Of a DNA stretch of 64,000 nucleotides, positions 1 through 64,000 are shown in pieces. Below the pieces are notes generated by a model. That model was not told where the DNA came from. It did not search any database and worked only from the letters and a program-made list of their open reading frames with translations. Location of the stretch: NCBI GenBank assembly GCA_963789955.1, contig CAWBMV010000021.1, positions 1 to 64,000 on the forward strand, in the 5' to 3' direction. Position 1 is the stretch's first letter; every line of letters begins with the position of its first letter. The stretch is from an uncultured Candidatus Rokubacteria bacterium. GTDB taxonomy: Bacteria; Methylomirabilota; Methylomirabilia; Rokubacteriales; CSP1-6. The translations under genes were made by a program, and so were the position numbers.

Positions 1-1286
1 CACCGCGAGCGTGTGGTTCCCGCAAGGATTTGTTCAGGACGAGGACGTGTCCCTGCGCAAGGCCGTGGCCGACTACGAGAAGCAGAGCGGCAACAAGATC
101 GAGCTGAGCATCACCCCCTTCGCGCCGGAACGGCAGAAGATCGTCGCGGCGCTGACCAGCGGGGTCGTCCCCGATGTGATGTCCAACAACCCGGGCGAGA
201 TCTTACAGATATACGGCTGGCAAGACCGGTGGGTCGACGTCAGCGACGTCGTGGAGACTCAAAAGGGCCAGTTCAGCGAGACCGCTGTCGTGTCCGGTCA
301 GGCCTACAACAACGTCACCAGGAAGGTCGGCCAATACGGTGTGCCCGTGCGGGCCGCCGTCGTTCCCTGTCACATCTGGCGGCCGCTGGTGGAGAAGGCC
401 GGTTTCAAGATCGAGGACATCCCGAAGACCTGGGACGCATACTTCGACTTCTTCAAGAAGGTACAGGACAACCTGCGCAAGCAGGGCGAGCGCAAAGTGT
501 ACGGCATCGGCTTCCAGGTGACGGCCAACGGGGTCGACCCCTACAACCTCTTCATGGCGTTTCTCCTGGCTCACGGCGGTCAGGACATCGTCACCAAGGA
601 CGGCAATCTGCACCTCGACGACCCGAAGGTGAAGGAAGCGGCCATCAAGGCCTCGGCGTACCTCGGCGGCGCCTATCGGGACGGCTACGTTCCGCCGAGC
701 GCGATCAACTGGAACGACGCGGACGACAACAACGCCTTCCACGCCAAGCTGATGGTGATGGACGTCGACGGCACGCTCTCGACCGAGGTCGCGGTCAAGG
801 AAAAGCACCCCGACTGGTACTTCAAGGACATGGTGACCCACGGCGTCCCGGGCTACCCGAGCGACAACCAGGGCAAGCCCGTCCCGGCCATCGTCGGCGT
901 CACCTGCTGGATGATCCCCAAGGGGGCGAAAAACGTCACGGTGGCGAAGGAATTCCTCAAGTACTTCGCTCAGCCGAAGGTCTGCGGCGAATTCGTCGAG
1001 CTGGGATTGGGCCGCTGGCTGCCGGTCATGCCGTCACTCGCCAAGAGCCCATTCTGGCAGGACCCGAAGGATCCACATCTGCGGGGCTACGTCCAGATGG
1101 GCGCTGCTCGGCCCGACGACGCCCGACTACTTCGTGTTCAACGTGGCGATGGCGGAAGTCCGCAACCAGCACGTGTGGAGCATGGCGATGATCGACGTGG
1201 CGAAGGAAGGCGTGAAGGCGGAAGTGGCGGTCGACAAGGCATTCAAGCGCATCGAGGAGATCTTCTCCAAGTACAAGAAGGCGTGA
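1..1286 (+). CDS. Carbohydrate-type ABC transporter substrate-binding protein (5'-truncated by window edge, frameshift near 1100)
   Basis: ORF 11.. reads WFPQGFVQDED...IPKTWD...WNDADDNNAFH...WMIPKGAKN. The C-terminus continues in another frame (YFVFNVAMAEVRNQHVWS...AFKRIEEIFSKYKKA) to TGA 1284-1286. Confidence 0.85.
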
Positions 1287-1301
1287 GGACGGAGACGAAC
1301 C

Positions 1302-2217
1302 ATGAACGGCACCTCGGTCGTCGACATCGGCCGCCCGGCCATCCGGCGGCGCACGCTCGCCGCGCTCTCTGCGCGGCGGCCTCAAGGGCGGTGAGTACAC
1401 CTGGGCCGTCGCCTTCGTCGTGCCGTACATCGCGGTGTTCTCGACCTTCGTCGCGTACCCGGTGGTCTACGGGTTGTGGATGGGCAGCGAAGTCAGTCTC
1501 TACCGGGAGCTCTTCGCCGACCCGATCTACCAGAGCACGGTGGTGAACACCATCCTCTATCTGGCGCTCGGCGTGAACGTGAAGATGTTCCTGGCCCTGC
1601 TGCTGTCCGGCTTCTTCATGCGACCGGGCTGGTGGATGAAGGCGCTGCTCTTGATCTTCGTCCTGCCCTGGGCGGTGCCGCAGATCTCGACGTTCATCTC
1701 GATCCACTGGATGCTCAACGGCGAGTGGGGCTTCCTCAACAACGTCCTCTACACCCTCTTCCACATCGAGGGGCCGTCGTGGCTCAATGACCGCTGGTCG
1801 GCGCTGGGCGCGGTCATCGTCTCCCACATCTGGAAGTGGACGCCGTTCTGGACGCTGATCTTGCTCGCCGGCCGGATGGCGATCCCGCTCGAGATCAACG
1901 ACTCCGCCAAAGTCGACGGGGCGACCGGGCTGCGCGGGTTCGTGCACATCACCTTCCCGCTGCTCGCCAACCTCTACCTGATCTGCACCCTGCTCTCGAC
2001 GATCTTCCTGCTCGGCGACTTCAACGCCGTCAACTTCGTCTCCGGCGGCGGCCCCGCCAACCAGGGACATGTGCTGGCCACCTTAGGCATCCGCGATGCG
2101 TTCGAGATCGGTCAGCCACGGCTGGGCGTGGCCGCGGTGATGTCGGCGCTGCCGCTGGTCATCCCGCTGGTGATCGTCCTGATGCGCAAGCTCCGCACCT
2201 CGGAGGTTCAGATATGA
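1302..2217 (+). CDS. Carbohydrate ABC transporter permease (MalF/UgpA-like), frameshift near 5' end
   Basis: Hydrophobic ORF with LPWAVP, WKWTPFWTLILLAG and EAA-like loop SAKVDGA. ATG 1302 follows GGAG. Confidence 0.85.
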
Positions 2218-3121
2218 GCACGATCGCGGCGGACGCGAGGCTGGCAACTCGAGCGTCATCCCGGGCGCACAGCTCGGAACGGCTCCGCCGGTACCTGCGC
2301 AACTGCGGGGACCGTGGTTCTCTCCGCGGTGATCGTCGTGTGGACGCTCGTGCCGCTCTACAACATGGTGCTGATCTCGCTCGAGCCCGAGGGCGACGTC
2401 TTCACCGACCATATCTGGCCGAGGGTCCCGTCGGTCGAGAGCTTCTGGGGCGTCCTGACCCAGGGCCACTGGTATCTGGAGCACTTCTGGCGCCAGTTCG
2501 GCAACAGCTTCTTCATCGGTCTGATGGTGACGTTCTTCGCGCTGCTGTTCGGGCACGCTGACCAGCTTTGCGATCGGCCGGATGCGGATCCGCCACGGCT
2601 GGCTGGTGACCAACGCCGCGCTGTTGACCTACGTGATCCCAGCGTCGTTCCTCGCGATCCCGTTCTACCGGATCATGCAGAACTACGGGCTCGCCAACAA
2701 CCCGTGGTCGGTGATCGCCGCCCTGGTGGCGTTCGCGACGCCGTACGCGATCTTCGTCTTCCAGGAGTACGGCCGGAGCATCCCGATCGAGGTCGACGAG
2801 TCGGCACGCATCGACGGCGCCTCGCCGCCGCAGATCTATCTGCGAATCTATCTGCCGCTGATGGCACCGGCGCTGGTCGCGGTCGGCACCTACGCGCTGC
2901 TCCTGGCCTGGAACGAGTACCTGTATCAGTTCCTGCTCCTGTCCTCGAAGGCGAACATGACGGTGCCGGTGGCGCTCGCGCAGTTCCTCAGCAGCGACCA
3001 GTCGCCGTGGAACTACATGATGGCGACCGCGATCATCTACGCGGCACCGCCGGTCGCGATCTATTACGCGTTCCGCCGGCGCATGACCGCCGGCCTGACG
3101 ATGGGCGGGGTCAAGGGCTGA
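2214..3121 (+). CDS. Carbohydrate ABC transporter permease (MalG/UgpE-like), frameshifted
   Basis: ORFs 2314.. and 2582..3121 join. Motifs DESARIDGA, AWNEYLY and C-terminal GLTMGGVKG. ATGA overlap with the upstream gene. Confidence 0.85.
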
Positions 3122-3233
3122 CCCCGCCGCCCGGCGCATCTCGCCGCGTCCAGGGTTAGGCGGCACGTCACCGCTGTCCACCGCGAAGCGACCTTCGCGA
3201 GACGCCCGGTCGGGCAGAGGTGAGGACACGGCT

Positions 3234-4145
3234 GTGAGCAGCACGCAGGAGGTTCTTGCAGCCGGGCCCAGCACGCTCAACCGGCCGCGGCGACGGTCCT
3301 GGCACCCCCACCTGCGCGGCGTCGAGCTCGCCTGGGCGATCGCCTTCGTCGTCCCCTACGCGGCGGTCCTGGTCGCCTTTGCCGTCTATCCGCTCGCCTA
3401 CGGGCTCTGGATGGCGAGCAGCCCGTCGCTGTACCTCACGCTGTTTGCAAGCGATGAGTACCGGGACGCGGTCGTCAGCACCATGCTGTATGTCGGCATC
3501 GGCGTGAACACCAGCTTGTTCTTCGCTCTGCTGCTGTCCGGTTTCTTCATGCGCCGTAGCCGGTGGGTCAAGGCGATGCTGGTCGTCTCGATGCTGCCCT
3601 GGGCGCTGCCGGCGCAAACCGGCTTCATCTCCTTTCACTGGATGCTGGTGTACTGGGGGTTCCTGAACAGCGTGCTCGAGAAGCTGTTCGGCATATACGG
3701 TCCGGACTGGTTGACCCACTACTGGCTCGCGCTCGGAGCCAACATCGTCGCCTCGACCTGGAAGACGATGCCGTTCTGGACCCTCATTCTGCTGGCGGGG
3801 CGGATGGCGATCCCTCAGGATCTCTACGAAGCTGCCGATATCGACGGGGCCACCGGCTTCCGGCGCTTCGTCCATCTCGTGGTGCCGCTGCTGGCGAACC
3901 TCTATCTCGTCTGCACGTTGCTTTCGGCGATCTGGATGATCGGCGATTTCAACACCGTGGATCTCGTGTCCGGCGGCGCACCCCTCGGTTCGACGGACGT
4001 GCTGGCGACCCTGGGCGTCGAATACCTGTTTGACCATGGCAAACCCGAGCTCGGCGTCGCCGCCGTCATGGCGGCTCTGCCGGTGATTGTCGCGCTCGGA
4101 ATCCTTCTGATACGCCGGCTGCAAACGAGCGAGGTGCAGCTATGA
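3234..4145 (+). CDS. Carbohydrate ABC transporter permease (MalF-like), paralogue of 1302..2217
   Basis: LYEAADIDGA motif. Shares ALLLSGFFMR, PFWTLILLAGRMAIP, PLLANLYL and TSEVQ with the first copy. Confidence 0.9.
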   Translation: MSSTQEVLAAGPSTLNRPRRRSWHPHLRGVELAWAIAFVVPYAAVLVAFAVYPLAYGLWMASSPSLYLTLFASDEYRDAVVSTMLYVGIGVNTSLFFALLLSGFFMRRSRWVKAMLVVSMLPWALPAQTGFISFHWMLVYWGFLNSVLEKLFGIYGPDWLTHYWLALGANIVASTWKTMPFWTLILLAGRMAIPQDLYEAADIDGATGFRRFVHLVVPLLANLYLVCTLLSAIWMIGDFNTVDLVSGGAPLGSTDVLATLGVEYLFDHGKPELGVAAVMAALPVIVALGILLIRRLQTSEVQL

Positions 4146-5032
4146 GTGTCGCGCCGGCCTGGGGCCGGACGTCGAGTCTGCGGCGCCACCGACTACGCCG
4201 ACTCGTCAGCGACGCGGGCGCCGTGGTGCTCGCCGTCGTGCTGCTGATCTGGTGGCTGCTGCCGGTCTACAACATGATGTTGATCGCCCTCGACCCCGAG
4301 GGCGATACGGAGTTCACCGGCGACATCTGGCCGACTGCCCCGACGCTCGAGGCCTTCCGCGGGGTCGTGTTCCAGCGGTACTGGTACCTTCAAGACTTCT
4401 GGCACCAGTTCGGCAATAGCTTCTTCATCGGCATCATGACGATGGCGCTGACCGTGCTGATCAGTTCGCTGGCGGGCTTCGCGCTGGGCCGGATGCGATT
4501 GGGCAACGGCGGGGTGATCTCCACCACCGCGCTCCTCTTCTATACGGTTCCTGCGTACTTCCTCGTCATCCCGTTCTATCGGCTGATGCACGAGTACGGG
4601 TTGATGGACAGCCTGTGGGCGGTGATCGCAGCGGATGTGACATTCGCCATCCCCTATGCGGTGCTGATCCTCCAATGGTATGGCCGACTGATCCCGATGG
4701 AGCTTGACGAGGCAGCGCGGGTCGATGGCGCGATGCCCGGCCAGGTCTACATGCGGATCTATCTCCCCCTGATGGCGCCGGCCCTGGCGGCGGTCGGCAC
4801 CTACGCCCTGCTGACCGCCTGGAACGAATACCTGTACCAGTTCATGCTGCTGTCCTCTCCCAGGAACAAGACCGTGGCGATAACGCTCGCGACGTTCTTC
4901 GACAACGAGGACACGCCGTGGAACTACCCGGTGGCGGCCTCTCTCATCTATGCGCTGCCACCGATCGTTCTCTTCTTTGCCGTCCGCCGCTACATTGCGG
5001 CGGGGCTGACCCTGGGCAGCATCAAGGGATAG
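4142..5032 (+). CDS. Carbohydrate ABC transporter permease (MalG-like), paralogue of 2214..3121
   Basis: LDEAARVDGA, AWNEYLYQF, GLTLGSIKG. Confidence 0.9.
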   Translation: MSVAPAWGRTSSLRRHRLRRLVSDAGAVVLAVVLLIWWLLPVYNMMLIALDPEGDTEFTGDIWPTAPTLEAFRGVVFQRYWYLQDFWHQFGNSFFIGIMTMALTVLISSLAGFALGRMRLGNGGVISTTALLFYTVPAYFLVIPFYRLMHEYGLMDSLWAVIAADVTFAIPYAVLILQWYGRLIPMELDEAARVDGAMPGQVYMRIYLPLMAPALAAVGTYALLTAWNEYLYQFMLLSSPRNKTVAITLATFFDNEDTPWNYPVAASLIYALPPIVLFFAVRRYIAAGLTLGSIKG

Positions 5033-5320
5033 CGGCGCCCCGAGCGCTTCGCCCTCGATCAGCCAGGTCACGGTCTGCAGCCCGATATGGGGATGCGGTC
5101 CGATGTCCATCGGCTTGCCCGCGCCGAATGCGAGCGGGCCATAGTGATCGAGGAAGCACCACGGTCCCACCAGCCGCCGGCCGGCGCGCGGCAGCGCCCG
5201 GCGCACGACCAGGCCGCCGGGCAGAGCCGCCTGGTGAGCCGGATACGACTCGAGGACGGGCGCGGACGCCAGGCCGGCCGGGCATTCGATCGCTTCAGCT
5301 GACGGCATCAGATCGCTCAT
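5033..5320 (-). pseudogene. Pirin-family protein, N-terminal fragment only
   Basis: VRRALPRAGRRLVGPWCFLDHYGP...IGPHPHIGLQTVTWLIEGE is a typical pirin N-terminus. Similarity stops after about 93 aa where the frame runs into the antisense of the permease. Confidence 0.8.
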
Positions 5321-5367
5321 CTTGGCGGCTCCCCGGTCGGTCGCGTAGGATCGTGTCGTGACGCGCC

Positions 5368-5948
5368 ATGGGTAAAGGCCGTATCGAAGCCTTCAGCGAC
5401 GCTGTGATCGCCGTGATCATCACCGTCCTGGTCCTGGAGATGAAGGTGCCGCACGGCACCGACGCGGCGGCGCTCGCGCCGGTGCTGCCCGTATTCCTGA
5501 CCTACGTGCTGAGCTTCATCTTCGTCGGGATCTACTGGAACAACCACCACCACCTGTACCACGCCGTGCGCCACGTGCACGGCGCGACGTTGTGGGCGAA
5601 TCTGCATCTGCTCTTCTGGCTCTCGCTCGTACCGTTCGTCACCGGCTGGGTGGGCACCAGCCACTTCGCGCCACTGCCCGTCGCGGCCTATGGCGCCGTG
5701 CTGCTCGGCGCGGGCGCCGCCTACTACATCCTCACTCGCCTGCTCCTCCGCGTCCACGGAAGGACTCGCTGCTGGCGAGAGCGCTCGGCCGGGATCTCAA
5801 GGGGAAGATCTCGGTGGTCATCTACGTCGTGGCGATCGGGCTCGCCTTCGTTCAACCACTGATCTCCTGCGCGCTCTATGTCCTGGTCGCGGCGATCTGG
5901 TTCTGTCCGGATCCGCGCTTCGAGAAGCTGGTCGGCAGTCAGAGCTGA
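5368..5948 (+). CDS. TMEM175/DUF1211-family membrane protein (putative K+ channel), frameshift near 5760
   Basis: RIEAFSDAVIAVIITVLVLE and YWNNHHH motifs. C-terminus (ALGRDLKGKISVVIY...PDPRFEK) lies in the frame ending at 5948. Confidence 0.85.
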
Positions 5949-5975
5949 GCCGCCGACGTCAGCTCTTCGGGGCCC

Positions 5976-6476
5976 TCACGCGCGGGCGACCACGTCGCGT
6001 CGGAATCGCTTCACCGCAACGACCGTGAGCAGAATGAAGAGGGCGAGCACGAGCAGCTGGGCGACCACGAAGGGTGGCTCCGTCTGCTGCGGTGCGAGCG
6101 CGTGGAGCGCCGGGACCTTCAAGAAGGCCTGGGTGACCCCGACGAATACGTTGAAGTAGAGCGCCAGGGCGGTAGACACCACGTAGATGCCGCGCCAGAC
6201 GCCCCGGAAGTGAAGCCCGAAGAGGGCGACGATCGCCACCGCGAGCACCACGAGCGATATCGCGCCCACGATGTGGGACGGCAGCAGGTGATCGACCGGG
6301 AAGGCGAATCCGGTGACGCTCGTCGCGACCGTGGTGAGCAAGAACAGTGCGGTCCAGACGCGCAGCCGCTTGCCCCTGAAAAAGCTGAGCAGCACCACGA
6401 ATCCCGCGACGATCCCGATCAGGCTCAACACGACATGCACGGCCGTGAACGTCTCGAGCGTCATTCCCCAGACCAC
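5976..6476 (-). CDS. Hypothetical integral membrane protein (about 5 TM)
   Basis: 166-aa hydrophobic ORF with GGAGG upstream. Contains HVVLSLIGI, TSVTGF and QAFLKVPALHALAP. Confidence 0.7.
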   Translation of the reverse strand: MVWGMTLETFTAVHVVLSLIGIVAGFVVLLSFFRGKRLRVWTALFLLTTVATSVTGFAFPVDHLLPSHIVGAISLVVLAVAIVALFGLHFRGVWRGIYVVSTALALYFNVFVGVTQAFLKVPALHALAPQQTEPPFVVAQLLVLALFILLTVVAVKRFRRDVVARA

Positions 6477-6697
6477 GGTCCCCTCCTTCGTCCCTCGTCG
6501 CGGTCACGTGCACGGCTGACCCCTTTAGACGGTCGAGGGCTGCACCGAACGTACGTCGGTTCTCCCATGAGGTCAAACGACCACCCGTGACCCGACCATC
6601 TCGCCTCCCGTTGAAGCCGAGTCACGGTGGGAGTATCGTGACTGTCGCTCCACCGGGCACCCAGACACGCGCGAACCAATGTTCCAAAGGAGCGGGA

Positions 6698-7087
6698 ATG
6701 GCGAATTCGGCGGGTTACCACGAGTCGGAAAGCAAGCTGAGACCGGAGACTCTCGACAACCATCGGGCGCTCACGTCCATGCAGGAAGAGCTGGAGGCCG
6801 CCGACTGGTACGACCAGCGCGTCGACGCGGCCACCGACTCCGATCTGAAGGCGATCCTGGCGCACAATCGAGACGAGGAGAAGGAGCACTTCGCCATGCT
6901 GCTCGAGTGGTACCGGCGCCGCGACGCCACGATGGACGCGCACCTCAAGGAGTACTTGTTCACGACCGGATCGCTGGTCATGCGAGAGCAAGCCAGCGCC
7001 GGCGGTGGCGAAGGCGGCGCTGATTCCGCGGCCGGAAGCGGGGGTTCGCTCGGCATCGGCAGCCTGAAGGGCGGCCAGAGCCTATGA
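6698..7087 (+). CDS. Encapsulin-associated ferritin-like protein (EncFtn/Flp) with C-terminal cargo-loading peptide
   Basis: GYHE...SMQEELEAADWYDQR...HNRDEEKEH ferroxidase motifs, a Gly/Ala/Ser linker, then GSLGIGSLKG. AAAGGAG SD before ATG 6698. Confidence 0.93.
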   Translation: MANSAGYHESESKLRPETLDNHRALTSMQEELEAADWYDQRVDAATDSDLKAILAHNRDEEKEHFAMLLEWYRRRDATMDAHLKEYLFTTGSLVMREQASAGGGEGGADSAAGSGGSLGIGSLKGGQSL

Positions 7088-7914
7088 ACAACCTCAAACG
7101 AGAGCTCGCGCCCATTTCGACCGCAGCGTGGAAGCAGATCGACGCCGAGGCCACACGCGTACTCAAGCTGAAGCTCGCGGGGCGGAAGCTGGTCGACTTC
7201 GACGGGCCCCTGGGCCCGACGGCGGCCGCCGTGAACACCGGGCGCCGGGAGCCGCTCGGCCGCGGGCCCGCCGACAACGTCGAGGCCACACGGAGACAGA
7301 CGAGGCCCCTGATCGAGCTGCGCTCGTACTTCGAGCTCGCGCGCGAGGAGATGGATGCGGTCGAGCGCGGAGCGGAGGACCCCGAGCTCCAACCCCTGAT
7401 CGACGCGGCCTCTCGCATCGCCTACGCCGAGGACACCGCGATCTTCCACGGCTACGCGGACGGCGGCATCGAGGGCATCGACCAGGCGTCGGCCCATCCC
7501 ATCCTGCCGATTCCGGATGACTTCCAAAACTATCCGCACAGCATCGCGGAAGCGACGAGACTTCTGCGACTGGCCGGCGTCGACGGTCCCTACGCGATCG
7601 CCATGGGCCCGCGTTATTACACGGGGCTCACTCAAGCGGTGGGTGACGGCGGCTATCCCGTGCTGAACGTGGTGAGAAAGCTCGTCGACGGGCCGCTCGT
7701 GTGGGCGCCGGCGGTCAACGGCGCGGTCGTGCTGAGCCTTCGCGGCGGCGACTTCGAGCTGACGATCGGCACCGACGTGTCGATCGCCTATCAGAACCAC
7801 ACGGACGAAGCCGTCCGCCTCTATCTGGTGGAGACCATGGCCTTCCGCGTGCTCACGCCCGAGGCGGCGGTGGCGCTGGTTCACGCGGACGACAAGCGTC
7901 CTCGCAAGCGCTGA
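7084..7914 (+). CDS. Family 1 encapsulin shell protein (Linocin M18-like)
   Basis: MNNLKRELAPISTAAWKQIDAEA...LAGRKLVDFDGPLG...RGGDFELTIGTDVSIAY...FRVLTPEAAV. ATGA overlap with the cargo gene. Confidence 0.95.
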   Translation: MNNLKRELAPISTAAWKQIDAEATRVLKLKLAGRKLVDFDGPLGPTAAAVNTGRREPLGRGPADNVEATRRQTRPLIELRSYFELAREEMDAVERGAEDPELQPLIDAASRIAYAEDTAIFHGYADGGIEGIDQASAHPILPIPDDFQNYPHSIAEATRLLRLAGVDGPYAIAMGPRYYTGLTQAVGDGGYPVLNVVRKLVDGPLVWAPAVNGAVVLSLRGGDFELTIGTDVSIAYQNHTDEAVRLYLVETMAFRVLTPEAAVALVHADDKRPRKR

Positions 7915-7922
7915 TCGGCGGA

Positions 7923-8892
7923 CTAGGCGGCCGGCTCCCGCGCCGAGGTGGGGTCGCGGAGCTTCTCGGTCGGGAGCTGACTGTCCATCCAGAGCCCGAG
8001 GCCGCCCTGGAGAGGCCGGACCCGCGTGATGCCGTGACGCTTGAGCCGTAGCGCCACCCGGGCGCTGGTCGCTTCGTTGGGTCAGGTGCAGAACACGACG
8101 ATGTCGCGGTCGCGCGGAATCTCGAGGTGGCGCCGATCGATGTCGTCCGCGGCGAATCCACAGGGCGCCGGGGATCGTGTACGGCGTCATGTTCAGCTCG
8201 AGCGGCGACCGCGCATCCACGATCGTCAGACCGGAGTCCCCGGCCGCCAGGCGGTCCCGCAGCTCCTCGACCGTGATGCGCGCCATCCGGAGACTGCGCA
8301 GAAACCGCTGGCGCTGGGTGAACTTGATCGCGACGTACGCCACGATCGCCGCCGCGACGACGATCAGCAGCGCATTTCCCAGCCGCGCGGAATCCGACAC
8401 GATGAGCTCCAGCGCGTCACTGAACAGGTAGCCCACGGCGGCCCAGCTGCCGGCCCACACGAGCGCCGCGGCGCTGTCGAGCAACAGGAACTGCCGACGG
8501 GAGATCCCGACGACACCCGCCAGCGGCGGCGCGACCGTGCTCAGGCCGGGAAAGAATTTGGCGACCAGCAGGACGCCGCGCCCGTGCTTGACGAACGAAT
8601 CCTCGGCGCGCCGGACGCACGAGTCCGGCTCGAGCGAGATCCGACACAGAAGACGGAGGACTCGACCGCCACGCCGCCGCCCCAGCTCGTACCAGACGAT
8701 GTCGGGCGTGAGCGAGGCGACGAGGGCCACACCGAGCGCCGGCGCCAGACTCATCCGCCCCGCCCCGGCGAGCGCGCCAACGCCGAGCAGAACGGGCACC
8801 GCCGGAATCGGCAGACCGACTTGCTCGGCCAGCACGAACGCGAACAGCACGACGTAGCCGTATTGCAGCAAGACCTGGATCGTGTCGTCCAT
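7923..8892 (-). CDS. DedA/VTT-domain + rhodanese-domain protein; candidate selenoprotein (in-frame TGA 8082-8084); one frameshift near 8155
   Basis: N-terminal EQVGLPIPAVP, CRISLEPDSCVRR, AKFFPG. After a 1-nt shift the frame reads IPRDRDIVVFCT*PNEATSARVALRLKRHGITRVRPLQGGLGLW...AA to TAG 7923-7925. Confidence 0.85.
8050..8066 (-). promoter_or_regulatory. Putative bacterial SECIS hairpin
   Basis: mRNA UGA-CCCAACGAAGCGACC-AGCGCC-CGGGU-GGCGCU: 6-bp stem, G-rich loop starting 22 nt after the UGA. Confidence 0.65.
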
Positions 8893-9089
8893 CGCGGTGT
8901 GGCGCGCCCGGTTGCGCGCACTCCGAGGGTAACACCCGAGAGAAGTGCCGATCGCCTCACCTCGGATAAGGCGTACTCGCCTAGGACTTTGGCCCCGTGA
9001 CGCTCGAGGAACCTGGCGCGTAGACTCCTGACGGGCAGTTGAACATGACGGTCCCGCAGGCCGCAGCGAAGTAACCGACTGACTCCGCA

Positions 9090-9123
9090 CCGAGTCCTCT
9101 CCACTCCGAGGGAGAGGGCTCGG
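9090..9123 (-). terminator. GC-rich hairpin directly after the PPOX-class gene
   Basis: ccgagtcctctcc...ggagagggctcgg inverted repeat adjoining the stop at 9124. No clear U-tract. Confidence 0.45.
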
Positions 9124-9588
9124 CTACTTCGTCACCGCGTCGCGCATCTTGGCCAGCGCCGAGCCGTAGATGTGATCGGGGCGCACCACCATCGCGACGC
9201 GCTTGTCGCTCGCCGCGATCCGGTCGTACTGATCCCAGTCCGCGCTGCGCCGCCGCGTGGTGGCGCTGAAGATGTGGCGGCGAGCCAGACGCAGCGCGTC
9301 GGGGTCGGTGTTGCCGGAGTGCACCAGCTCGGCCTTGCCCTCGAAGACGAGGAAGCCCGACCACCAGTCGACGTGCGAGACCAGCACCGAGCAGCGCGGA
9401 TCGCGCAGGAGGTTTCTGAACTTCGCGCGCGTCTCCGTGATGGAGATGCCCACCCCACCGTCCCGCGGGTACACGGTGACGATGCTCAGCTGCGGCATCC
9501 CGTTGCGCCTGAACGATGTGAGCACGCCCTGCGGGTTGTCGTGGAGGAACTGCTCGATCTGCGGAGGCAGCGGGCTCGGCGTCGGCAT
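9124..9588 (-). CDS. PPOX-class (pyridoxamine 5'-phosphate oxidase-like, possibly F420-dependent) protein
   Basis: GVLTSFRRNGMPQLS...TETRAKFRNLLRDPRCSVLV...EGKAEL. AAGGAG upstream of the ATG. Confidence 0.8.
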   Translation of the reverse strand: MPTPSPLPPQIEQFLHDNPQGVLTSFRRNGMPQLSIVTVYPRDGGVGISITETRAKFRNLLRDPRCSVLVSHVDWWSGFLVFEGKAELVHSGNTDPDALRLARRHIFSATTRRRSADWDQYDRIAASDKRVAMVVRPDHIYGSALAKMRDAVTK

Positions 9589-9639
9589 GAGGTGCAGGCT
9601 CCTTGGCGAAGGGTTCGACTTCGGCCGGGATTCTAGCGC

Positions 9640-9684
9640 TTGACACGACCTCGGAGCGATGGCATCTATTAATCGAGTGATTAA
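9640..9684 (+). promoter_or_regulatory. TTGACA -35 box and palindromic operator TTAATC-N4-GATTAA (likely TetR site)
   Basis: ttgaca at 9640-9645. Perfect AT-rich inverted repeat at 9669-9684 between divergent genes. Confidence 0.6.
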
Positions 9685-9685
9685 A

Positions 9686-10360
9686 TTGAGTGCCCAAGGA
9701 AAGCGGCGACGGCCGAAGCAAGGACCCCGCCCCCGCGCCCTGCGGGAAGCCGACGCCGTGCCGATGCGCGAGACCATCGTGCAGGCGGCGAGCCGCTGCA
9801 TCGTGGAGCGAGGCCACGCGGCCCTGTCCACCCGGGCGGTGGCCGCCGAAGCCGGGGTCAATCAGAGCCTCATCCACTATTACTTCGGCACCAAGGAACG
9901 GCTGACGCTCGCGGTGCTCGAGCGCATGAACCAGATGCTGCTCAAGCGTCAGGCCGAGATGTTCGAGTCGACGGGCAGCGTGGCCGACAAGTGGGCGCAG
10001 GCCTGTCGCTTCTACGAGAGCGATCTGCAGTCGGGCTACGTGCGCCTGCTGATGGAGCTCTCCGCGCTGGGTGTCTCGAACGCGGCCATCGGGGACGAGG
10101 TGCGCAAGCTTCGGGGTCAGTGGCGGGCCCTGCTGGAGCAAGCGGTCGAAGGCGCGCTGGAGCACTTCGGGATCCGCTCGGTGTCGGCGGAGCATGTCAC
10201 GGCCTACCTGGTCGCCTTCTGGTACGGCATGGAGATGGAGATGGTGCTCGGCCTTCCCGAGGAGGAATCGCACTACTGGGCGAGCCTCGCGACCTTCGAG
10301 CGCTTCCTGCGATGGCTCGAAACGCAGCGTCGCGAAGGGCATCCTCCCACGCTCGGCTAG
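9686..10360 (+). CDS. TetR/AcrR-family transcriptional regulator (start uncertain: 9659, 9686 or 9764)
   Basis: HTH region LSTRAVAAEAGVNQSLIHYYFGTKE. Confidence 0.9.
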   Translation: MSAQGKRRRPKQGPRPRALREADAVPMRETIVQAASRCIVERGHAALSTRAVAAEAGVNQSLIHYYFGTKERLTLAVLERMNQMLLKRQAEMFESTGSVADKWAQACRFYESDLQSGYVRLLMELSALGVSNAAIGDEVRKLRGQWRALLEQAVEGALEHFGIRSVSAEHVTAYLVAFWYGMEMEMVLGLPEEESHYWASLATFERFLRWLETQRREGHPPTLG

Positions 10361-10369
10361 GAGGTCGGC

Positions 10370-12445
10370 ATGCGCGCGCGCTATCCGGATCGCGAAGGGA
10401 TCGTCGAGCACGGGGGTGTTCCGATCTCATGGGAGCTCTACGGCGAGGGCGAGCGGACGGTCATGCTCATCCCGCCCTGGCAGATCGTCCACAGTCGCAT
10501 CTGGAAGACGCAGATTCCCTATCTGGCTCGTCACTTCCGCGTGCTCACGTTCGATCCTCCCGGCAACGGGCGCTCGGGCCGACCGACCACCGGCTACGAT
10601 CACGATCGCGTCGTGGGCGGCGCCCTCGCGGTGCTCGATGCGACCGGGACCGATCGCGCGTCGCTCGTCACGCTTTCACGCTCGACGTGGCAGGGCGTGA
10701 TCCTGGCCGCCGAGCATCCCGAGCGGGTCGAGCGACTGGTGCTCACCGCCTGCGCGCTCGATCCCTCCCCGCGCGGCGGACCCAATTTCCACGCGCCGGT
10801 CGGTGACAATCCCAAGGGCTGGGCGAAATTCAACGCCGGGTACTGGCGCACTCACTATCGCGAGTTTCTCGAGTTCTTCTTCGCGCAGGTCTCGAGCGAG
10901 CCGCACTCGACGAAGCAGCACGAGGACGCGGTCGCGTGGGGTCTCGAAACCACGCCGGAAATCCTGATCGCCACGATCGACGAGTGGCAGTGCCACACGC
11001 CGCTCGCCGACCTGCTCGCGCGCGTGCGCTGCCCCACCCTCCTCGTGCACGGGACGGAGGACCGCGTGCGCCCCTTCGCGCTTTCCGAGCGGGCGCACGA
11101 GGCGATCGCCGGCTCCGTTCTGGTCGCGATGGAGGGGAGCGGTCACACCCCGAACGCGCGTGACCCGGTGCGCTACAACGTGCTGGTCCGTGAGTTTCTC
11201 GATCCGGAGCCCGCGTCGCGGCCGTGGCGCCGCGCGATGGCCCGCCGCCGGCGCGCGCTCTTCGTCTCCAGCCCGATCGGTCTCGGCCACGCGCTGCGCG
11301 ACGTCGCCATCGCCGAAGCCCTCCGCGCGCAGCGGCCGGATCTCGAGATCAGCTGGCTGGCGCAAGATCCGGTCACGCGCGTGCTCGAGGCGCGCGGCGA
11401 GACGATTCATCCGGCCAGCCGGCTCCTGGCCGGCGAATCCGCGCACTTCGAGTCGGAGGCCGGCGAGCACGACCTGCACGCCTTCTACGCCTGGCGCAAC
11501 ATGGACGAGATCCTCGTCGCCAACTTCATGGTGCTCCACGACGTGCTCGAGGCCGAGCCCTTCGACCTCGTGGTCGGCGACGAGGCGTGGGACGTCGACT
11601 ACTATCTGCACGAAAATCCCGAGCTCAAGCGGACCGCGTTCGCCTGGCTCACCGACTTCGTGGGCTGGCTGCCCGTCGATCCCGGGGATCGGCGTGAAGC
11701 CCTGCTGGCCGCCGACTACAACGCCGAGATGATCGAGCAGATCGCGCGCCTGCCACGCATCCGCGATGCCGCGCTGTTCGTGGGCAGCCCGGACGACGTG
11801 GTCGAGACCGAGTTCGGCCCCGGCTTGCCGCGCATCCGCGACTGGACGCGCGAGCACTTCGACTTCCCCGGCTACATCCTGCCGTTCGATCCGACCGCGT
11901 TCGCCGATCGCGAGGCGCTGCGCGCGCGCCTGGGCTTCCGCGCCGACGAGAAGGTCGTGTTCGCGGCGGTCGGCGGCACCGGCGTCGGCCATCACCTGCT
12001 GCGCCGGGTGATCGCGGCAGCGCCGGCCACGCGGCGGCTCGTGCCCGACGCGCGGATCGTCGTGGTCACCGGCCCGCGCATCGACCCGGCGTCCTTGCCC
12101 GCGGCGCCCGGCGTCGAGTACCGCCGGTTCGTGCCCGACCTCTACGCCCACCTGGCCGCTTGCGACCTGGCCGTCGTGCAAGGAGGGCTCAGCACCTGCA
12201 TGGAGCTCACGGCCACCAAGCGACCGTTCCTGTATTTCCCGCTGCGGAACCATTTCGAGCAGTCGTTTCACGTGCCGCACCGTCTGGCCCGCTACGGCGC
12301 CGGCACGCGGATGGACTATGGGCAAACCGACCCCGAGGCGCTGGCCCACGCCATCGCCGATGGGCTGAAGCGTCCGGTGCTCTACCGGGACGTGGAAACC
12401 GACGGCGCGCGCCGGGCGGCCGCCGTCATCGCGCGGCTCGTGTGA
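10370..12445 (+). CDS. Alpha/beta-hydrolase fused to a GT-B glycosyltransferase (GT28-like C-terminus)
   Basis: N-half FDPPGNGRS, HGTED, GSGH. C-half SSPIGLGHALRD, VGGTGVG, DLAVVQGGLSTCMEL, PLRNHFEQ. One intact 691-aa ORF. Confidence 0.85.
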   Translation: MRARYPDREGIVEHGGVPISWELYGEGERTVMLIPPWQIVHSRIWKTQIPYLARHFRVLTFDPPGNGRSGRPTTGYDHDRVVGGALAVLDATGTDRASLVTLSRSTWQGVILAAEHPERVERLVLTACALDPSPRGGPNFHAPVGDNPKGWAKFNAGYWRTHYREFLEFFFAQVSSEPHSTKQHEDAVAWGLETTPEILIATIDEWQCHTPLADLLARVRCPTLLVHGTEDRVRPFALSERAHEAIAGSVLVAMEGSGHTPNARDPVRYNVLVREFLDPEPASRPWRRAMARRRRALFVSSPIGLGHALRDVAIAEALRAQRPDLEISWLAQDPVTRVLEARGETIHPASRLLAGESAHFESEAGEHDLHAFYAWRNMDEILVANFMVLHDVLEAEPFDLVVGDEAWDVDYYLHENPELKRTAFAWLTDFVGWLPVDPGDRREALLAADYNAEMIEQIARLPRIRDAALFVGSPDDVVETEFGPGLPRIRDWTREHFDFPGYILPFDPTAFADREALRARLGFRADEKVVFAAVGGTGVGHHLLRRVIAAAPATRRLVPDARIVVVTGPRIDPASLPAAPGVEYRRFVPDLYAHLAACDLAVVQGGLSTCMELTATKRPFLYFPLRNHFEQSFHVPHRLARYGAGTRMDYGQTDPEALAHAIADGLKRPVLYRDVETDGARRAAAVIARLV

Positions 12446-12475
12446 GCCGCGCTATTGACACCCATGGAGGCTTCG

Positions 12476-13649
12476 ATGAACGCGACGACCAAGACCACCC
12501 TCTCCGACGAACTGATCGGCCGTTGCGGTAGCCGAGCGGCGGCGTACGATCGCGACAACCGGTTCTTCACCGAAGATTTCGAGGAGCTGCGCGCCGCGGG
12601 CTATCTCAAGATGGCGGTGCCGGAGCATCTCGGTGGCCCCGGCATGACCCTGGCCGAGATCTGCCGCGAACAGCGGCGTCTGGCCTACCGCGCGCCGGCC
12701 ACGGCGCTCGCGACGAACATGCACCTCTACTGGACCGGGCTCGCCGCCGACATGCGGCGGGCCGGCGACAAGTCGCTCGAGTGGATTCTCGCCGAAGCGG
12801 CCGCGGGTGAGGTCTTTGCCGCCGGCCACGGCGAAGCCGGCAACGATTTGCCGCTCTTCCTGTCCACGGCGAAGGCCGAGCGCGTCGACGGCGGCTATCG
12901 CTTCTGGGGTCACAAGACCTTCGGCAGCCTCACACCCGTGTGGACGCGGCTGGGCCTGCACGCGATGGACGCGAGCAATCCGAGCGCACCGCAGATCATC
13001 CACGCGTTTCTCCCGCGCGACGCGAAGGGCTACTCGATCAAGGAGACGTGGGACACGCTCGGCATGCGCGCGACGCGGAGCGACGACACGATCCTCGACG
13101 GCGCCTTCGTGCCGGACCGCTACATCGCCCGGCGGCTGCCGGCCGGCACCGCCGATCTCTTCGTGCTGTCGATCTTCGGGTGGGCCGAGCCGACGTTCGC
13201 CAACATCTATCTCGGTCTGGCCGAGCGTGCCCGCGACCTGGCGGCGGCCGGCGTCAAGAAGCGCACGTCACTCGCCCTCACCCGGTCGATGGCGTACCAC
13301 CCGGAGGTCCAGCGCTGCTTCTCGGAGATGCAGCTGGCCCTCGAGGCGAGCGACCGCCCAGGTCGACCGCATCGCCGACGACTGGTCGAATCAGGTCGAT
13401 CACGGCATGGCGTGGCCGATGAAGCTCGTGGCGGCCAAGCACAACGCGGTCGAGGCCGCCAAGAAGGTCGTCGATCTCGCGATGTCCGTCTCGGGCGGCA
13501 CGGGCATGTTCAAGTCGAACGAGCTCGAGCGGCTCTATCGAGACGTCCGCTGCGGCGGGTTTCATCCGGCCAACTCGATCCTGGTCCACGAGATCGTCGG
13601 CAAGACGGTGCTCGGGATCGGTCTCGGCGAGCAGCCGCGGTGGGGATGA
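12476..13649 (+). CDS. Acyl-CoA dehydrogenase-family protein (frameshift near 13350)
   Basis: GGYRFWGHKTFGS, WDTLGMRATRSDD. C-terminal ELERLYRDVRCGGFHP lies in the frame ending at 13649. Confidence 0.88.
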
Positions 13650-13682
13650 TCAGGACACACATGGTCTGAGCTGAGCGCGCTG

Positions 13683-13716
13683 CACCGCAGGGCCGTCGGG
13701 CAACGGCCCTGCGGTG
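13683..13716. terminator. Perfect 14-bp hairpin between convergent genes
   Basis: caccgcagggccgt-cgggca-acggccctgcggtg. Confidence 0.55.
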
Positions 13717-13719
13717 TTG

Positions 13720-14234
13720 CCACGCCATCCGGAGCGGCGTCACCGGCGTCCACGGCACGGCAATCGCCTTCTGGAGCTTGCCCATCTTGTCGTACACGCG
13801 AATCTCCGAGCCCTGCCGATTGCAGACATAGACCATGCCGTCGTTGGTGAACGTTCTCCATGTCGTCGATGACCCAGTGGCGGAGGAACTTGCCCGTGCT
13901 GTCCATGACGGCGACGCGGCGATTGGTGCCCGCGCCTTCGCCGTCCGACACGTAGACGTCGTCATTGGCCCGGTCCACGAAGATGCTGGACGGCATGAAG
14001 AAGGTGGCCGCCGGCGAATTCAGTGGCTTGCCAGGATCAGCACGTGATCCTTCGCGTCGACGCAGATGCCGCCGAGTCCGCCCAGGACCCAGCGACCGGG
14101 AAGCGGCTTCGGCCAGTGGACAACCGCCGGTAGCGGAGCGAGCTCTGCGTCAGCGAGAGCGACGGAAAGAACATCCCCGCGGCAATCGCCAGCACGGCGC
14201 CGGCGCCGACCCTGCGAATGACCCCTCTGTTCAT
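13720..14234 (-). pseudogene. Secreted NHL-repeat/beta-propeller protein remnant with internal deletions
   Basis: Signal-peptide-like start, then WPKPLPGRWVLGGLGGICVDAKDHVLIL, FFMPSSIFVDRANDDVYVSDGEG and DGMVYVCNRQGSEIRVYDKMG in different frames. Far shorter than a full propeller. Confidence 0.65.
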
Positions 14235-14264
14235 GTCCGCGCCCCTCCACGCATTGCCACGAAG

Positions 14265-16727
14265 TTAGGAGCGCTCCGCCTGTCCGTCGACCAGCCGGTC
14301 GATCTCGACCGCCAGCGCCACCGCGTCGTTGCTGAAGTAGTGAGTATGCGCGCCGGCGCCAAGGCAGAATTGCGCGCGATCGCCCGCGCGGTCGGCTTCG
14401 ACTCGGCCATCCGATCCGATCAGCGCGATGCGATACGAATCGGCCGGCGGCGCCCAGACGCAGACGCCCGACGTAGTCGCCCGATCGGAAGGCGTTGACC
14501 CATTCGACCGCGCCGATGTCGGCCGCGCTCGGTCCCGCGGTCGCGAAGTCCACGGCGTTCGAGCCCATCCAGCCGTACAGCAGCGGGAAATGCTCAGCGT
14601 ACAGGTCGCGCAGCGGCGAGCCGACCGTCACGAGCGCGATCGGAATATCGCCGATGACGTCGGGCAATCGCCGTTGCACGTGCAGATAGCGCAGCAGGTC
14701 GGCGCTGATCACGGTGCCCTGGCTGTGCGACACGATGACGATACGCGCGTAGGCGTGGTCGCGCAGATAGACGAGCAAGGAGGCGTAACGCGAATAGATA
14801 CGCGCGCGAGGCGGCTGCAGGTTGGGCGGATCCCTGAAGTAGTTGTCGACGTCCAGCACCGCGTCGAGCGTGACGCGCAACCGGCCGAAGGTTCGCGTGA
14901 ACCTCGAGCCGAGGGCGGCGATCGTCAGCGCGCCACCCGCCAGCCATTTGCCCGCGGAGACCAGGGTCTCGCCCTGCAAATAGTCCAGCCAGCCGGCGAC
15001 CCACTTAGCCCAGGCTCCGGCGGGACCGGCCGAGAAGAATTGCTCGTAGACGAACGCCAGGTACAGCAGCCCGCCGATGATTGCGCCGGGCGGCACCACC
15101 AGGACGAACGTCTTCGTCAGTCGTTTGAGACCGCTCCCGAGCCATCGGCCGAGTCGTTCCGACCACACGACGGCCTCGCGTCGGCGCCCGCGTGCATCGA
15201 CGTTCGTCGTCGGAGAGATTTCTTCGAGCAGCGAGGGCATCAGCACCAGCAGGGCGGCCGACCCGAGCGCGGTGAAGGCCAGCACGAGCGGCGTGAAAAA
15301 CCCGCCGAAGGTCTCGATGCGGGCGTCGAGATAGATGTCGGCCGAGCGATAGCCGGCACCGATCAGCACCGGCAGGTAGAGGAAGTCGTTCAGCTGGTGC
15401 CCGGCGACGTAGCTGATCACCGACCACAGCACCAGGCTCAGCACGGCGAACAGCGCGGTGGAGCCGACAACGGCCAGGCGAGCCGTGTTCAGCGACTGCC
15501 TCGCGGCGCGATCGACACCGCGGCTCAGCCAGAGTCCGAGCACCAGCGCCGCCGTCTGCACGACGACGTAGACCGCCCAGACCAGCAGCAGCGCGGCGAG
15601 CAGCCATTCGGCCACGTTGAACGCGGCGGTCAGCATCCATTCGGCCTGGCTGCTGACGTGCGGCAACAACGCGCGGCCGTCGAGCGACAGCGCGATGACG
15701 GTCGCGACAACCAGCAGATGGCCCAGCACACGCACGCCGCGCGTGACGCGCGCGTATCGTTCGATGAGCCAGGCGCCCAGGACGGCGACGGCCAGGACAC
15801 CGGCGGTAAAGTGCATCACCGGCAGCTCGGTCTCGACCCTCAGGGCCACGACGACGGCCACGGAACACGCGAGGGCGGCCGCCAGCAGCACGACGAGCCT
15901 CGCCCAGCGCCCCGCCGGTGATGTTCCGCGCAGCCACGCCAGCACGGCGAGCGCGCTCAAGACGATCGCGCGCTACCGCGAACAAGGCCGCGAGCATCTG
16001 GGTCTGCTGGTCGATCGACACCAGCCCCGCCGCTCCGAACAGGACCAGCAGGAGCATCGCCAGCTGTACGAGCGCCGCCGGCCCCTTCATCAACCACGCG
16101 AGCCACGCGTGCATGCGCTGCAGAAGCCGCCAGGCGGCGCCGCCACCGACGCTCAGCGAGACCTGATCGACGACGTCGGCCGCGAGCGTACCCGAGGTGG
16201 AAAAAGAGCTGGTAGAGCGCGGACAGCGCCCGGAATCCGCCTTCGCCCAGCCGGGAGAGATCGGCCCAGTAGAGCTCGAAGATGTCGACGGGGCGATCGT
16301 TCGCCCGCCGGCGCAATGAGACGCGGGTCGATTCGTAGAGCGCTTCGCGCTCCGGGAGCTCGAGACGGCCGAGCAGGTAATCGTTCAGCGCGAGGCCGAG
16401 ATCGGGCGGGCGCGACTCCGCGGCGCCGACGGCCGGCGCCGATTTCTGCGTCTGGTAGAAGCCGCTCGGCGTCCCCGGCCGCCGCCTCGACGTTTCCGTT
16501 CCTGGCGCGCCGCCGGGCGACGGATGGGTCGCGGCGGGTGAGGCGGCGCCGCCGGGCTCGAGCTTGGCCACCGGCACCAGCACCTCGTGCATTTCGCCCT
16601 GCACGTAGCGCGGCTCGCCTTCCCCGCCGTGGCACAAGAGCCGCGCGAGCTCGCGCACCGTCTGTCCCGCACGCTGATCGGCGATGCCGTGGACCACGAC
16701 GACGGCAACGCGATCGGGCGTGCTCAC
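14265..16727 (-). CDS. Large polytopic membrane protein with split alpha/beta-hydrolase motifs (several frameshifts)
   Basis: N-terminal VVVVHGIADQ and ELYWADLS, a long multi-TM middle, then C-terminal SHSQGT, LVTVGSPL, WVNAFRSGDYVG and CLGAGAHTHYF, ending at TAA 14265-14267. Confidence 0.7.
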
Positions 16728-16742
16728 CGCGGACGGCCTGGG

Positions 16743-17780
16743 TTACCTGGAGGGATCCGGCCCCACCTTCACGAGCATCTTGCCGAGATTCTCGCCGCGC
16801 AGCAGACCGATGAAGGCGCGCGGCGCCTGATCCAAACCTTCGACGACGTCTTCACGATATTTGAGCCGCCCCCCGCGCACCCATCCCCCGCAGTCCGCGA
16901 GGAACGCGGGCATCCGATCCGCGTGATCGGAGACGATGAAGCCACGGACGGTCACGCGGTTGACCAGGACCGCGCCCAGGTTGGGGCCCGGCGGCATTTC
17001 GGTGGCGTTGTACTGCGAGATGATGCCGCAGAGCGGGACGCGCGCGAACGGGTTCACCAGCCGCAGCACGGTCTTCAGCACGTCGCCGCCCACGTTGTCG
17101 AAGTACACGTCGATGCCCTTGGGACAGGCGTCCTTCAACGCGGCGAAGAGATCCGGCGATCGATAGCTCACGCAGGCGTCGAACCCGAGCTCCTTGACGA
17201 CGTAGTCGCACTTCGACTGAGCCCCGGCGACGCCGACCGCGCGGCATCCCTTGATCTTGGCGATCTGGCCGACGGCCGACCCGACGGCGCCGGCCGCCGC
17301 CGACACCACGACCGTCTCGCCCGGCTTGGGTTGGCCGAAGTCGAGCAGGCCGACGTATGCGGTCATGCCCGGCATGCCCAGCACACCGAGTGCCGCAGAG
17401 ATCGGCGCGACCTTGGGATCGAGCTTCAAGGGACCGAACGGTCCCGGCGCTGCGCCGGGGCGCGCGATGTGGTAGGTCTGCCAGCCGCCGTAGCCGAGGG
17501 CGAAATCGCCACGCTGGAACGCCGGGCTGCGCGACTCCACCACCTCGCTCACGGTGCCGCCGACCATCGGCGCCCCCAGCTCGACCGGCGCGGTGTAGGA
17601 CTTCACGTCGTTCATGCGTCCACGCATGTAGGGATCCAGCGAGAGATAGATCGTGCGGCACAGAATCTCGCCATCGCCCACCGTCGGCATGGGCGCGTCG
17701 GCGATCTCGAAATCTGTCGGCTTCGGCTCACCGGTCGGTCGGCTCTTGAGCAACACGCGGCGATTCGTCGTGGTTGGCAC
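16743..17780 (-). CDS. NADP-dependent oxidoreductase (CurA/YncB, PTGR1-like MDR)
   Basis: YLSLDPYMRGRM, LGVLGMPGMTAY, SAAAGAVGS, YFDNVGG, GENLGK. Confidence 0.92.
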   Translation of the reverse strand: MPTTTNRRVLLKSRPTGEPKPTDFEIADAPMPTVGDGEILCRTIYLSLDPYMRGRMNDVKSYTAPVELGAPMVGGTVSEVVESRSPAFQRGDFALGYGGWQTYHIARPGAAPGPFGPLKLDPKVAPISAALGVLGMPGMTAYVGLLDFGQPKPGETVVVSAAAGAVGSAVGQIAKIKGCRAVGVAGAQSKCDYVVKELGFDACVSYRSPDLFAALKDACPKGIDVYFDNVGGDVLKTVLRLVNPFARVPLCGIISQYNATEMPPGPNLGAVLVNRVTVRGFIVSDHADRMPAFLADCGGWVRGGRLKYREDVVEGLDQAPRAFIGLLRGENLGKMLVKVGPDPSR

Positions 17781-17888
17781 GGGCGGTCCTCCCCGCGGGG
17801 ATTGTCCGCCACGCTCGAGAGCCGTGCAACTGTCGGTGTGAGGCCGGACACGGAGCGCCGCGCGGGCGGCGCCCCGTGCCCGGTGCAA

Positions 17889-20220
17889 CTAGACGGTCAG
17901 CTGATCGCGGATCGGCAGACGACGGATTCGCTTGCCCGTCGCGGCGAAGATTGCGTTGCACAGCGCCGGCGGGATCGGAGGCACACCCGGCTCACCCACA
18001 CCGCCCATCGCGTGGCTATAGTCGCTATTGGGGATGATGTGGACCCGGATCTCCTTCGGCGCGCCGGTCATGCGGGTCACCTGGTACGAGTCGAAATTGT
18101 TCTGCTCGACGCGCCCGCCCTTGTAGCTGATCTCACCGAGCGTCGCGACGCCGACGCCCATGACGGTCGCGCCTTCCATCTGCGCGCGGACACGATCCGG
18201 ATTGACGGTCGGGCCGCAATCGACCGCGACGTCGACCCGCGGAATCGTCAGCGCTCCTTTGGAATCGACGGCGACCTGCACGACCGCCGCGACGTAGCTG
18301 ACGAAGCTGTAGTGGCCGGCGATGCCCATGCCCTGCCCCTTGGGCAGCTGCTTGCCCCAGCCGGCCGCATGAGCCGCCACCTCGATGACGCGCGCCAGGC
18401 GGCCGGTGTCGACCGGATACCGCTCGGGCGACTCGCCGTGATTCCAGGTGTCGCCGAGCATCTCGGGACTGACGACACGCGGCGGACCGATGACTTGCAG
18501 CAGAAAGTCCTTCTGGTCGCGGCCCGCCGCGGCGGCGAGCTCGGCTACGAACGACTGAACCGCAAACGCATGCGGAATGTTCGAAACCGACCGGAACCAT
18601 CCGATCCGCGTGTGGGCGATCGCCTCCGGGTTCTCGATGCGCACGTTGGGAATCGCGAACGGCACGTTGATGACGCCCATGCCGAGCTCGAGCGGCGCCT
18701 CGTTCTTCGCGTCGACGTTGAACGTCGAGATGATCGTGGGCGCCACGGTGCGGTGCAGCCACGCCACCGGCGTGCCCCACGTATCGACGCCGGCCTCGAG
18801 ATGCTCGACCGACACCGTGTGGTAGTAGGAGTTGTGTAGATCGTCGTCGCGCGTCCACGTCACCTTGACGGGCTTGCCGTCGACGGCTTTCGAGAGTATG
18901 GCCGCCTCGATGCCGTAGTCCGGCTTGGACTTGCGCCCGAACCCGCCGCCCAGGAGCGTCACGTGCACCGTGACGTCGTCGGCCGACATGCCGAGCCGCT
19001 TCGCCACCAGATCGCGCGCGGCCTGCGGCGACTGGAAGCATCCCCAGACTTCGCACTTGCCGTTGGTGATGCGGGCGGCCGCCGCCGGCGGCTCCATCGT
19101 CGCGTGGGCGAGATGCGGGATGTAGTACTCCGCCTCGAGGCGCTTGGCGGCGGCAGCCGCGGCCTTGTCGAAGTCGCCGTCGTTGCGCACGACCTTGCCG
19201 GGCTTGCGCGCGGATTCCTCGAGGCTTGCCTTGTAGGCCACCGAGTCGTAGCTGCCGTTCGGTCCGTCGTCCCAGGTGATCTTGAGCGCCCGGCGGCCCT
19301 GCATGGCGGCAAACGTGTTGCGCGCCACCACGGCGACGCCGCCGAGGGGATTGAAGAGCGCGGGCGGCGCGGTGCCCTCGATCTGGACGACCTTCACCAC
19401 GCCCGGCACCTTGAGCGCCGCGGAGTCGTCGACACTGGCCACCTTGCCGCCCAGGACCGGCGGGCGAGCGACGACGGCGTAGAGCATGCCGGGAAGGCGA
19501 GTGTCGATGCCGTACTGTCGCCTTGCCCGTCGCGATGTCCATCGCGTCGACCAGCTTCAGCTCGCCCTTGCCGATGTAGCGGAAGTCTTTCGGGTCCTTG
19601 AGACGCAGCGCGGCCCGCGCCGGCACCGGCTGGCCGGCGGCGGCCTTCGCGAGCGCACCGTATCCGAGACGACGGCCGCTCGCGCTGTGGACGACCTCGT
19701 GATTCTTGGCGGCCACCTCGCTCACCGGCACCTTCCAGCGATCGGCGGCCGCGGCCTCGAGCATGGCGCGCGCGGCGGCGCCACAGCGGCGCATCGGCTC
19801 GAAGAAATGGCGGGTGCTGCGCGAGCCGTCGGTGTCCTGGTTGCCGAACTTCTTCTCGTCACCGGTCGCCTGGGCGACGCGCACTCGCTTCCAGTCGGCC
19901 TCGAGCTCGTCGGCGACGATCATCGGCATGCCGGTCCTGACGCCCTGCCCCATCTCCGAGCGATGGCAGACGATCGTGACCGTTCCGTCCTCGGCGATCG
20001 AGACGAAGGCCAGCGGATTGTCGACCCATCCGTTGGGCATCCCATCGGCGCCGTATTTCTTGGGCTCCTGGGCGCCGGCGCTCGACTGGAACCCGACGGC
20101 CAGCACGAGTCCGCCGAGCGACATCCCCTGCAGGAATCGGCGCCGGCTCACGTTGGCCAGCACCACGGCCTCTTCGGACGACGCGACCGTACGCGAGCCG
20201 CGATCCACCCGCGCGCTCAT
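17889..20220 (-). CDS. Xanthine-dehydrogenase-family molybdopterin-binding subunit (isoquinoline 1-oxidoreductase beta-like), frameshift near 19520
   Basis: Tat-like [44 protein letters not shown]. Confidence 0.9.
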
Positions 20221-20681
20221 CGCGCACCTGCCTTCGCCGCGGCCTGCTTGATCGCGGCGCGGATCCGCGTGTACGTCCCGCAGCGGCAAATGTTGCCGTC
20301 CATGGCCTCGTCGATCTGGGCATCGGTGGGATTCGGGTTGCGCCGCAGCAGCGCGGCCGCGGACATGATCTGGCCGGCCTGGCAGTAGCCGCACTGCGGG
20401 ACGCCCATGTCGACCCACGCCGCCTGCAGCGCCTTCCCGACCGGCTCGCCGCCGACGGCTTCGATCGTGACGATCTTCGCGTTCGCCACCGCCGAGATCG
20501 GCGTGATGCACGAGCGAACCGCCTTCCCGTCGACGTGCACGGTGCAGGCGCCGCAGAGCGCCATGCCGCAGCCGAACTTGCTGCCGGTGAGCCCGAGCTC
20601 GTCCCGCAAGGTCCACAGCAGCGGGGTCTCGCCAGGCACGTCCACGTTCTGGCGCTTGCCGTTGATGTCGAGTGAGACCAT
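20217..20681 (-). CDS. 2Fe-2S subunit of the molybdoenzyme (IorA/CoxS-like)
   Basis: [35 protein letters not shown]. Confidence 0.93.
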
Positions 20682-20794
20682 CACGCCCTCCTCTCGTCGT
20701 TGAGCCAGCCGCGCGGCCAGGACGCCGGGCGCCTCCATCGGCGCCGCCGGCGTCAATATGTCCGAAAACGCATAATGAGACCACAAAGCGGTGG

Positions 20795-20825
20795 AAGATA
20801 AAGAAAGCCGGTCCGCGACGGGCTT
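20795..20825 (-). terminator. Rho-independent terminator after the cupin gene
   Basis: Minus strand aagcccgtc-gcg-gaccggctt followed by a T-rich tail tctttatctt. Confidence 0.55.
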
Positions 20826-20836
20826 CTCCTTCGCCG

Positions 20837-21130
20837 TTACGGTCGAGCCGCGGCCTCCCGCGACACCGCGCGCCGGCCGGAGACGTAGCGCACGCCGTCA
20901 GCCGCGGTGTGCTCCTCGTGCATGGTGCCCGCGGGCACGCTGCAGGAGTCGCCCGGACCGTACTTGACCTGGTCTTTGCCGAAGACGAGCGTGATGGATC
21001 CGTCCAGCACGAGCACGCGAGCGTCGAACTCGTGGGCGTGCGCTTCACGGTGCACGTTGGGCTCGATCTCGCCCTCGCGGACCTCATAGCCGTCCCGGCG
21101 GAGCTCGGCTTCGAATTCGGCTCTGGTCAT
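20837..21130 (-). CDS. Small cupin-domain protein
   Basis: HAHEFDA...[23 protein letters not shown]. Confidence 0.85.
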
Positions 21131-21155
21131 AGCATTCTCCTTTTGTCTTGAGCGG

Positions 21156-21941
21156 TCAGGCCGCTGTCACGCCGCCGTCGACCGGCAACGCGACGCCCGT
21201 GACGAACGACGCTTCGTCCGAGAGCAGGAACAGCGCCGCGTTGGCGATCTCGTCGGGCTTACCCGTGCGACCCAGCGGCACGGAGCCGTGAGCGCGCTTG
21301 CGCACGAGCTCCTCCGGATCCATGCCGGCCGTCGACTTCTGATCGGGGCGTGAGACGAACACGCGCAGCATCGGCGTGTCGATCGGACCGGGACAGACGG
21401 CGTTCACGCGAATCTTTTCGGGCGCCAGCCGCAGCGCCAGGCTCTTGACGAAGCCCACCACGCCGAACTTGCACATCGAGTAGACCGGGCTGAAGCCGGA
21501 TCCCACCAGCCCGGAGGTCGACGCGGTATAGAGGAGGCTCCCACCGCCCCGGGCGCGTAGCTCGGGAATAGCCGCCTCGGTCGTGATCAGCACCGTGCGG
21601 AGGTTGAGGTCGACCGCCAGATTGAAGGCGCTCATGTCGATACCCTCGATCGCGGCCGGCCCGGGATGACCGACATGGTTCCAGACGAAATCCAGCCCCT
21701 TGAACCGGTTCACGGTGTCCCACACGATGCGGCGCGAATCCTCGTCGTTCGTCAGGTCCGCCGTGATGCCGTGCGCGACGCCGCCTGCCGCGGTAATCTC
21801 GCCCACCACGCGCTTGACCCCAGCAGCGTCCACGTCGACGACGGCGACCTGCGCGCCTTCTCGCGCGAAGCGCAGGGCTCCGGCCCGTCCCATACCCGAG
21901 GCAGCAGCGGTCACGATCCCGATCTTTCCGGCCATGCGCAT
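21156..21941 (-). CDS. SDR-family oxidoreductase
   Basis: TAAASGMG, YSMCK (YxxxK), RVNAVCPGPIDT, LPVDGG. Confidence 0.92.
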   Translation of the reverse strand: MRMAGKIGIVTAAASGMGRAGALRFAREGAQVAVVDVDAAGVKRVVGEITAAGGVAHGITADLTNDEDSRRIVWDTVNRFKGLDFVWNHVGHPGPAAIEGIDMSAFNLAVDLNLRTVLITTEAAIPELRARGGGSLLYTASTSGLVGSGFSPVYSMCKFGVVGFVKSLALRLAPEKIRVNAVCPGPIDTPMLRVFVSRPDQKSTAGMDPEELVRKRAHGSVPLGRTGKPDEIANAALFLLSDEASFVTGVALPVDGGVTAA

Positions 21942-22141
21942 CGGTAGACCTCCGACGGAGATTGAGTCTCGATCCTACTATAGTGAGAGCCCCTTCGAGC
22001 CTAGCCCGGCCGGTTGACTTGTCGCGCGGGCTCTGACAGGATCGGCGCGAGCTTGACGCACCGATTCGCGCACGCCCTCATCCATGCCTGCCCCGGCACG
22101 GGGCACACGCACGAAGACCACGAGTCCCCAGGAGGCTCATC

Positions 22142-22990
22142 ATGACCCGACGTCGACTTGCCGCCATGGCGGTCACCGCACTCCTCTGCGCGGCGCCCGC
22201 GCTCGCCCAGGAAAAACTTCCGCCCTTGAGAACCGGGGTCGACGGCACCTTCGCGCCGCACGCCATGCCCAAGCTGGGCGGCGGCATCGAGGGCTTCCAG
22301 GTCGACCTCTTCACCGAGGTCGCGCGTCGCATGCACCGCGAGATCACCATCGACGCGGTGAGCTTCTCGACCTTGATCCCCGGCATGCAGTCCGGCCGCT
22401 ACGACTTCATCGCCGCGCCGACGACAGTGACCAAGGAGCGGGCAGAGAACATGCTCTTCACCGCGGGCTATCTCTGGACCGCGTACCAGTTCGGCATCAA
22501 GAAGGGCTCGGAACCGATCAAGGGCTGGGCGGACCTCAAGGGCAAGTCGGTCTCCGTCAACAAGGGCACGCCGTACGAGACCTTGTCCAAGGCCATGGGC
22601 ACCGAGCACGGCTTCACGGTGCAGGTCTATGACACCCAGCCGGACGCCACGCAGGCCGTCCTCTCGGGCCGCGCCTACGCGACCCTCGGCGGCAACACGA
22701 CGATCGTGTACGCCGCGTCGAAGAATCCGCAGTTCGTGGCCGATCTCGAGCTCAAGGAGACGCGCGCCCACTGGGCGGCGCCGGTGCCCAAGAACAACCC
22801 GAAGCTCCGCGCCGAGCTTCAGGATGCGCTCGACTGCATGAAGAAGGACGGCACGATCGCCAAGATGTCCGAGAAATGGTTCGGCAAGAAGCCGGCGCCC
22901 GACGACCTGCAGGTGGTGATCACACCGGGCTACGGCCCGCCGGGTATGCCGGGGTACGATCCGACGCCGCACGAGCTTCACTGCCACTGA
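22142..22990 (+). CDS. Polar amino-acid ABC transporter substrate-binding protein
   Basis: Signal peptide, GFQVDL, LIPGMQSGRYD, MKKDGTIAKMSEKWFG. Confidence 0.9.
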   Translation: MTRRRLAAMAVTALLCAAPALAQEKLPPLRTGVDGTFAPHAMPKLGGGIEGFQVDLFTEVARRMHREITIDAVSFSTLIPGMQSGRYDFIAAPTTVTKERAENMLFTAGYLWTAYQFGIKKGSEPIKGWADLKGKSVSVNKGTPYETLSKAMGTEHGFTVQVYDTQPDATQAVLSGRAYATLGGNTTIVYAASKNPQFVADLELKETRAHWAAPVPKNNPKLRAELQDALDCMKKDGTIAKMSEKWFGKKPAPDDLQVVITPGYGPPGMPGYDPTPHELHCH

Positions 22991-22999
22991 TCTGAGGGA

Positions 23000-23740
23000 A
23001 TGAACGGCCCGATCGTCGACGCGCGCGGGCTCCACAAGCATTTCGGCGCCCTTCACGTGCTGAAGGGCGTCGATCTCCGGGTGGCCGAGCGCGAGCTGGT
23101 GTTCGTGATCGGGCCGTCGGGGTCGGGCAAGTCGACCCTGCTGCGCTGCCTCAACCGGCTGGAGGAGCCGTCTTCCGGCAGTGTCGTGGTCGACGGCATC
23201 GACATGCTCGACCCGCGGACCGACATCAACCATGCGCGTCAGCGCATCGGGATGGTCTTCCAGTCCTTCAACCTCTATCCGCACATGACGGCGCTCGGCA
23301 ACGTGACCCTGGCGCTGCGCAAGGTCGCGGGCAAGTCGCGCGCCGAGGCCGAGGCGCTGGGCCGGGCCGCGCTGGAGCGGGTCGGCCTCGCCGATCGCGC
23401 CGAACACACGCCGGGTCAGCTTTCGGGCGGCCAGCAGCAACGGGTGGCCATCGCGCGCTCGATTGCGCTCGAGCCCCGCGTGATGCTGTTCGACGAGCCG
23501 ACCAGCGCGCTCGATCCCGAGCTGGTCGGCTCGGTGCTCGAGGTCATGCGCTCCTTGCGCGAAAGCGGCATGACGATGATCGTGGTCAGCCACGAGATGG
23601 GATTCGCCCGCAACGCCGCCGACCGCGTCGTGTTCATGGACGAGGGCGCCATCGTGGAGGAAGGTCCGCCCGCCGTGATCTTCGAACGCCCGACCCACGA
23701 GCGCACGCGCACCTTCATCGGCCAGATTCAGCGGCACTGA
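23000..23740 (+). CDS. Amino-acid ABC transporter ATP-binding protein (GlnQ-like)
   Basis: [40 protein letters not shown]. Confidence 0.95.
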
Positions 23741-23787
23741 GGGGCACCCTGGACCGTTTCGTCGAGACGTTCCTCAACACGAAGGTC

Positions 23788-24420
23788 ATGCTCAAGTACC
23801 TGCCGGACATCCTGTCCGGCGTGGTGGTCACGATCGAGCTGGCCATCCTGATCGTCGTCACCGGTATTGCCGCCGGCCTGGTCCTGGCCCTACTCAGAAG
23901 CCTCGGCATCCGGCCGCTCAACTGGCTGATCATCGCGGTGGTCGACCTGTTCCGCTCGCTGCCGCCGCTCGTCGTCATCGTGCTGATCTACTTCGGCCTG
24001 CCGAGCGCCGGCCTTTCACCTTCGGGCTTCGTCTCGACCTGGCTGTCGCTGGCGTTCGTGCTCATGGCGTTTTCCGAGGAGATCTTCTGGGCCGGCATCA
24101 CCTCGGTCGCCAGGGGCCAGTGGGAGGCCGCGCGCTCGACCGGCTTGTCGTTCGGCCAGACCTTGATGAACGTCGTGCTGCCGCAGGCCTTCCGCCTGGC
24201 GATCCCGCCGCTCACCAACCGCACCATCGCCATCACCAAGGGCACCGCGCTCGGGACCGTCGTCGCCGTCACCGAGATCCTCGGGCAGGCGAGCTCGGCC
24301 ATGTCCAACTCCTACAATCCTTCACCGCTGATGATGGGCGCCGCCGCCTACCTGGTCCTGTTCTTCCCTGTCGTGGTCGCGGGCCGCTGGGTCGAGACCA
24401 AGTTCGCGTGGAAGCGATGA
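23788..24420 (+). CDS. Amino-acid ABC transporter permease (frame open from CTG at 23749)
   Basis: FRSLPPLV, GQWEAARSTG, VLPQAFRLAIPPL. Confidence 0.9.
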   Translation: MLKYLPDILSGVVVTIELAILIVVTGIAAGLVLALLRSLGIRPLNWLIIAVVDLFRSLPPLVVIVLIYFGLPSAGLSPSGFVSTWLSLAFVLMAFSEEIFWAGITSVARGQWEAARSTGLSFGQTLMNVVLPQAFRLAIPPLTNRTIAITKGTALGTVVAVTEILGQASSAMSNSYNPSPLMMGAAAYLVLFFPVVVAGRWVETKFAWKR

Positions 24421-25079
24421 TCCAGACTTTCTTCAACCCGGAGATCATCGTCGCGTCCTGGCCGATCGTGCGAGCGGGGCTCCTGAACACCGTGCTGCTG
24501 TCGCTGCTCGTGGTGCCGCTCGGCCTGCTCGGCGGATTGATCCTGGCGTTGCTGGCGAGCGTGAAGCATCCCGCGGTCCGCTGGCCGCTGATCGCGTGGG
24601 TCGATTTCTTCCGCGCCTTCCCGCCTCTGGTGCTGCTCATCTTGTTGTTCGCCGGGCTGCCATTCGCCGGCCTGGAGCTGGGCGGCTTCGTCTGTGTCGC
24701 GATTGCCTTCTTCCTCAACACCGGCGCCTACTACGGCGAGATCCTGCGAGCGGGGATCGATTCGGTACCGGCCGGCCAGGTCGAGGCCGCCCGCTCCACC
24801 GGCCTCTCGCGCCTGCAGGCCATGACCTACGTGGTCCTGCCGCAGGCCGTGCGCAACGTGCTCCCCGATCTGCTCTCCAACACGCTGGAGGTCGTGAAGC
24901 TCACCGCGCTCGGCAGCGTGGTCGCGGTGCCGGAGCTCCTCTACCAGGCGCGCCAGGCGCAGAGCCTGACCTACAGCCCGACGCCCATCGTGGTGGCGGC
25001 GGCCATCTATTTCCTGCTGCTGTGGCCCGTGGTGCGGCTCTTGAGCCGATTGGAGAACCGCGCGCTCGCGGCGCGATAG
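24417..25079 (+). CDS. Amino-acid ABC transporter permease
   Basis: FFRAFPPLV, AYYGEILRAGI, GQVEAARSTG. Confidence 0.9.
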   Translation: MIQTFFNPEIIVASWPIVRAGLLNTVLLSLLVVPLGLLGGLILALLASVKHPAVRWPLIAWVDFFRAFPPLVLLILLFAGLPFAGLELGGFVCVAIAFFLNTGAYYGEILRAGIDSVPAGQVEAARSTGLSRLQAMTYVVLPQAVRNVLPDLLSNTLEVVKLTALGSVVAVPELLYQARQAQSLTYSPTPIVVAAAIYFLLLWPVVRLLSRLENRALAAR

Positions 25080-25124
25080 CGCGACGGCGATTCCGCTATG
25101 CTACCGCCCACGGAGGACACCACG

Positions 25125-25733
25125 ATGAATCCCCGCGCCCTGCGACACCGCACGCTCGTTGTGCTCCTCGTGCTGGGACTCGCACTCGTCGCACCGCACG
25201 CACCGTGGTCGGGCTCGCCGCGCGCCGAGTCCGACCGCGCGGCGATCAGCCGGAGCGGCGTGCTCGGCGGCGCGAGCTACCTGATCGAGGTGCCCGCGAA
25301 GTGGCAAGGCGGTCTCGTGGTCTTCGCGCACGGGATCCAGCGGCGAGTGCGGCGGCTGCATCCGGCGAAGGACTCCCGATCACCGAGCGCGAACCCCGTG
25401 TACGCGGAACGCACCGGTCAGCTGAAGGCACCGCTCATCACCGTACACGAGACCGGCGATGCGTGGGTGCCGTTGAGCCTCGAGCAATCCTATCGGCGCC
25501 GCACGATCGCCGCCGGTACCAACCACCTGCTGGTCCAGCGGGTCACGCGCGGGCCGGGTCACTGCGCGTTCGACGCCGCGACGATCGCCCAGGCGTTCGA
25601 CGATCTGGTCGCGTGGATCGAGCGCGGCGTGCGGCCCGTCGGCGAGGATGTGCTCGCGCCCGATCTGTCACGCATCGGGCTCAAGTGGACGCCACATCTG
25701 CTGCTGGAGGATCCGCTCGCGCCGCGCCGGTAA
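25125..25733 (+). CDS. Secreted alpha/beta-hydrolase-like protein, apparently lacking its central part
   Basis: Signal peptide, then [19 protein letters not shown] joined almost directly to [20 protein letters not shown]...GPGHCAF. No GxSxG motif. Confidence 0.55.
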
Positions 25734-25742
25734 CGCTCGGCA

Positions 25743-27120
25743 TTATCGTCGCGGCGTCGGATCGAACCAGCCGCCGTCGGGCGGCGATCAGGGCATTCGC
25801 TTCCGGTGGCCCCCATGTCCCGCGCTCGTACTCGTGCACCGGAGCGCCGGCGCGCAGGATCGGATCCAGGATTCGCCACGCCTCCTCGACGTAGTCCTGA
25901 CGCGCGAAGCGGAGCGAGTTGCCCCGGAGCGCGTCGAACAGCAGCTCCTCGTACGCCCCCATCTCGGCTGGATCGGAAGCCTCGCTGATCACGAGCTCGA
26001 CCGGCTGCCCGTCGAGCTCTCCGCCCGCTCTCTTCACCAGAGCGCCGACCGCGATCATGAGATCGGGTGTGACGCGGAAGCGGAAGTAGTTGGCCGGAGG
26101 CGGAAGCTCCGAGAACACCGACGGCGGCTGGCGCAGCTTGACGAGCACTTCCGTGGCCGTCACCGGAAGGCACTTGCCCGCGCGGATATAGAAGGGCACC
26201 CCTTTCCATCGCCACGAATTGATCGCGAGCTTGAGCGCAACGTAGGTTTCCACGGACGAATCCGCGGCGACGCCGGGCTCGTCGCGATAGCCTCGGAACT
26301 GGCCACGCACGACGTCACCCGACGCGAGCGGGCGAATTCCCTTCAGGACTTTCGCCTTTTCGTCCCTCAGCATCTCGACGTCCAGACCGGGCGGAGGCTC
26401 CATGGCAATGTTGGTCAGCACCTGCAGCAGGTGGTTTTGCACGACGTCGCGCAAGGCTCCGGTCTGGTCGTAGAATTTTCCGCGCCCCTCGACGTCGAAG
26501 TCTTCCGCCATCGTGATCTGCACGCTCTCGACGTACTGCCGATTCCACAAGGGCTCGAGAAACGAGTTGGCGAAGCGAAAGAACAGCAGGTTCTGCACGG
26601 TGTTCTTGCCCAGATAGTGGTCGATACGGAACACGTTGTCTTCGGAGAAGCTTCGGTGGACGGCCGAGTTCAAGGTGCGTGCCGTGGCCAGGTCGTGCCC
26701 GAACGGCTTCTCGATCACGACACGCCCGCCCTTCGCACATCCGGATTCACCGAGCTGATCGACGACGGTCTCGAACAGGCTCGGCGGGATCGCCAGATAG
26801 TGCGTCGGGTGCCGGGCGTCGCCGAGCTCTCGGCGCAGGCTTCTGAACGTCGCCGAATCGGCGTAGTCGCCGTCGAGGTAGCGCAGGCGGCGCGCGAGTC
26901 GGCCGAACGCGTCCGGATCAAGACCGCCGTGCCGCTCGACGCTGTCGCGGGCGCGGGCCTTCAGCTGATCGAGCGTCCAGCCGGCCTTCGCGACCCCGAT
27001 GACCGGAATGTCGAGGTGGCCGCGCTTGGCCAGCGCCTGCAGGGCGGGAAATATCTTCTTGTAGGCCAGATCCCCGGTCGCCCCGAAAAACACCAGCGCA
27101 TCGGACGGTTCGGGGCTCAT
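25743..27120 (-). CDS. zwf: Glucose-6-phosphate 1-dehydrogenase (frameshift near 3' end)
   Basis: [49 protein letters not shown]. Confidence 0.95.
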
Positions 27121-27166
27121 CGTGCTAGAACTCTGCGGGAGCCGCATCTTTCGCCGCGAAGGGCGG

Positions 27167-28514
27167 TCAGCAGCAGACCCATTCGAAGTCGATGATCAGA
27201 CGAGTCTTTGCACCATCGCCTCGGAGCGTGGAAGCCCGATCGGCCGCGACGAAGTCGAGCAGCCACTGAGCCTTCCGGTGGAGCCCTGCGCCGGCTGGAT
27301 GTCGCCGTCGAACGCACCGGCCTTGCGGGCGGCCACGATGGCGTCGATCCACTGTCGCCTCGCCGCGCGCTGGAGCAGCGCGTTGTGCCGGTCCTGGATC
27401 GCAACCACACGGCCCTCGAGCTCCTTTTCGGGCACAGAGTGGCAGGGCTGGCAGGCCCGGTTGAGGTTGAGCAGTGGGCGCCGGACGCGTGGTCGATCAC
27501 CCTCGAGCGCGCCGCCTCGCTGATAGGGCATGTGGCAGTCGGCGCACGCCACGCCGGCGCGCGCGTGGATGCCCTGGTTCCACACCTCGAACTCCGGGTG
27601 CTGCGCCTTGAGCATCTTGGTGCCGGTATCGGCCGCGTCCAGTCCGTGAAGCCTTCCTTGTCGTAGTACGCCTCGATCTCCTCGACCTTCAGGCCGTTGG
27701 CCCACGGATACGTGACGGTCTTGCTGGCGCCCTTGAAGTAGTACTCGACGTGGCACTGGCCGCAGACGTACGCCCGCATCTCCTGGTGTGTGGCGTCGCG
27801 GTGCGGGTCGTAGTCGGCGACGCCTGCTGGGCTTTGAGCGCCTTGATCCCGGCGATGAATCCCGGGCGCGTCACGCGCAGCCCCATCGTATTGAGCTCGT
27901 GGCAGTCCACGCAGGCGAGCGGGTGATGGACCAGGAGCTGGCCCTTGTCGTCCTTCATGCCGTGCGCCTGCTGGTAGGGCATGGCGTTGACCTGCTCGAA
28001 GCCCTTCGTGACGTCGCCCTTGCCGACGAAACGGTAGAGAGCCAGGTTGGCCGCGTGACACTGGAAGCAGGCGCCGGCAGCTTGTTCTCGGTCACGCGGC
28101 GCGTCTGCTCCTGGTCGAAGAGCGCGGAAGGCGTGGATCGCGACGGTCGCGATAGTCGATGGCGAACGGCGTAGCCGGCGAAGATGCGACGCAGCCACGG
28201 GTCCCGGTCGAGCTTCTGCTCCGCGGGGCCGCCGTCGCTGGCGCCGAGACCGCGGCCTCCGTACTTCGTTGCCGTCGAGCAGGGATGTCTTGAGATAGCT
28301 GTCGTACTCGGCCGGCCAGTTCTGGCCCCACACCTTCGGGTCCATGGTGTCCTCGGTCACCTCGACCAGGCGCACGAACGGCTGTCGGGCCTCTTGCTTG
28401 CGCTCGAAGATGTTGGTGAGCAAGGAGAGCGGCAGCACGGTGAGACCGGCCGCGGCAACAAAGCCCAGCGCAAAGAGCAACCAGGTCCGTCTCGTCGTCG
28501 CGCTGTCCGGTCAT
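27167..28514 (-). CDS. nrfA: Ammonia-forming cytochrome c552 nitrite reductase, heavily frameshifted (or a pseudogene)
   Basis: Fragments [66 protein letters not shown] and GFHAP across frames. Lies directly downstream of nrfH. Confidence 0.85.
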
Positions 28515-28541
28515 GTCGGCTCCCCTCGTGCGTGATCCGGT

Positions 28542-28991
28542 TCAGTCGCCAGCGCCATGGCCGGCCCCGCGGTGGCAGTGCATGCAATCGATGCCGCCAC
28601 GCGCCGGCTCCGCAGTCGCCAGCAGGTCGTGCACGAGCCCTGCGTGACATCGCACGCAGTTGTCCTGCACCATCCGCCGATCGCGCGCCGTGATCTCGAT
28701 CGGCTCCTTGAAGTTCTGCAGCGTGAAGGCCGCCGAATGTCGGAACCCGTGCTCCGCCTTGGCCACCCACTTCGCCAGGCCCGCGTGCGGCAGATGGCAC
28801 TCGACGCAGGTGGCCGCGTGGCGGTGCCCGCTCTTGAGCCAGGCGTCGTACTGCTCGTTCATGACGTGGCAGTTCACGCACGCACGCGGGTCGGTCGAGA
28901 GGTAGGAGAAGCCCTTCGCGTAGACGAAGGTGAAGGCCCCGACGCCGACCGGGACACCAAGAAGTAACAGGCACGCCATGACGAGTCGCAT
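28542..28991 (-). CDS. nrfH: Cytochrome c nitrite reductase small subunit (tetrahaem, NapC/NirT family)
   Basis: N-terminal TM, SYLSTDPRACVNCHVM, CVECHLPH, CVRCH, CMHCH. Confidence 0.92.
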   Translation of the reverse strand: MRLVMACLLLLGVPVGVGAFTFVYAKGFSYLSTDPRACVNCHVMNEQYDAWLKSGHRHAATCVECHLPHAGLAKWVAKAEHGFRHSAAFTLQNFKEPIEITARDRRMVQDNCVRCHAGLVHDLLATAEPARGGIDCMHCHRGAGHGAGD

Positions 28992-29107
28992 TTACCGGTT
29001 CCGACGATGGGGCATGGCCGAGCCGCAGCCGCACGACGATATGCCGACGGCGCCCCGCTCGCCACTGGACGAAGGTCCTATCGAGGCGCTTGCTGCCGGT
29101 CCGTCGT

Positions 29108-30037
29108 CTACGCTCTGAGGCCGACCGCCGCGCGCGCGTGCGCCTCGCGCTCCACGGTCGCGTTGATCTGCGCGCGCGGATCGAACGCGCCCTCGAGCAC
29201 GCCCCAGCTGGCCATCCACTCCCACGCCCAGCGCGCCTCGGCTTCGGGAATGGGTCCCGGCTCCTTCAGCTGGATGCGACCGAGATCGAAATCGTCCGGC
29301 GTGAGCTTCTCGACGTCGGGGTGGCCCGGGAAGTCGGCGATGAAGTAGGACACGTACCGGCGCTTGTCCGCATTGATGCGTCGCACCGCCCGCGTGACCC
29401 CTCGCACGAAGGCAGCGTACGTCTCGGCGGTCACGCTTCGATCGGCGACCCAGGTGCCGTGGAAGAACGTGGTCGACACGACGCGGCAGCCCTTCTTCTC
29501 GGCGATCGTGATCCACGGCTCCTGCAGCACCGTGGCCTCGACCTCACCTCGGAGCACCGCGTCGAGCCGGTCGCTCGAATTGACCGTGGCGGCGCAGGTG
29601 GTGATCGCCTCGCGCGGCATCGCGCCTTCCAGCATCTGCAGACCGGCATACGCGGTGCCGTTGCCGTAGTCGAGCGCGACCATTCGGTGCGCGAGCTCCT
29701 GCGGCGTGAAGATGTCGGAGCCGGGGCGGACCACCAGCCCGGCGCACACGACCATCGCACGGCGCCCAACCTGGAGGGCGCCCACTGCGCTTTCCGCCAC
29801 CCGGCGGTTATTGCCGCACTCTCACCCCTGGAACATGGCGGCTTCGCCGCGGTCCATGAGCTTGCCCTGGACCGAGACGGGCCGCGTGAGCGTTCCGTCG
29901 GCGGTGGACGGGGCATCGGCGGCCGCCGGCGCGATCCGGAGATCCAGGCCTTCCGCGGCGAACAGGCCTTCGTCCCTGGCGACCAGCACGTCGAGGCCGT
30001 TGAAGGCGCGCACTCTCTCGATCGTCATCGCTGTCAT
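29108..30037 (-). CDS. Binding-protein-fold (NMT1/SsuA/TauA-like) protein without signal peptide; candidate selenoprotein (in-frame TGA 29822-29824), 309 aa with read-through
   Basis: ORFs 29822..30037 and 29108..29800 are in the same frame, separated only by TGA: AMFQG*ECGNNRRVAES. LVARDEGLFAAEGL and LQEPWITIAEKKG are typical of this fold. Confidence 0.8.
29786..29818 (-). promoter_or_regulatory. Putative bacterial SECIS hairpin
   Basis: mRNA UGA-GAG-UGCGGC-AAUAA-CCGCC-GGGU-GGCGG-AAA-GCGCA: 5-bp upper stem, GGGU loop starting 20 nt after the UGA, A-rich internal loop and lower stem. Confidence 0.65.
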
Positions 30038-30069
30038 GGCTTCACCCTCCCTGAATCGACCACTTCATC

Positions 30070-31816
30070 TTATATCGCCTCGATCGCGTTCCGCGGAGCA
30101 CGGCCGAGCAGCAGCCGGGCTATCACGTAGCCCGGCCATCACCAGCGCCGTCTGGAGCAGCGCCAGGACCGACGCGGCCTCCTGGCGGCCGCTCACGGTC
30201 CAGAAGAAGATGTCGGCGGATAGCATGCGGCTCCCCGGGCCCGCGAGCAAGACGACGAGATCGAGGACGCGCACGGCAATGACGAAGAGCAGGATCCAGG
30301 CCCCGAGGATGGCGGGGCGCAGGAGCGGCACCCAGATCCGCACGAACACCCGGAGCCAGGACGCGCCGTGAATCCGCGCCGACTCTTCGAGCTCGGCGCC
30401 GAGCTGCACCATCGTCGCGGTGAAGAATCGCGAGCCGACCGGCAGGCCGCGCGCGACCAGGACGAGAACGAGAAGCCACGGCGTCCCGTAGATCGGAAGC
30501 CACACGAACGCCCACAGAAAGCCGAGCGCCATCACGAGGCCGGGCACGGCCCACGGGCCCCAGGCCACGAGGTCCAGGACCTTGCGCCCCGCCCACGTCG
30601 TGCGCGTCACGACGTACGAGATCACGGCCGAGAGGACGACGCCGAGCGTGGCGGCCGCCACGGAAACGAGGATCGTGTCCTTGATCGACGTCAGTACCGC
30701 CGTGCGTCCGAGCGCGTCGGCCCAGTGGCGAGTCGTGAAGAGCTCCCAGCTGAGGAAGCCGCTGAGCTCCATGAACGAGTTCAGGAGCAGCACGACGAAC
30801 GGCAGCGCGCCGAACACGACGAAGAATCCGATGATCGCGGCGAACGGCACCCAGCGCCACGGTCCTAGATCGACCGGGCGCGCCCGATATCCACGGCCGG
30901 AAATCGTCGTGAAGGCGCGCCCCTTCAAGAGCCTCCACTGCACCACGATGAGGCTCACCGTGAGGAGCAAGAGAAGCACCGCCAGCACCATCGCGGGACC
31001 GAACCGCGCGACGTGCCCTCCGTAGGCGAGGTCGTAGATCCGCGTCGTGAACACGAAGATCTTGGCCGGGGTTCCCAGCAGCTGCGGAAGCTCGAACGAC
31101 TCCATGGCGACCACGAACGACAGGATGCCCGAGGCCAGCAGCGCCGGCATCAGCAGCGGGACGTTGACCCGCCAGATCGTGCGCCATCCGCCGGCTCCGG
31201 CCATGCGCGCGGCTTCCTCCAAGGTGGCGTCCATCGCCTGGAAGGCCGGATAGACGAACAGGAACAGCACCGGCGCCGAGCGCACCGCGCCGAGGACGAT
31301 GAGCCCGGCATACGAGTAGACGTTGACGAACGTCTCCACGCCGGGGACGATCGCGCGCAGCCACTGATTGAGCAGGCCCACGTTCGGCGCGCCCAGGAGC
31401 ATCCAGGCCAGGACCCACGGCAGCTCCGGCAGGAAGAACAGAAACACCAGCAGCCCTTCGAGCAAGCGCTTGCCCGGCGTGGTCGTGCGGGCGATGCACC
31501 ACGCGAACACGGTCGCGAGGACGAGCGCCAGCACGGTCCGCGGCACCGCGATCAGAATACTGTTCAGGAGCACGCGATAGGTGTCGGCGTCGCCGAGGAC
31601 CGCGCGCCAGTGCGCGAGCGTGAAGCCACCCGGTTGTCCCGGAGCCCCGTCTTTGACGGTCCCGTACAGCACCATGCCGAGCGGATAAACGACCATGACC
31701 GCCGTCAGCGCGAGCAGAGCGAGCGGCAGCAACGTCGCGGGCTGAAACAGATCGCGCAGGGCCACCGTGGACGAGCGCGGCGCCGCGCGCTCGCCAGCGA
31801 CGCCCGGTGTCGCCAT
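30070..31816 (-). CDS. Fe3+-type (FbpB-like) ABC transporter permease, two-repeat
   Basis: Two EAA loops LEEAARMAGA and LEESARIHGA. Frameshift in the last 20 or so codons. Confidence 0.9.
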
Positions 31817-31823
31817 CCCAGTC

Positions 31824-32920
31824 CTACTTGAGACCGGCTGCCTTCAAGTAAGGCTCGGCCTTCGCCGACCATTCGAAGAAAAGCTTCGAGCCGAATTCGT
31901 ACGTGTCCGGGTTGTTCGGGAAACGGCTTCGCCGTGGTGAAGTGCGCCAGCTCCGGAACTGACGGCGTGACGTCTCGCCGGATGAACGGCCCGCCCGGGT
32001 CGTCGGCCTGGATCTGCTGCGCCGGCTTCGTCAGCAGATAGTTCATGAACACCTTGGCGGCGTTCGGGTGGGGCGCCCCCTGCAGCAGGTTGATGCCACC
32101 CATCAGGAGCATCACGCCGTCTTCCGGCACCACGAGCCGGAACGGGTGGGGCTTGGGCAGCTTCCAGATGTCGGCGGCCCCGACCTGTGTGGGATGAATG
32201 AAGATGCCGTACTCGCCGCGCGCGACCTGCTTCGGCGCGTCGATCTCGGCCCGGGTCAGCGCCTTCACGTTGGCGATCACCTTTTTCAGATGCTCGTCAC
32301 CGTAGGCCTTCCACGCGTACGCGGCCCAGCGTGAGCCCGGCGACGGCCCGATCGGCTCTGAGAGCACGATGAGCCCCTTGTATTTCGGGTCCTCCAGATC
32401 CTTGTAGCTTCGCGGCCCCATCTCCGGCGGCACGAGCTTGTTGTTGACGAGGATGAAGTAGCCGCCGGCCGAGAAGTGCAAGCGTGTGACCGTTGCCCGC
32501 CTTCAGGTCCACGAGCGGGTCCACGATCCACGGGACGCCGGCCTCGACCGCTGCGGGCAGAGTCCCGAACGCTTGATCGAGGCCCCGCGCCGCGAGGCGG
32601 CGGTTCTCGGGACTGCCCGAGGAGCGCACGTCGATGCTCGGCTTGCCCGCGGCGCGCTCGGCGTTCCAGCGGGCTTCGAAATCACCGGTGCGGCCGGGCA
32701 CCAGCTCGACGCGGATGCCGTAGAGACGCTCGAACTCGCGGGCTTGTCGCTCTGTCGCCGCGCCGGGCGCGCCGAAAAAGGACCAGACGACCACGCCTTC
32801 CTTTTTGGCGGCCGCGACGGTCTCGTCCCACGTTTTCGTCTGTGCCATCGTCCCGGCGAACGGAAGGGCCAGGACAACCCCGAACACCACCAGCGCCAGC
32901 AGACGTCTCTGTGGCTTCAC
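31824..32920 (-). CDS. Fe3+/polyamine-type ABC substrate-binding protein (two frameshifts)
   Basis: Signal peptide, AAAKKEGVVVW, SYKDLEDPKYKG, APHPNAAKVFMNYLL. Confidence 0.85.
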
Positions 32921-32957
32921 CGTGTCTCCCCTTGTCGTGCGGCGACCGGCCGCGCGG

Positions 32958-34073
32958 TCACGCGTCGGCGGCCGTTGTTGACGCTACGGGTGCGTTGGCC
33001 ACGCCCGGATTGCGCCCGCCGGAATCTGCAGCTGCACCGTCGCGCCAGCCGAGAAGGAATCGGTCACCGGGCCCGAGGCGCGCACGTGCGCGGTGCCCGA
33101 GCTTGACGACATATTCGACCCGCTCGCCGAGGTACATCGTCGAAACGATCGTGCCTTGCCAGCTCCCATTGCCGTCGACCGCGCACACTCGGACGTCCGA
33201 CGATCGGAGCGCCAGCACCACGGCCTCGCCGTCGTGCCACGGCTGGTCCGTGGCCAGCGGGACCGATCGCAGGCCTTGCACGCCATCCAGCCGCGCGACG
33301 TAGGCGCCGTCCGGCGTCCGCACGACGCGCGCATCCACATGATCGACCTGACCGAGGAAGTCCATGACGAACCGTGTGCGCGGCTGCTCGTAGATCTGTC
33401 GGGGGCTGCCGTCCTGCGCGATGCGCCCAGCGTTCATCACGAAGACCCGGTCGGAAAGAATCATCGCCTCGGCCTGGTCGTGCGTGACGAAGAGCGTGGT
33501 GACGCCGACCCGCTTCTGCATCTCCTTCAGCTCGAGGCGCATGTCTTCGCGCAGACGCGCGTCGAGGTTGGAGAACGGCTCGTCGAGGAGCAGCACGTCC
33601 GGATCGGCCACCAGCGCGCGGCCGAGGGCCACTCGCTGCTGCTGCCCTCCCGAGAGCAACGGCGCGGGGCGGTCGTGAAAGCCCTCCAGACCGAGCGTCT
33701 GGAGCATCGCCATCACGCGCTCGCGGATTTCCGTCGAGGGCACGCGCCGCTCGCGCAGCGGGAACGCGACGTTCTCGAACACGCTCATGTGCGGCCAGAT
33801 CGCGTAGGTCTGAAAGACCATGCCCATCCGCCGCTTGTCCGGCGGCACGAACACGCCGCGCGCGGTCGACGTCAACACGCGCTCGCCCACGCGCACCTCG
33901 CCCGCGTCGGGTTTTTCGAGACCGGCGATGAGCCGGAGCGTGGTCGTCTTGCCGCACCCGCTGGGGCCGAGCAAGGTCACGAGCGAGCCGGCGGGCACCT
34001 CGAAGTCGATCGAATCGACCGCGAGTGTCTTGCCGAAGGCCTTGGCGAGGCCGGTCGCGCAGATGTCTTTCAT
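32958..34073 (-). CDS. ABC transporter ATP-binding protein (FbpC/PotA-like, TOBE domain)
   Basis: [40 protein letters not shown]. Confidence 0.93.
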   Translation of the reverse strand: MKDICATGLAKAFGKTLAVDSIDFEVPAGSLVTLLGPSGCGKTTTLRLIAGLEKPDAGEVRVGERVLTSTARGVFVPPDKRRMGMVFQTYAIWPHMSVFENVAFPLRERRVPSTEIRERVMAMLQTLGLEGFHDRPAPLLSGGQQQRVALGRALVADPDVLLLDEPFSNLDARLREDMRLELKEMQKRVGVTTLFVTHDQAEAMILSDRVFVMNAGRIAQDGSPRQIYEQPRTRFVMDFLGQVDHVDARVVRTPDGAYVARLDGVQGLRSVPLATDQPWHDGEAVVLALRSSDVRVCAVDGNGSWQGTIVSTMYLGERVEYVVKLGHRARARLGPGDRFLLGWRDGAAADSGGRNPGVANAPVASTTAADA

Positions 34074-34103
34074 GTCCCACGGAGCTGTCGCCGTGGCGAC
34101 CGC

Positions 34104-34132
34104 ACTATCATGCCGTCGGGGCGCCCAGTCAA
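34104..34132 (-). promoter_or_regulatory. Putative sigma70 promoter for the ABC operon
   Basis: Minus strand TTGACT-N17-GATAGT, about 30 nt upstream of ATG 34073. Confidence 0.4.
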
Positions 34133-35526
34133 GGTTGCGTCGTGGCTAGCGCTTCCCTGGCCTCGCGGAACCCGCGCATGCGTCGACGAAGCTCCTGCGC
34201 AAGCGCCGGGTTCGACGCGAAATGCAGATGAACGTAGCTCATCAGCGTCCGGTTGATGAGGTAGCCCTCGGACCGCGCCTCGCCGCGCGCCGGCCTGATC
34301 TGATAGACCCGCGCGATCGAGTCCGGAACCGGGTCCATCGACGAGTAGTGAAACTCGTGGCCCCGCGCGATCGTGCCGGCGCCCCCGAGTGGCGCGTTGG
34401 CGGCGAAGACGACCTCCGTGTATCCGAGGCTCAGGCGGCGCGGCCGCATGCGCACGGTGGTGGGGAGCAGGCCGACCATCGGGTGGGCGACGCCGTCGAG
34501 GTCCTCCAGCGCCTCCGCGAGGTACATCAGCCCGCCACACTCGGCGTAGATCGGCTTGCCGGCTCCGGCGAACTCGCGCACCGCTTTGCGGATAGCGACG
34601 TTGGCTCCAAGCGCCGCCGCATGCAGCTCCGGATATCCTCCCCCCAGGTAGAGCCCGTCGACGTGCGGGAGCGCGGTGTCGGTCTGGGGACTCCAGAAGA
34701 CCAGATCCGCGCCGGCCGCGCGGAGCAGATCGAGGTTCTCGGTGTAGTAGAACTGGAAGGCGGCATCGCGGGCGACGCCGATCCGAACGCGTGAGGCGGC
34801 GCGCACCGTCGGGGCGCCGCGAGCGGCGTCGCCCAGCGGAGCCGCGACCGCAAGCAGCCGATCCAGATCAACCGATCTTTCGACGATCTCCGCGAGCCGA
34901 CTCCGCAGCTCTTGTGTCAGCGGCCCTTCAGTCGCGGTGACCAGCCCGAGGTGACGCTCCGGCAACGCGACGCTCGCATCGTGTTTGATCGCCCCGACGG
35001 GCACGGCGCGGCAACCCGACGCGATCGCGTCGCACACCCACCTGGCATGGGTGTCGCCGCCGACGCGGTTGGCGATCACGGCGCCGACCCGCAGCTCCGG
35101 ATCGAAACGCTCGAAGCCCAGCACGACGGCCGCGGCACTCCGCGACTGGCTCGACACGTCAATCACGAGCACCACGGGCGCATCGAGCCACTTCGCGATC
35201 TGGGCCGTCGAGCCGTCCTCGCTCGTGCCGTCGACGCCGTCGAAGCAGCCCATCATGCCCTCGATCACGACCAGGTCGGCGTCGATCCCGTGCCGGGCGA
35301 CGGTTGCGCGCACCGCATCGCGACCGCACATCCACCCGTCGAGATTGTAGGAAGGACGCCCCGTGACCAGCGCATGGAACCCGGGATCGATGAAGTCGGG
35401 GCCGACCTTGAACGCCTGGACCGTGAGCCCGCGCCGCCGGAAGGCCTCGAGCAGACCGAGCGTTACGGTGGTCTTGCCCACTCCGCTCGAAACGCCGCCG
35501 ACGACGAGGACGCGTGGCACGTCCAA
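34129..35526 (-). CDS. cobB: Cobyrinate a,c-diamide synthase
   Basis: SGVGKTT, FKVGPDFIDP, IEGMMG, LPERHLGL, AFQFYY, GGGYPE, AECGGLMYL, GHEFHYS, YVHLHF. Confidence 0.93.
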   Translation of the reverse strand: MDVPRVLVVGGVSSGVGKTTVTLGLLEAFRRRGLTVQAFKVGPDFIDPGFHALVTGRPSYNLDGWMCGRDAVRATVARHGIDADLVVIEGMMGCFDGVDGTSEDGSTAQIAKWLDAPVVLVIDVSSQSRSAAAVVLGFERFDPELRVGAVIANRVGGDTHARWVCDAIASGCRAVPVGAIKHDASVALPERHLGLVTATEGPLTQELRSRLAEIVERSVDLDRLLAVAAPLGDAARGAPTVRAASRVRIGVARDAAFQFYYTENLDLLRAAGADLVFWSPQTDTALPHVDGLYLGGGYPELHAAALGANVAIRKAVREFAGAGKPIYAECGGLMYLAEALEDLDGVAHPMVGLLPTTVRMRPRRLSLGYTEVVFAANAPLGGAGTIARGHEFHYSSMDPVPDSIARVYQIRPARGEARSEGYLINRTLMSYVHLHFASNPALAQELRRRMRGFREAREALATTQP

Positions 35527-35538
35527 CTTTGCCCGCCG

Positions 35539-37105
35539 TCACCCCGCCGCGGAGCCGTGCTTTGAGGTGCTCGGCGGCACGCAAGGCTAGAGCGGCAATG
35601 GTGAGCGTGGGCGGGGCCGCCGACGCCGTCACGAAGCAGCCGCTGCCGACCAGATAGAGATTGTCGACGTCGTGCGCGCGCAAATTCGGATCGACGACGC
35701 TGGCGCGAAGATCGGTGCCCATGCGATGGGTGCCGATCTGGTGCGCGGCCGGTGATATGAAGGTGAACCCGATCCCCGTGGCGCCGGCCGCCTGGAGAAT
35801 CATCGTCGCAACGCGCCGGGCAGCCTCGAGACCGTCCAGATCATAGCGGCTGAGGCGATAGGCGATGTGGGGCGCCGGGTTGCCGAAATAGTCCTTCACG
35901 CGCGGATCCAGCGAGATCGCGTTGGACGGATCGGGGAGGTGCTCTCCGTAGATGCGAATGCCCAGACGGGTTCCGAACTCCGCGCGCACGTGCCGGGCCA
36001 ATGCGTCTCCCGTGAGTCCGCTGGACTGTGCGATCTCATCGGGCCGCGGGCCCGCCGAGTTGAGAAATTCCAGCATGAAGCCCGCCCGCGCCGATCGGGC
36101 GCGATCGACGGCGAATTGGCGGGACATCGCCGTGGAAAACCCGATGCGATAGGGATAGACGTTGTCGGCGACGCGTCCGATAGCGTCGATGGACGGTTGA
36201 GCCATGAACCGCGTGCCGACGAAGCCGCTGCGGTTGGCCAGACCGCCCGGGAAGCGCGGCGACGCCGACAGGAGCAGGAGCCGGGCGTTCTCGATGCCAC
36301 CGGCAGCGAGCACGAACAGGCTCGCGGTCAGGCGCCTTTCCATGCGGTCGGGGTGGACATAGGCCGCGCGGACGACACGTCCCGTATCGTCGATCTCCAG
36401 CCGTACCACGTTCGCCTCCGACACTACGCGGACGTTGCCGGTCGACTCCGCAGCCGGTATATGGGTCAGGTCGACGCTCGCCTTGGCGCCGGTTGGACAG
36501 ACGTGGCAGGTGGAGCAGGCTTGACAGCGCGGCCGTCCGTCATACGCAACGGAGTTGCGGGCCTGGGGCAAGTGGTGGAAGCCGATTCCGAGCGTTGAGC
36601 AGGCTCGGCCAAACCGGCTGTCGCTGTAGCTGAACGGAAACTCCGGCAGGGGGAACGCGGTGCTCCGCGGCGAGCCCCACGGCTCGTCGGCGGCGCCGGC
36701 CACGCCGAGCGCGACTTCGGCCCGCGTGTAGTACGGCTCCAGGTCGGCGTAGGTCAGCGGCCAGTCGTCACCGTGACCGTAGAGCGAGCGCAGCCGAAAA
36801 TCGTCGGCGTGCAGGCGTAGCGCGTAGCCCTCCCAGTGCAAGGTGCTGCCGCCAACGCCGCGCACGCGCCGGTCGTCCAGGGCGTACCCGAGTCGACCGC
36901 CCACGGTATAACGATCGTGACCGGGCAACGGACTCCGCCAGGGGTTCTCACGCCGCAAATAGGCACGCACGTAGCTCCCGCGCCGAACGAAATCGTGACG
37001 CGGCCCAGACTCGAGCACGACCACCTTCACACCCGCGCGGCCGAGCTCGAGCGCCATGATGCTGCCGGCGGCGCCAGCGCCGACGATGCAGACGTCAGTG
37101 TCCAT
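35539..37105 (-). CDS. GMC-family oxidoreductase (3' end uncertain; frame runs into cobB)
   Basis: IVGAGAAG, GVGGSTLHW, CQACSTCHVCP, HQIGTHRMG, PTLTIAALALR. Confidence 0.9.
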
Positions 37106-37662
37106 CAGGACTCGGGACGGGTGTAGCGAACGAGATCACCACAGCGCCCTGGAAACGTCTGGTAATCGACCGTGGCCCAGCCAGCCGCGGATCTCCAGTA
37201 CGCCGCGATGAGCTCGGGGCCGAGGCTCGTTCGGATGAATCGAGCAACGTCCGTCACGGGCTCCTCTGCGATCGCCCGAACATCGAGACGATGACGCGCG
37301 ATCATCGCGGCGCGGTCGCCGAGCTCCAGGCTCCCGAGCTCGCGGCCGGCGAGACGATCGAGCTGCTGGGCGGCACCGCGGTAGAGGCCGACACGGTCAG
37401 TGGCGCGACTGACAGTGTCGACGATGGCCTCGATCAGCGCCGCGCGGCCGTCGGCGGAAAGCGATCGACCGTCCACGACTACCTCGCCGAAGGCGAGGAG
37501 CGTGTCGAGCTCAGCTGCCGACAACGGTCGCGGCTCCGAGGCACGCGCTGCGGCCGGCAGCAGCGCTGCGACGGAAATGAGGCCCCGCACGAGCCGCCCC
37601 GACTCTGCGACCAGCAACCCGACGCCGGCCGCCGCTCGCCGCAGCCACCGGCGTCTGGTCAT
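37105..37662 (-). CDS. Tat-signal partner protein of the GMC enzyme (gluconate 2-dehydrogenase subunit 3-like)
   Basis: MTRRRWLR start and C-terminal YWRSAAGWATVDYQTFPG. TGATG overlap with the GMC gene. Confidence 0.6.
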   Translation of the reverse strand: MTRRRWLRRAAAGVGLLVAESGRLVRGLISVAALLPAAARASEPRPLSAAELDTLLAFGEVVVDGRSLSADGRAALIEAIVDTVSRATDRVGLYRGAAQQLDRLAGRELGSLELGDRAAMIARHRLDVRAIAEEPVTDVARFIRTSLGPELIAAYWRSAAGWATVDYQTFPGRCGDLVRYTRPES

Positions 37663-37699
37663 CGCCGCGATATCGGAGACGCGGCGACGGGCCTCGGGA

Positions 37700-38146
37700 C
37701 TAGCGGTTCGTCGTCGCCGCCGGCACGCACAGCAGTTGGATCGCTCCGAGGGCAACATGCTCGACGCCAGTCGCCGAGTTCACTTCCGTAAAGGGGTCAC
37801 GGACAGTAAACGGGAGCCGCGCGGGGTCGGCTCCGCTAACCGTATAACAGGCCACGGCGTTGCTCTCGCTTTCGAGAACAGGCGTCCCGGTTGACGGGCC
37901 GCTCTGTGTCACGCCAGTTGCCGGTAGATCGCAGAGCAGAACGAGCGCGTTGACTTTCACGACGTCGGTCGCGAAGTCATCGTGCACGCTGACGGTCTGG
38001 GGCTGATTCTGGCTGCCGTTCAGGATCAGGCGACACGTCGTGACTCTGCCCCCAGTTCCCATACCACCGCCCCCGTGGGCCGCCGGCAACGCGAAGACGA
38101 GACAGATGGTGGCGGCCAGAGTCGCCGCGGTAATGGTCTTGCTCAT
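37700..38146 (-). CDS. Hypothetical secreted protein with four Cys in the mature region
   Basis: Signal peptide ending PAAHG. GAGGAG SD. Confidence 0.6.
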   Translation of the reverse strand: MSKTITAATLAATICLVFALPAAHGGGGMGTGGRVTTCRLILNGSQNQPQTVSVHDDFATDVVKVNALVLLCDLPATGVTQSGPSTGTPVLESESNAVACYTVSGADPARLPFTVRDPFTEVNSATGVEHVALGAIQLLCVPAATTNR

Positions 38147-38191
38147 GATGTCGCTTCTCCTCGGTTCGATGGTTGTCGATCTCGTGACGCG

Positions 38192-40855
38192 CTACTTCAC
38201 CACGATGATGAAGTCCTGGGCCCGGATCTGGGTCGTCGGACACCCGGTGTTGAGGCAGCCGGCGCTCCGGAACGTGGCGCCCTCGAGGACGCCGTTGTTG
38301 CCGCCCAGCGGCAACGCGACCGCGGGGAACTGGCAGAGCAGGTCGAGCCGCCCCGGGGTGATGCTCACGGCGCTGCACGTCCCCCGATTCTGGCTGTTCA
38401 GCTTCACGCCGACTCCGTTGAGCGTGAGCGTCTCCCGGATGGTCTGGTCCACGGCGTTGAACGTGGCCGAGCTCAGGATCGCCACCTGGACGTTGGCATT
38501 GGCGCCCTTGCTCAGCACCTTCGGATTCGATCCGGGCTTGATGTCGATCGCGCAGCGGACGCTGGTGCTGCCGCATCCGAACGCATCGGGCGTTCCGTCC
38601 TTGTCGACATCCGCGGCGTCGAAGGACGCCTGCGCCTGTTGAGCGTCCTTGTCACGTAGCTCGGTGAGGTTCTCGGCGCGGGCGCCCGAGCCAAACTCGA
38701 GGCTGGCCCGTGCGTTGTACTGCAGATTCTGCCAGTCGTCGTAGCCGACGAGCGCCGTGCCGCTGCCGTCGCAGCCGGCGGCCAGATACTTGTTGACGTC
38801 CGATATGACCGTGCCGCTGACAGTACCGTCGTGATTCCAGTCGATCCCGGTCCCGAAATTCGTGCACTGCCCTGAGCCGGAGGTACAGAAGGTACCCAGC
38901 TGGGCGACCTGCATGGTGATGGTGGCGCTCGTGCTGTACGTCGTGCGGCTGCCGTTGATGAACGGGAAATTCGTGATGTCGCCGACGCCGCCGCCCTCCG
39001 ATAGCGCGCTCTCGTTCAGCGTCGGCTGGGCACCGCGCGAATAGTCGAGCGGACGCGGCGAGAGAAAGTCCGGCAGCTGCCGGCTGTAGTTCATGACGCT
39101 GTAGTAGTTCGGCTTGCAGTTGACGTTGTCGCCGCCCCCGTGGCGTAGGCCCAGGTTGTGCCCCAGCTCGTGCATGACGGTGCCGGCCTGCTCATCGCTG
39201 GTACCGCGCTGAAAGTATGGATTCGTAGGGTCGGTGGGCCCGAAGCCGGCCAGCGCGATGACGGCGTCGTCACCGGGCAACTCGGCGCAGCCCGAGGCCC
39301 CGGTCTCCACGAGGCTGTGGGCGAAGATCATGTAACGGAAGCCGTAGCGCTTGGCGAACGGCGTGTTGCCGTTGCCGCTGTTGCGCTCGGCGGCCGTGCC
39401 AAACCAGCTGGCCCGCAGCGTGTCGAAGTCGGCGTCGCTCGAGCCGGGCGCGCTCGTGCAGGGCACCAGCGCGGTCAAGGTGGTGTGGGGAATCGCGTCA
39501 TCGACCTGGAAGTGCACACGGATCCCGGTCGGCACGTCCACCGGTGCGGCGGCGAAGGCCGCCTGAACGTTGGCGAGCGCTTGAAGATCAGGCGGATGGC
39601 CTTGCGGGTGCGTCGCGTCGGCGGTCATGTAGTCGATCTCGACGAAGACGTCCTTGATCGTCGTGCTCGCGCACTCGGTGGCGACGTTGAAGCTGCCGTT
39701 GAGGTCGGAGTCGACACACAAGATCGCGTCGCGCACACCATCGCCGTTGAAATCGATCCCGGGCAGACCGTCGGTCCAACGAGCCCCGTCCTCCCAGCAG
39801 TCCCAAAGCCCGTCGCCGTCGGTATCCTTCGGCACCGCTGGGATACCGTTGATGGTGGTGCGGTAGGGATCGATCACGCCGAGCGGCGCGTCGGGGCAAG
39901 CAGCCGGCGCGAAGACCTTCGCGGTCGGCGGCAGCCCGCAGGTACCGCCGGGAACGCGGAACGCCTGCATCTGATTGGTCGGGACGATCTTCGACCACAT
40001 GGCGTCGACATTGGCGCCGGCGAACGTGACCGGGTCGCACTCGAGGTCGGTGAGCGCGCCGTTGCTGCTGAAGGCAACCGTGGCGTGATCGGGGAGCGCC
40101 GCGCCGGTGATCTTGTCCACTCGGAGGATGGAGGTGCTGTTGCTGCAGGCAACCTCCAGCACGCCGCCCACGACCGTGAGGCCCTTGACCAAGCAGCCCG
40201 CCGGGGCCGGAAAGCTCGCCGGGTTCTGCGAGGCGCCCAGCGTGTTGAAGTGAAAGATGGTCGTGCCCGTGCTCTGGTAGAGCGTCTTGTTACTCGCATC
40301 CCAGGCCAGGCCGGAGCAGCTCGCGGTACCGCTCGGCTTCGGCACGGCCGTCAGGGTGCCGTCGCCGGTCACGGTGAACACGCTGTAGTCGATCGAGTAC
40401 AGCTCGCCGTTGTCGCCGCAGCCGAAGAGCACCCCGCGATCCGGCGCGAGGACGAGGCCCGCCCAGCCGTTGCCCGGCGCATACGCCTTGCCGCTCTTCG
40501 TGGTTTGGATCGTTGTGACGACGGCGCCGTTGGTCGGGCTGAGAAAGTAGAGGACCGAGCGGTCAGAAGCCTTCGGCGCGAAGCAGCTGGTGACGAGCAG
40601 CAGCGGCTGCCCGTTGATCACGCTCTGAGCAACGTTCAGCTTCGACGTCTGCACCAGCGCGAGCGCAGGCCCGACGGTCGGGCAGTTCGCCGCCGGAATC
40701 CCGACGGGAACGGTGCGAAGGACGGCCCCCGCGAATGTGTCGTCGGCGGTCGCTGCGAGCGCCGCGTCTGCAATGAAGACCGTGACCAACAAGAGGGCGA
40801 GCGCGCCAAGCAACAGACGACTCGCGCGCCGTGAACAATGCTCGATGATGTGCAT
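38192..40855 (-). CDS. Large secreted zinc metalloprotease (metzincin) with N-terminal beta-rich domain
   Basis: Signal peptide, MHELGHNLGLRHGG (HExxHxxGxxH), Met-turn SVMNY, and several DxDxDG Ca-binding-like motifs. Confidence 0.8.
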   Translation of the reverse strand: MHIIEHCSRRASRLLLGALALLLVTVFIADAALAATADDTFAGAVLRTVPVGIPAANCPTVGPALALVQTSKLNVAQSVINGQPLLLVTSCFAPKASDRSVLYFLSPTNGAVVTTIQTTKSGKAYAPGNGWAGLVLAPDRGVLFGCGDNGELYSIDYSVFTVTGDGTLTAVPKPSGTASCSGLAWDASNKTLYQSTGTTIFHFNTLGASQNPASFPAPAGCLVKGLTVVGGVLEVACSNSTSILRVDKITGAALPDHATVAFSSNGALTDLECDPVTFAGANVDAMWSKIVPTNQMQAFRVPGGTCGLPPTAKVFAPAACPDAPLGVIDPYRTTINGIPAVPKDTDGDGLWDCWEDGARWTDGLPGIDFNGDGVRDAILCVDSDLNGSFNVATECASTTIKDVFVEIDYMTADATHPQGHPPDLQALANVQAAFAAAPVDVPTGIRVHFQVDDAIPHTTLTALVPCTSAPGSSDADFDTLRASWFGTAAERNSGNGNTPFAKRYGFRYMIFAHSLVETGASGCAELPGDDAVIALAGFGPTDPTNPYFQRGTSDEQAGTVMHELGHNLGLRHGGGDNVNCKPNYYSVMNYSRQLPDFLSPRPLDYSRGAQPTLNESALSEGGGVGDITNFPFINGSRTTYSTSATITMQVAQLGTFCTSGSGQCTNFGTGIDWNHDGTVSGTVISDVNKYLAAGCDGSGTALVGYDDWQNLQYNARASLEFGSGARAENLTELRDKDAQQAQASFDAADVDKDGTPDAFGCGSTSVRCAIDIKPGSNPKVLSKGANANVQVAILSSATFNAVDQTIRETLTLNGVGVKLNSQNRGTCSAVSITPGRLDLLCQFPAVALPLGGNNGVLEGATFRSAGCLNTGCPTTQIRAQDFIIVVK

Positions 40856-41007
40856 AGGTCTCCTCAGTAGCCGCAACGCCGATCCATCTCCGTTCGTTCC
40901 CGAATGAACCGCGAAGGCATCGTAGGATCCGATCGCGAGACTGTCAACGATAGCTCACGCCAATCGCCGCGGGCCGTCAAAAAATACGGCCAGAGCGCGC
41001 ACCACGA

Positions 41008-44000
41008 TCAGGCAAGCTGCGCCAGGAGCGCACGGACTTGACCGGGCTCGTCGAGAGTTCCGAGCTCCTCGAAGACCGTTAGCGCCCGCTCGAGGGCGCG
41101 GCGAGCGCCGGCCACGTCCCGCTCGGCCCGCCGGACCGCGGCCTGGGCGACGAAGATCTTGGCGACGTCGTTGCGCACTCCCGCCTCGTCGAGAATGCCC
41201 AGCGCCGCGTCGAGGTGACGGACGGCGCCGGCGCTATCCTCGGCGAGCAGCGCGGTACCGAGCAGCCGCTCGGCGAGACCCTCGAAGTATCGGTAGCCGG
41301 ATTCGCGGCTCTTGGCGAGCACCTCCTCGGCGAGACGGCGCGCGCTCGCGGCGTCACCTCGGCGCAGGTGGCTGTCGGCGAGCCAAATCGCATACCAGGC
41401 GCGCGTGAAGGTCAGGCGCGACCGCTCGAACCAGTCGACGGCGTCTGTGAGCATCGCGATGCCCTCGTCCATCCGGCCGAGCTTGACGAGCCCGTAACCC
41501 ATGGCCGCCCTGGTCATCGCCGCATCGTACGGGCTGGGCGAGAGGTCGAGCGCCTTCTGACAGCACGCGATTCCGGCAGCGGCGTCGCCGCGCTGGATGT
41601 GTGTCCATCCGCTACGCCACCAGGCGACCACCAGGAGCCGCCGATCGTTGACCTTCTCACCGTAGGCGAGCGCGCGGCGGCAGTAGTCGAGGCTGCGCGG
41701 CCAGTCCCCCATCGGGATGGCGGTGAGGCTGAGACCCCACAGCGTCCGGCATGCCCACCAGACGTTACCGTGCGCCTCGAACACTGCGAGCGCGCGCTCG
41801 CCGGCGTCGAGCGCTTCGCGCAGGCGACCGGCGTAAGCATACACCTGCCCGAGGCAGGAGTCGGCGGAGGCTCGGATCTCGTCGAGACCGGCCTGCTCGG
41901 CGATCTCCACTGCCCTCCGGCAGTACTCGATCGAGACGTCCGGGCGGGCACCGGTCAGGCTGTGAAGAAATCCGATCCAGTAGTACCAGGCGGCCTTGCG
42001 CGGGGCATCGGCAGTGGCGTCGACGATCTCTCGGATCGCGCTGAGAGCCTGGACGTGCTCGGCGTGCCGGCCGAGCGCGAACATGAGCTCGGCCTGCTTC
42101 ACGACAGCGTCGATACGGCGCAAGCGGTTAACCGGCGTGTCGGGCATGGAGGCCAGGCGCTTGATGGCTTCCTCGAAGAAGGCCAGGGCCTCGATGTTGG
42201 CCCACCGGCGCTGGGCCTTCTCGGCCGCGGCCAAGCCATAGTCGACGGCCTTGTCGTCGTCGCCGCTGCGCCCGAAGTGGTAGACGAGCAGCTCGACGAC
42301 CTCGTCCACGTTCCCGGCATACAGCTGCTCGAGACCGAGCGCCGCCGCGCGATGGTACTGGCGGCGGCGACGCTCGAGGAGGCCGGCATAGATCACATCC
42401 TGGGTGAGCGCGTGCTTGAAGCTGTACATCATCTCGGGATCGTCGGCGCTCGGAAACACGAAGTCGGAACCGTGCAGTGCGTGCAATCGCCGGTCGGTGT
42501 CGTTTGGCGGCGTCTCGACCACCTGGGAGAGCAGCGAGACGCCGAACCGGCGACCGATGACCGCAGCGCCCTGCAGCACGACCTTCAGCATGGACTCCAG
42601 CCGGTCCACCCGGGCCGCGATGATGTCCTGGATGGTCGCCGGTACGCGTACATCGGGGCTTCCCAGGCGGGCCGCGCCGTCCTCGACGAGGATGCCGCCC
42701 GTCTCGCGCAGCTGCAGGACCAGCTCCTCGACATACAGCGGGTTCCCTGCCCCCTTGTCGACGAGCAGCCCGAGCAGCGAGGGCGCAATAGTGCCGGCGC
42801 CGAGCAGGGTACCGATCATGGCCTGCATGTCGCCGAGGCCGAGGACTTCGAGATCGATTCGGTCCGCCATCGGAGGCTCCAGCCACGGTGCCGCAAAGCC
42901 TGGCCGGGCCGTCAGCGCCATCAGGATCCGGTGGTGCGCAACGGCGCGCGCCAGGTGCGCGAGGATCTCCAACGAGCTGGCGTCGGCCCAGTGCACGTTC
43001 TCGACCACCAGCACGAGCATGGCCGCGGCGCTGGCACGGACGAACACCTCGCACAGGAGATCGCGCGTCCGCTCCTTCAGCTCGGCGGCGGAGACGCGCG
43101 TGAGGAACTCGGCCGGCGCGGAGACGCCGAGGAAGTGCGCGAGCAGCGTGAGGCGCTCCTCATCCTCGAGATCGAGACGCGCGAGGCACTCCGCGCTGCG
43201 CGCGCGGATCTCGTCGGCGGCCATGCTCTCGGTCAGGTTCAGGTAGCGGCGAAGGAGCTCGAGAACCGGGCGATAGGGAATCGTGCGGCCGTACGAGACA
43301 CAGATCGTCTCCAGCTCGAGCACCATCGTGTCGTCGAGACCACGTAAGAACTCGTAGAGGAGGCGCGACTTCCCGGCGCCGGGTTCGCCGACCAGATACA
43401 CGACCGCGCCCTGCCCGTCGTCGGTGCGCTGGAAGACATCGACCAGGCGGCCCAGCTCCGCCGAGCGTCCCACGAGCGGCGTCAGACTCCGCTCTCGGGA
43501 GACCTCGAGGCGCGTGAGTTGCTGGATAGCACCGGTCAAGGCCCAGGCCCGAACCGGCTCGGCCTTCCCTTTGAGAGCGTGCTCGCCGAGGTCCTCGAAT
43601 GTGAAGGATCGGCCACGAACACGCCGCGTGCCATCGCTGACGACGATCTGACCGGGGCCGGCCAGCGCCATGAGGCGCGCAGCGAGGTTTGTCGTGTCTC
43701 CGACCGCGGTGTAATCCATCCGGAGGTCTGTGCCGATGGCGCCCACCACGACGAGACCCGTGTTGAGGCCCATGCGCATGCGAAACTCCGCGCCGTGTGC
43801 GCGGCGGACGTCGTCGGTCAGGGGGATCAGCGCCCTCTGGATATCGAGGGCGGCGCGGAGCGCCCGATGAACGTGGTCCTCGTGCGCGATTGGCGCGCCG
43901 AAGAGCGCCATGACCCCGTCGCCGAGGAACTGGTTGATCGTGCCCTCATAGCGATGCACGGCGCGGAGGATCACCTCGAACGCGCGGTCCATGATGTGGT

Positions 44001-44352
44001 GGACTTCTTCGGGGTCCAGCCGCTCCGACATGCTGGTGAATCCCGTCACGTCGGCGAACATCACCGTGACGATCTTGCGCTCGCCCTCCAGGGCGGCGCG
44101 CGAGGTCAGGATCTTTTCGGCGAGATGCTTGGGGGTGTAGTCCTGGGGCGATGCGAAGCGGTCGGGCCGTGATGACGACGGCTCGGCGACCCGGGGCGCG
44201 CCATCGAGCGGCGCGCCGCACTCGCCGCAGAACTTCTGCCCGGGCGGGTTGGGGGTCTGGCAGGCCGCGCACACAACCTCGAGACGCGCGCCGCACTCAC
44301 CACAGAACTTCTGGCCGGGCGGGTTCTCCTGACTGCAGCTCTGACACCTCAT
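41008..44352 (-). CDS. Double zinc ribbon + class III nucleotide cyclase + AAA ATPase + TPR protein
   Basis: CQSC/CGECG repeats, FADVTGFT, GDGVMALFGAP, GEPGAGKS, FKHALTQD, helical C-terminus. Confidence 0.92.
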   Translation of the reverse strand: MRCQSCSQENPPGQKFCGECGARLEVVCAACQTPNPPGQKFCGECGAPLDGAPRVAEPSSSRPDRFASPQDYTPKHLAEKILTSRAALEGERKIVTVMFADVTGFTSMSERLDPEEVHHIMDRAFEVILRAVHRYEGTINQFLGDGVMALFGAPIAHEDHVHRALRAALDIQRALIPLTDDVRRAHGAEFRMRMGLNTGLVVVGAIGTDLRMDYTAVGDTTNLAARLMALAGPGQIVVSDGTRRVRGRSFTFEDLGEHALKGKAEPVRAWALTGAIQQLTRLEVSRERSLTPLVGRSAELGRLVDVFQRTDDGQGAVVYLVGEPGAGKSRLLYEFLRGLDDTMVLELETICVSYGRTIPYRPVLELLRRYLNLTESMAADEIRARSAECLARLDLEDEERLTLLAHFLGVSAPAEFLTRVSAAELKERTRDLLCEVFVRASAAAMLVLVVENVHWADASSLEILAHLARAVAHHRILMALTARPGFAAPWLEPPMADRIDLEVLGLGDMQAMIGTLLGAGTIAPSLLGLLVDKGAGNPLYVEELVLQLRETGGILVEDGAARLGSPDVRVPATIQDIIAARVDRLESMLKVVLQGAAVIGRRFGVSLLSQVVETPPNDTDRRLHALHGSDFVFPSADDPEMMYSFKHALTQDVIYAGLLERRRRQYHRAAALGLEQLYAGNVDEVVELLVYHFGRSGDDDKAVDYGLAAAEKAQRRWANIEALAFFEEAIKRLASMPDTPVNRLRRIDAVVKQAELMFALGRHAEHVQALSAIREIVDATADAPRKAAWYYWIGFLHSLTGARPDVSIEYCRRAVEIAEQAGLDEIRASADSCLGQVYAYAGRLREALDAGERALAVFEAHGNVWWACRTLWGLSLTAIPMGDWPRSLDYCRRALAYGEKVNDRRLLVVAWWRSGWTHIQRGDAAAGIACCQKALDLSPSPYDAAMTRAAMGYGLVKLGRMDEGIAMLTDAVDWFERSRLTFTRAWYAIWLADSHLRRGDAASARRLAEEVLAKSRESGYRYFEGLAERLLGTALLAEDSAGAVRHLDAALGILDEAGVRNDVAKIFVAQAAVRRAERDVAGARRALERALTVFEELGTLDEPGQVRALLAQLA

Positions 44353-44419
44353 CAGCCGATGGCCAGAGTAAGCCTTCGGCGCGCCAGGAGGCAAGCGCGG
44401 AGGACGCTCCGGCGGCGCC

Positions 44420-45265
44420 CTAGCCCTTGACGGCGCCGGCCGTCAGGCCCGCGACGTAGTACTTCACGAAGAACGAATAGATGAGCGCGACGGGGATGGA
44501 GCCGAGCAGCGCGCCGGCCATCAGCTGGCCCCAGTAGAACGCATCACCGCGGATCAGCTCGCCCACGACGCCGATCGGCACGGTGCGCACGTCGGAGCGG
44601 CTCAAGAACAGCAGCGCGTACAGGAACTCGTTCTGCGCCAGGGTGAACGCGAAGATGCCGGCCGAGATGAAGCCGGGCATGCAGAGCGGAAGGATCACGC
44701 GCGTCATCGCGCGCCACCGGCTGGCGCCGTCGATCAGCGCCTGCTCCTCGAGCTCCTTCGGCACGGTCTTGAAGTACCCCATCAAGAGCCACGCGATGAA
44801 GGGCACGAGCAAGGTGGGATACGTCAGCATCACGGCGCTGAGCGTGTTGCCAAGCTTCATCCGTCCGATGAGATCGGCCATCGGGACGAACAGCAGCGAC
44901 TGCGGAATCAGATAGGTCACCGCCACCGTGATGGCCAGGAGCGGCGCGCCGCGGAACCGCATGCGGGCCAGCGGGTACGCCAGCATGGTTCCGAGCAGCA
45001 GCGAGATGCCGGTCGCGACCACCGCCACCAGCATCGTGTTGCCGACCCACGTCAGGAAGTTGGTCTCCTGCAGCAGGCTGATGTAGTGGACGAGGGACGG
45101 ATGTTGGATCGAAAGCGGATTGGCCTTGGGGTTGTAGAGCTCGGCGTTCGTCTTGAGCGAGGTCGCGGCCATCCAGGTGAACGGGAACAGCGCCACGACG
45201 AAGAACAGCGACAGCGGGACCCAAAGGCCCAGGAGCCGCTTGCGCCACGTCAGCTCGCCGACCAT
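44420..45265 (-). CDS. Carbohydrate ABC transporter permease (MalG-like)
   Basis: LEEQALIDGA, GLTAGAVKG. Confidence 0.92.
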   Translation of the reverse strand: MVGELTWRKRLLGLWVPLSLFFVVALFPFTWMAATSLKTNAELYNPKANPLSIQHPSLVHYISLLQETNFLTWVGNTMLVAVVATGISLLLGTMLAYPLARMRFRGAPLLAITVAVTYLIPQSLLFVPMADLIGRMKLGNTLSAVMLTYPTLLVPFIAWLLMGYFKTVPKELEEQALIDGASRWRAMTRVILPLCMPGFISAGIFAFTLAQNEFLYALLFLSRSDVRTVPIGVVGELIRGDAFYWGQLMAGALLGSIPVALIYSFFVKYYVAGLTAGAVKG

Positions 45266-45266
45266 C

Positions 45267-46214
45267 TCAGTCCTTCCGCACGTAGTAGGTGAGCAGCACC
45301 AGCAGCAGGCCCAGCACCGGCACCATGCTGAGCGCCACCGCGGAGCCGAGCCCCATCTGGCCCGCGCCCATGCTGAGGCTGTAGGCGTAGGTGGCCATCA
45401 GGTGCGTCGAGTTAGCCGGGCCGCCGCCGGTGAGCACGTAGACCAGCTGGAAGTCGAAGAACGTCAGGATGACCGAGAACGTCGTGACGATCAAGATCAC
45501 GGGCAAGAGCGACGGCAACGTGACGTGACGGAAGCGATCCCAGGTGCCCGCGCCATCGATCGTGGCCGACTCGTGCTGCTCGACGGGAATGGTCTGCAGG
45601 CCCGCCAGGATCGAGATGCCGAAAAATGGCAGGCCGCGCCACGTGTTGACGATGATGACCGAGATCATCGCCATGGTCGGCGAGCCGAGCCAGGACGGTC
45701 CGGTCTTCGCCAGCCCGCTCTCCACGAGCAGGCGGTTGAAGAGACCGAGGCCCGGGTCGTAGATCCACTGCCACGCGACGGTACTGAGCACGGTCGGCAC
45801 GATGAACGGCAGCAGCAACAGGGCGCGGGTGATCGCCTTGAACTTGAAGTTCTGATTCATCACCAGCGCCATCCCGAGCCCACCGAGGGCTTTCAGCACG
45901 GTCGCGGCGCCGGTGAACTTGACCGTGTTGCCGACCGACTGCCAGAAGATCGGATCGTTCGCGAGCGTGACGAAGTTGCCGAGCCCCACGAAGATCGCGG
46001 GGCCCGTCACCTCTCGTCGGTAGAAGCTCAGGTACACGCCGTAGAAGAACGGGTAGCCCAGGAACAGCAGCAGGAAGAGGATCGGCGGCGTGAGGATGAG
46101 CCAGCTGAACACGGACTCCCGCTCCACGAATTCGCGGAGCCGGCCGAACCGGAGCGGCCGGTAGTCGCGCGCTTCGAGCGCGGGAGCCCGCGACGCCTCG
46201 ACGGCTCTACCCAT
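45267..46214 (-). CDS. Carbohydrate ABC transporter permease (MalF-like)
   Basis: WRGLPFF, ESATIDGA, LTGGGPANST. Confidence 0.92.
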   Translation of the reverse strand: MGRAVEASRAPALEARDYRPLRFGRLREFVERESVFSWLILTPPILFLLLFLGYPFFYGVYLSFYRREVTGPAIFVGLGNFVTLANDPIFWQSVGNTVKFTGAATVLKALGGLGMALVMNQNFKFKAITRALLLLPFIVPTVLSTVAWQWIYDPGLGLFNRLLVESGLAKTGPSWLGSPTMAMISVIIVNTWRGLPFFGISILAGLQTIPVEQHESATIDGAGTWDRFRHVTLPSLLPVILIVTTFSVILTFFDFQLVYVLTGGGPANSTHLMATYAYSLSMGAGQMGLGSAVALSMVPVLGLLLVLLTYYVRKD

Positions 46215-47508
46215 AGATCTGCTTGAGCTGCGTGACGGCCTCCGCGATGGCGTTCTTGGTCGGCGTGCCGGTGCAGGCCTTGGTGAACATGTCGATGACG
46301 ATCCAGCGATTGATCACGGCACCGTGGGCGCGGTTGGCCGGCGCCGGCCACGAGGTGAGCTTGCCGGTCTCGAGCACCTTCTGGAACGGCTTCACCCGCG
46401 GCTCGATGTCCCAGTCGGGGAACTTGTCGAACGCGTGCAGGTACGGGGCGAAGTACATGTCGCCGGAGGATATCCACGGCCGGTACTGCTTGGGGTCCAT
46501 GATCCAGCGCAGGAAGTCCTTGGCGGCCTGCGGATCGGGACCGTAGGCGAACACGCCGTGGGTCACGGGCACCAGCGCGTGGAAGCGACCGGCGGGGCCT
46601 TTGGGATTCAGCCCGTGGTCGATCACCTTGCCCATGTCCGGCAGGTCGCGCTTGGCCGACACCATGATGCTGTAGGCGTTGTTGGTGCACGAGATCTGGC
46701 TCGTCAGGAAGGCCTTGTTGTTGTGCGGGTCGAGCCAGCCGATGCAGTCCTCGATGCAGGCTTCCTTGTAGAGCCGCTTCACGTACTCGACGACCTTCAC
46801 GGTCTCGCTGCTGTCGAGCGCGACCTTCTTGCCGGCCTTGTCCATGACGGTGACGCCGTGGGACCAGAGCAGCGGGTAGAGCCAGGAGTAATTGTCGGCG
46901 AAGCCGTGGCCCATCGACATGCCGAACGGATGGCCCTTGGCCTTGAGCTTGATGCCGGCTTCCAGGAACTCGTCCCAGGTATCGGGGAATTGCTTGATCC
47001 CGGCCTCGTCGAACCAGTCCTTGCGGTAGACCATCAGCTGCCCGATGTTCGCCTGAGGCACCGACTTCCACTTTCCGTTGTCCACGGACAAAAGCTTGAT
47101 CTCGTCGTACCAGCCGCCTTGCTCCTTGCCCACCGCCTCGGCGATGTCGGAGACGTCCACCAGCGCGTCGCGATAGAGCCACTCTTGCTGCACCCAGGCC
47201 AGGTCGGCGCCGGACTTGTTCTCGACCATCGAGACGATCTGCGGCACGGCACTGCCGCCGGCGGCCTGGATCTGATAGTCGATCTTGATACCGGTCGCCT
47301 TCTGATAGGCCGGGATCAGGACTTTCTGGAAGTGCTCGTCGAAGTTCTTCACGTAGGAGCTTTCGCGCGCGAACACGATGGTCGTCGGCTTGGCCTCGAC
47401 ATTTCGGGAGATCCAGGGAGCCCCGATGACACCTGCGGCGCCAGCGGCCCCGGCGGCGAGCTTCAGGAACTCACGACGGCCGGTCTTGGACTTTGCGGGT
47501 TTCGCCAT
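46207..47508 (-). CDS. Carbohydrate-type ABC substrate-binding protein with Tat signal
   Basis: GRREFLK, YRKDWF, FPDTWDE, NNKAFL. Confidence 0.9.
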   Translation of the reverse strand: MAKPAKSKTGRREFLKLAAGAAGAAGVIGAPWISRNVEAKPTTIVFARESSYVKNFDEHFQKVLIPAYQKATGIKIDYQIQAAGGSAVPQIVSMVENKSGADLAWVQQEWLYRDALVDVSDIAEAVGKEQGGWYDEIKLLSVDNGKWKSVPQANIGQLMVYRKDWFDEAGIKQFPDTWDEFLEAGIKLKAKGHPFGMSMGHGFADNYSWLYPLLWSHGVTVMDKAGKKVALDSSETVKVVEYVKRLYKEACIEDCIGWLDPHNNKAFLTSQISCTNNAYSIMVSAKRDLPDMGKVIDHGLNPKGPAGRFHALVPVTHGVFAYGPDPQAAKDFLRWIMDPKQYRPWISSGDMYFAPYLHAFDKFPDWDIEPRVKPFQKVLETGKLTSWPAPANRAHGAVINRWIVIDMFTKACTGTPTKNAIAEAVTQLKQIYG

Positions 47509-47714
47509 GCCTTTTCCCCTTATGTGTGAGGCCAGTTCGCATCACGCGGGCCCCGGAATGCTCTCTGGAGCCGCAACCGCCCGGCGCGGTCGGGCTACCG
47601 GCTGCTACAACGCTTGATCGTGCGCCCTGGACCGACGGATCGTCAAGTATCGCATGGTGAAACGGACGGGCGGGGGCCGACGTTCCCTGGGCCTGGACCC
47701 TCCCGGCGACCACG

Positions 47715-47720
47715 TATAAT
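47715..47720 (+). promoter_or_regulatory. Consensus -10 box 8 nt before a GTG start (probable leaderless transcript)
   Basis: TATAAT-cccgccgg-GTG(47729). No SD. Confidence 0.5.
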
Positions 47721-47728
47721 CCCGCCGG

Positions 47729-48547
47729 GTGAACTCGACGGGTGACGACCGCGCCGCATCACGTCCGCGCCAGGCGCTGCGCTCGCTGGCGGTGATCGGC
47801 GCGATGGCGGTGATCTGGGAAGCCGCCAAGGCCCTCTTCGCGCTGCCCAGCTACCAGCTTCCCCATCTGCACGAGATCGCGGCGGACTTTCTGCGCGAAG
47901 GCGCGGGCGGCGAGCGCTGGTTCTGGATCATGACCCAGAATGCGGCGTACACGGCGCTCGAGAGCCTCATCGGCTTCGCGCTGGGCGGGATCACCGGCCT
48001 CGTTCTCGCCGTCGCCTTCGCGCACTCGCGATGGCTCGAACGCGGCCTCCTGCCCTACGTGGTCGCCTCGCAGACGGTTCCGATTCTCGCGATCGCGCCG
48101 ATGATCGTCGTCTGGCTCGGGACGTCGTGGTTCTCGAAGGCGGTGATCGCGGCGTACCTGACCTTCTTCCCGGTGACCGTCAACATGTCGCGCGGGCTCC
48201 GGGCCGTCGATGCCGACGCCCTCGCCCTCATGCGCGCGCTGTCGGCGAGCTCCCGGCAGATCTTCTTCAAGCTCCGGTTCCCGGCCTCGCTGCCGTACTT
48301 GTTCACGGCGCTGCGCATCTCGGCCACCGCCAGCGTCATCGGCGCCATCGTGGGCGAGCTGCCGGTGGGCAGTCGCTACGGCATGGGCGTCGTGATCATC
48401 AACGCCGCCCAGTACTACAACTGGCGCCCGGCCAATCTCTGGGCCGCCATCCTCGTCTCCGCGGTGATCGGGATCCTCTTCTATCACGCCGTCGCCGCCG
48501 TCGAGCGGCGCGTCGTGAGCTGGTCGCGCACCGCGCCGGCGATCTAG
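47729..48547 (+). CDS. Nitrate/sulfonate-type ABC transporter permease
   Basis: SQTVPILAIAP, KLRFPASLPYLFTALR, GAIVGE. Confidence 0.9.
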   Translation: MNSTGDDRAASRPRQALRSLAVIGAMAVIWEAAKALFALPSYQLPHLHEIAADFLREGAGGERWFWIMTQNAAYTALESLIGFALGGITGLVLAVAFAHSRWLERGLLPYVVASQTVPILAIAPMIVVWLGTSWFSKAVIAAYLTFFPVTVNMSRGLRAVDADALALMRALSASSRQIFFKLRFPASLPYLFTALRISATASVIGAIVGELPVGSRYGMGVVIINAAQYYNWRPANLWAAILVSAVIGILFYHAVAAVERRVVSWSRTAPAI

Positions 48548-48554
48548 ACGATCG

Positions 48555-49374
48555 TTGGCCTCGCCGATCATCGCGCTCGACGGCGTCGCCAAGACGTTCG
48601 AGAGCCGCGCCGGCGCCACCGAGGCGCTCCGGGCGGTCTCGCTCGCCGTCGACGCCGGCGAGTTCGTCTCGATCATCGGCCCCTCGGGGTGCGGCAAGTC
48701 GTCGCTGCTGCGCATCGTCGGCGATCTCGTCGAGCCCTCGGCCGGGACGGTGCGCGTGAACGGCAAGAGCGCGCGGCAGGCCCGTCTCGACCGCGACTAC
48801 GGGATCGTGTTCCAGACGCCGGTGCTCTACGAGTGGCGCACCGTGCTGGAGAACGTGCGGCTGCCGCTCGAGCTGGCGGGCCGGCCGCGCTCCGAGCGCG
48901 AGCAGCGGCCGCGCGCGCTCCTGCGCCTGGTCGGCCTCGAGGAGTTCGCCGGTCACTACCCCTGGCAGCTCTCGGGCGGCATGCAGCAGCGCGTGTCGAT
49001 CGCCCGCGCGCTCGCCCTGAACCCGTCGATCCTGCTGATGGACGAGCCGTTCGGCGCGCTCGACGAGATGACCCGCGAGCGGCTCAACCAGGAGCTGCTG
49101 CAGGTCTGCACCGAGACGGCCGCGACCGTGCTCTTCGTCACGCACAGCATCGCGGAGGCGGTCTTCCTGTCGAGCCGGATCGTGGTGATGAGCCCGCGTC
49201 CGGGCCGCATCGATCGCGTCGTGACGGTCGACCTGCCGCGCCCGCGCGTCGACAAGACCCGCGCGCTCCCGCGGTTCTTCGAGCTGGTGACCGAGGTCCG
49301 CCAGAGCCTGCGCGAGGATCCGGGGCTCGCCGGCGAGCCGCCGCGCCCGGACGGGTCGGGCTGCGCGAGCTCGC
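48555..49374 (+). CDS. Nitrate/sulfonate-type ABC transporter ATP-binding protein (3' boundary unclear)
   Basis: GPSGCGKS, LSGGMQQR, MDEPFGALDE, THSIAEAVFL. Confidence 0.9.
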
Positions 49375-50133
49375 ATGGGCTCGTGCGCGAATACGTGCCG
49401 GCGGCGCTCGTGCTCGTGGCGGGCCTGCTCCTGTGGGAGGCGGTCGTCTACGTGTTCTCGATCGAGTTCTATCTGCTGCCGGCGCCCCACGTGATCGTGC
49501 AGAGCCTGCGCGAGACCTATCCCGTCCTCGTCGAGGCGGGACTCTACACGTTCACCGAGGCCGTGCCTCGGCTACGCGCTCGGTTGCGGCGGAGGGATCC
49601 TCGCGGCCATGGCGGCCAGCCGTCGCCGGGCTTCGCCGACCTCGTCCTGCCGTACGCGGTGGCGTCGGCGTCGGTGCCCGATCATCGCCCTGGCCCCGCT
49701 GGCCATCGTGTGGTTCGGCGTCGAGCAGGGCTCGAAGATCGCGATCGTCATGCTGATGACGTTCTTTCCGACGTTCGTCAGCACGCTCCGTGGGCTCTCA
49801 GCGTGACGCCTCAGTCGCTCGAGCTGATGCGCAGCTATGCGGCGACCGAGCGGCAGATCTTCCTGAAGCTTCGGCTCCCGCACAGCTTGCCGATGGTGTT
49901 CACCGCCCTGCGCGCCTGCGCGACGCTGGCGATGATCGGCGCGGTCGTGAGCGAGTTCTTCGGGGGGCCCGTGAAATCGCTCGGCGTCTACATCAAGAGC
50001 ACGGCCAGCCTCTTCCAGACGCGGCAGGCCTGGTCGGCGATCCTGGTTGCGTGCGCCCTGGGACTCGCTGTTCTACTTCGCGGTGGCGCTGGTCGAGCGC
50101 CTGACCATGCCGTGGCAGCTTCGAGCGACGTGA
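49375..50133 (+). CDS. Second ABC permease (several frameshifts)
   Basis: LLPAPHVI, PIIALAPL, ELMRSYAA, KLRLPHSLP and GAVVSEFFGG across frames. Confidence 0.8.
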
Positions 50134-50160
50134 ACGCTGAACCGAGGAGGGACGCACTCC

Positions 50161-51170
50161 ATGGCGAAGAGACTGGCTCCTGGTGTCGATCGTGGCCGCG
50201 CTGCTCGCGGTCGCCATGCTGCCCGAGCACGGTCTGACCCAGGCCGGCGACAAGGTCACGCTCCAGCTCAAGTGGGTGACCCAGGCTCAGTTCGCCGGCT
50301 ACTACGCCGCGAAGGCCAAGGGCCTCTACGCCGCCGAAAAGCTCGACGTGACCATCCGCCCCGGCGGGCCGGATATCGTGCCCGAGCAGGTCGTGGCCGG
50401 GGGCGGCGCGCAGTTCGGCATCGACTGGCTGCCGAGCCTGCTCTCCGCTCGCGACCAGGGCGCGCCACTCGTCAACATCGCCCAGGTCTTCGCCTACAGC
50501 GGCATGCGCGAGATCGCCTTCAAGTCCTCCGGCATCAAGGGCGCCGCCGACCTGAAGGGCCGGAACGTCGCCGTCTGGTTCGGCGGCAACGAGTTCGAGC
50601 TGCTCGCCACGCTCGACAAGTACAAGATCGACCGGAACAAGGACGTGACCCTGATCCAGCAGCCGTTCGACATGAACCTGCTGCTCCAGAAGAAGGTCGA
50701 CGCCGCGGCGGCCATGACCTACAACGAGTACAAGCAGGTGCTGGACGCCGGCGTGAAGGCCGACGACCTCGTGGTCATCGACTTCAACAAGGAAGGCACG
50801 GCGATGCTCGAGGACGGCGATCTTCGCCAAGGCCGACTGGATCGCGGATGCCAAGAACAAGGACATCGCCGCTCGCTTCCTGCGCGCGTCCCTCAAGGGC
50901 TGGGAGCTCTGCAGGGACAAGCCCGCCGAGTGCGTGGAGATCGTGCTGAAGGAGAGCCCCGTGCTCGGCCGCGACCATCAGACCTGGATGATGGCCGAGA
51001 TCAACAAGCTCATCTGGGGGCCGCCGGCGCCCAAGAGCCCGCTCGGCAAGATGGATCCGGCGGCGTTCAAGCAGACGGCCGAGATCGCGTTGAAGTTCGG
51101 CGTGATCAAGAAGCCCGCCGGTGACGGCGCCTACACCCACGAGATCTGGGAGCTGGCGCAGAAGAAATGA
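50161..51170 (+). CDS. NMT1/THI5-like ABC substrate-binding protein (frameshifted)
   Basis: LQLKWVTQAQFAGYYAA, PGGPD, AMTYNE. C-terminus RFLRASLKGW...HEIWELAQKK lies in another frame. Confidence 0.88.
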
Positions 51171-51188
51171 GCGCTCACGCGCCCGACT

Positions 51189-53074
51189 TCAGTCGCGCCG
51201 GCGGAATCCACGAAGTCGACGTCGGCGTGATCGACGCCGGCGAGCGTGCGATAGCCCGGACCGCGATCGAAGAACGGCAGGCGGCCGCGGGCGACGCGTA
51301 GCCGCTCGCGGAGCGCGCGGGTCGCGTCGGCATCCACTCGCGGGGCGGCCGCGGGCGACGAGCCTTCGGAGCCCGCGAGCACCACGCCGTATGTCGTCGC
51401 GCGCCGCTCGGGCGCTGATCTTTCCCTCGAGCATGTCCAGCGCGACCAGCTCCGGCTCGCGCTCGAGCGGATCGCCCCACCCGCCGCCGCCCGTCGTCTC
51501 GACGCGCACGAGCGTGCCGGCCGGGATCGGCTCGTCGTCGACGAGCCCGGGCAGCACGCGCTCGTTCGGACCGCCGGGATCGACCGTGACGCGGAACGGC
51601 GCGCCCGCCTTGCCGCCCGCGCAGGCCCCAGCACGAGAGGATCGCGCGGTCGGCGACGCACAGAAACGCGCTGTCGCGCAGCGCGCGGAACTCCTTGAGG
51701 TAGCCGAGCCCGCCGCGGCGGATGCCCGGCGCCGCCCGAGTCGGTCGCGAGCGCGAGCCGCTCGATCACGAGCGGAAACCGCGTCTCGGTGAACTCGACG
51801 GGCAGGTTCTTGCTGTCGGGGACGACGTGGATCGTGTCGGAGCCGTCGGCGTAGTAGCGCCCGCCCGAGCCGCCGCCCAGCACCTCGCGCATGAGATAGA
51901 ACTGCCCGTCGGCGTCGGCCCCGTGGAAGCCGGTGTAGCGGATCGTCTCCTGGTCGGCGGGCATGCGCCCGCCGACCGCCTTGGCGATGACACCGGCCAG
52001 GATGCCGAGCAGCCGCAGGATGACGAACGTGCGCGCGTTGGTCGGCGCCGGGAACACCGGGCGTGAGCAAGGTGCCCGGCGGTGGGAACTCGCAGCTCGA
52101 TCAGCGGAACGACGCCCTCGTTGACGTCGAGCTCGGCCATGCGCTCGGGCGTGTCGGCCAGATTCCTCAGGATCGGCGCCAGCCACTTCTTGAGGAACAC
52201 GCCGTCGGCGTAGTCGCCGGCGTGGTTGATCGGACCCTTCGCCTGCGGGCTGGTGCCGGCGAAGTCGATGATCAAGCGGTCGTCGCGCTTGGTGAGCGTC
52301 ATTCGCTGCGTGTGCAGGCGCGGCGGATCGACGCCGTCGTGCTCGGCGTAGTCTTCCCACACGTACGTGCCGTCGGGGATCTTGGCCAGGAGCTCGCGCC
52401 GGAACGTCTCGGTGGTCCGCTCGAGGATCGCGTCGAAGCACGCCTCGACGTGCTCCCGGCCGTAGCGGCGGAAGAGATCGCCCAGCCGCTCGGCGCCCAT
52501 GCGGCACGCCGCGACTTCGCTGTCGAGATCGCCGCGCAGGCTGTCGGGCAGCCGCGAGTTCCGCACCATGACCTTGATGAGGTCGTCGTTCGGCACGCCG
52601 GCCTGGTAGAGCCGCACGGGCGGGACGATCAGCCCCTCCTGGTAGGCGCTGGTCGCGTGCGAGGGCATCGAGCCGGGCACCGCGCCTCCGATGTCGTCGT
52701 GATGGCCGAACGCCTGGACGAACGCGACCACGATCCCGTCGGCGAACACCGGCACGGTCACGCACAGATCGGGCAGGTGCCCGATCCCGCCCTCGGAGCC
52801 GTAGACGTCGTTGTGGAAGAAGACGTCACCGGAGCCGCATCGTCTCGAGCGGGAAATCGCGCACGATCGGCTGGACGAGCGCGGAGTACGAGCGGCCGGT
52901 GAGCTTGCGGCACTGCCGGTCGTGGATGCCGGCGCGGAAGTCGCGCGCCTCGCGGATCATCGGCGAGCGCGACGTGCGCTCGATCGCGGCCTCGACCTCG
53001 GCCTCGACCGACGCGAGCGTGCCCTCGACGATCTGGAGGACGATCGGGTCGATCGCAGGCTCGACGCTGTTCAC
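51189..53074 (-). CDS. Hydantoinase B/oxoprolinase-family subunit (many frameshifts)
   Basis: TSRSPMIRE, GHHDDIGGAVPGS, QEGLIVPP, NLPVEFTETRFP, TGGGGWGDPLER. Confidence 0.88.
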
Positions 53075-55200
53075 GCCTGTCCCGCTACGCGGTCGCGCGT
53101 GAGGATCAGGTTGCCGAAGCGATCCGCCACGACGCGCTGGCCGGGATAGACGACCGTGGTCGCGCCGTACTCCTCGACGATCACCGGGCCGTTCAGCGTG
53201 TCACCGGGCGCGAGGCGCGTGCGCTCGTACACCGGCACTCGAGCGGCTTCTCCGCGAAGACGACCGTCCGCTTGCCGGTGAGCGCGCGCGCCGGCCGCCC
53301 ATCGCCCGGCGGGAGCTCGCGCAGCTTGGGCCGCGCGATCGGCCCGATGCCGGTGACTCGCAGATTCACCCACTCCATCGTCTGGCGGCCCGTCGTCCCG
53401 CGATCGGTCGCACGTCGGTAGCTGTAGCCGTATCGCTGCTCGTGGGCTTCGTGGAAGCGCTCTCGCGGCCACGGCTGCGCTCCGCTCGTCGATCACCCCC
53501 GCGTGGCAGCTCCACCGCGACCTCCCAGGCCTGTCCGAAGTATCGCAGATCGGCGCTGCGCTCGACGCGCATCTCGTGCTCGGCGAAGCCCTCGCGGCGA
53601 GCGCCGCGCGGGCCAGCGCTTCGAGTCGCGCGAGGTGGGCGTTCACCATCGCGTAGTCGAGACGATCGTGGCGCTGGACGAACGTCTGCACGTAGTCGTT
53701 CTTGAGGTCGACCGTGAGCAGCCCGAAGGCGGACACGTTCCCCGGCGACGAGCGGGAATCAGCGCCGCGCGCAGGCGCAGGAGATCCACGAGCCGCCCGG
53801 CCAGCAAGGGACCGGAGCCGCCGAAGGCCACGAGCGTGTAGTCGCGCGGATCGAGCCCGCGCTTGACCGACACCTGCTGGATGGCGTTGGCCTGGTTCCA
53901 GGCCGCGATCTCGAGGATGCCCTCGGCCGCGCGCGCGGGCTCGAGGCCGAGATGCGCCGCGAGTGCCGCGATCCCCTTCTCGCGCCCGCTCGACGTCGAG
54001 CTGGATTTCTCCGCCCAGCAGGCGCGGCGGGATGCGACCCAGCAGCAGGTGCGCGTCGGTCACCGTCGGCTCGGTCGCCGCCGCGCCCGTAGCACAGCGG
54101 GCCCGGATCGGCGCCCGCGCTGCGCGGGCCCGACCTTGAGCCCGCCGTCGGGCGCGATCCACGCGATGCTGCCGCCGCCGGCGCCGACGGTGACGATGTC
54201 GATCATCGGCACCTTGACCGGGAATCGGCCCACCGCGCCGTCGGTGGTGAGGCCGGGCACCCCGTGCTCGACGAGACAGACATCGGTGCTGGTGCCGCCC
54301 AGCATCCGCGGTGAGCACACGGTCGAAGCCCGCGGCCCTGGCGAGCAAGCTCGCGCCGAGCGCGCCCGCCGCGGGGCCGCTCAGGATCGTCGTGATCGGC
54401 TGCGCCGCGACTTCGCGCGCCGAGATCACCCCGCCGTTCGACTTCATCACGTAGAACGGCACGCCCGCGCGAGCTCGGTGTCGAGGCGCGCCTGGATGGC
54501 GCCCACGTAGTCGGACACGCGCGACTTCACGAACGCGTCCACGAGCGTCGTCACCGTGCGCTCGTACTCGCGGTACTCCGGCAGCACCTCGGAGGAGATC
54601 GACACGTGCGCCCCGGGATGCTCGCGCTCGAGGATCGCGCGCATGCGCTGCTCGTGCTCGGGATTGGCGTAGGCATGGATGAAGCTCACGCCGATGGAGT
54701 CGATGCCGTGTCCCGGAACCAGCGCGCCACCTCCACGGCCTGCCGCCTCGTCGAACGGGCGCAGCACCTCGCCGCGGAAATTCAGCCGCTCGGGCACCTC
54801 GCGCACCAGGTGGAGCGGAACGATGCGTTCGGGCTTGACCCAGAAGTAGGAGTTGCCGTACCCGCGCGGCACCGCCTGCCGCGCGATCTCCAGGAGGTGA
54901 CGGAAGCCCTGGGTGGTGACGAGGCCCAGCCCGGGAACCGCTCCTGGAGGAGCGCGTTGGTCGCCACGGTGGTGCCGTGGGAGACGGAGGCGACGCCGGT
55001 CGGCACCGCCGAGCTGGCGCGACGCGGTGTGGTCGACGAGGCGCAGGATCTTGTGGATCCCGTCGAGCACGCCGACCGACGGGTCGTGGGGCGTCGACGG
55101 TGTCTTGGTCGTGAAGATCTCGCCGGTGCGCCTCGTCAACGGCGACGACGTCGGTGAACGTGCCGCCGGTGTCGATGCCGATCCGGAGGAGGCGACTCAC
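53071..55200 (-). CDS. Hydantoinase A/oxoprolinase-family subunit (many frameshifts)
   Basis: GIDTGGTFTD, HGTTVATNALL, EYREYER, SGPAAG, GGTSTD, GAGGGSIA, AFGGSG. Confidence 0.88.
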   Translation of the reverse strand: MSRLLRIGIDTGGTFTDVVAVDEAHRRDLHDQDTVDAPRPVGRRARRDPQDPAPRRPHRVAPARRCRPASPPSPTAPPWRPTRSSRSGSRAGPRHHPGLPSPPGDRAAGGAARVRQLLLLGQARTHRSAPPGARGARAAEFPRRGAAPVRRGGRPWRWRAGSGTRHRLHRRELHPCLRQSRARAAHARDPRARASRGARVDLLRGAAGVPRVRAHGDDARGRVREVARVRLRGRHPGAPRHRARAGVPFYVMKSNGGVISAREVAAQPITTILSGPAAGALGASLLARAAGFDRVLTADAGRHQHRCLSRRARGARPHHRRRGGPIPGQGADDRHRHRRRRRRQHRVDRARRRAQGRARAARAPIRARCATGAAATEPTVTDAHLLLGRIPPRLLGGEIQLDVERAREGDRGTRGASRPRARARGRGHPRDRGLEPGQRHPAGVGQARARSARLHARGLRRLRSLAGRAARGSPAPARGADSRSSPGNVSAFGLLTVDLKNDYVQTFVQRHDRLDYAMVNAHLARLEALARAALAARASPSTRCASSAAPICDTSDRPGRSRWSCHAGVIDERSAAVAARALPRSPRAAIRLQLPTCDRSRDDGPPDDGVGESASHRHRADRAAQAARAPAGRWAAGARAHRQADGRLRGEAARVPVYERTRLAPGDTLNGPVIVEEYGATTVVYPGQRVVADRFGNLILTRDRVAGQA

Positions 55201-55284
55201 AGCTGGCTCGGTTCCTTTGGTCGAGATACGCGGCCGTCGACGCGCGCTCGTTCGGCCAGAGTATATGAAGCGGGAGTTGAGCGG

Positions 55285-55626
55285 TCAAACGTCGCGACGC
55301 GCGAACTGTACGATCACCTTGGCCACCAGCTCGCCGTCCTGGGTGACCTCGCCCTCGGCGACCGCCAGTCGTTTTCCCTTTCGCAACACCCTACCCTTGC
55401 CGACGAGCGGAGCTCGCCGGGCCCGTGAAGGCAGATGCACGGTGACCGTTGCCGGCACCACCGGCGCCTCCACCGCGCGCGCCGCCGAGATCTCTCCCAA
55501 TGCGGTGAGGACGGCGAAATGACCCACGTCCGGAGCGATCTCATGCTCCGGCCGCGGATCGAGGACCAGCGAGCCGGGCTCGTCTCCAGGGCGCACGCCG
55601 AGGGTGGCGTTGAAGTCGTTCGCCAC
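55285..55626 (-). CDS. PaaI-like hotdog-fold thioesterase
   Basis: GRVLRKGKRLAVAEGEV C-terminal pattern. AAGGAG SD. Confidence 0.7.
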   Translation of the reverse strand: MANDFNATLGVRPGDEPGSLVLDPRPEHEIAPDVGHFAVLTALGEISAARAVEAPVVPATVTVHLPSRARRAPLVGKGRVLRKGKRLAVAEGEVTQDGELVAKVIVQFARRDV

Positions 55627-55642
55627 GCGCGTTCTCCTTCCG

Positions 55643-56557
55643 CTAGCTCGGGAAGAATCGGGCCGCGGTGAAGTTCAGGATTCGATCCAGACCCGCCTGG
55701 GGGAACTTCTGCTTCATGGCGGCAATGAGCTCCCCCGCGTTGTGGGATGCCGCCAGGGCCGCCTCGAATTCGACGAGATAGGCCGTGTTGAACGTGAGCA
55801 CGTCCGGAGCGTCGGGAAGCTCGGGGTGGTTCTTGTGTCCGGCCACGACGATGCGCGGATTTCGCTCCTGGACCAGGCGAAGGGTCTCTTGCCAGGCCTT
55901 CCGGGATCCCGCATCCGTCGCCCGGAGCGAGAGGTGCACCTGGTTGAACGCGATGTCTCCGACGATCGCGGCGGCCAGAGAAGGAACCCAGACGACATTG
56001 TTCCGCGGCCCGGGCCCCACATCGCCCTGCAAGCCCGCGATGACGTCCACGGACTGACCGTCCACGGTGAAATGGGTGCCCGGCCACGGCTGCGGGATCA
56101 GGATATCCGTGGGAATCGTCTCGGCCCCGAAGCGCGCGCGGATCTGGGCCACCGTGTTGGCCAGGTCACCCTTGATGTACTCGATATCCGAAGCGCTCGC
56201 GTAAACAGGCGTGCCCGGAAAGCGCCTGAGTAGCACCGAGGCGCCATAGAAGTGATCGAAGTGTGGATGCGTGACGAGAATGGCCTTGAGGCGCCGCCCC
56301 TTTCCGGCGATGCGGTCGGCCAGCTTTTCCGCGTCGCTGATCCGGAACTGCGTATCGACGAGGATCGCCTCGGTGTCGCCATAGACGAGGGTCGAGGTCA
56401 CGCCGATCCCCTGGGCGTCCGCGGTGTAGATATCGAGCGCGAGCGGCGTCGATGCTGCGCGGGCGATGCGGCTGCCGCCGCCGGTGCACACGATGGCGAT
56501 CGCGACGATGACCGTCGCGCCGAGGAGCCCGAGCGTACGCAGGTTGTACCGGTTCAT
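55643..56557 (-). CDS. Secreted MBL-fold metallo-hydrolase
   Basis: ILVDTQF, THPHFDH (HxHxDH), GDIAFN, VVAGH. Signal peptide. Confidence 0.88.
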   Translation of the reverse strand: MNRYNLRTLGLLGATVIVAIAIVCTGGGSRIARAASTPLALDIYTADAQGIGVTSTLVYGDTEAILVDTQFRISDAEKLADRIAGKGRRLKAILVTHPHFDHFYGASVLLRRFPGTPVYASASDIEYIKGDLANTVAQIRARFGAETIPTDILIPQPWPGTHFTVDGQSVDVIAGLQGDVGPGPRNNVVWVPSLAAAIVGDIAFNQVHLSLRATDAGSRKAWQETLRLVQERNPRIVVAGHKNHPELPDAPDVLTFNTAYLVEFEAALAASHNAGELIAAMKQKFPQAGLDRILNFTAARFFPS

Positions 56558-56677
56558 ATTGAGGATCCTTTCTGGCGGAGCGTGAGGCCTCGCTTCAGCG
56601 TGCAGTATCATTCCGGCATGCCGCGCTCTCAATGCCCGAACGGCCGAGTTCCATGTCCATTCGTTCTCGGATCGGTC

Positions 56678-57606
56678 ATGTTTGACGTACTCACGGACGT
56701 GCTGGAGCAAGTCCGGCTGGCAGGGACGCTCTACTTCAGCGCCGAGCTACGCGCGCCCTGGGGAGTGAGCGTACGGCCGGAGGGCCGAGCGCCGTTCTAC
56801 ATCGTGGCCCGCGGCGGCTGCCTCCTGGAGGTCGACGGCGAGCCGGGAGCGCTCACCTTGGCCGCGGGAGACCTCGCTCTGCTGCCCCGCGCGCATCCGC
56901 ATATCATTCGCTCAGACGCGAAAGCGCCGCCCGTTCCATTCGGCAGATTCGTGAAGGAGCATCCGATGGACGAGCGCGGGTTCGTTCAGTGCGACGGCGG
57001 CAAGGGCCCGACCTCGACGCTCGTGGGCGGCTTCTTCCTGTCCCAGGAGCTCGAAGCGACGCCGTTGCTCTCGGCGCTGCCGGCCGTCGTCCATCTCCGA
57101 GCGGATGATCGCGATGTCGGGAGCTGGCTCGAGCCGACGCTGCGCTACATCGGGGTAGAGATGAGCTCGCGTACGCATGGCTCACGCTCTGTACTCAACC
57201 GGCTCGCCGACATCCTGTTCATCCAGGCGGTGCGCACCGTTCTGAGCACGGGCGCGCCCGTCCACGCGGGATGGCTCAAGGGCCTGAGCGACGGACAGGT
57301 GGCGAGAGCGCTGGCGCTGATGCACGAGCACTACGCCAAACCGTGGACGCTGACCTCGCTCGCCCGCGAGATCGGCACCTCGCGGACGGTTCTGGCATCG
57401 CGATTCCGGACGCTGGTCGGCGTGTCGCCCATGGCCTACCTCACACGATGGCGGATGCTCCACGCCGCCAGGCTGCTGCGCGAGCCACGCGCAGGCGTGG
57501 CTCAGGTCGCCGAGAAAGTCGGCTACACGTCCGAGGCGGCCTTCGCGAAGGCCTTCAAGCGGACCTGGGGCGGACGCCCGGAAAGGTCAGGCGACCGCCC
57601 CAGTGA
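56678..57606 (+). CDS. AraC-family regulator with cupin domain (frameshift near 3' end)
   Basis: DVLTDVL, APWG, WTLTSLA, YLTRWRM, VGYTSEAAFAKAFKR. Confidence 0.92.
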
Positions 57607-57618
57607 CCGCGACGTCGC

Positions 57619-58767
57619 TCAGCGCATGTTGCCGGTGTGGCCGAGCGAGTAGCGACCGGGCTGTGGCCACACGGTGAGGCCGTGCGGCTCCTTGCCCACG
57701 GGAATCGTGACGACCTCGCCCGAGGTCGTGTCGATCACGTACACGACGTTGTCGTAGCGCCCCGAGAGCCAGAGTCGTTTGCCATCGGCGCTCACGTTGC
57801 CCATGTCGGGGCTGCCGCCGTTCGGGATCTTCCACGTCGTGACCACCTGGCGCGTGGCGAAGTCGAGCACGGCGACGCTGCCGGGGCCCTTCGGCTTGCC
57901 ACCGATCACGGACGAGCCGCGGTTGGCGACGTAGAGCTTCGTCCCGTCGCGGCTGGGATAGAGGCCGTGCGTGCCGACGCCGGTCTTGACGAAGCCGATT
58001 TCCTTGAACGCGTCGCCGTCGATCAGATAGACGCCGCCGCGCTTGAGCTCGGCCACGTAGAAGACCTTGCCGTCGGGACTGATGCGGATGTCCTGGGGAA
58101 TGCCACCGCCCGATAGCTTGAGGTAGCCGAGCACCTTGCGGTTGATCCAGTCGATCTTCACGAGCCGGCCCTGGTACTCGCAGGTCATCAGCAGGTACTT
58201 GCCGTCGATCGAGTAGTCGCCGTGGTTGATGCCGGCGCACCCGGGCGCCGCCACCGAGCCCTGAAGCGCCATCGTCTTCGGATCGCGAAAGTCGAGGCGC
58301 TTGAGCGCTTCGGCGACGACGATCGCCGAGCGCCCGTCCGGCGTGAAGTACATGTTGTACGGATCGTCGACGGCAACGGGCGGGCCCGGCTTGCCCGTGA
58401 CCGGGTCGATCGGGGTCAAGGTACCGTCGGTACGGTGCTCGGCATTGTTGGTGACCCACAGGGTGGTGAGGTCCCAGGACGGCACGACGTGCTGCGGATT
58501 CACGCCCACGGGAAATTTGTCGATCACCTTGAGCGTCGCCGGATCGATCACGCTGACGTCGTTGGATTGCAGATTGGGCACGTACACGCGCGGCAGCGCC
58601 TTGGCGACCGCGGGGCTGAGCTTATCGGCCGTCGTCTCGCTGTAGAGGTTGGCCGGATCGGTGACGGGTGGCATTCCAGGTACGGTCTCGATGGCCGCCA
58701 CGGCTGCGGCGGTGACGACGAGGAGACCGAGCGCAAGCGCAAGCCTCGTGAGAGGAATTATTGGCAC
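57619..58767 (-). CDS. YncE/YVTN-type beta-propeller protein, secreted
   Basis: Repeats VSVIDP, PQHVVPSWD, PYNMYFTPDG, PQDIRISPDG, IPVGKEPHG. Ends GRYSLGHTGNMR. Confidence 0.88.
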   Translation of the reverse strand: MPIIPLTRLALALGLLVVTAAAVAAIETVPGMPPVTDPANLYSETTADKLSPAVAKALPRVYVPNLQSNDVSVIDPATLKVIDKFPVGVNPQHVVPSWDLTTLWVTNNAEHRTDGTLTPIDPVTGKPGPPVAVDDPYNMYFTPDGRSAIVVAEALKRLDFRDPKTMALQGSVAAPGCAGINHGDYSIDGKYLLMTCEYQGRLVKIDWINRKVLGYLKLSGGGIPQDIRISPDGKVFYVAELKRGGVYLIDGDAFKEIGFVKTGVGTHGLYPSRDGTKLYVANRGSSVIGGKPKGPGSVAVLDFATRQVVTTWKIPNGGSPDMGNVSADGKRLWLSGRYDNVVYVIDTTSGEVVTIPVGKEPHGLTVWPQPGRYSLGHTGNMR

Positions 58768-58771
58768 GCTT

Positions 58772-59581
58772 TCACCTCTTTGAGGTTTCGATTGATTTTC
58801 GAATCGCACTGACTGACTTGCTGACGATCAGGTCGACGCCGAGCTGGCCCAGCTCGGCGCTGGCCCGCTTGGGATCGCCCTCGACGCCGCTGGCCTCGCC
58901 GGCTGCCGGCTCCACGCGCGACGTGCTGCGAACCAGCCGCGGCTCGAGTGCCAGCGTGAGCGAGGTGTCGGCGAGGCCCGCGTGCTGACCGATCTCTTCA
59001 GCCCGGTAGCCGCGTGTTTTCAGTAACGCATCGTAGTCGGCCGTCGCGGCGCGATAGTACTCCTCCACGGCGTGTACGCGGACTGGTGACGCCGCCCACT
59101 CGCGGTTGAGGCGAGCGGCGACGGCTCGCTCGCCGGCCTGGGTCGAGCCGTGATCACCGAGAAACACGATGTCGCGAAAGCCGTGATGGCGGAAGCTCCG
59201 CGCCGCGGACTCGAGTGTCTGACGAAATGTCTCCTCGCGCACCGTGATCGTCCCCGGAAACCGCATGTGGCCGGTCGGCGGCTCGATCGAGCCTTCGGGA
59301 ACGTACGCCACGACCGGCGCGACGATCGCATTACCGAGCTCACGCGCGATCCGCTCGGCCAGCGCCTTGACCCGTGCGTTGTGCTTGCCCAGCGCCATGT
59401 GAGGGCCGTTCTGCTCGGTGCCGCCGATGGGCAGGAGCACCGTCGTCTTGCCGGCGCGGACGAGAGCCCGAAGCTCGGTCCACGTCAGATCCTCGAGCAG
59501 GATCGTATCAGGGGGCTGTGCGTGGGCCGGCGTGGTCAGAGCCAGGGCGAGACAGAGCGCCGCCAGGCGTGACGTCCTCAC
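58772..59581 (-). CDS. Creatininase-family protein with signal peptide
   Basis: LEDLTWTE, GGTEQNGPHMALGKHN, GDHG, HAGLADTS. Confidence 0.88.
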   Translation of the reverse strand: MRTSRLAALCLALALTTPAHAQPPDTILLEDLTWTELRALVRAGKTTVLLPIGGTEQNGPHMALGKHNARVKALAERIARELGNAIVAPVVAYVPEGSIEPPTGHMRFPGTITVREETFRQTLESAARSFRHHGFRDIVFLGDHGSTQAGERAVAARLNREWAASPVRVHAVEEYYRAATADYDALLKTRGYRAEEIGQHAGLADTSLTLALEPRLVRSTSRVEPAAGEASGVEGDPKRASAELGQLGVDLIVSKSVSAIRKSIETSKR

Positions 59582-59652
59582 CCTTCGTACTTAGCGCACC
59601 GGGGCGCGTAGCGTCTAGAAATTAGTCTTCGTTGGCAGCGAAGTTCGTTCGA

Positions 59653-62600
59653 TCAGTACGTCATGCCGATCTCGCGATATCTGGCGGTCGCGATGGCCAT
59701 GTGCTCGTGAGCCGCCTCACCCGGGCCCGTGCGCCGGTACAGCTTGCCCAGACCGAGGTGGCAGTGAGCGACGAGGGGGCGCATCGCGCCCGGCTCGGCG
59801 AGCGCCAGCGCCTTGCGATAGTGGGCCTCGCCTCGTGAGGCGTCGAACTGGTCGGGATGCGTGGCGATATCGCCGAGCAGCTGGTGGGCATGGGCCGCGC
59901 ACCCGCGCTGAGACGGAGAATGCGTGAGAGCGCGGTCGGCCAGCCGGTACGCCTCGTCGAGCTGGTCGAGCCGCAGGGCGGCCCGACCCAGCGCATAGCA
60001 GGCTTCTCCGTGGATCCCGACGATGCCTCGCCCCGCCTCACGCTCGAGAAGGTGCTCGCCCTCGCGCAGGAGGGCCAGCGCCTCGCCGGCCTCGCCGACC
60101 TGCGCCAGCGCCCAGGCCGAGCACGCGACGGCATGAGGAAGGTTGAGGACGACGTTGCCCGTCCGGTACGCCGCCAGCCCTTGCTCGACCAGTGCGCGCG
60201 CCTGCGTCCAATCAGCTTTGAGAAGGTGAAGCCAGCCGGCGGCCAGGTACGCCATCCCGACGGGGTAGGCATGACGCGTCGGCTCGGCAAGCCGCAGCGC
60301 CTCGGTCTTGTACTGCAGAGCCTCGTCGAACCGGCCGAGCTGAGCGAGCCCCCTGACGAGGAGATAGCGATCGTAGATGGACAACGGCATCGCGGCCCCG
60401 AACGACTCGTAGCTCGAGGTCGCGGGCAGCGCCGCGAGGTTATCCATCATGAGCTCGACCACGCGCTCGTACTCACCGCGGAAGTAATTGGCTTGCGCGA
60501 GATAGGTCGCGGTCAGGAGGCGCAGGCTCAGGTCGCCGCGGCGCCGGGCGATCCGCAGCGCGCGCGCGCCGGTCGCCAGCGCCTCCTCCAGCTCGCCGAG
60601 CTGAGAATGGGCGTTCGTCATGACCGCGCAGACCCGACCTCGCCGGCCGTCGTCGTTCAACGCTTCGGCGATGGCCTCGGCCTCGCGCAGGCGCTGCATC
60701 ACACGCGGATACTCACCGAGCTGGCCCAGCAGCGGCCGCAGCTCGAGGCGGATCTCGAAACCCTGCTCGAGCGTGGACGGGCTCTCCGGCAAGGTCGCGA
60801 GGATCTCCAGCGCCTGCTCGAACCAGCTGCGGGCTTCCGGGAGCGCCGACCGCGCAGCGGCTTTCAGTCCCGCCTGCCGCAGATAGGGCACCGCTTTGTC
60901 CCACACTTCGCCGCGAACCGCATGGTGCGCGAGCCGTTCGATCTGCTCGCCGAGGCGATCGCGATGGAGCACCTCGATCGCGTCCACGAGACGTCGCGTG
61001 AAGATCGCGACGCCGCTCCTGCAGGAGGCCCCCGTACGTGACCTCGTGCGTGAGCGAGTGCTTGAACGTGTACTCGAGATCCGGGAACAGTCGCGTCTCG
61101 TAGAGCAGCTCGGCCGCCTGCAGATGCGCGAGCCCGCGCCGCAGCTCTTCTTCAGCGAGGTCGGCCACCGCCAGCAGAAGCGCGAACGGCACGCCCTTGC
61201 CGATGACCGCGGCCGCCTGGAGCAGCCGTTTGTCCTCGGGCGACAGACGATCGATGCGCGCGGCGAGGATCGCCTGGACCGACGTCGGCACCTGGGCCGC
61301 CGTGGCGTCGCGGGCGAGCTGATAGGCCCCGCGTTCGCCGACGAGGGCCTTGGTCTCCACCAGCGCGCGCACGCTCTCCTCGAGGAACAACGGGTTACCT
61401 TCGGTCCGGGTCACGAGCGTGCGCTTGAGCGCGTCGAGGCTCGTGTCGGTGCCGAGCACGCTCGTGAGGAGATCGTCGGCGCCCCGTTCCGGCAGAGGGT
61501 CCAGGCGCAGCTGCCGGTAGTAGGTCTTGCTCCCCCACCCGTGCTGGTGCTCCGGCCGGTAGTTCACGAGCAGCAGCAGCCGAGCGGTCGGGAGGCTCTC
61601 GACGAGGCTATCCAGCACCGCCTCGGTCTCGGCATCGATCCATTGCAAGTCCTCGACGAGCAGCAGGAGCGGCTGCACCTGACTCTCTCGCAGCAGCAAT
61701 CCCTTTCACGGCCTCCATGGTCCGCTGCCGGCGCTGGGAGGGATCGAGCCGGGCCCACGCGGCATCCTCGACCGGCACGTCGAGCAACGCGAGCAGTGCC
61801 GAGAGAGCGGGCTCCAGAGCTCGGTCGAGCGACAGGACCTTGCCGGTCACCTTTTCGCGGATGGTCCGTGTCTCGTGCCGCTCTTCGATGCGGAAATACG
61901 CCTTGAGCAGATCGATGATCGGGAGATAGGCCGTGGCCTTGCCGTAGGAAGCCGAGCCGCTCTCCAGCACGTGGCAGCCTTGCAAGCGATGGGAGTGCGT
62001 GAACTCCCAGTACAGGCGAGATTTGCCGACCCCGGGCTCGCCGACCACCGCGACCACCTGGCCGTGTCCGCCCTGGGCGCTTTCCAGCGCCTGATGGAGC
62101 TGCTCGATCTCGCTGTCGCGCCCGACAAAGCGGGTCAAACCGCGGGCGGCGGCGGCGTGCAATCGTGAGCGGACCGCGCCGGGCCCGACGATCTCGTAGA
62201 CTTCGATCGGCTCCGAGAGGCCCTTCACCGGGACCGGCCCTCGCGACGTGACCTGGATGTAGCCCTCGGCGAGCTGCAACGTCATCGGTGCCAGCAGGAT
62301 GCTGCCGGGTGCCGCCAGCTGCTCGACGCGAGACGCGAGATGGGTCGTCTGGCCCACGGCGGTGTAGTCCATTTGCAGATCGGAGCCGATGGCTCGAACG
62401 ACCACGCCGCCCGAGTTGATGCCGACACGAATCTGGATGAGGACGCCGTGCGAGCGGAACATCTCGTCGGCGTGACGCTTGACCGACTCCTGCATCCTGA
62501 GCGCCGCGTAGCACGCGCGCACGGCGTGATCCTCGTGCGCCACCGGCGCTCCGAAGAGCGCCATGATTCCGTCGCCCAGCACCTGGTTCACCGTCCCCTC

Positions 62601-63046
62601 GTAGCGGTGGACGGCTTCCATCATGAGCTCGAGGACCGGGTCGAGGAGCTTGCGGGCGTCCTCGGGATCGCGGTCGCCCAGGAGCTCCATCGAGCCCTTG
62701 AGATCCGCGAAGAGAACGGTCACCTGCTTGCGCTCGCCCTCGAGCGCGGACTTCGAGGTGAGGATTTTTTCGGCGAGGTGCTTGGGGGTGTAGGCGTTCG
62801 GGGAGGCGAAGCGCGGCTGGGGGGTCGCGGCGGCGCCGTGGCGGGGTGCGCGGTGACGCCCGCGCGGTGACGGGATTCGTCGAGATTCGCGGGACGCGTC
62901 GGATGCGCGCACTCCAGGCAGAATTTCGCGGCCGCGGGCAGCTGGGCGCCGCAGCTCACGCAGCGGGCCTCTTTGAGCGGAGTCGCGCACTCCAGGCAGA
63001 ACTTCGCCCGCGAGGGATTCTCGGTCTGGCAGCGAGGGCAAGTCAT
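59653..63046 (-). CDS. Second zinc ribbon + class III cyclase + AAA ATPase + TPR protein (frameshifts near 62850, 61700, 60990)
   Basis: CPRC/CLEC repeats, FADLKGS, GDGIMALFGAP, GEPGVGKS, EGNPLFLEE, FKHSLTHEV, MRPLVAHCHLGLG. Confidence 0.9.
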
Positions 63047-63072
63047 CGGGTGGGAGCAGTATAATCGCCGCC
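63047..63072. promoter_or_regulatory. Overlapping divergent -10 boxes (bidirectional promoter)
   Basis: agtataat at 63058-63065 gives TATAAT on + (7 nt before ATG 63073) and TATACT on - (11 nt before ATG 63046). Confidence 0.55.
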
Positions 63073-63477
63073 ATGGTCGCCGGCCCACGGCTGACGCTCG
63101 GCGGTTTCCTCGCCCGCTTCGCGCTTGCAGTTCTCGTGGTCGGCGCCACCTACAATCCCACTCCGTATTCGTATTACGCGTGGGTCAGGCGCACCGGGTT
63201 CGAGTGGAGTCCGCCGACCGTATTCGGCGGCGTCGTCCTGCTGATCGGATGGTTCATCTGCGTGCGCCTCGCCTTGCGCTCGATGGGCGGCATGGGCCTG
63301 CTGCTCGCCAATGCGTTCCTGGCTGCGCTTTACTGGCTCGTGGGCAGCTGGGGGTGGCTCCCGATTCAGAACGTCGCGGCGATCTCGTGGCTCGGGCTGT
63401 TCAGCGTCGCGGCGATTCTGGCTATTGGGATGTCGTGGACGCACTGGCGGCGGCGGTCGATCATGCCGCCGGGGTGA
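63073..63477 (+). CDS. Small membrane protein (DUF6524-like)
   Basis: ATYNPTPYSYYAW, LLIGW, LAIGMSWTH. Confidence 0.65.
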   Translation: MVAGPRLTLGGFLARFALAVLVVGATYNPTPYSYYAWVRRTGFEWSPPTVFGGVVLLIGWFICVRLALRSMGGMGLLLANAFLAALYWLVGSWGWLPIQNVAAISWLGLFSVAAILAIGMSWTHWRRRSIMPPG

Positions 63478-63648
63478 TTGCGCGCTCGTCGGGCTGATCT
63501 GGGCATCACCTCGACGCTGCTGCGCTCCGGAGCCGCGTTTTCGCGCAGATGTAGGACGAGCCGTCTCGGAGCGCGCGTGGCACGCCGTCCGGCGACTCAT
63601 GAATACTTGCCGCTTCGGCATGGTCGAACAATGTGCGAGGTGAGGACT

Positions 63649-64000
63649 ATGGCAATTAAGGAACTCTGATCGATCGCGCTTGTGGCGGTCGCGATCATGC
63701 TTGCGGCCGCATCGTTGAGCTACGCCGCGCCGCGCGGCGGGCCTGGCATCCCGGGGCATCCGCCGGTTCCGCACTTCGATGGCCATCATGCGTTCCGTCC
63801 CGGCTTCGACGCCCGCCACCATTTCGTGCGCGGGCCGCACGTCGGTGTGTTCGTCGGTGTGCCGCTCTTCGTGCCGCCGGCGTACCCGGCGTACTACCCG
63901 CCGGCGTACACGTACGAGGCGCCGGCGCCGAGCTACTGGTACTACTGCCCGAGCTACGGCGCGTACTACCCGAACGTGTCCAGCTGTCCGGAGCCGTGGG
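63649..64000 (+). CDS. Pro/Tyr-rich secreted protein, frameshifted near start and truncated by window end
   Basis: HFDGHH...PPAYPAYYPP...YWYYCPSYGAYYPNVSSCPEPW. Confidence 0.6.

Follow-up and report, generated by a model that had tools for sequence, protein, structure and literature searches.

Rhodanese domains with a C-x-U motif are already represented among the predicted selenoproteins. The CxU rhodanese 'form 3', equivalent to COG0607 form 2 and to NF041203 (rhodanese_LYCAU), is predicted with high confidence in Table 1 of PMC13188914, and the sequence of an example, TKB26178.1, is given in the supplement of PMC12013277. For the RNA element, the bSECIS model of PMC13188914 has a loop of 3–9 nt, a stem of 4–16 bp, a spacing of 16–37 nt, and an MFE of at most −7.5 kcal/mol, with G in the first two loop positions, usually then G or U. 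Fusions of a DedA domain to a rhodanese domain have also been described, and their function is stated as unclear in PMC10127716. The same paper names Glu39, Asp51, Arg130, and Arg136 as the four residues essential in the UndP flippases of COG0586. Deletion of the Pseudomonas aeruginosa DedA–rhodanese PA1209 left the susceptibility to fosmidomycin unchanged (PMC12893004).

Here, we describe a DedA/VTT–rhodanese fusion gene with an in-frame TGA. It lies on contig C21 of the source assembly (6.77 Mb in 38 contigs). The DNA analysed comprises the first 64 kb of this contig and is referred to as the window. The CxU rhodanese is an already catalogued predicted selenoprotein family, and what is new is its DedA-fused form and the spread of this form. 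No DedA-fused Sec rhodanese was found in the open-access literature searched; BSepDB and U-bearing NCBI records might mention it. DedA, VTT, and SNARE are not mentioned in the accessible portions of PMC13188914 (including Table 1) or of the four supplementary files of PMC12013277. Likewise, no Sec form of a DedA–rhodanese appears in the accessible portions of PMC9312934, PMC10127716, PMC12893004, PMC13326102, PMC13745706, PMC1794560, PMC5029168, PMC8679861, and PMC11422209.

Gene structure and the apparent frameshift

The gene begins with an ATG on the minus strand (Table 1). Frame 1 comprises the DedA domain and the start of the rhodanese domain and ends in ...PGALWI. Past a shift of one base near 8155, the reading goes on in frame 2 with AADDIDRRHLEIPRDRDIVVFCT, a stop codon, and PNEATSARVALRL...VRPLQGGLGLW. 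The first-pass annotation had read DIVVFC-T-TGA...VRPLQGGLGLW followed by 52 codons to a TAG, and had remarked that the ORF track misses this domain. We reproduce the reading on the minus strand, and the program's ORF list indeed holds no entry for the Sec-containing part.

Table 1. Features of the DedA–rhodanese gene, in positions of the window
Feature	Position	Strand	Basis or remark
Whole gene, DedA/VTT–rhodanese fusion (ATG at 8892)	8892-7923	minus	322 aa without the extra base; residue 270 predicted as Sec
DedA/VTT (SNARE-associated) membrane domain, residues 29-155	8428..8808	minus	PF09335, 40.4 bits, above the gathering score of 33.9
Cys83...Cys92 pair (CRISLEPDSC), helix-turn-helix in basic loop of DedA domain	8617..8646	minus	both Cys in 102/111 aligned proteins
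Rhodanese domain, residues about 207-302, spans the indel	7986..8274	minus	PF00581, 39 bits (intact orthologue)
One extra base, apparent frameshift	8155..8155		missing in 4/4 matching runs; likely assembly error
Cys268	8088..8090	minus	aligned to the active-loop Cys in single-domain rhodaneses of solved structure; Cys in 109/111 aligned proteins
In-frame TGA, predicted selenocysteine 270 (C-T-U-P-N-E)	8084-8082	minus	conservation, Cys pairing, other runs
SECIS-like hairpin AGCGCC-CGGGU-GGCGCU	8066-8050	minus	6-bp stem, 5-nt loop, 21-nt spacer; loop starts at +22
True stop TAG	7925-7923	minus	52 codons past the TGA

An intact orthologue of 325 aa (L002) served for the domain analysis. Its AlphaFold2 model, computed with Cys in place of Sec from a 111-row alignment, has two domains (pLDDT 93, pTM 0.84). 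The rhodanese assignment is also supported by the NF041203 profile (90.1 bits) and by Foldseek, whose listed matches to the model are rhodanese domains only.

The base that breaks the frame at 8155 is absent from the matching contigs of four of four soil or rhizosphere runs (X1, X2, X4, and X5; at least 93% likeness), and a looser matching of the runs shows the gap in three of four. These contigs differ from the window by only 1–3 other letters and represent near-identical strains, not the source sample. Frame changes are found in 4 of 27 gene bins sampled from the genome itself, two of the four being one and the same DedA–rhodanese paralogue. The break had been treated as an artefact in the first-pass annotation; with the base missing from all four runs and other genes of the assembly frameshifted too, it is likely an assembly error. 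Positions 8082–8084 are unchanged in all four runs, none of which shows another letter, and the TGA is kept. A single inner-membrane selenoprotein of 322 residues is very likely the product of the gene.

Split-frame genes are seen elsewhere in the window (11–2217, 2314–3121, 5368–5948, and 12455–13649), as fits an indel-rich assembly. We take the split genes to be parts of ABC transporters and an acyl-CoA-dehydrogenase-like gene. One split-frame gene of the window is a TMEM175-type channel.

The in-frame TGA, its hairpin, and the Sec machinery

A DNA search of 40 relatives yielded 29 loci besides that of the window, of which 27 contain C-x-TGA-P-x-E (25 DedA fusions, one protease fusion, and one cyclase fusion). 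The other two have a TCA codon and no visible site, respectively. In the DedA fusions of the relatives, the frame remains open for 45–63 codons past the TGA. In the phylum sample, which includes the unpublished genomes G066, G088, G158, and G159, a match is present in 116 of 135 genomes; most of the matches listed, with 112 weaker ones outside the list, hold one TGA. One locus (L038) is titled Candidatus Acidoferrum, yet it is grouped in the phylum set that holds the relatives of the window, so that title and grouping disagree.

Protein records give a complementary picture. Among the best 150 representatives of 50% clusters, C-x-C-P is found in 71, supporting the earlier proposal that the TGA occupies a conserved Cys position; judged by the protein records alone, 41 end exactly at the site, 3 have Ser or Glu there, and 35 are partial or divergent. 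The best 120 database homologues of the intact orthologue comprise 119 that end at xYC(S/T/A) and one full-length Cys form. P0057, the closest Cys form of full length, shares 65% identity with this orthologue. Where database homologues are given names, these are plain 'DedA'.

The many records that end at the codon speak in favor of reading the TGA as a true stop, which would give a 269-residue protein; a related reading takes the window copy as a pseudogene with a real frameshift at 8155. The first-pass annotation had itself named homologues ending at this position as a finding that would count against it. Such records make up 119 of the best 120; the DNA of 27 of the 29 loci continues through C-x-TGA-P-x-E into an open frame. 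A few relatives have lost the residue altogether (TCA, GAG, CGA, and AGA codons). Against both readings, termination at the TGA would sever the rhodanese fold within the active loop, conservation extends over 40+ residues beyond the codon and over the hairpin, none of the four independent runs has the extra base, and the paralogue and other genes of the assembly are frameshifted as well. We consider either reading very unlikely.

On a 201-row tree, Sec and Cys forms are interleaved, with 22 changes between them. A 58-row subsample argues against the Sec form having arisen once (single origin rejected, p-AU 2e-49), in a test that scored database proteins ending at the site as Sec from their protein records and on unrooted trees from which no direction can be read. 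The interleaving and the rejection of a single Sec clade together indicate that the site has switched repeatedly.

The first-pass annotation had placed the hairpin AGCGCC-CGGGU-GGCGCU behind the TGA with its loop 22 nt downstream, and it is found there. Its loop of 5 nt, stem of 6 bp, spacing of 21 nt, and −9.2 kcal/mol (isolated hairpin) fall within the published bSECIS ranges. For the window copy, folding in contexts of 38, 45, and 60 nt gives minimum-energy structures other than the hairpin (z −1.0, −0.5, and +0.36, respectively), and the hairpin's pairing probability is 0.49. A G-loop hairpin occurs 16–37 nt after 1734 of the 7666 TGAs that end long frames in the genome (23%), and in the exact same register after only 25 of them. 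Since one 6-bp hairpin alone is weak, the case for it rests on conservation.

This conservation was analysed over 60 distinct TGA sites, which are related by descent, so that the following counts are not independent. The codons under the hairpin are locked: Ser is AGC in 58/59 (37% in the background), Ala is GCC in 59/59 (44%), Val is GTG in 52/52 (40%), a second Ala is GCG in 59/60, and Arg is CGG, CGT, or AGG, with CGC in 0/59 against 43%; the backgrounds are 37–47% overall. Codons flanking the hairpin vary, i.e., the synonymous lock extends over the hairpin only. The stem with a G(G/U) loop can form in 59 of the 60 sites versus 4.6% of recoded controls, and the mean pairing probability is 0.66 versus 0.08. 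RNAalifold on 58 sites returns exactly these six pairs (98.9% paired), with double-sided changes in only two of the 58 sequences. The loop G is invariant and is followed by G or U. The SECIS-like element first suspected from a single copy is thus held in place at synonymous sites. All six pairs are also present in three of the seven Cys forms of a second phylum, where they may be the remnant of a recent Sec loss, and the inner five pairs persist in 5 of 14 non-TGA sites.

The Sec machinery on which the earlier reading depends is present in the genome itself, with tRNA-Sec (selC), selA, selB, and selD all identified and the three protein families scoring over their curated cut-offs. The genes selC, selA, and selB form one 4.7-kb locus. 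The genome's selD (L035:1406–1443, contig C6) has an in-frame TGA of its own (C-A-G-TGA) with an 8-bp hairpin whose loop lies at +22, and selD itself is predicted to be a selenoprotein.

The enzyme SelA is encoded in 37 of 41 relatives and in 124 of the 135 phylum genomes (a tally that again includes the four unpublished ones), and because of this near-ubiquity a correlation with the Sec trait within the phylum is uninformative. In the second phylum (that of G043, titled Nitrospirae), selA is patchy (65/121 genomes). Fourteen of its genomes have the domain, six of them in the TGA form. All six TGA forms are selA-positive versus 2/8 of the other forms (Fisher p 0.0097, uncorrected for kinship), or 3/8 if a weak selA-like piece at the end of a G043 contig is counted. 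Two genomes, G001 and G023, have a TGA form with an intact hairpin, and no selA, selB, or tRNA-Sec was found in them at a stated completeness of 98–99%; similarly, a selA hit is missing from seven published genomes of the 135 that match with a TGA. All are fragmented assemblies, and the three genes sit in one locus in the genome studied here. The missing Sec genes of G001 and G023 may reflect an assembly gap or a recent loss.

A genome-wide change of code or unspecific readthrough that would place Trp or Cys at the TGA is extremely improbable. The codon ends ordinary genes, such as the neighboring encapsulin gene at 7912–7914, none of 74 full-length homologues has Trp in this column, the sole tRNA found with a TCA anticodon is tRNA-Sec, and the TGA forms of the second phylum track selA. 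The gene shares the hallmarks of bacterial selenoproteins: its UGA aligns with Cys in homologues and is conserved elsewhere with an open frame beyond it, and selA, selB, selC, and selD are in the genome. We are therefore almost certain that the TGA is read as selenocysteine.

Related fusions, the DedA part, and possible functions

The genome has a second DedA–rhodanese gene (C12:487425–488406) with a TGA at 488230 in the context C-T-TGA-P-N-E and the same hairpin. It is 51% identical over the N-terminal part and is frameshifted at another place, upstream of the site. On contig C30 (about 21845–23300, minus strand), a signal peptide, a trypsin-like protease, and a membrane helix precede a CxU rhodanese, again with the same hairpin, and the same protease fusion is seen in L027, L095, L096, and L097. 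In non-Sec versions of this protease (contig C20 of the same genome and L088), Ser or Thr occupies the site, the hairpin has decayed, and a cNMP-binding domain is added. In L030 (736–1785, minus strand), the CxU rhodanese is joined to an adenylate/guanylate cyclase domain (PF00211), and the hairpin has a synonymous compensatory change from C-G to U-A. A stand-alone CxU rhodanese of 107 aa is encoded in L060 (1888–2208, plus strand) directly downstream of a DedA–rhodanese Sec gene; the two tandem Sec genes have different hairpins.

No conserved gene neighborhood or operon was seen in 64 loci, nor any neighbor that points to a substrate, and no selenium-related gene recurs beside the gene in this set. 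In the window, an encapsulated-ferritin-like gene (PF22277) and a family 1 encapsulin gene (PF04454) at 6698–7914 (plus strand) converge on the DedA–rhodanese gene. We treat this pair as incidental because it lies beside a homologue in only one other locus (L053).

The DedA part contains the family-specific Cys83/Cys92 pair, which is absent from the canonical DedA of the same genome. In the AlphaFold2 model, helices 76–84 and 89–113 form the helix-turn-helix with the pair, and its loop has 9 Lys/Arg against 4 Asp/Glu. By the positive-inside rule, basic loops face the cytoplasm. The Cys-pair loop and the linker that follows the last membrane helix are both basic, and to judge from this composition both are likely cytoplasmic.

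The residues essential in UndP flippases were mapped through the canonical DedA of the genome, using YghB motif positions that we assume to be correct. The Glu39 equivalent stays acidic (Glu in 64 and Asp in 17 of 111) and the Arg130 equivalent stays basic (Lys in 95 and Arg in 11 of 111). At the positions equivalent to Asp51 and Arg136 (YghB numbering), Asp and Arg, respectively, occur in 0 of 111. The four-residue set at the tips of the re-entrant helices is thus incomplete, and the proteins score 38–43 bits against the NCBIfam UptA cut-offs of 250 and 300.

The first-pass annotation had described a C-x-U active-site loop. The Sec residue does lie in the rhodanese loop, but the residue that matches the canonical catalytic Cys is Cys268, and Sec is located two residues further on. 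In a profile alignment, Cys268 falls on the loop Cys of 3TP9 and of domain 2 of 6MXV, the canonical position of the active-loop Cys in thiosulfate sulfurtransferases, and Sec270 is placed in a two-residue insertion.

Rhodaneses accept sulfane sulfur as persulfide. From the fold, the conservation, and general rhodanese and selenocysteine chemistry, we tentatively propose that the rhodanese domain acts as a membrane-tethered, cytoplasm-facing sulfur or redox carrier, a proposal to which we give slightly less than an even chance. Recoding of the TGA very likely proceeds through the downstream hairpin and the SelA, SelB, SelD, and tRNA-Sec of the genome. Cys268 would take up sulfane sulfur (or selenium) as a persulfide, and Sec270 would resolve or reduce it via a Cys–Sec selenenylsulfide, faster than a Cys form could. 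The Cys83/Cys92 pair on the cytoplasmic DedA loop would then take or return sulfur or electrons, with the DedA domain serving as an anchor or as a channel for a membrane-soluble substrate and not as a standard undecaprenyl-phosphate flippase.

The selenoprotein could also be real without being a turnover enzyme, its CxU rhodanese acting as a sensor of redox state or sulfane sulfur that gates a DedA lipid flippase or scramblase. DedA proteins are described as lipid flippases or scramblases in PMC10127716, and the acidic Glu39 and basic Arg130 positions would suit such a role, while of the four residues that UndP flippases depend on, two are missing. The CxU module is also found behind a membrane-anchored trypsin-like protease (contig C30 and L096) and before a nucleotide-cyclase domain (L030), fusions that suggest a portable regulatory module, and the non-Sec protease versions add the cNMP-binding domain. 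On the other hand, the stand-alone CxU form with a signal peptide has nothing to gate. A sensor is possible, but we regard it as rather unlikely.

The carrier proposal can be extended to a four-thiol relay, in which the CxU loop would exchange sulfane sulfur or electrons with Cys83/Cys92, DedA, no longer engaged in undecaprenyl-phosphate flipping, would be a redox- or sulfur-gated transporter, and CxU would be a portable switch of soil Methylomirabilota that is also mounted on a protease and a cyclase. This extension seems improbable to us. With regard to the carrier proposal itself, the Cys pair is lost in 6 of 12 proteins without the CxC/U motif versus 9 of 153 with it (raw counts, L078 left out). 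This co-loss is gone after correction for the tree (two cases in the same direction, one opposite, and three without difference; p 1). A complex prediction for the DedA part and the rhodanese part of a natural Cys homologue gave a score of 0.00, which speaks neither for nor against a contact.

In a further alternative, the selenoprotein is real and its Cys268, Sec270, Cys83, and Cys92 form a binding site for metals or metalloids (selenite, arsenite, Hg, Cu, or Zn), which would be taken up, reduced, or exported by way of DedA; the selenite link of the first-pass annotation belongs to this reading. The four conserved thiol/selenol residues likely lie on the same side of the membrane, and PMC8679861 links one DedA, from Cupriavidus, to the uptake of selenite and another, from Rhodanobacter, to the extrusion of indium. 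The selenite link goes back to one 2005 paper, as cited in PMC8679861, on a Cupriavidus protein that need not be a DedA–rhodanese fusion. Moreover, no selenium or metal-resistance gene recurs beside the gene in the 64 loci (clusters read by eye), and nine of the 153 CxC/U proteins are without the DedA Cys pair. We consider a metal site unlikely.

Comparison with known systems

The link between the DedA and rhodanese domains is openly stated as unknown in PMC10127716. Repeated use of Sec at the second loop position indicates chemistry at this residue, so that the question can be put to the test. The Sec form is common in abundant soil bacteria, with the matches in the phylum sample being mostly TGA forms among those listed. 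Because 119 of the 120 closest database entries stop at the codon, a membrane selenoprotein subfamily is missing from current annotations; the accessible portions of the 2026 catalogue, with its 119 families, do not have it either. What limits the value of the finding is that the Sec motif is already catalogued and the function is inferred.

The closest catalogued selenoprotein is form 3. Both share the loop (published as LYCAUPNE..SAR, here VFCTUPNE..SAR), with Sec two residues past the first Cys of the rhodanese active loop, both have Cys homologues, and NF041203 is the best NCBIfam hit of the fusion. Unlike the published examples in the accessible sources, which are stand-alone proteins of about 130–150 aa with a signal-peptide-like start, the protein described here is an integral membrane fusion of 322 aa whose rhodanese domain is likely cytoplasmic. 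Against the NF041203 cut-off of 115 bits, the Sec forms reach 90.1 (L002) and 92.3 (L039), the window fragment 55, and Cys forms 90.2 and 85.1. The model describes a small protein of 126 positions, whereas the rhodanese domain here is fused behind a DedA part of 200 residues. Since it scores below the cut-off and does not stand alone, we do not file the fusion as a member of NF041203.

In common with the solved rhodaneses (GlpE, PspE, YgaP, 6MXV, and 3TP9), the domain has the rhodanese fold and the first active-loop Cys. The usual loop pattern of rhodaneses is G-x-R. In contrast to the solved proteins, the loop is two residues longer and contains a second Cys or Sec and P-N-E. No solved structure of a CxC/U rhodanese or of a DedA domain is among the Foldseek matches listed.

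With UptA, YqjA, YghB, and PA4029, the fusion shares the DedA core as well as acidic and basic (Lys) residues at the positions of Glu39 and Arg130, respectively. It differs from them in lacking equivalents of Asp51 and Arg136 and in having the Cys83/Cys92 pair and the rhodanese domain. The closest relatives in architecture are the DedA–rhodanese fusions of the COG0586 DedA subfamily (PF09335 plus PF00581, including PA1209), which have the same domain order and a similar length (311–325 aa). Three plasmid-borne homologues from Burkholderiales, annotated as 'VTT domain-containing protein', have C-x-C-P at the Sec site. Judged by its sequence, the fusion belongs to the DedA/VTT family and to the DedA–rhodanese fusions, and not to the UndP flippases. 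It is set apart from the known DedA–rhodanese fusions by the predicted Sec in place of the second Cys and by the SECIS-like hairpin that follows it.

Follow-up and report, generated by a model that had tools for sequence, protein, structure and literature searches.

Two genes with in-frame TGA codons followed by a common motif

The window analysed here is a 64,000-nucleotide stretch of a contig from an uncultured Candidatus Rokubacteria bacterium (CAWBMV010000021.1, positions 1 to 64,000). Two of its genes, which we call gene A and gene B, are each interrupted by an in-frame TGA codon (Table 1), behind which the first-pass annotation had pointed out a shared motif, CGCC(C)GGGUGGCG. Both copies of this motif were found exactly where it had placed them, on the minus strand, and the hairpins that they form (as minus-strand DNA, AGCGCC-CGGGT-GGCGCT in gene A and CCGCC-GGGT-GGCGG in gene B) have loops that start at the claimed distances from the TGA. 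The GGGU offset between the two (+23 in hairpin A, +20 in hairpin B) is exactly one codon, and R-V-A is indeed encoded at both hairpins.

Table 1. Features of genes A and B in the window
Feature	Position	Strand	Details
Gene A	7923..8892	minus	DedA (VTT)-rhodanese fusion, C-T-U motif; ATG 8892, TAG 7925-7923
Extra base in gene A	8155	minus	Frameshift separating the rhodanese tail from the DedA part
In-frame TGA of gene A	8084-8082	minus	Predicted Sec
Predicted SECIS hairpin A	8066-8050	minus	6-bp stem AGCGCC/GGCGCU, 5-nt loop CGGGU, loop start +22
Gene B	29108..30037	minus	309 residues, SsuA/NMT1/THI5 fold, U72-E-C74
In-frame TGA of gene B	29824-29822	minus	Predicted Sec 72
Predicted SECIS hairpin B	29807-29794	minus	5-bp stem CCGCC/GGCGG, 4-nt loop GGGU, loop start +20

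Gene A encodes a rhodanese of the CxU type joined to a membrane domain

The N-terminal part of gene A matches the Pfam VTT_dom (E 4.6e-10), and its TGA is spanned by NF041203, rhodanese-related (seleno)protein, which was the best NCBIfam match (E 9.5e-14; the 61 residues that follow the frameshift score 51.2 bits, the curated cut-off being 115 bits). The codon lies in the context V-F-C-T-U-P-N-E-A-T-S-A-R-V-A, the first part of which, V-F-C-T-U-P, is a CxU motif in the rhodanese domain. With C-T-U at the rhodanese active-site loop, gene A resembles Rhodanese-like selenoprotein form 3 (CxU; NF041203), an entry in Table 1 of PMC13188914, from which it differs in being joined to a DedA/VTT membrane domain as well. 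A protein search with gene A in the right frame found the TGA in all of its 30 best loci (gene A included), while Cys stands at this position in three proteobacterial homologues. The other defect of the gene, the one-base insertion by which it is split in this assembly, is likely an assembly error. The additional base is absent from the contigs of three of the four public runs (the fourth has zero depth there), and in relatives a long reading frame stays open ahead of the TGA.

Gene B apparently represents an uncatalogued family of selenoproteins

The predicted structure of the gene B product is a two-lobed type II binding-protein fold. The profile search gave only TIGR01728 (E 0.047); neither NF040735 nor NF040727 was matched at E 0.1. 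The TGA, found in the context M-F-Q-G-U-E-C-G-N-N-R-R-V-A, is present in all 27 copies of the gene that were aligned, and Cys occupies the U72 position in 52 of the 55 distant homologues that cover it. None of the best 120 database proteins for gene B carries a Cys-form motif, and all of them are 175-237 aa long; database entries of this family are cut at the UGA. As the family is also absent from the 119-family selenoprotein catalogue, gene B appears to be a member of an uncatalogued one.

Neither a signal peptide nor a lipoprotein signal was seen by eye in gene B, whose first fold strand begins at residue 2, aligning with SsuA residue 25. The gene directly follows an ABC permease gene located 28 bp upstream in the window; a permease family occurs near gene B in 5 of 27 loci, and no neighbour family was found in more than five of these loci. 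The conserved permease and ATPase neighbours of an ABC binding protein of the SsuA/TauA/NMT1 type were thus not seen in these loci. Gene B shares its binding-protein fold with SaoX/SaoB, whose Sec or Cys is said to face the cleft, and its model matches 4NMY and 2X26, the structures to which SaoX is likened (Haft and Gwadz, bioRxiv 10.1101/2022.07.06.499078). Its motif, on the other hand, is G-U-E-C instead of UxP or CUxxT, it lacks (by eye) the lipoprotein signal of SaoX/SaoB, and the nine-gene SAO cluster in which these proteins are set was not found around it. We predict a cytoplasmic selenoprotein of the binding-protein fold, most likely a putative enzyme or sensor that would use U72 in its ligand cleft. 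THI5, DszB and MqnD are cytoplasmic enzymes with an SsuA-type fold.

Both TGA codons very likely encode selenocysteine

The genome contains selA, selB, selD and the tRNA-Sec gene (selC), all above cut-offs. Because this set is complete, the TGA codons are conserved, Cys replaces them in homologues and gene A is of a known CxU rhodanese type, both codons are very likely read as Sec and both hairpins would serve as SECIS elements, as had been proposed. At least 45 Sec genes were found in the genome, and thus the expectation of a large hidden selenoproteome was borne out. This number is comparable in size to that of another genome of the same phylum, a Methylomirabilota bacterium with 63 predicted selenoprotein genes (Deng et al. 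2026, as cited in PMC13188914).

Across the genome, Sec codons tend to be followed, about 20 nt past the UGA, by a perfect stem of 4-10 bp whose loop, 3-6 nt long, contains G-G or G-U. Such a hairpin is present at 39 of 44 supported Sec sites, which is an upper figure as these sites were partly drawn from hairpin-filtered lists; among those that also pass hairpin-blind filters it is present at 36 of 39. The controls gave 3/39 for Cys paralogues, 66/1788 for true stops and 218/4666 for random codons. In a hairpin-blind test, a strong G-G/U hairpin followed 33 of 178 read-through-like TGAs and only 5 of 145 such TAG/TAA codons (p 1.8e-5), the figure for true TGA stops being 88 of 1665. The hairpin is lacking at two peroxiredoxin Sec sites, and one likely Sec site missed by the filters (C34 +1135545, G-U-S-S-C) has an interrupted stem and no G-G/U loop.

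Two other readings of the TGA codons have to be weighed here. That they are true stops or sequencing errors, with hairpins formed by chance in DNA of 68% GC, could be suggested by the indel errors of the assembly and by hairpins that fold like shuffled sequences. However, the first-pass annotation had argued against errors, and the conservation of both codons in relatives, together with Cys in distant homologues, agrees with it; moreover, synonymous constraint is confined to the stem and non-TGA relatives lose the hairpin (see below), so that the probability of this reading is close to nil. Cysteine might instead be inserted at the UGAs by a special tRNA of the SelC*/tRNA-ReC type (PMC13582414), a system which needs a SECIS too. 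This seems very unlikely in view of the single UCA-anticodon tRNA called, a neighbour of selA and selB that reaches 69.8 bits with the tRNA-Sec model. No second match to this model is above cut-off in the genome, from which, at 87% completeness, a tRNA could be missing.

Hairpins A and B are under selection at the RNA level

Folding of single sequences does not distinguish the two hairpins from shuffles (45-nt energies of -13.8 and -14.2 kcal/mol, z -0.52 and -0.78). For this reason, we judged their reality by conservation and not by energy. In gene A, the GCC/GGC pairs under the loop are present in 30/30 TGA copies and 0/3 Cys copies. Two-sided change was seen at three of the six pairs of the stem, a level reached by 0 of 500 shuffles, while the GCC/GGC pairs do not vary across 44 rhodanese sequences, in which the G of the C-G-G-G-U loop is also invariant. 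In gene B, 99.2% of cells are paired among 25 distinct sequences, and synonymous identity is 0.93 at codons +1 to +10 in comparison to 0.61 elsewhere; the Cys sister clade does not have this hairpin. Hairpin B shows no covariation in its stem, and a possible lower stem is unsupported (reached by 74-88 of 500 shuffles). Together, these alignments indicate RNA-level selection on both hairpins.

The motif follows gene families and not the organism

Counting both strands, the 6.77-Mb genome contains 28 copies of the exact motif. The genome scan that had been recommended found it at +17 to +27 of an in-frame TGA seven times, while 3.6 are expected from its density, and twice behind TAG; four of the seven cases are Sec sites, namely two binding-protein-fold paralogues and two rhodanese paralogues. 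When a covariance model was built from the rhodanese hairpin, it retrieved the three close paralogues of this rhodanese and missed site B together with every other Sec site. Hairpins of well-known selenoprotein genes differ: SelD has CTCCTGGA-GATC-TCCAGGAG, i.e. a GAUC loop, FdnG has GGTCGTCA-GTC-TGGCGGCC, and FdhA, with CGTCGCC-GGGCT-GGCGACG, has only the CGCC/GGCG arms in common with the motif and another loop. The comparison with selD and fdh, named in advance as one that could refute the claim, therefore returned the motif at none of three sites, and the claim is refuted by the criterion that came with it. The motif is not lineage-restricted either, because its stem is also kept in 13 of 13 TGA rhodaneses from the family of a Ktedonobacterales genome, where G-U-G replaces G-G-G (a C-GUG-U loop in 12 of them); one TGA rhodanese of this family has a compensatory U-A pair. 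By these sequence comparisons, the motif follows gene families, not the organism.

Both hairpins fit the known bacterial SECIS

The bSECISearch model (PMC13188914, section 5 and legend of Fig. 2) describes a 4-16 bp stem with a 3-9 nt loop inside the coding sequence, 16-37 nt from the UGA, with a G at loop position one or two, mostly followed by G or U (pattern N1-G-[G/U]-N-N2), an energy of -7.5 kcal/mol or lower, and selA, selB, selC and selD in the genome, all four of which are present here. Hairpins A (6 bp, 5 nt) and B (5 bp, 4 nt) lie within the stem and loop limits, their spacings of 21 and 19 nt between UGA and loop are within the range, the loops C-G-G-G-U and G-G-G-U carry the early G, and both energies are below the threshold, though shuffles fold equally well. 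The model fits most other Sec sites of the genome as well, and there is no difference in kind; loops here are mostly 3 or 5 nt (28/39 in one register in comparison to 304/796 of the background), and stems are perfect and GC-rich. The E. coli formate dehydrogenase SECIS, for which PMC8659212 gives G23, U24 and a bulged U17, is similar in its apical-loop G and U about 20-24 nt past the UGA, whereas such a bulged U is absent from the perfectly paired upper stems of A and B. In contrast to this E. coli-type comparison, the C-terminus of the SelB found here is nearer to Moorella structures: its best chains are 1lva, 2ply and 1wsu (E 4.6e-26 to 1.3e-17), with 5lzb and 2pjp far weaker (E 1.6e-6 and 4.9e-4), and 1LVA and 1WSU are from Moorella thermoacetica (PMC4605307).

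Two families probably came to share the sequence by convergence

In our opinion, both hairpins are most probably ordinary bacterial SECIS elements for Sec insertion, and the shared sequence would have arisen by convergence in two families instead of marking an organism-wide signal. Arg-Val seems to have been already present in the non-Sec relatives of both families, 7-9 codons past the site, where a SECIS loop must fall: among 20 rhodanese relatives without the TGA, 13 have R-V, as do 7 of 7 aligned copies of the Cys sister clade of gene B, which lack the hairpin, and thus the reservation that R-V-A might be protein-constrained was apt. Selection would then fix CG(G/U)-GUG-GCG, which gives the G-G/U loop and the GGC arm, and pairing with this arm would dictate the CGCC arm. 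The 12-13 shared letters thus add little information to that of three shared residues. The exact motif is present in 1 of 20 non-TGA rhodanese relatives and in 22 of 30 TGA copies. In gene B, the Cys sister clade has C-E-W-G-N-Y-C-R-V-Q at this place, with codons CGC-GTS-CAG and no such hairpin, and hairpin B was apparently made by a change from Y-C-R-V-Q to N-R-R-V-A. SelB would insert Sec at both UGAs by means of hairpins A and B.

The original proposal was that CGCC(C)GGGUGGCG is a lineage consensus bound by the host SelB and usable for selenoproteome mining. The motif is held very tightly in both families, and of 151 genomes of the class, 134 contain matches to a TGA-anchored pattern, which is commoner than its reversed control; however, among the pattern matches listed, the in-frame ones recognisable by eye are rhodanese copies. 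With only 4 of 44 Sec sites in two families, SelD, FdnG and FdhA unlike it, a covariance model that stays with rhodanese paralogues and the stem recurring in rhodaneses of another phylum, we consider this proposal highly improbable. A milder version is that SelB accepts many stems but prefers GCC/GGC under the loop, which would have helped to pull the two families together. These pairs are found in 6 of 33 collapsed hairpins in comparison to 26 of 796 in the background (3.3%, p 6e-4) and in 6 of 20 family labels where 1.2 are expected; their invariance in the rhodaneses and the SelB C-terminus near to Moorella structures point the same way. On the other hand, the test is post hoc and weakens to 4/31 (p 0.018) when the two query families are left out, a different stem is found in 29 of 39 hairpins, GCC and GGC come cheaply with Ala and Gly codons, and V-A-G-L-A of FdhA is probably a protein motif. 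Such a preference therefore seems rather unlikely, though a weak excess remains that pure convergence on R-V-A leaves unexplained. A more far-reaching scenario is tentative and less likely than not: gene B might define an uncatalogued cytoplasmic selenoenzyme family that records the birth of a SECIS within a coding sequence (Y-C-R-V-Q to N-R-R-V-A, with the second Cys shifted from +6 to +2 and thus nearer to the selenium by one helical turn), and two unrelated families would have arrived at one hairpin because this type of SelB favours GCC/GGC under the loop.

Significance

What had been proposed as a new signal comes down to the bacterial SECIS already known, and therefore the motif is no new mining tool: in its exact form it misses 40 of the 44 sites. 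On the other hand, with about 45 natural hairpins served by a single SelB, the genome is a ready test set for the tolerance of this protein. Because the residues persist in their non-Sec relatives and the codons do not, the two families also offer a clean natural control for the origin of SECIS elements in coding DNA. Finally, if gene B encodes an enzyme, selenium chemistry would have been added to a fold known mostly for binding.

Both in-frame TGA codons are very likely selenocysteine codons

The genome (6.77 Mb, 68% GC, 87% complete) carries selA, selB and a UCA-anticodon tRNA clustered on contig C1 and selD on C6, all above family cut-offs. The C-terminus of its SelB matches SelB winged-helix domains of known structure; chain 1lva ranks first (E 4.6e-26) and is named as Moorella thermoacetica in PMC4605307. 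SelB in records titled Acidoferrum (L028) and Dormiibacterota (L038) is 77% and 69% identical to this protein, respectively, and both records are probably Rokubacteria despite their titles. The selD gene (C6:164410, +) has its own in-frame TGA, with an apparent frameshift about 35 codons downstream in this assembly. Contig pairs C4/C3, C8/C13, C36/C2 and C32/C1 have 18-38 kb in common at 91-94% identity, perhaps from a co-assembled second strain.

The first-pass annotation had placed a hairpin after an in-frame TGA in two genes, and its positions are exact, as are its loop starts at +22 (A) and +20 (B). The loops are 5 nt (A) and 4 nt (B) long, and R-V-A, common to both products, lies one codon later in A than in B.

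Hairpins downstream of the two in-frame TGA codons
Feature	Sequence	Positions	Strand	Location
Hairpin A (gene A, DedA-rhodanese)	AGCGCC-CGGGT-GGCGCT	8066-8050	minus	3' of TGA 8084-8082
Hairpin B (gene B, SsuA/NMT1/THI5 fold)	CCGCC-GGGT-GGCGG	29807-29794	minus	3' of TGA 29824-29822

The proposal that these TGAs are selenocysteine (Sec) sites with SECIS hairpins holds well, as TGA is kept across relatives and Cys is found in gene B homologues; it is very likely that both are real Sec codons with real, if predicted, SECIS hairpins. Gene A joins a DedA (VTT) part to a rhodanese tail. Read through the TGA, this tail matches NF041203, a CxU family included in Table 1 of PMC13188914. An extra base at 8155 splits the gene; it is absent from contigs of three of four public runs, the fourth having no depth there. 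A protein search with the correct frame, covering 101 genomes of the class, found TGA in all 30 best loci, gene A included. Tail to tail with gene A, at 6587-7914 (+), lie an encapsulated ferritin-like gene and then an encapsulin shell gene.

The hairpin signal is likely the standard bacterial SECIS, and a lineage consensus is not supported

Read-through candidates were stop codons flanked on either side by coding signal in a three-periodic coding model. In this hairpin-blind set, a strong G-G/U hairpin followed 33 of 178 read-through-like TGAs vs 5 of 145 TAG/TAA codons; for true TGA stops the figure was 88 of 1665. This set and less strict lists yielded 80 candidates, chosen by eye, whose read-through products were scanned for families. 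This gave 45 supported Sec sites, both window sites included: 43 have a family match that spans the TGA, and the two gene B paralogues are supported by Cys homologues. The proteins include SelD, two formate dehydrogenases, 2 PrdB-like and 7 UGSC proteins, as well as thioredoxin-fold, peroxiredoxin, AhpD-like, Rdx, DsrE, ArsC, OsmC, MerB-like and rhodanese members; four additional copies are on contigs that match other contigs at 91-94% identity.

When the strongest stem was scored without any loop requirement at the first 44 sites, it bore a G-G/U loop at 39/44 Sec sites vs 3/39 Cys paralogues (true stops, 66/1788; random codons, 218/4666), and at 36 of the 39 Sec sites that also pass the hairpin-blind filters. 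The exceptions are SelD, two peroxiredoxin sites and two weak stems. The peroxiredoxin sites (C1:604271, +; C17:148590, -) have no G-G/U hairpin at +14 to +30, and their signal may be atypical or more distant. A glutaredoxin-like P-G-U-S-S-C site (C34:1135545, +), whose stem is interrupted and lacks a G-G/U loop, is likely a further Sec site; because it escaped the filters, 45 is a lower bound. Together with SelD, it may represent a second loop class.

The exact motif of hairpins A and B had been proposed as a possible lineage consensus. It follows only 4 of 44 supported Sec sites, the stems being otherwise free in sequence, and the loop of SelD, a known selenoprotein, is GAUC, unlike the motif. 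A covariance model of hairpin A, run against 44 sources, recovered only the three close rhodanese paralogues and missed site B. Genome-wide the motif occurs 28 times, 7 of them at +17 to +27 of an in-frame TGA vs 3.6 expected, and the folding of either hairpin is no better than that of shuffled sequence. Both hairpins fit the bSECIS model given in PMC13188914. A lineage consensus is not supported; the signal is likely the standard bacterial SECIS, and the letters in common are those of two gene families.

Non-Sec relatives suggest why two families share the letters

In the best 30 loci, GCC/GGC lies below the loop in 30/30 TGA rhodanese copies, a stem of at least 5 bp in 29/30 and the exact motif in 22/30. 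As a control we took 20 of the listed matches without a stop, assigning the residue by alignment: 3 have Cys, 16 Ser or Thr and 1 Glu at the Sec position, with R-V in 13/20 and R-V-A in 9/20. The exact motif occurs in one of these 20, a copy whose TCA is a single-base change away from TGA, and three proteobacterial Cys-form rhodaneses have neither R-V-A nor the hairpin. The stem is also kept in 13/13 TGA rhodaneses from the family to which a Ktedonobacterales genome belongs (loop C-GUG-U in 12), and one has turned a C-G pair into U-A via two synonymous sites. Two-sided change occurs at 3 of the 6 stem pairs of hairpin A and was reached by no shuffle, in a set of 44 sequences biased towards the exact motif.

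TGA rhodanese genes are common in that Ktedonobacterales family (13 of 30 loci fetched, L228-L256). Two rhodanese relatives (L182:1562, +, and L290) have TCA replacing TGA yet keep the full hairpin; these are recent Sec-to-Ser changes or read errors. A widespread rhodanese-like paralogue group of the lineage (L291-L309) reads C-T-S or C-T-T across the Sec position, frequently at the ends of long open frames.

With the non-Sec relatives as controls, we infer that the letters would arise as follows. A SECIS loop has to fall about 20 nt past the UGA, within codons +6 to +9, where the non-Sec relatives of both families already carry Arg-Val; CGG-GTG-GCG codons would supply the G-G-G-U loop and the GGCG arm, and the CGCC arm would then be dictated by pairing. 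A real SelB preference for GCC/GGC below the loop is another possible source of the likeness. This closing is found in 6/20 family labels vs 1.2 expected and in 6/33 collapsed hairpins vs 26/796 background hairpins, and the excess persists without the two query families (4/31, p 0.018); however, the test is post hoc, and we therefore rate such a preference as rather unlikely.

Gene B represents a predicted U-x-C family with a binding-protein fold

The read-through product of gene B has 309 residues, with U72-E-C74. Position 72 is TGA in every one of the 27 copies aligned, of which 25 come from public loci and 2 from this genome; two further loci did not cover it. The best 120 database proteins have 175-237 residues and none carries a Cys-form motif. 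Position 72 is covered in 55 of 150 distant representatives, and 52 of these have Cys there, 51 as C-x-W. Synonymous identity is 0.93 at codons +1 to +10 vs 0.61 elsewhere, and a rare AAT codon is retained in 26/27 copies. The Cys sister clade, some of it in the same genomes, reads C-E-W-G-N-Y-C-R-V-Q, and the hairpin is absent from its 7 aligned copies. Position 78 comes four residues after position 74 within a single helix, so the second cysteine may have shifted by a turn once codon +6 joined the stem; C78 is not invariant among the Cys forms. Remoter relatives in the lineage (L205-L214) have C-A-C-H-W or S-A-C-H-W at the equivalent place, which gives the fold a wide cysteine-bearing branch.

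The structure model, with a pLDDT of 94.2, adopts the SsuA/NMT1 fold; in it position 72 closes a strand ahead of helix 73-82. No signal peptide is visible. The chances seem roughly balanced that the gene B product stays in the cytoplasm, where it would most likely act as an enzyme or a sensor, with a THI5- or DszB-like fold. No neighbouring family is common to more than 5/27 loci. In the window, an ABC permease gene lies 28 bp upstream, in a stretch (30065-32920, -) that also holds a frameshifted solute-binding protein gene; a similar permease is near gene B in 5/27 loci. Downstream (25681-28991, -) lie NapC/NirT-type cytochrome, cytochrome c552 and glucose-6-phosphate dehydrogenase genes, the cytochrome genes being nrfH/nrfA-like and frameshift-broken.

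Gene B matches no NCBIfam seleno-family. PMC13188914 lists 119 selenoprotein families and reports 63 selenoprotein genes in one Methylomirabilota genome; its table gives SaoX as UxP, SaoB as CUxxT (both Sec-containing ABC substrate-binding proteins; bioRxiv 10.1101/2022.07.06.499078) and BtuF as CxxU, whereas gene B is U-x-C. An SsuA-type U-x-C protein is absent from that table, and a term search of PMC12013277 turned up nothing relevant; the family could stand among the candidates tabulated by Deng et al. 2026. The interest that remains lies in the gene B family and in the natural control that both families give for SECIS origin.
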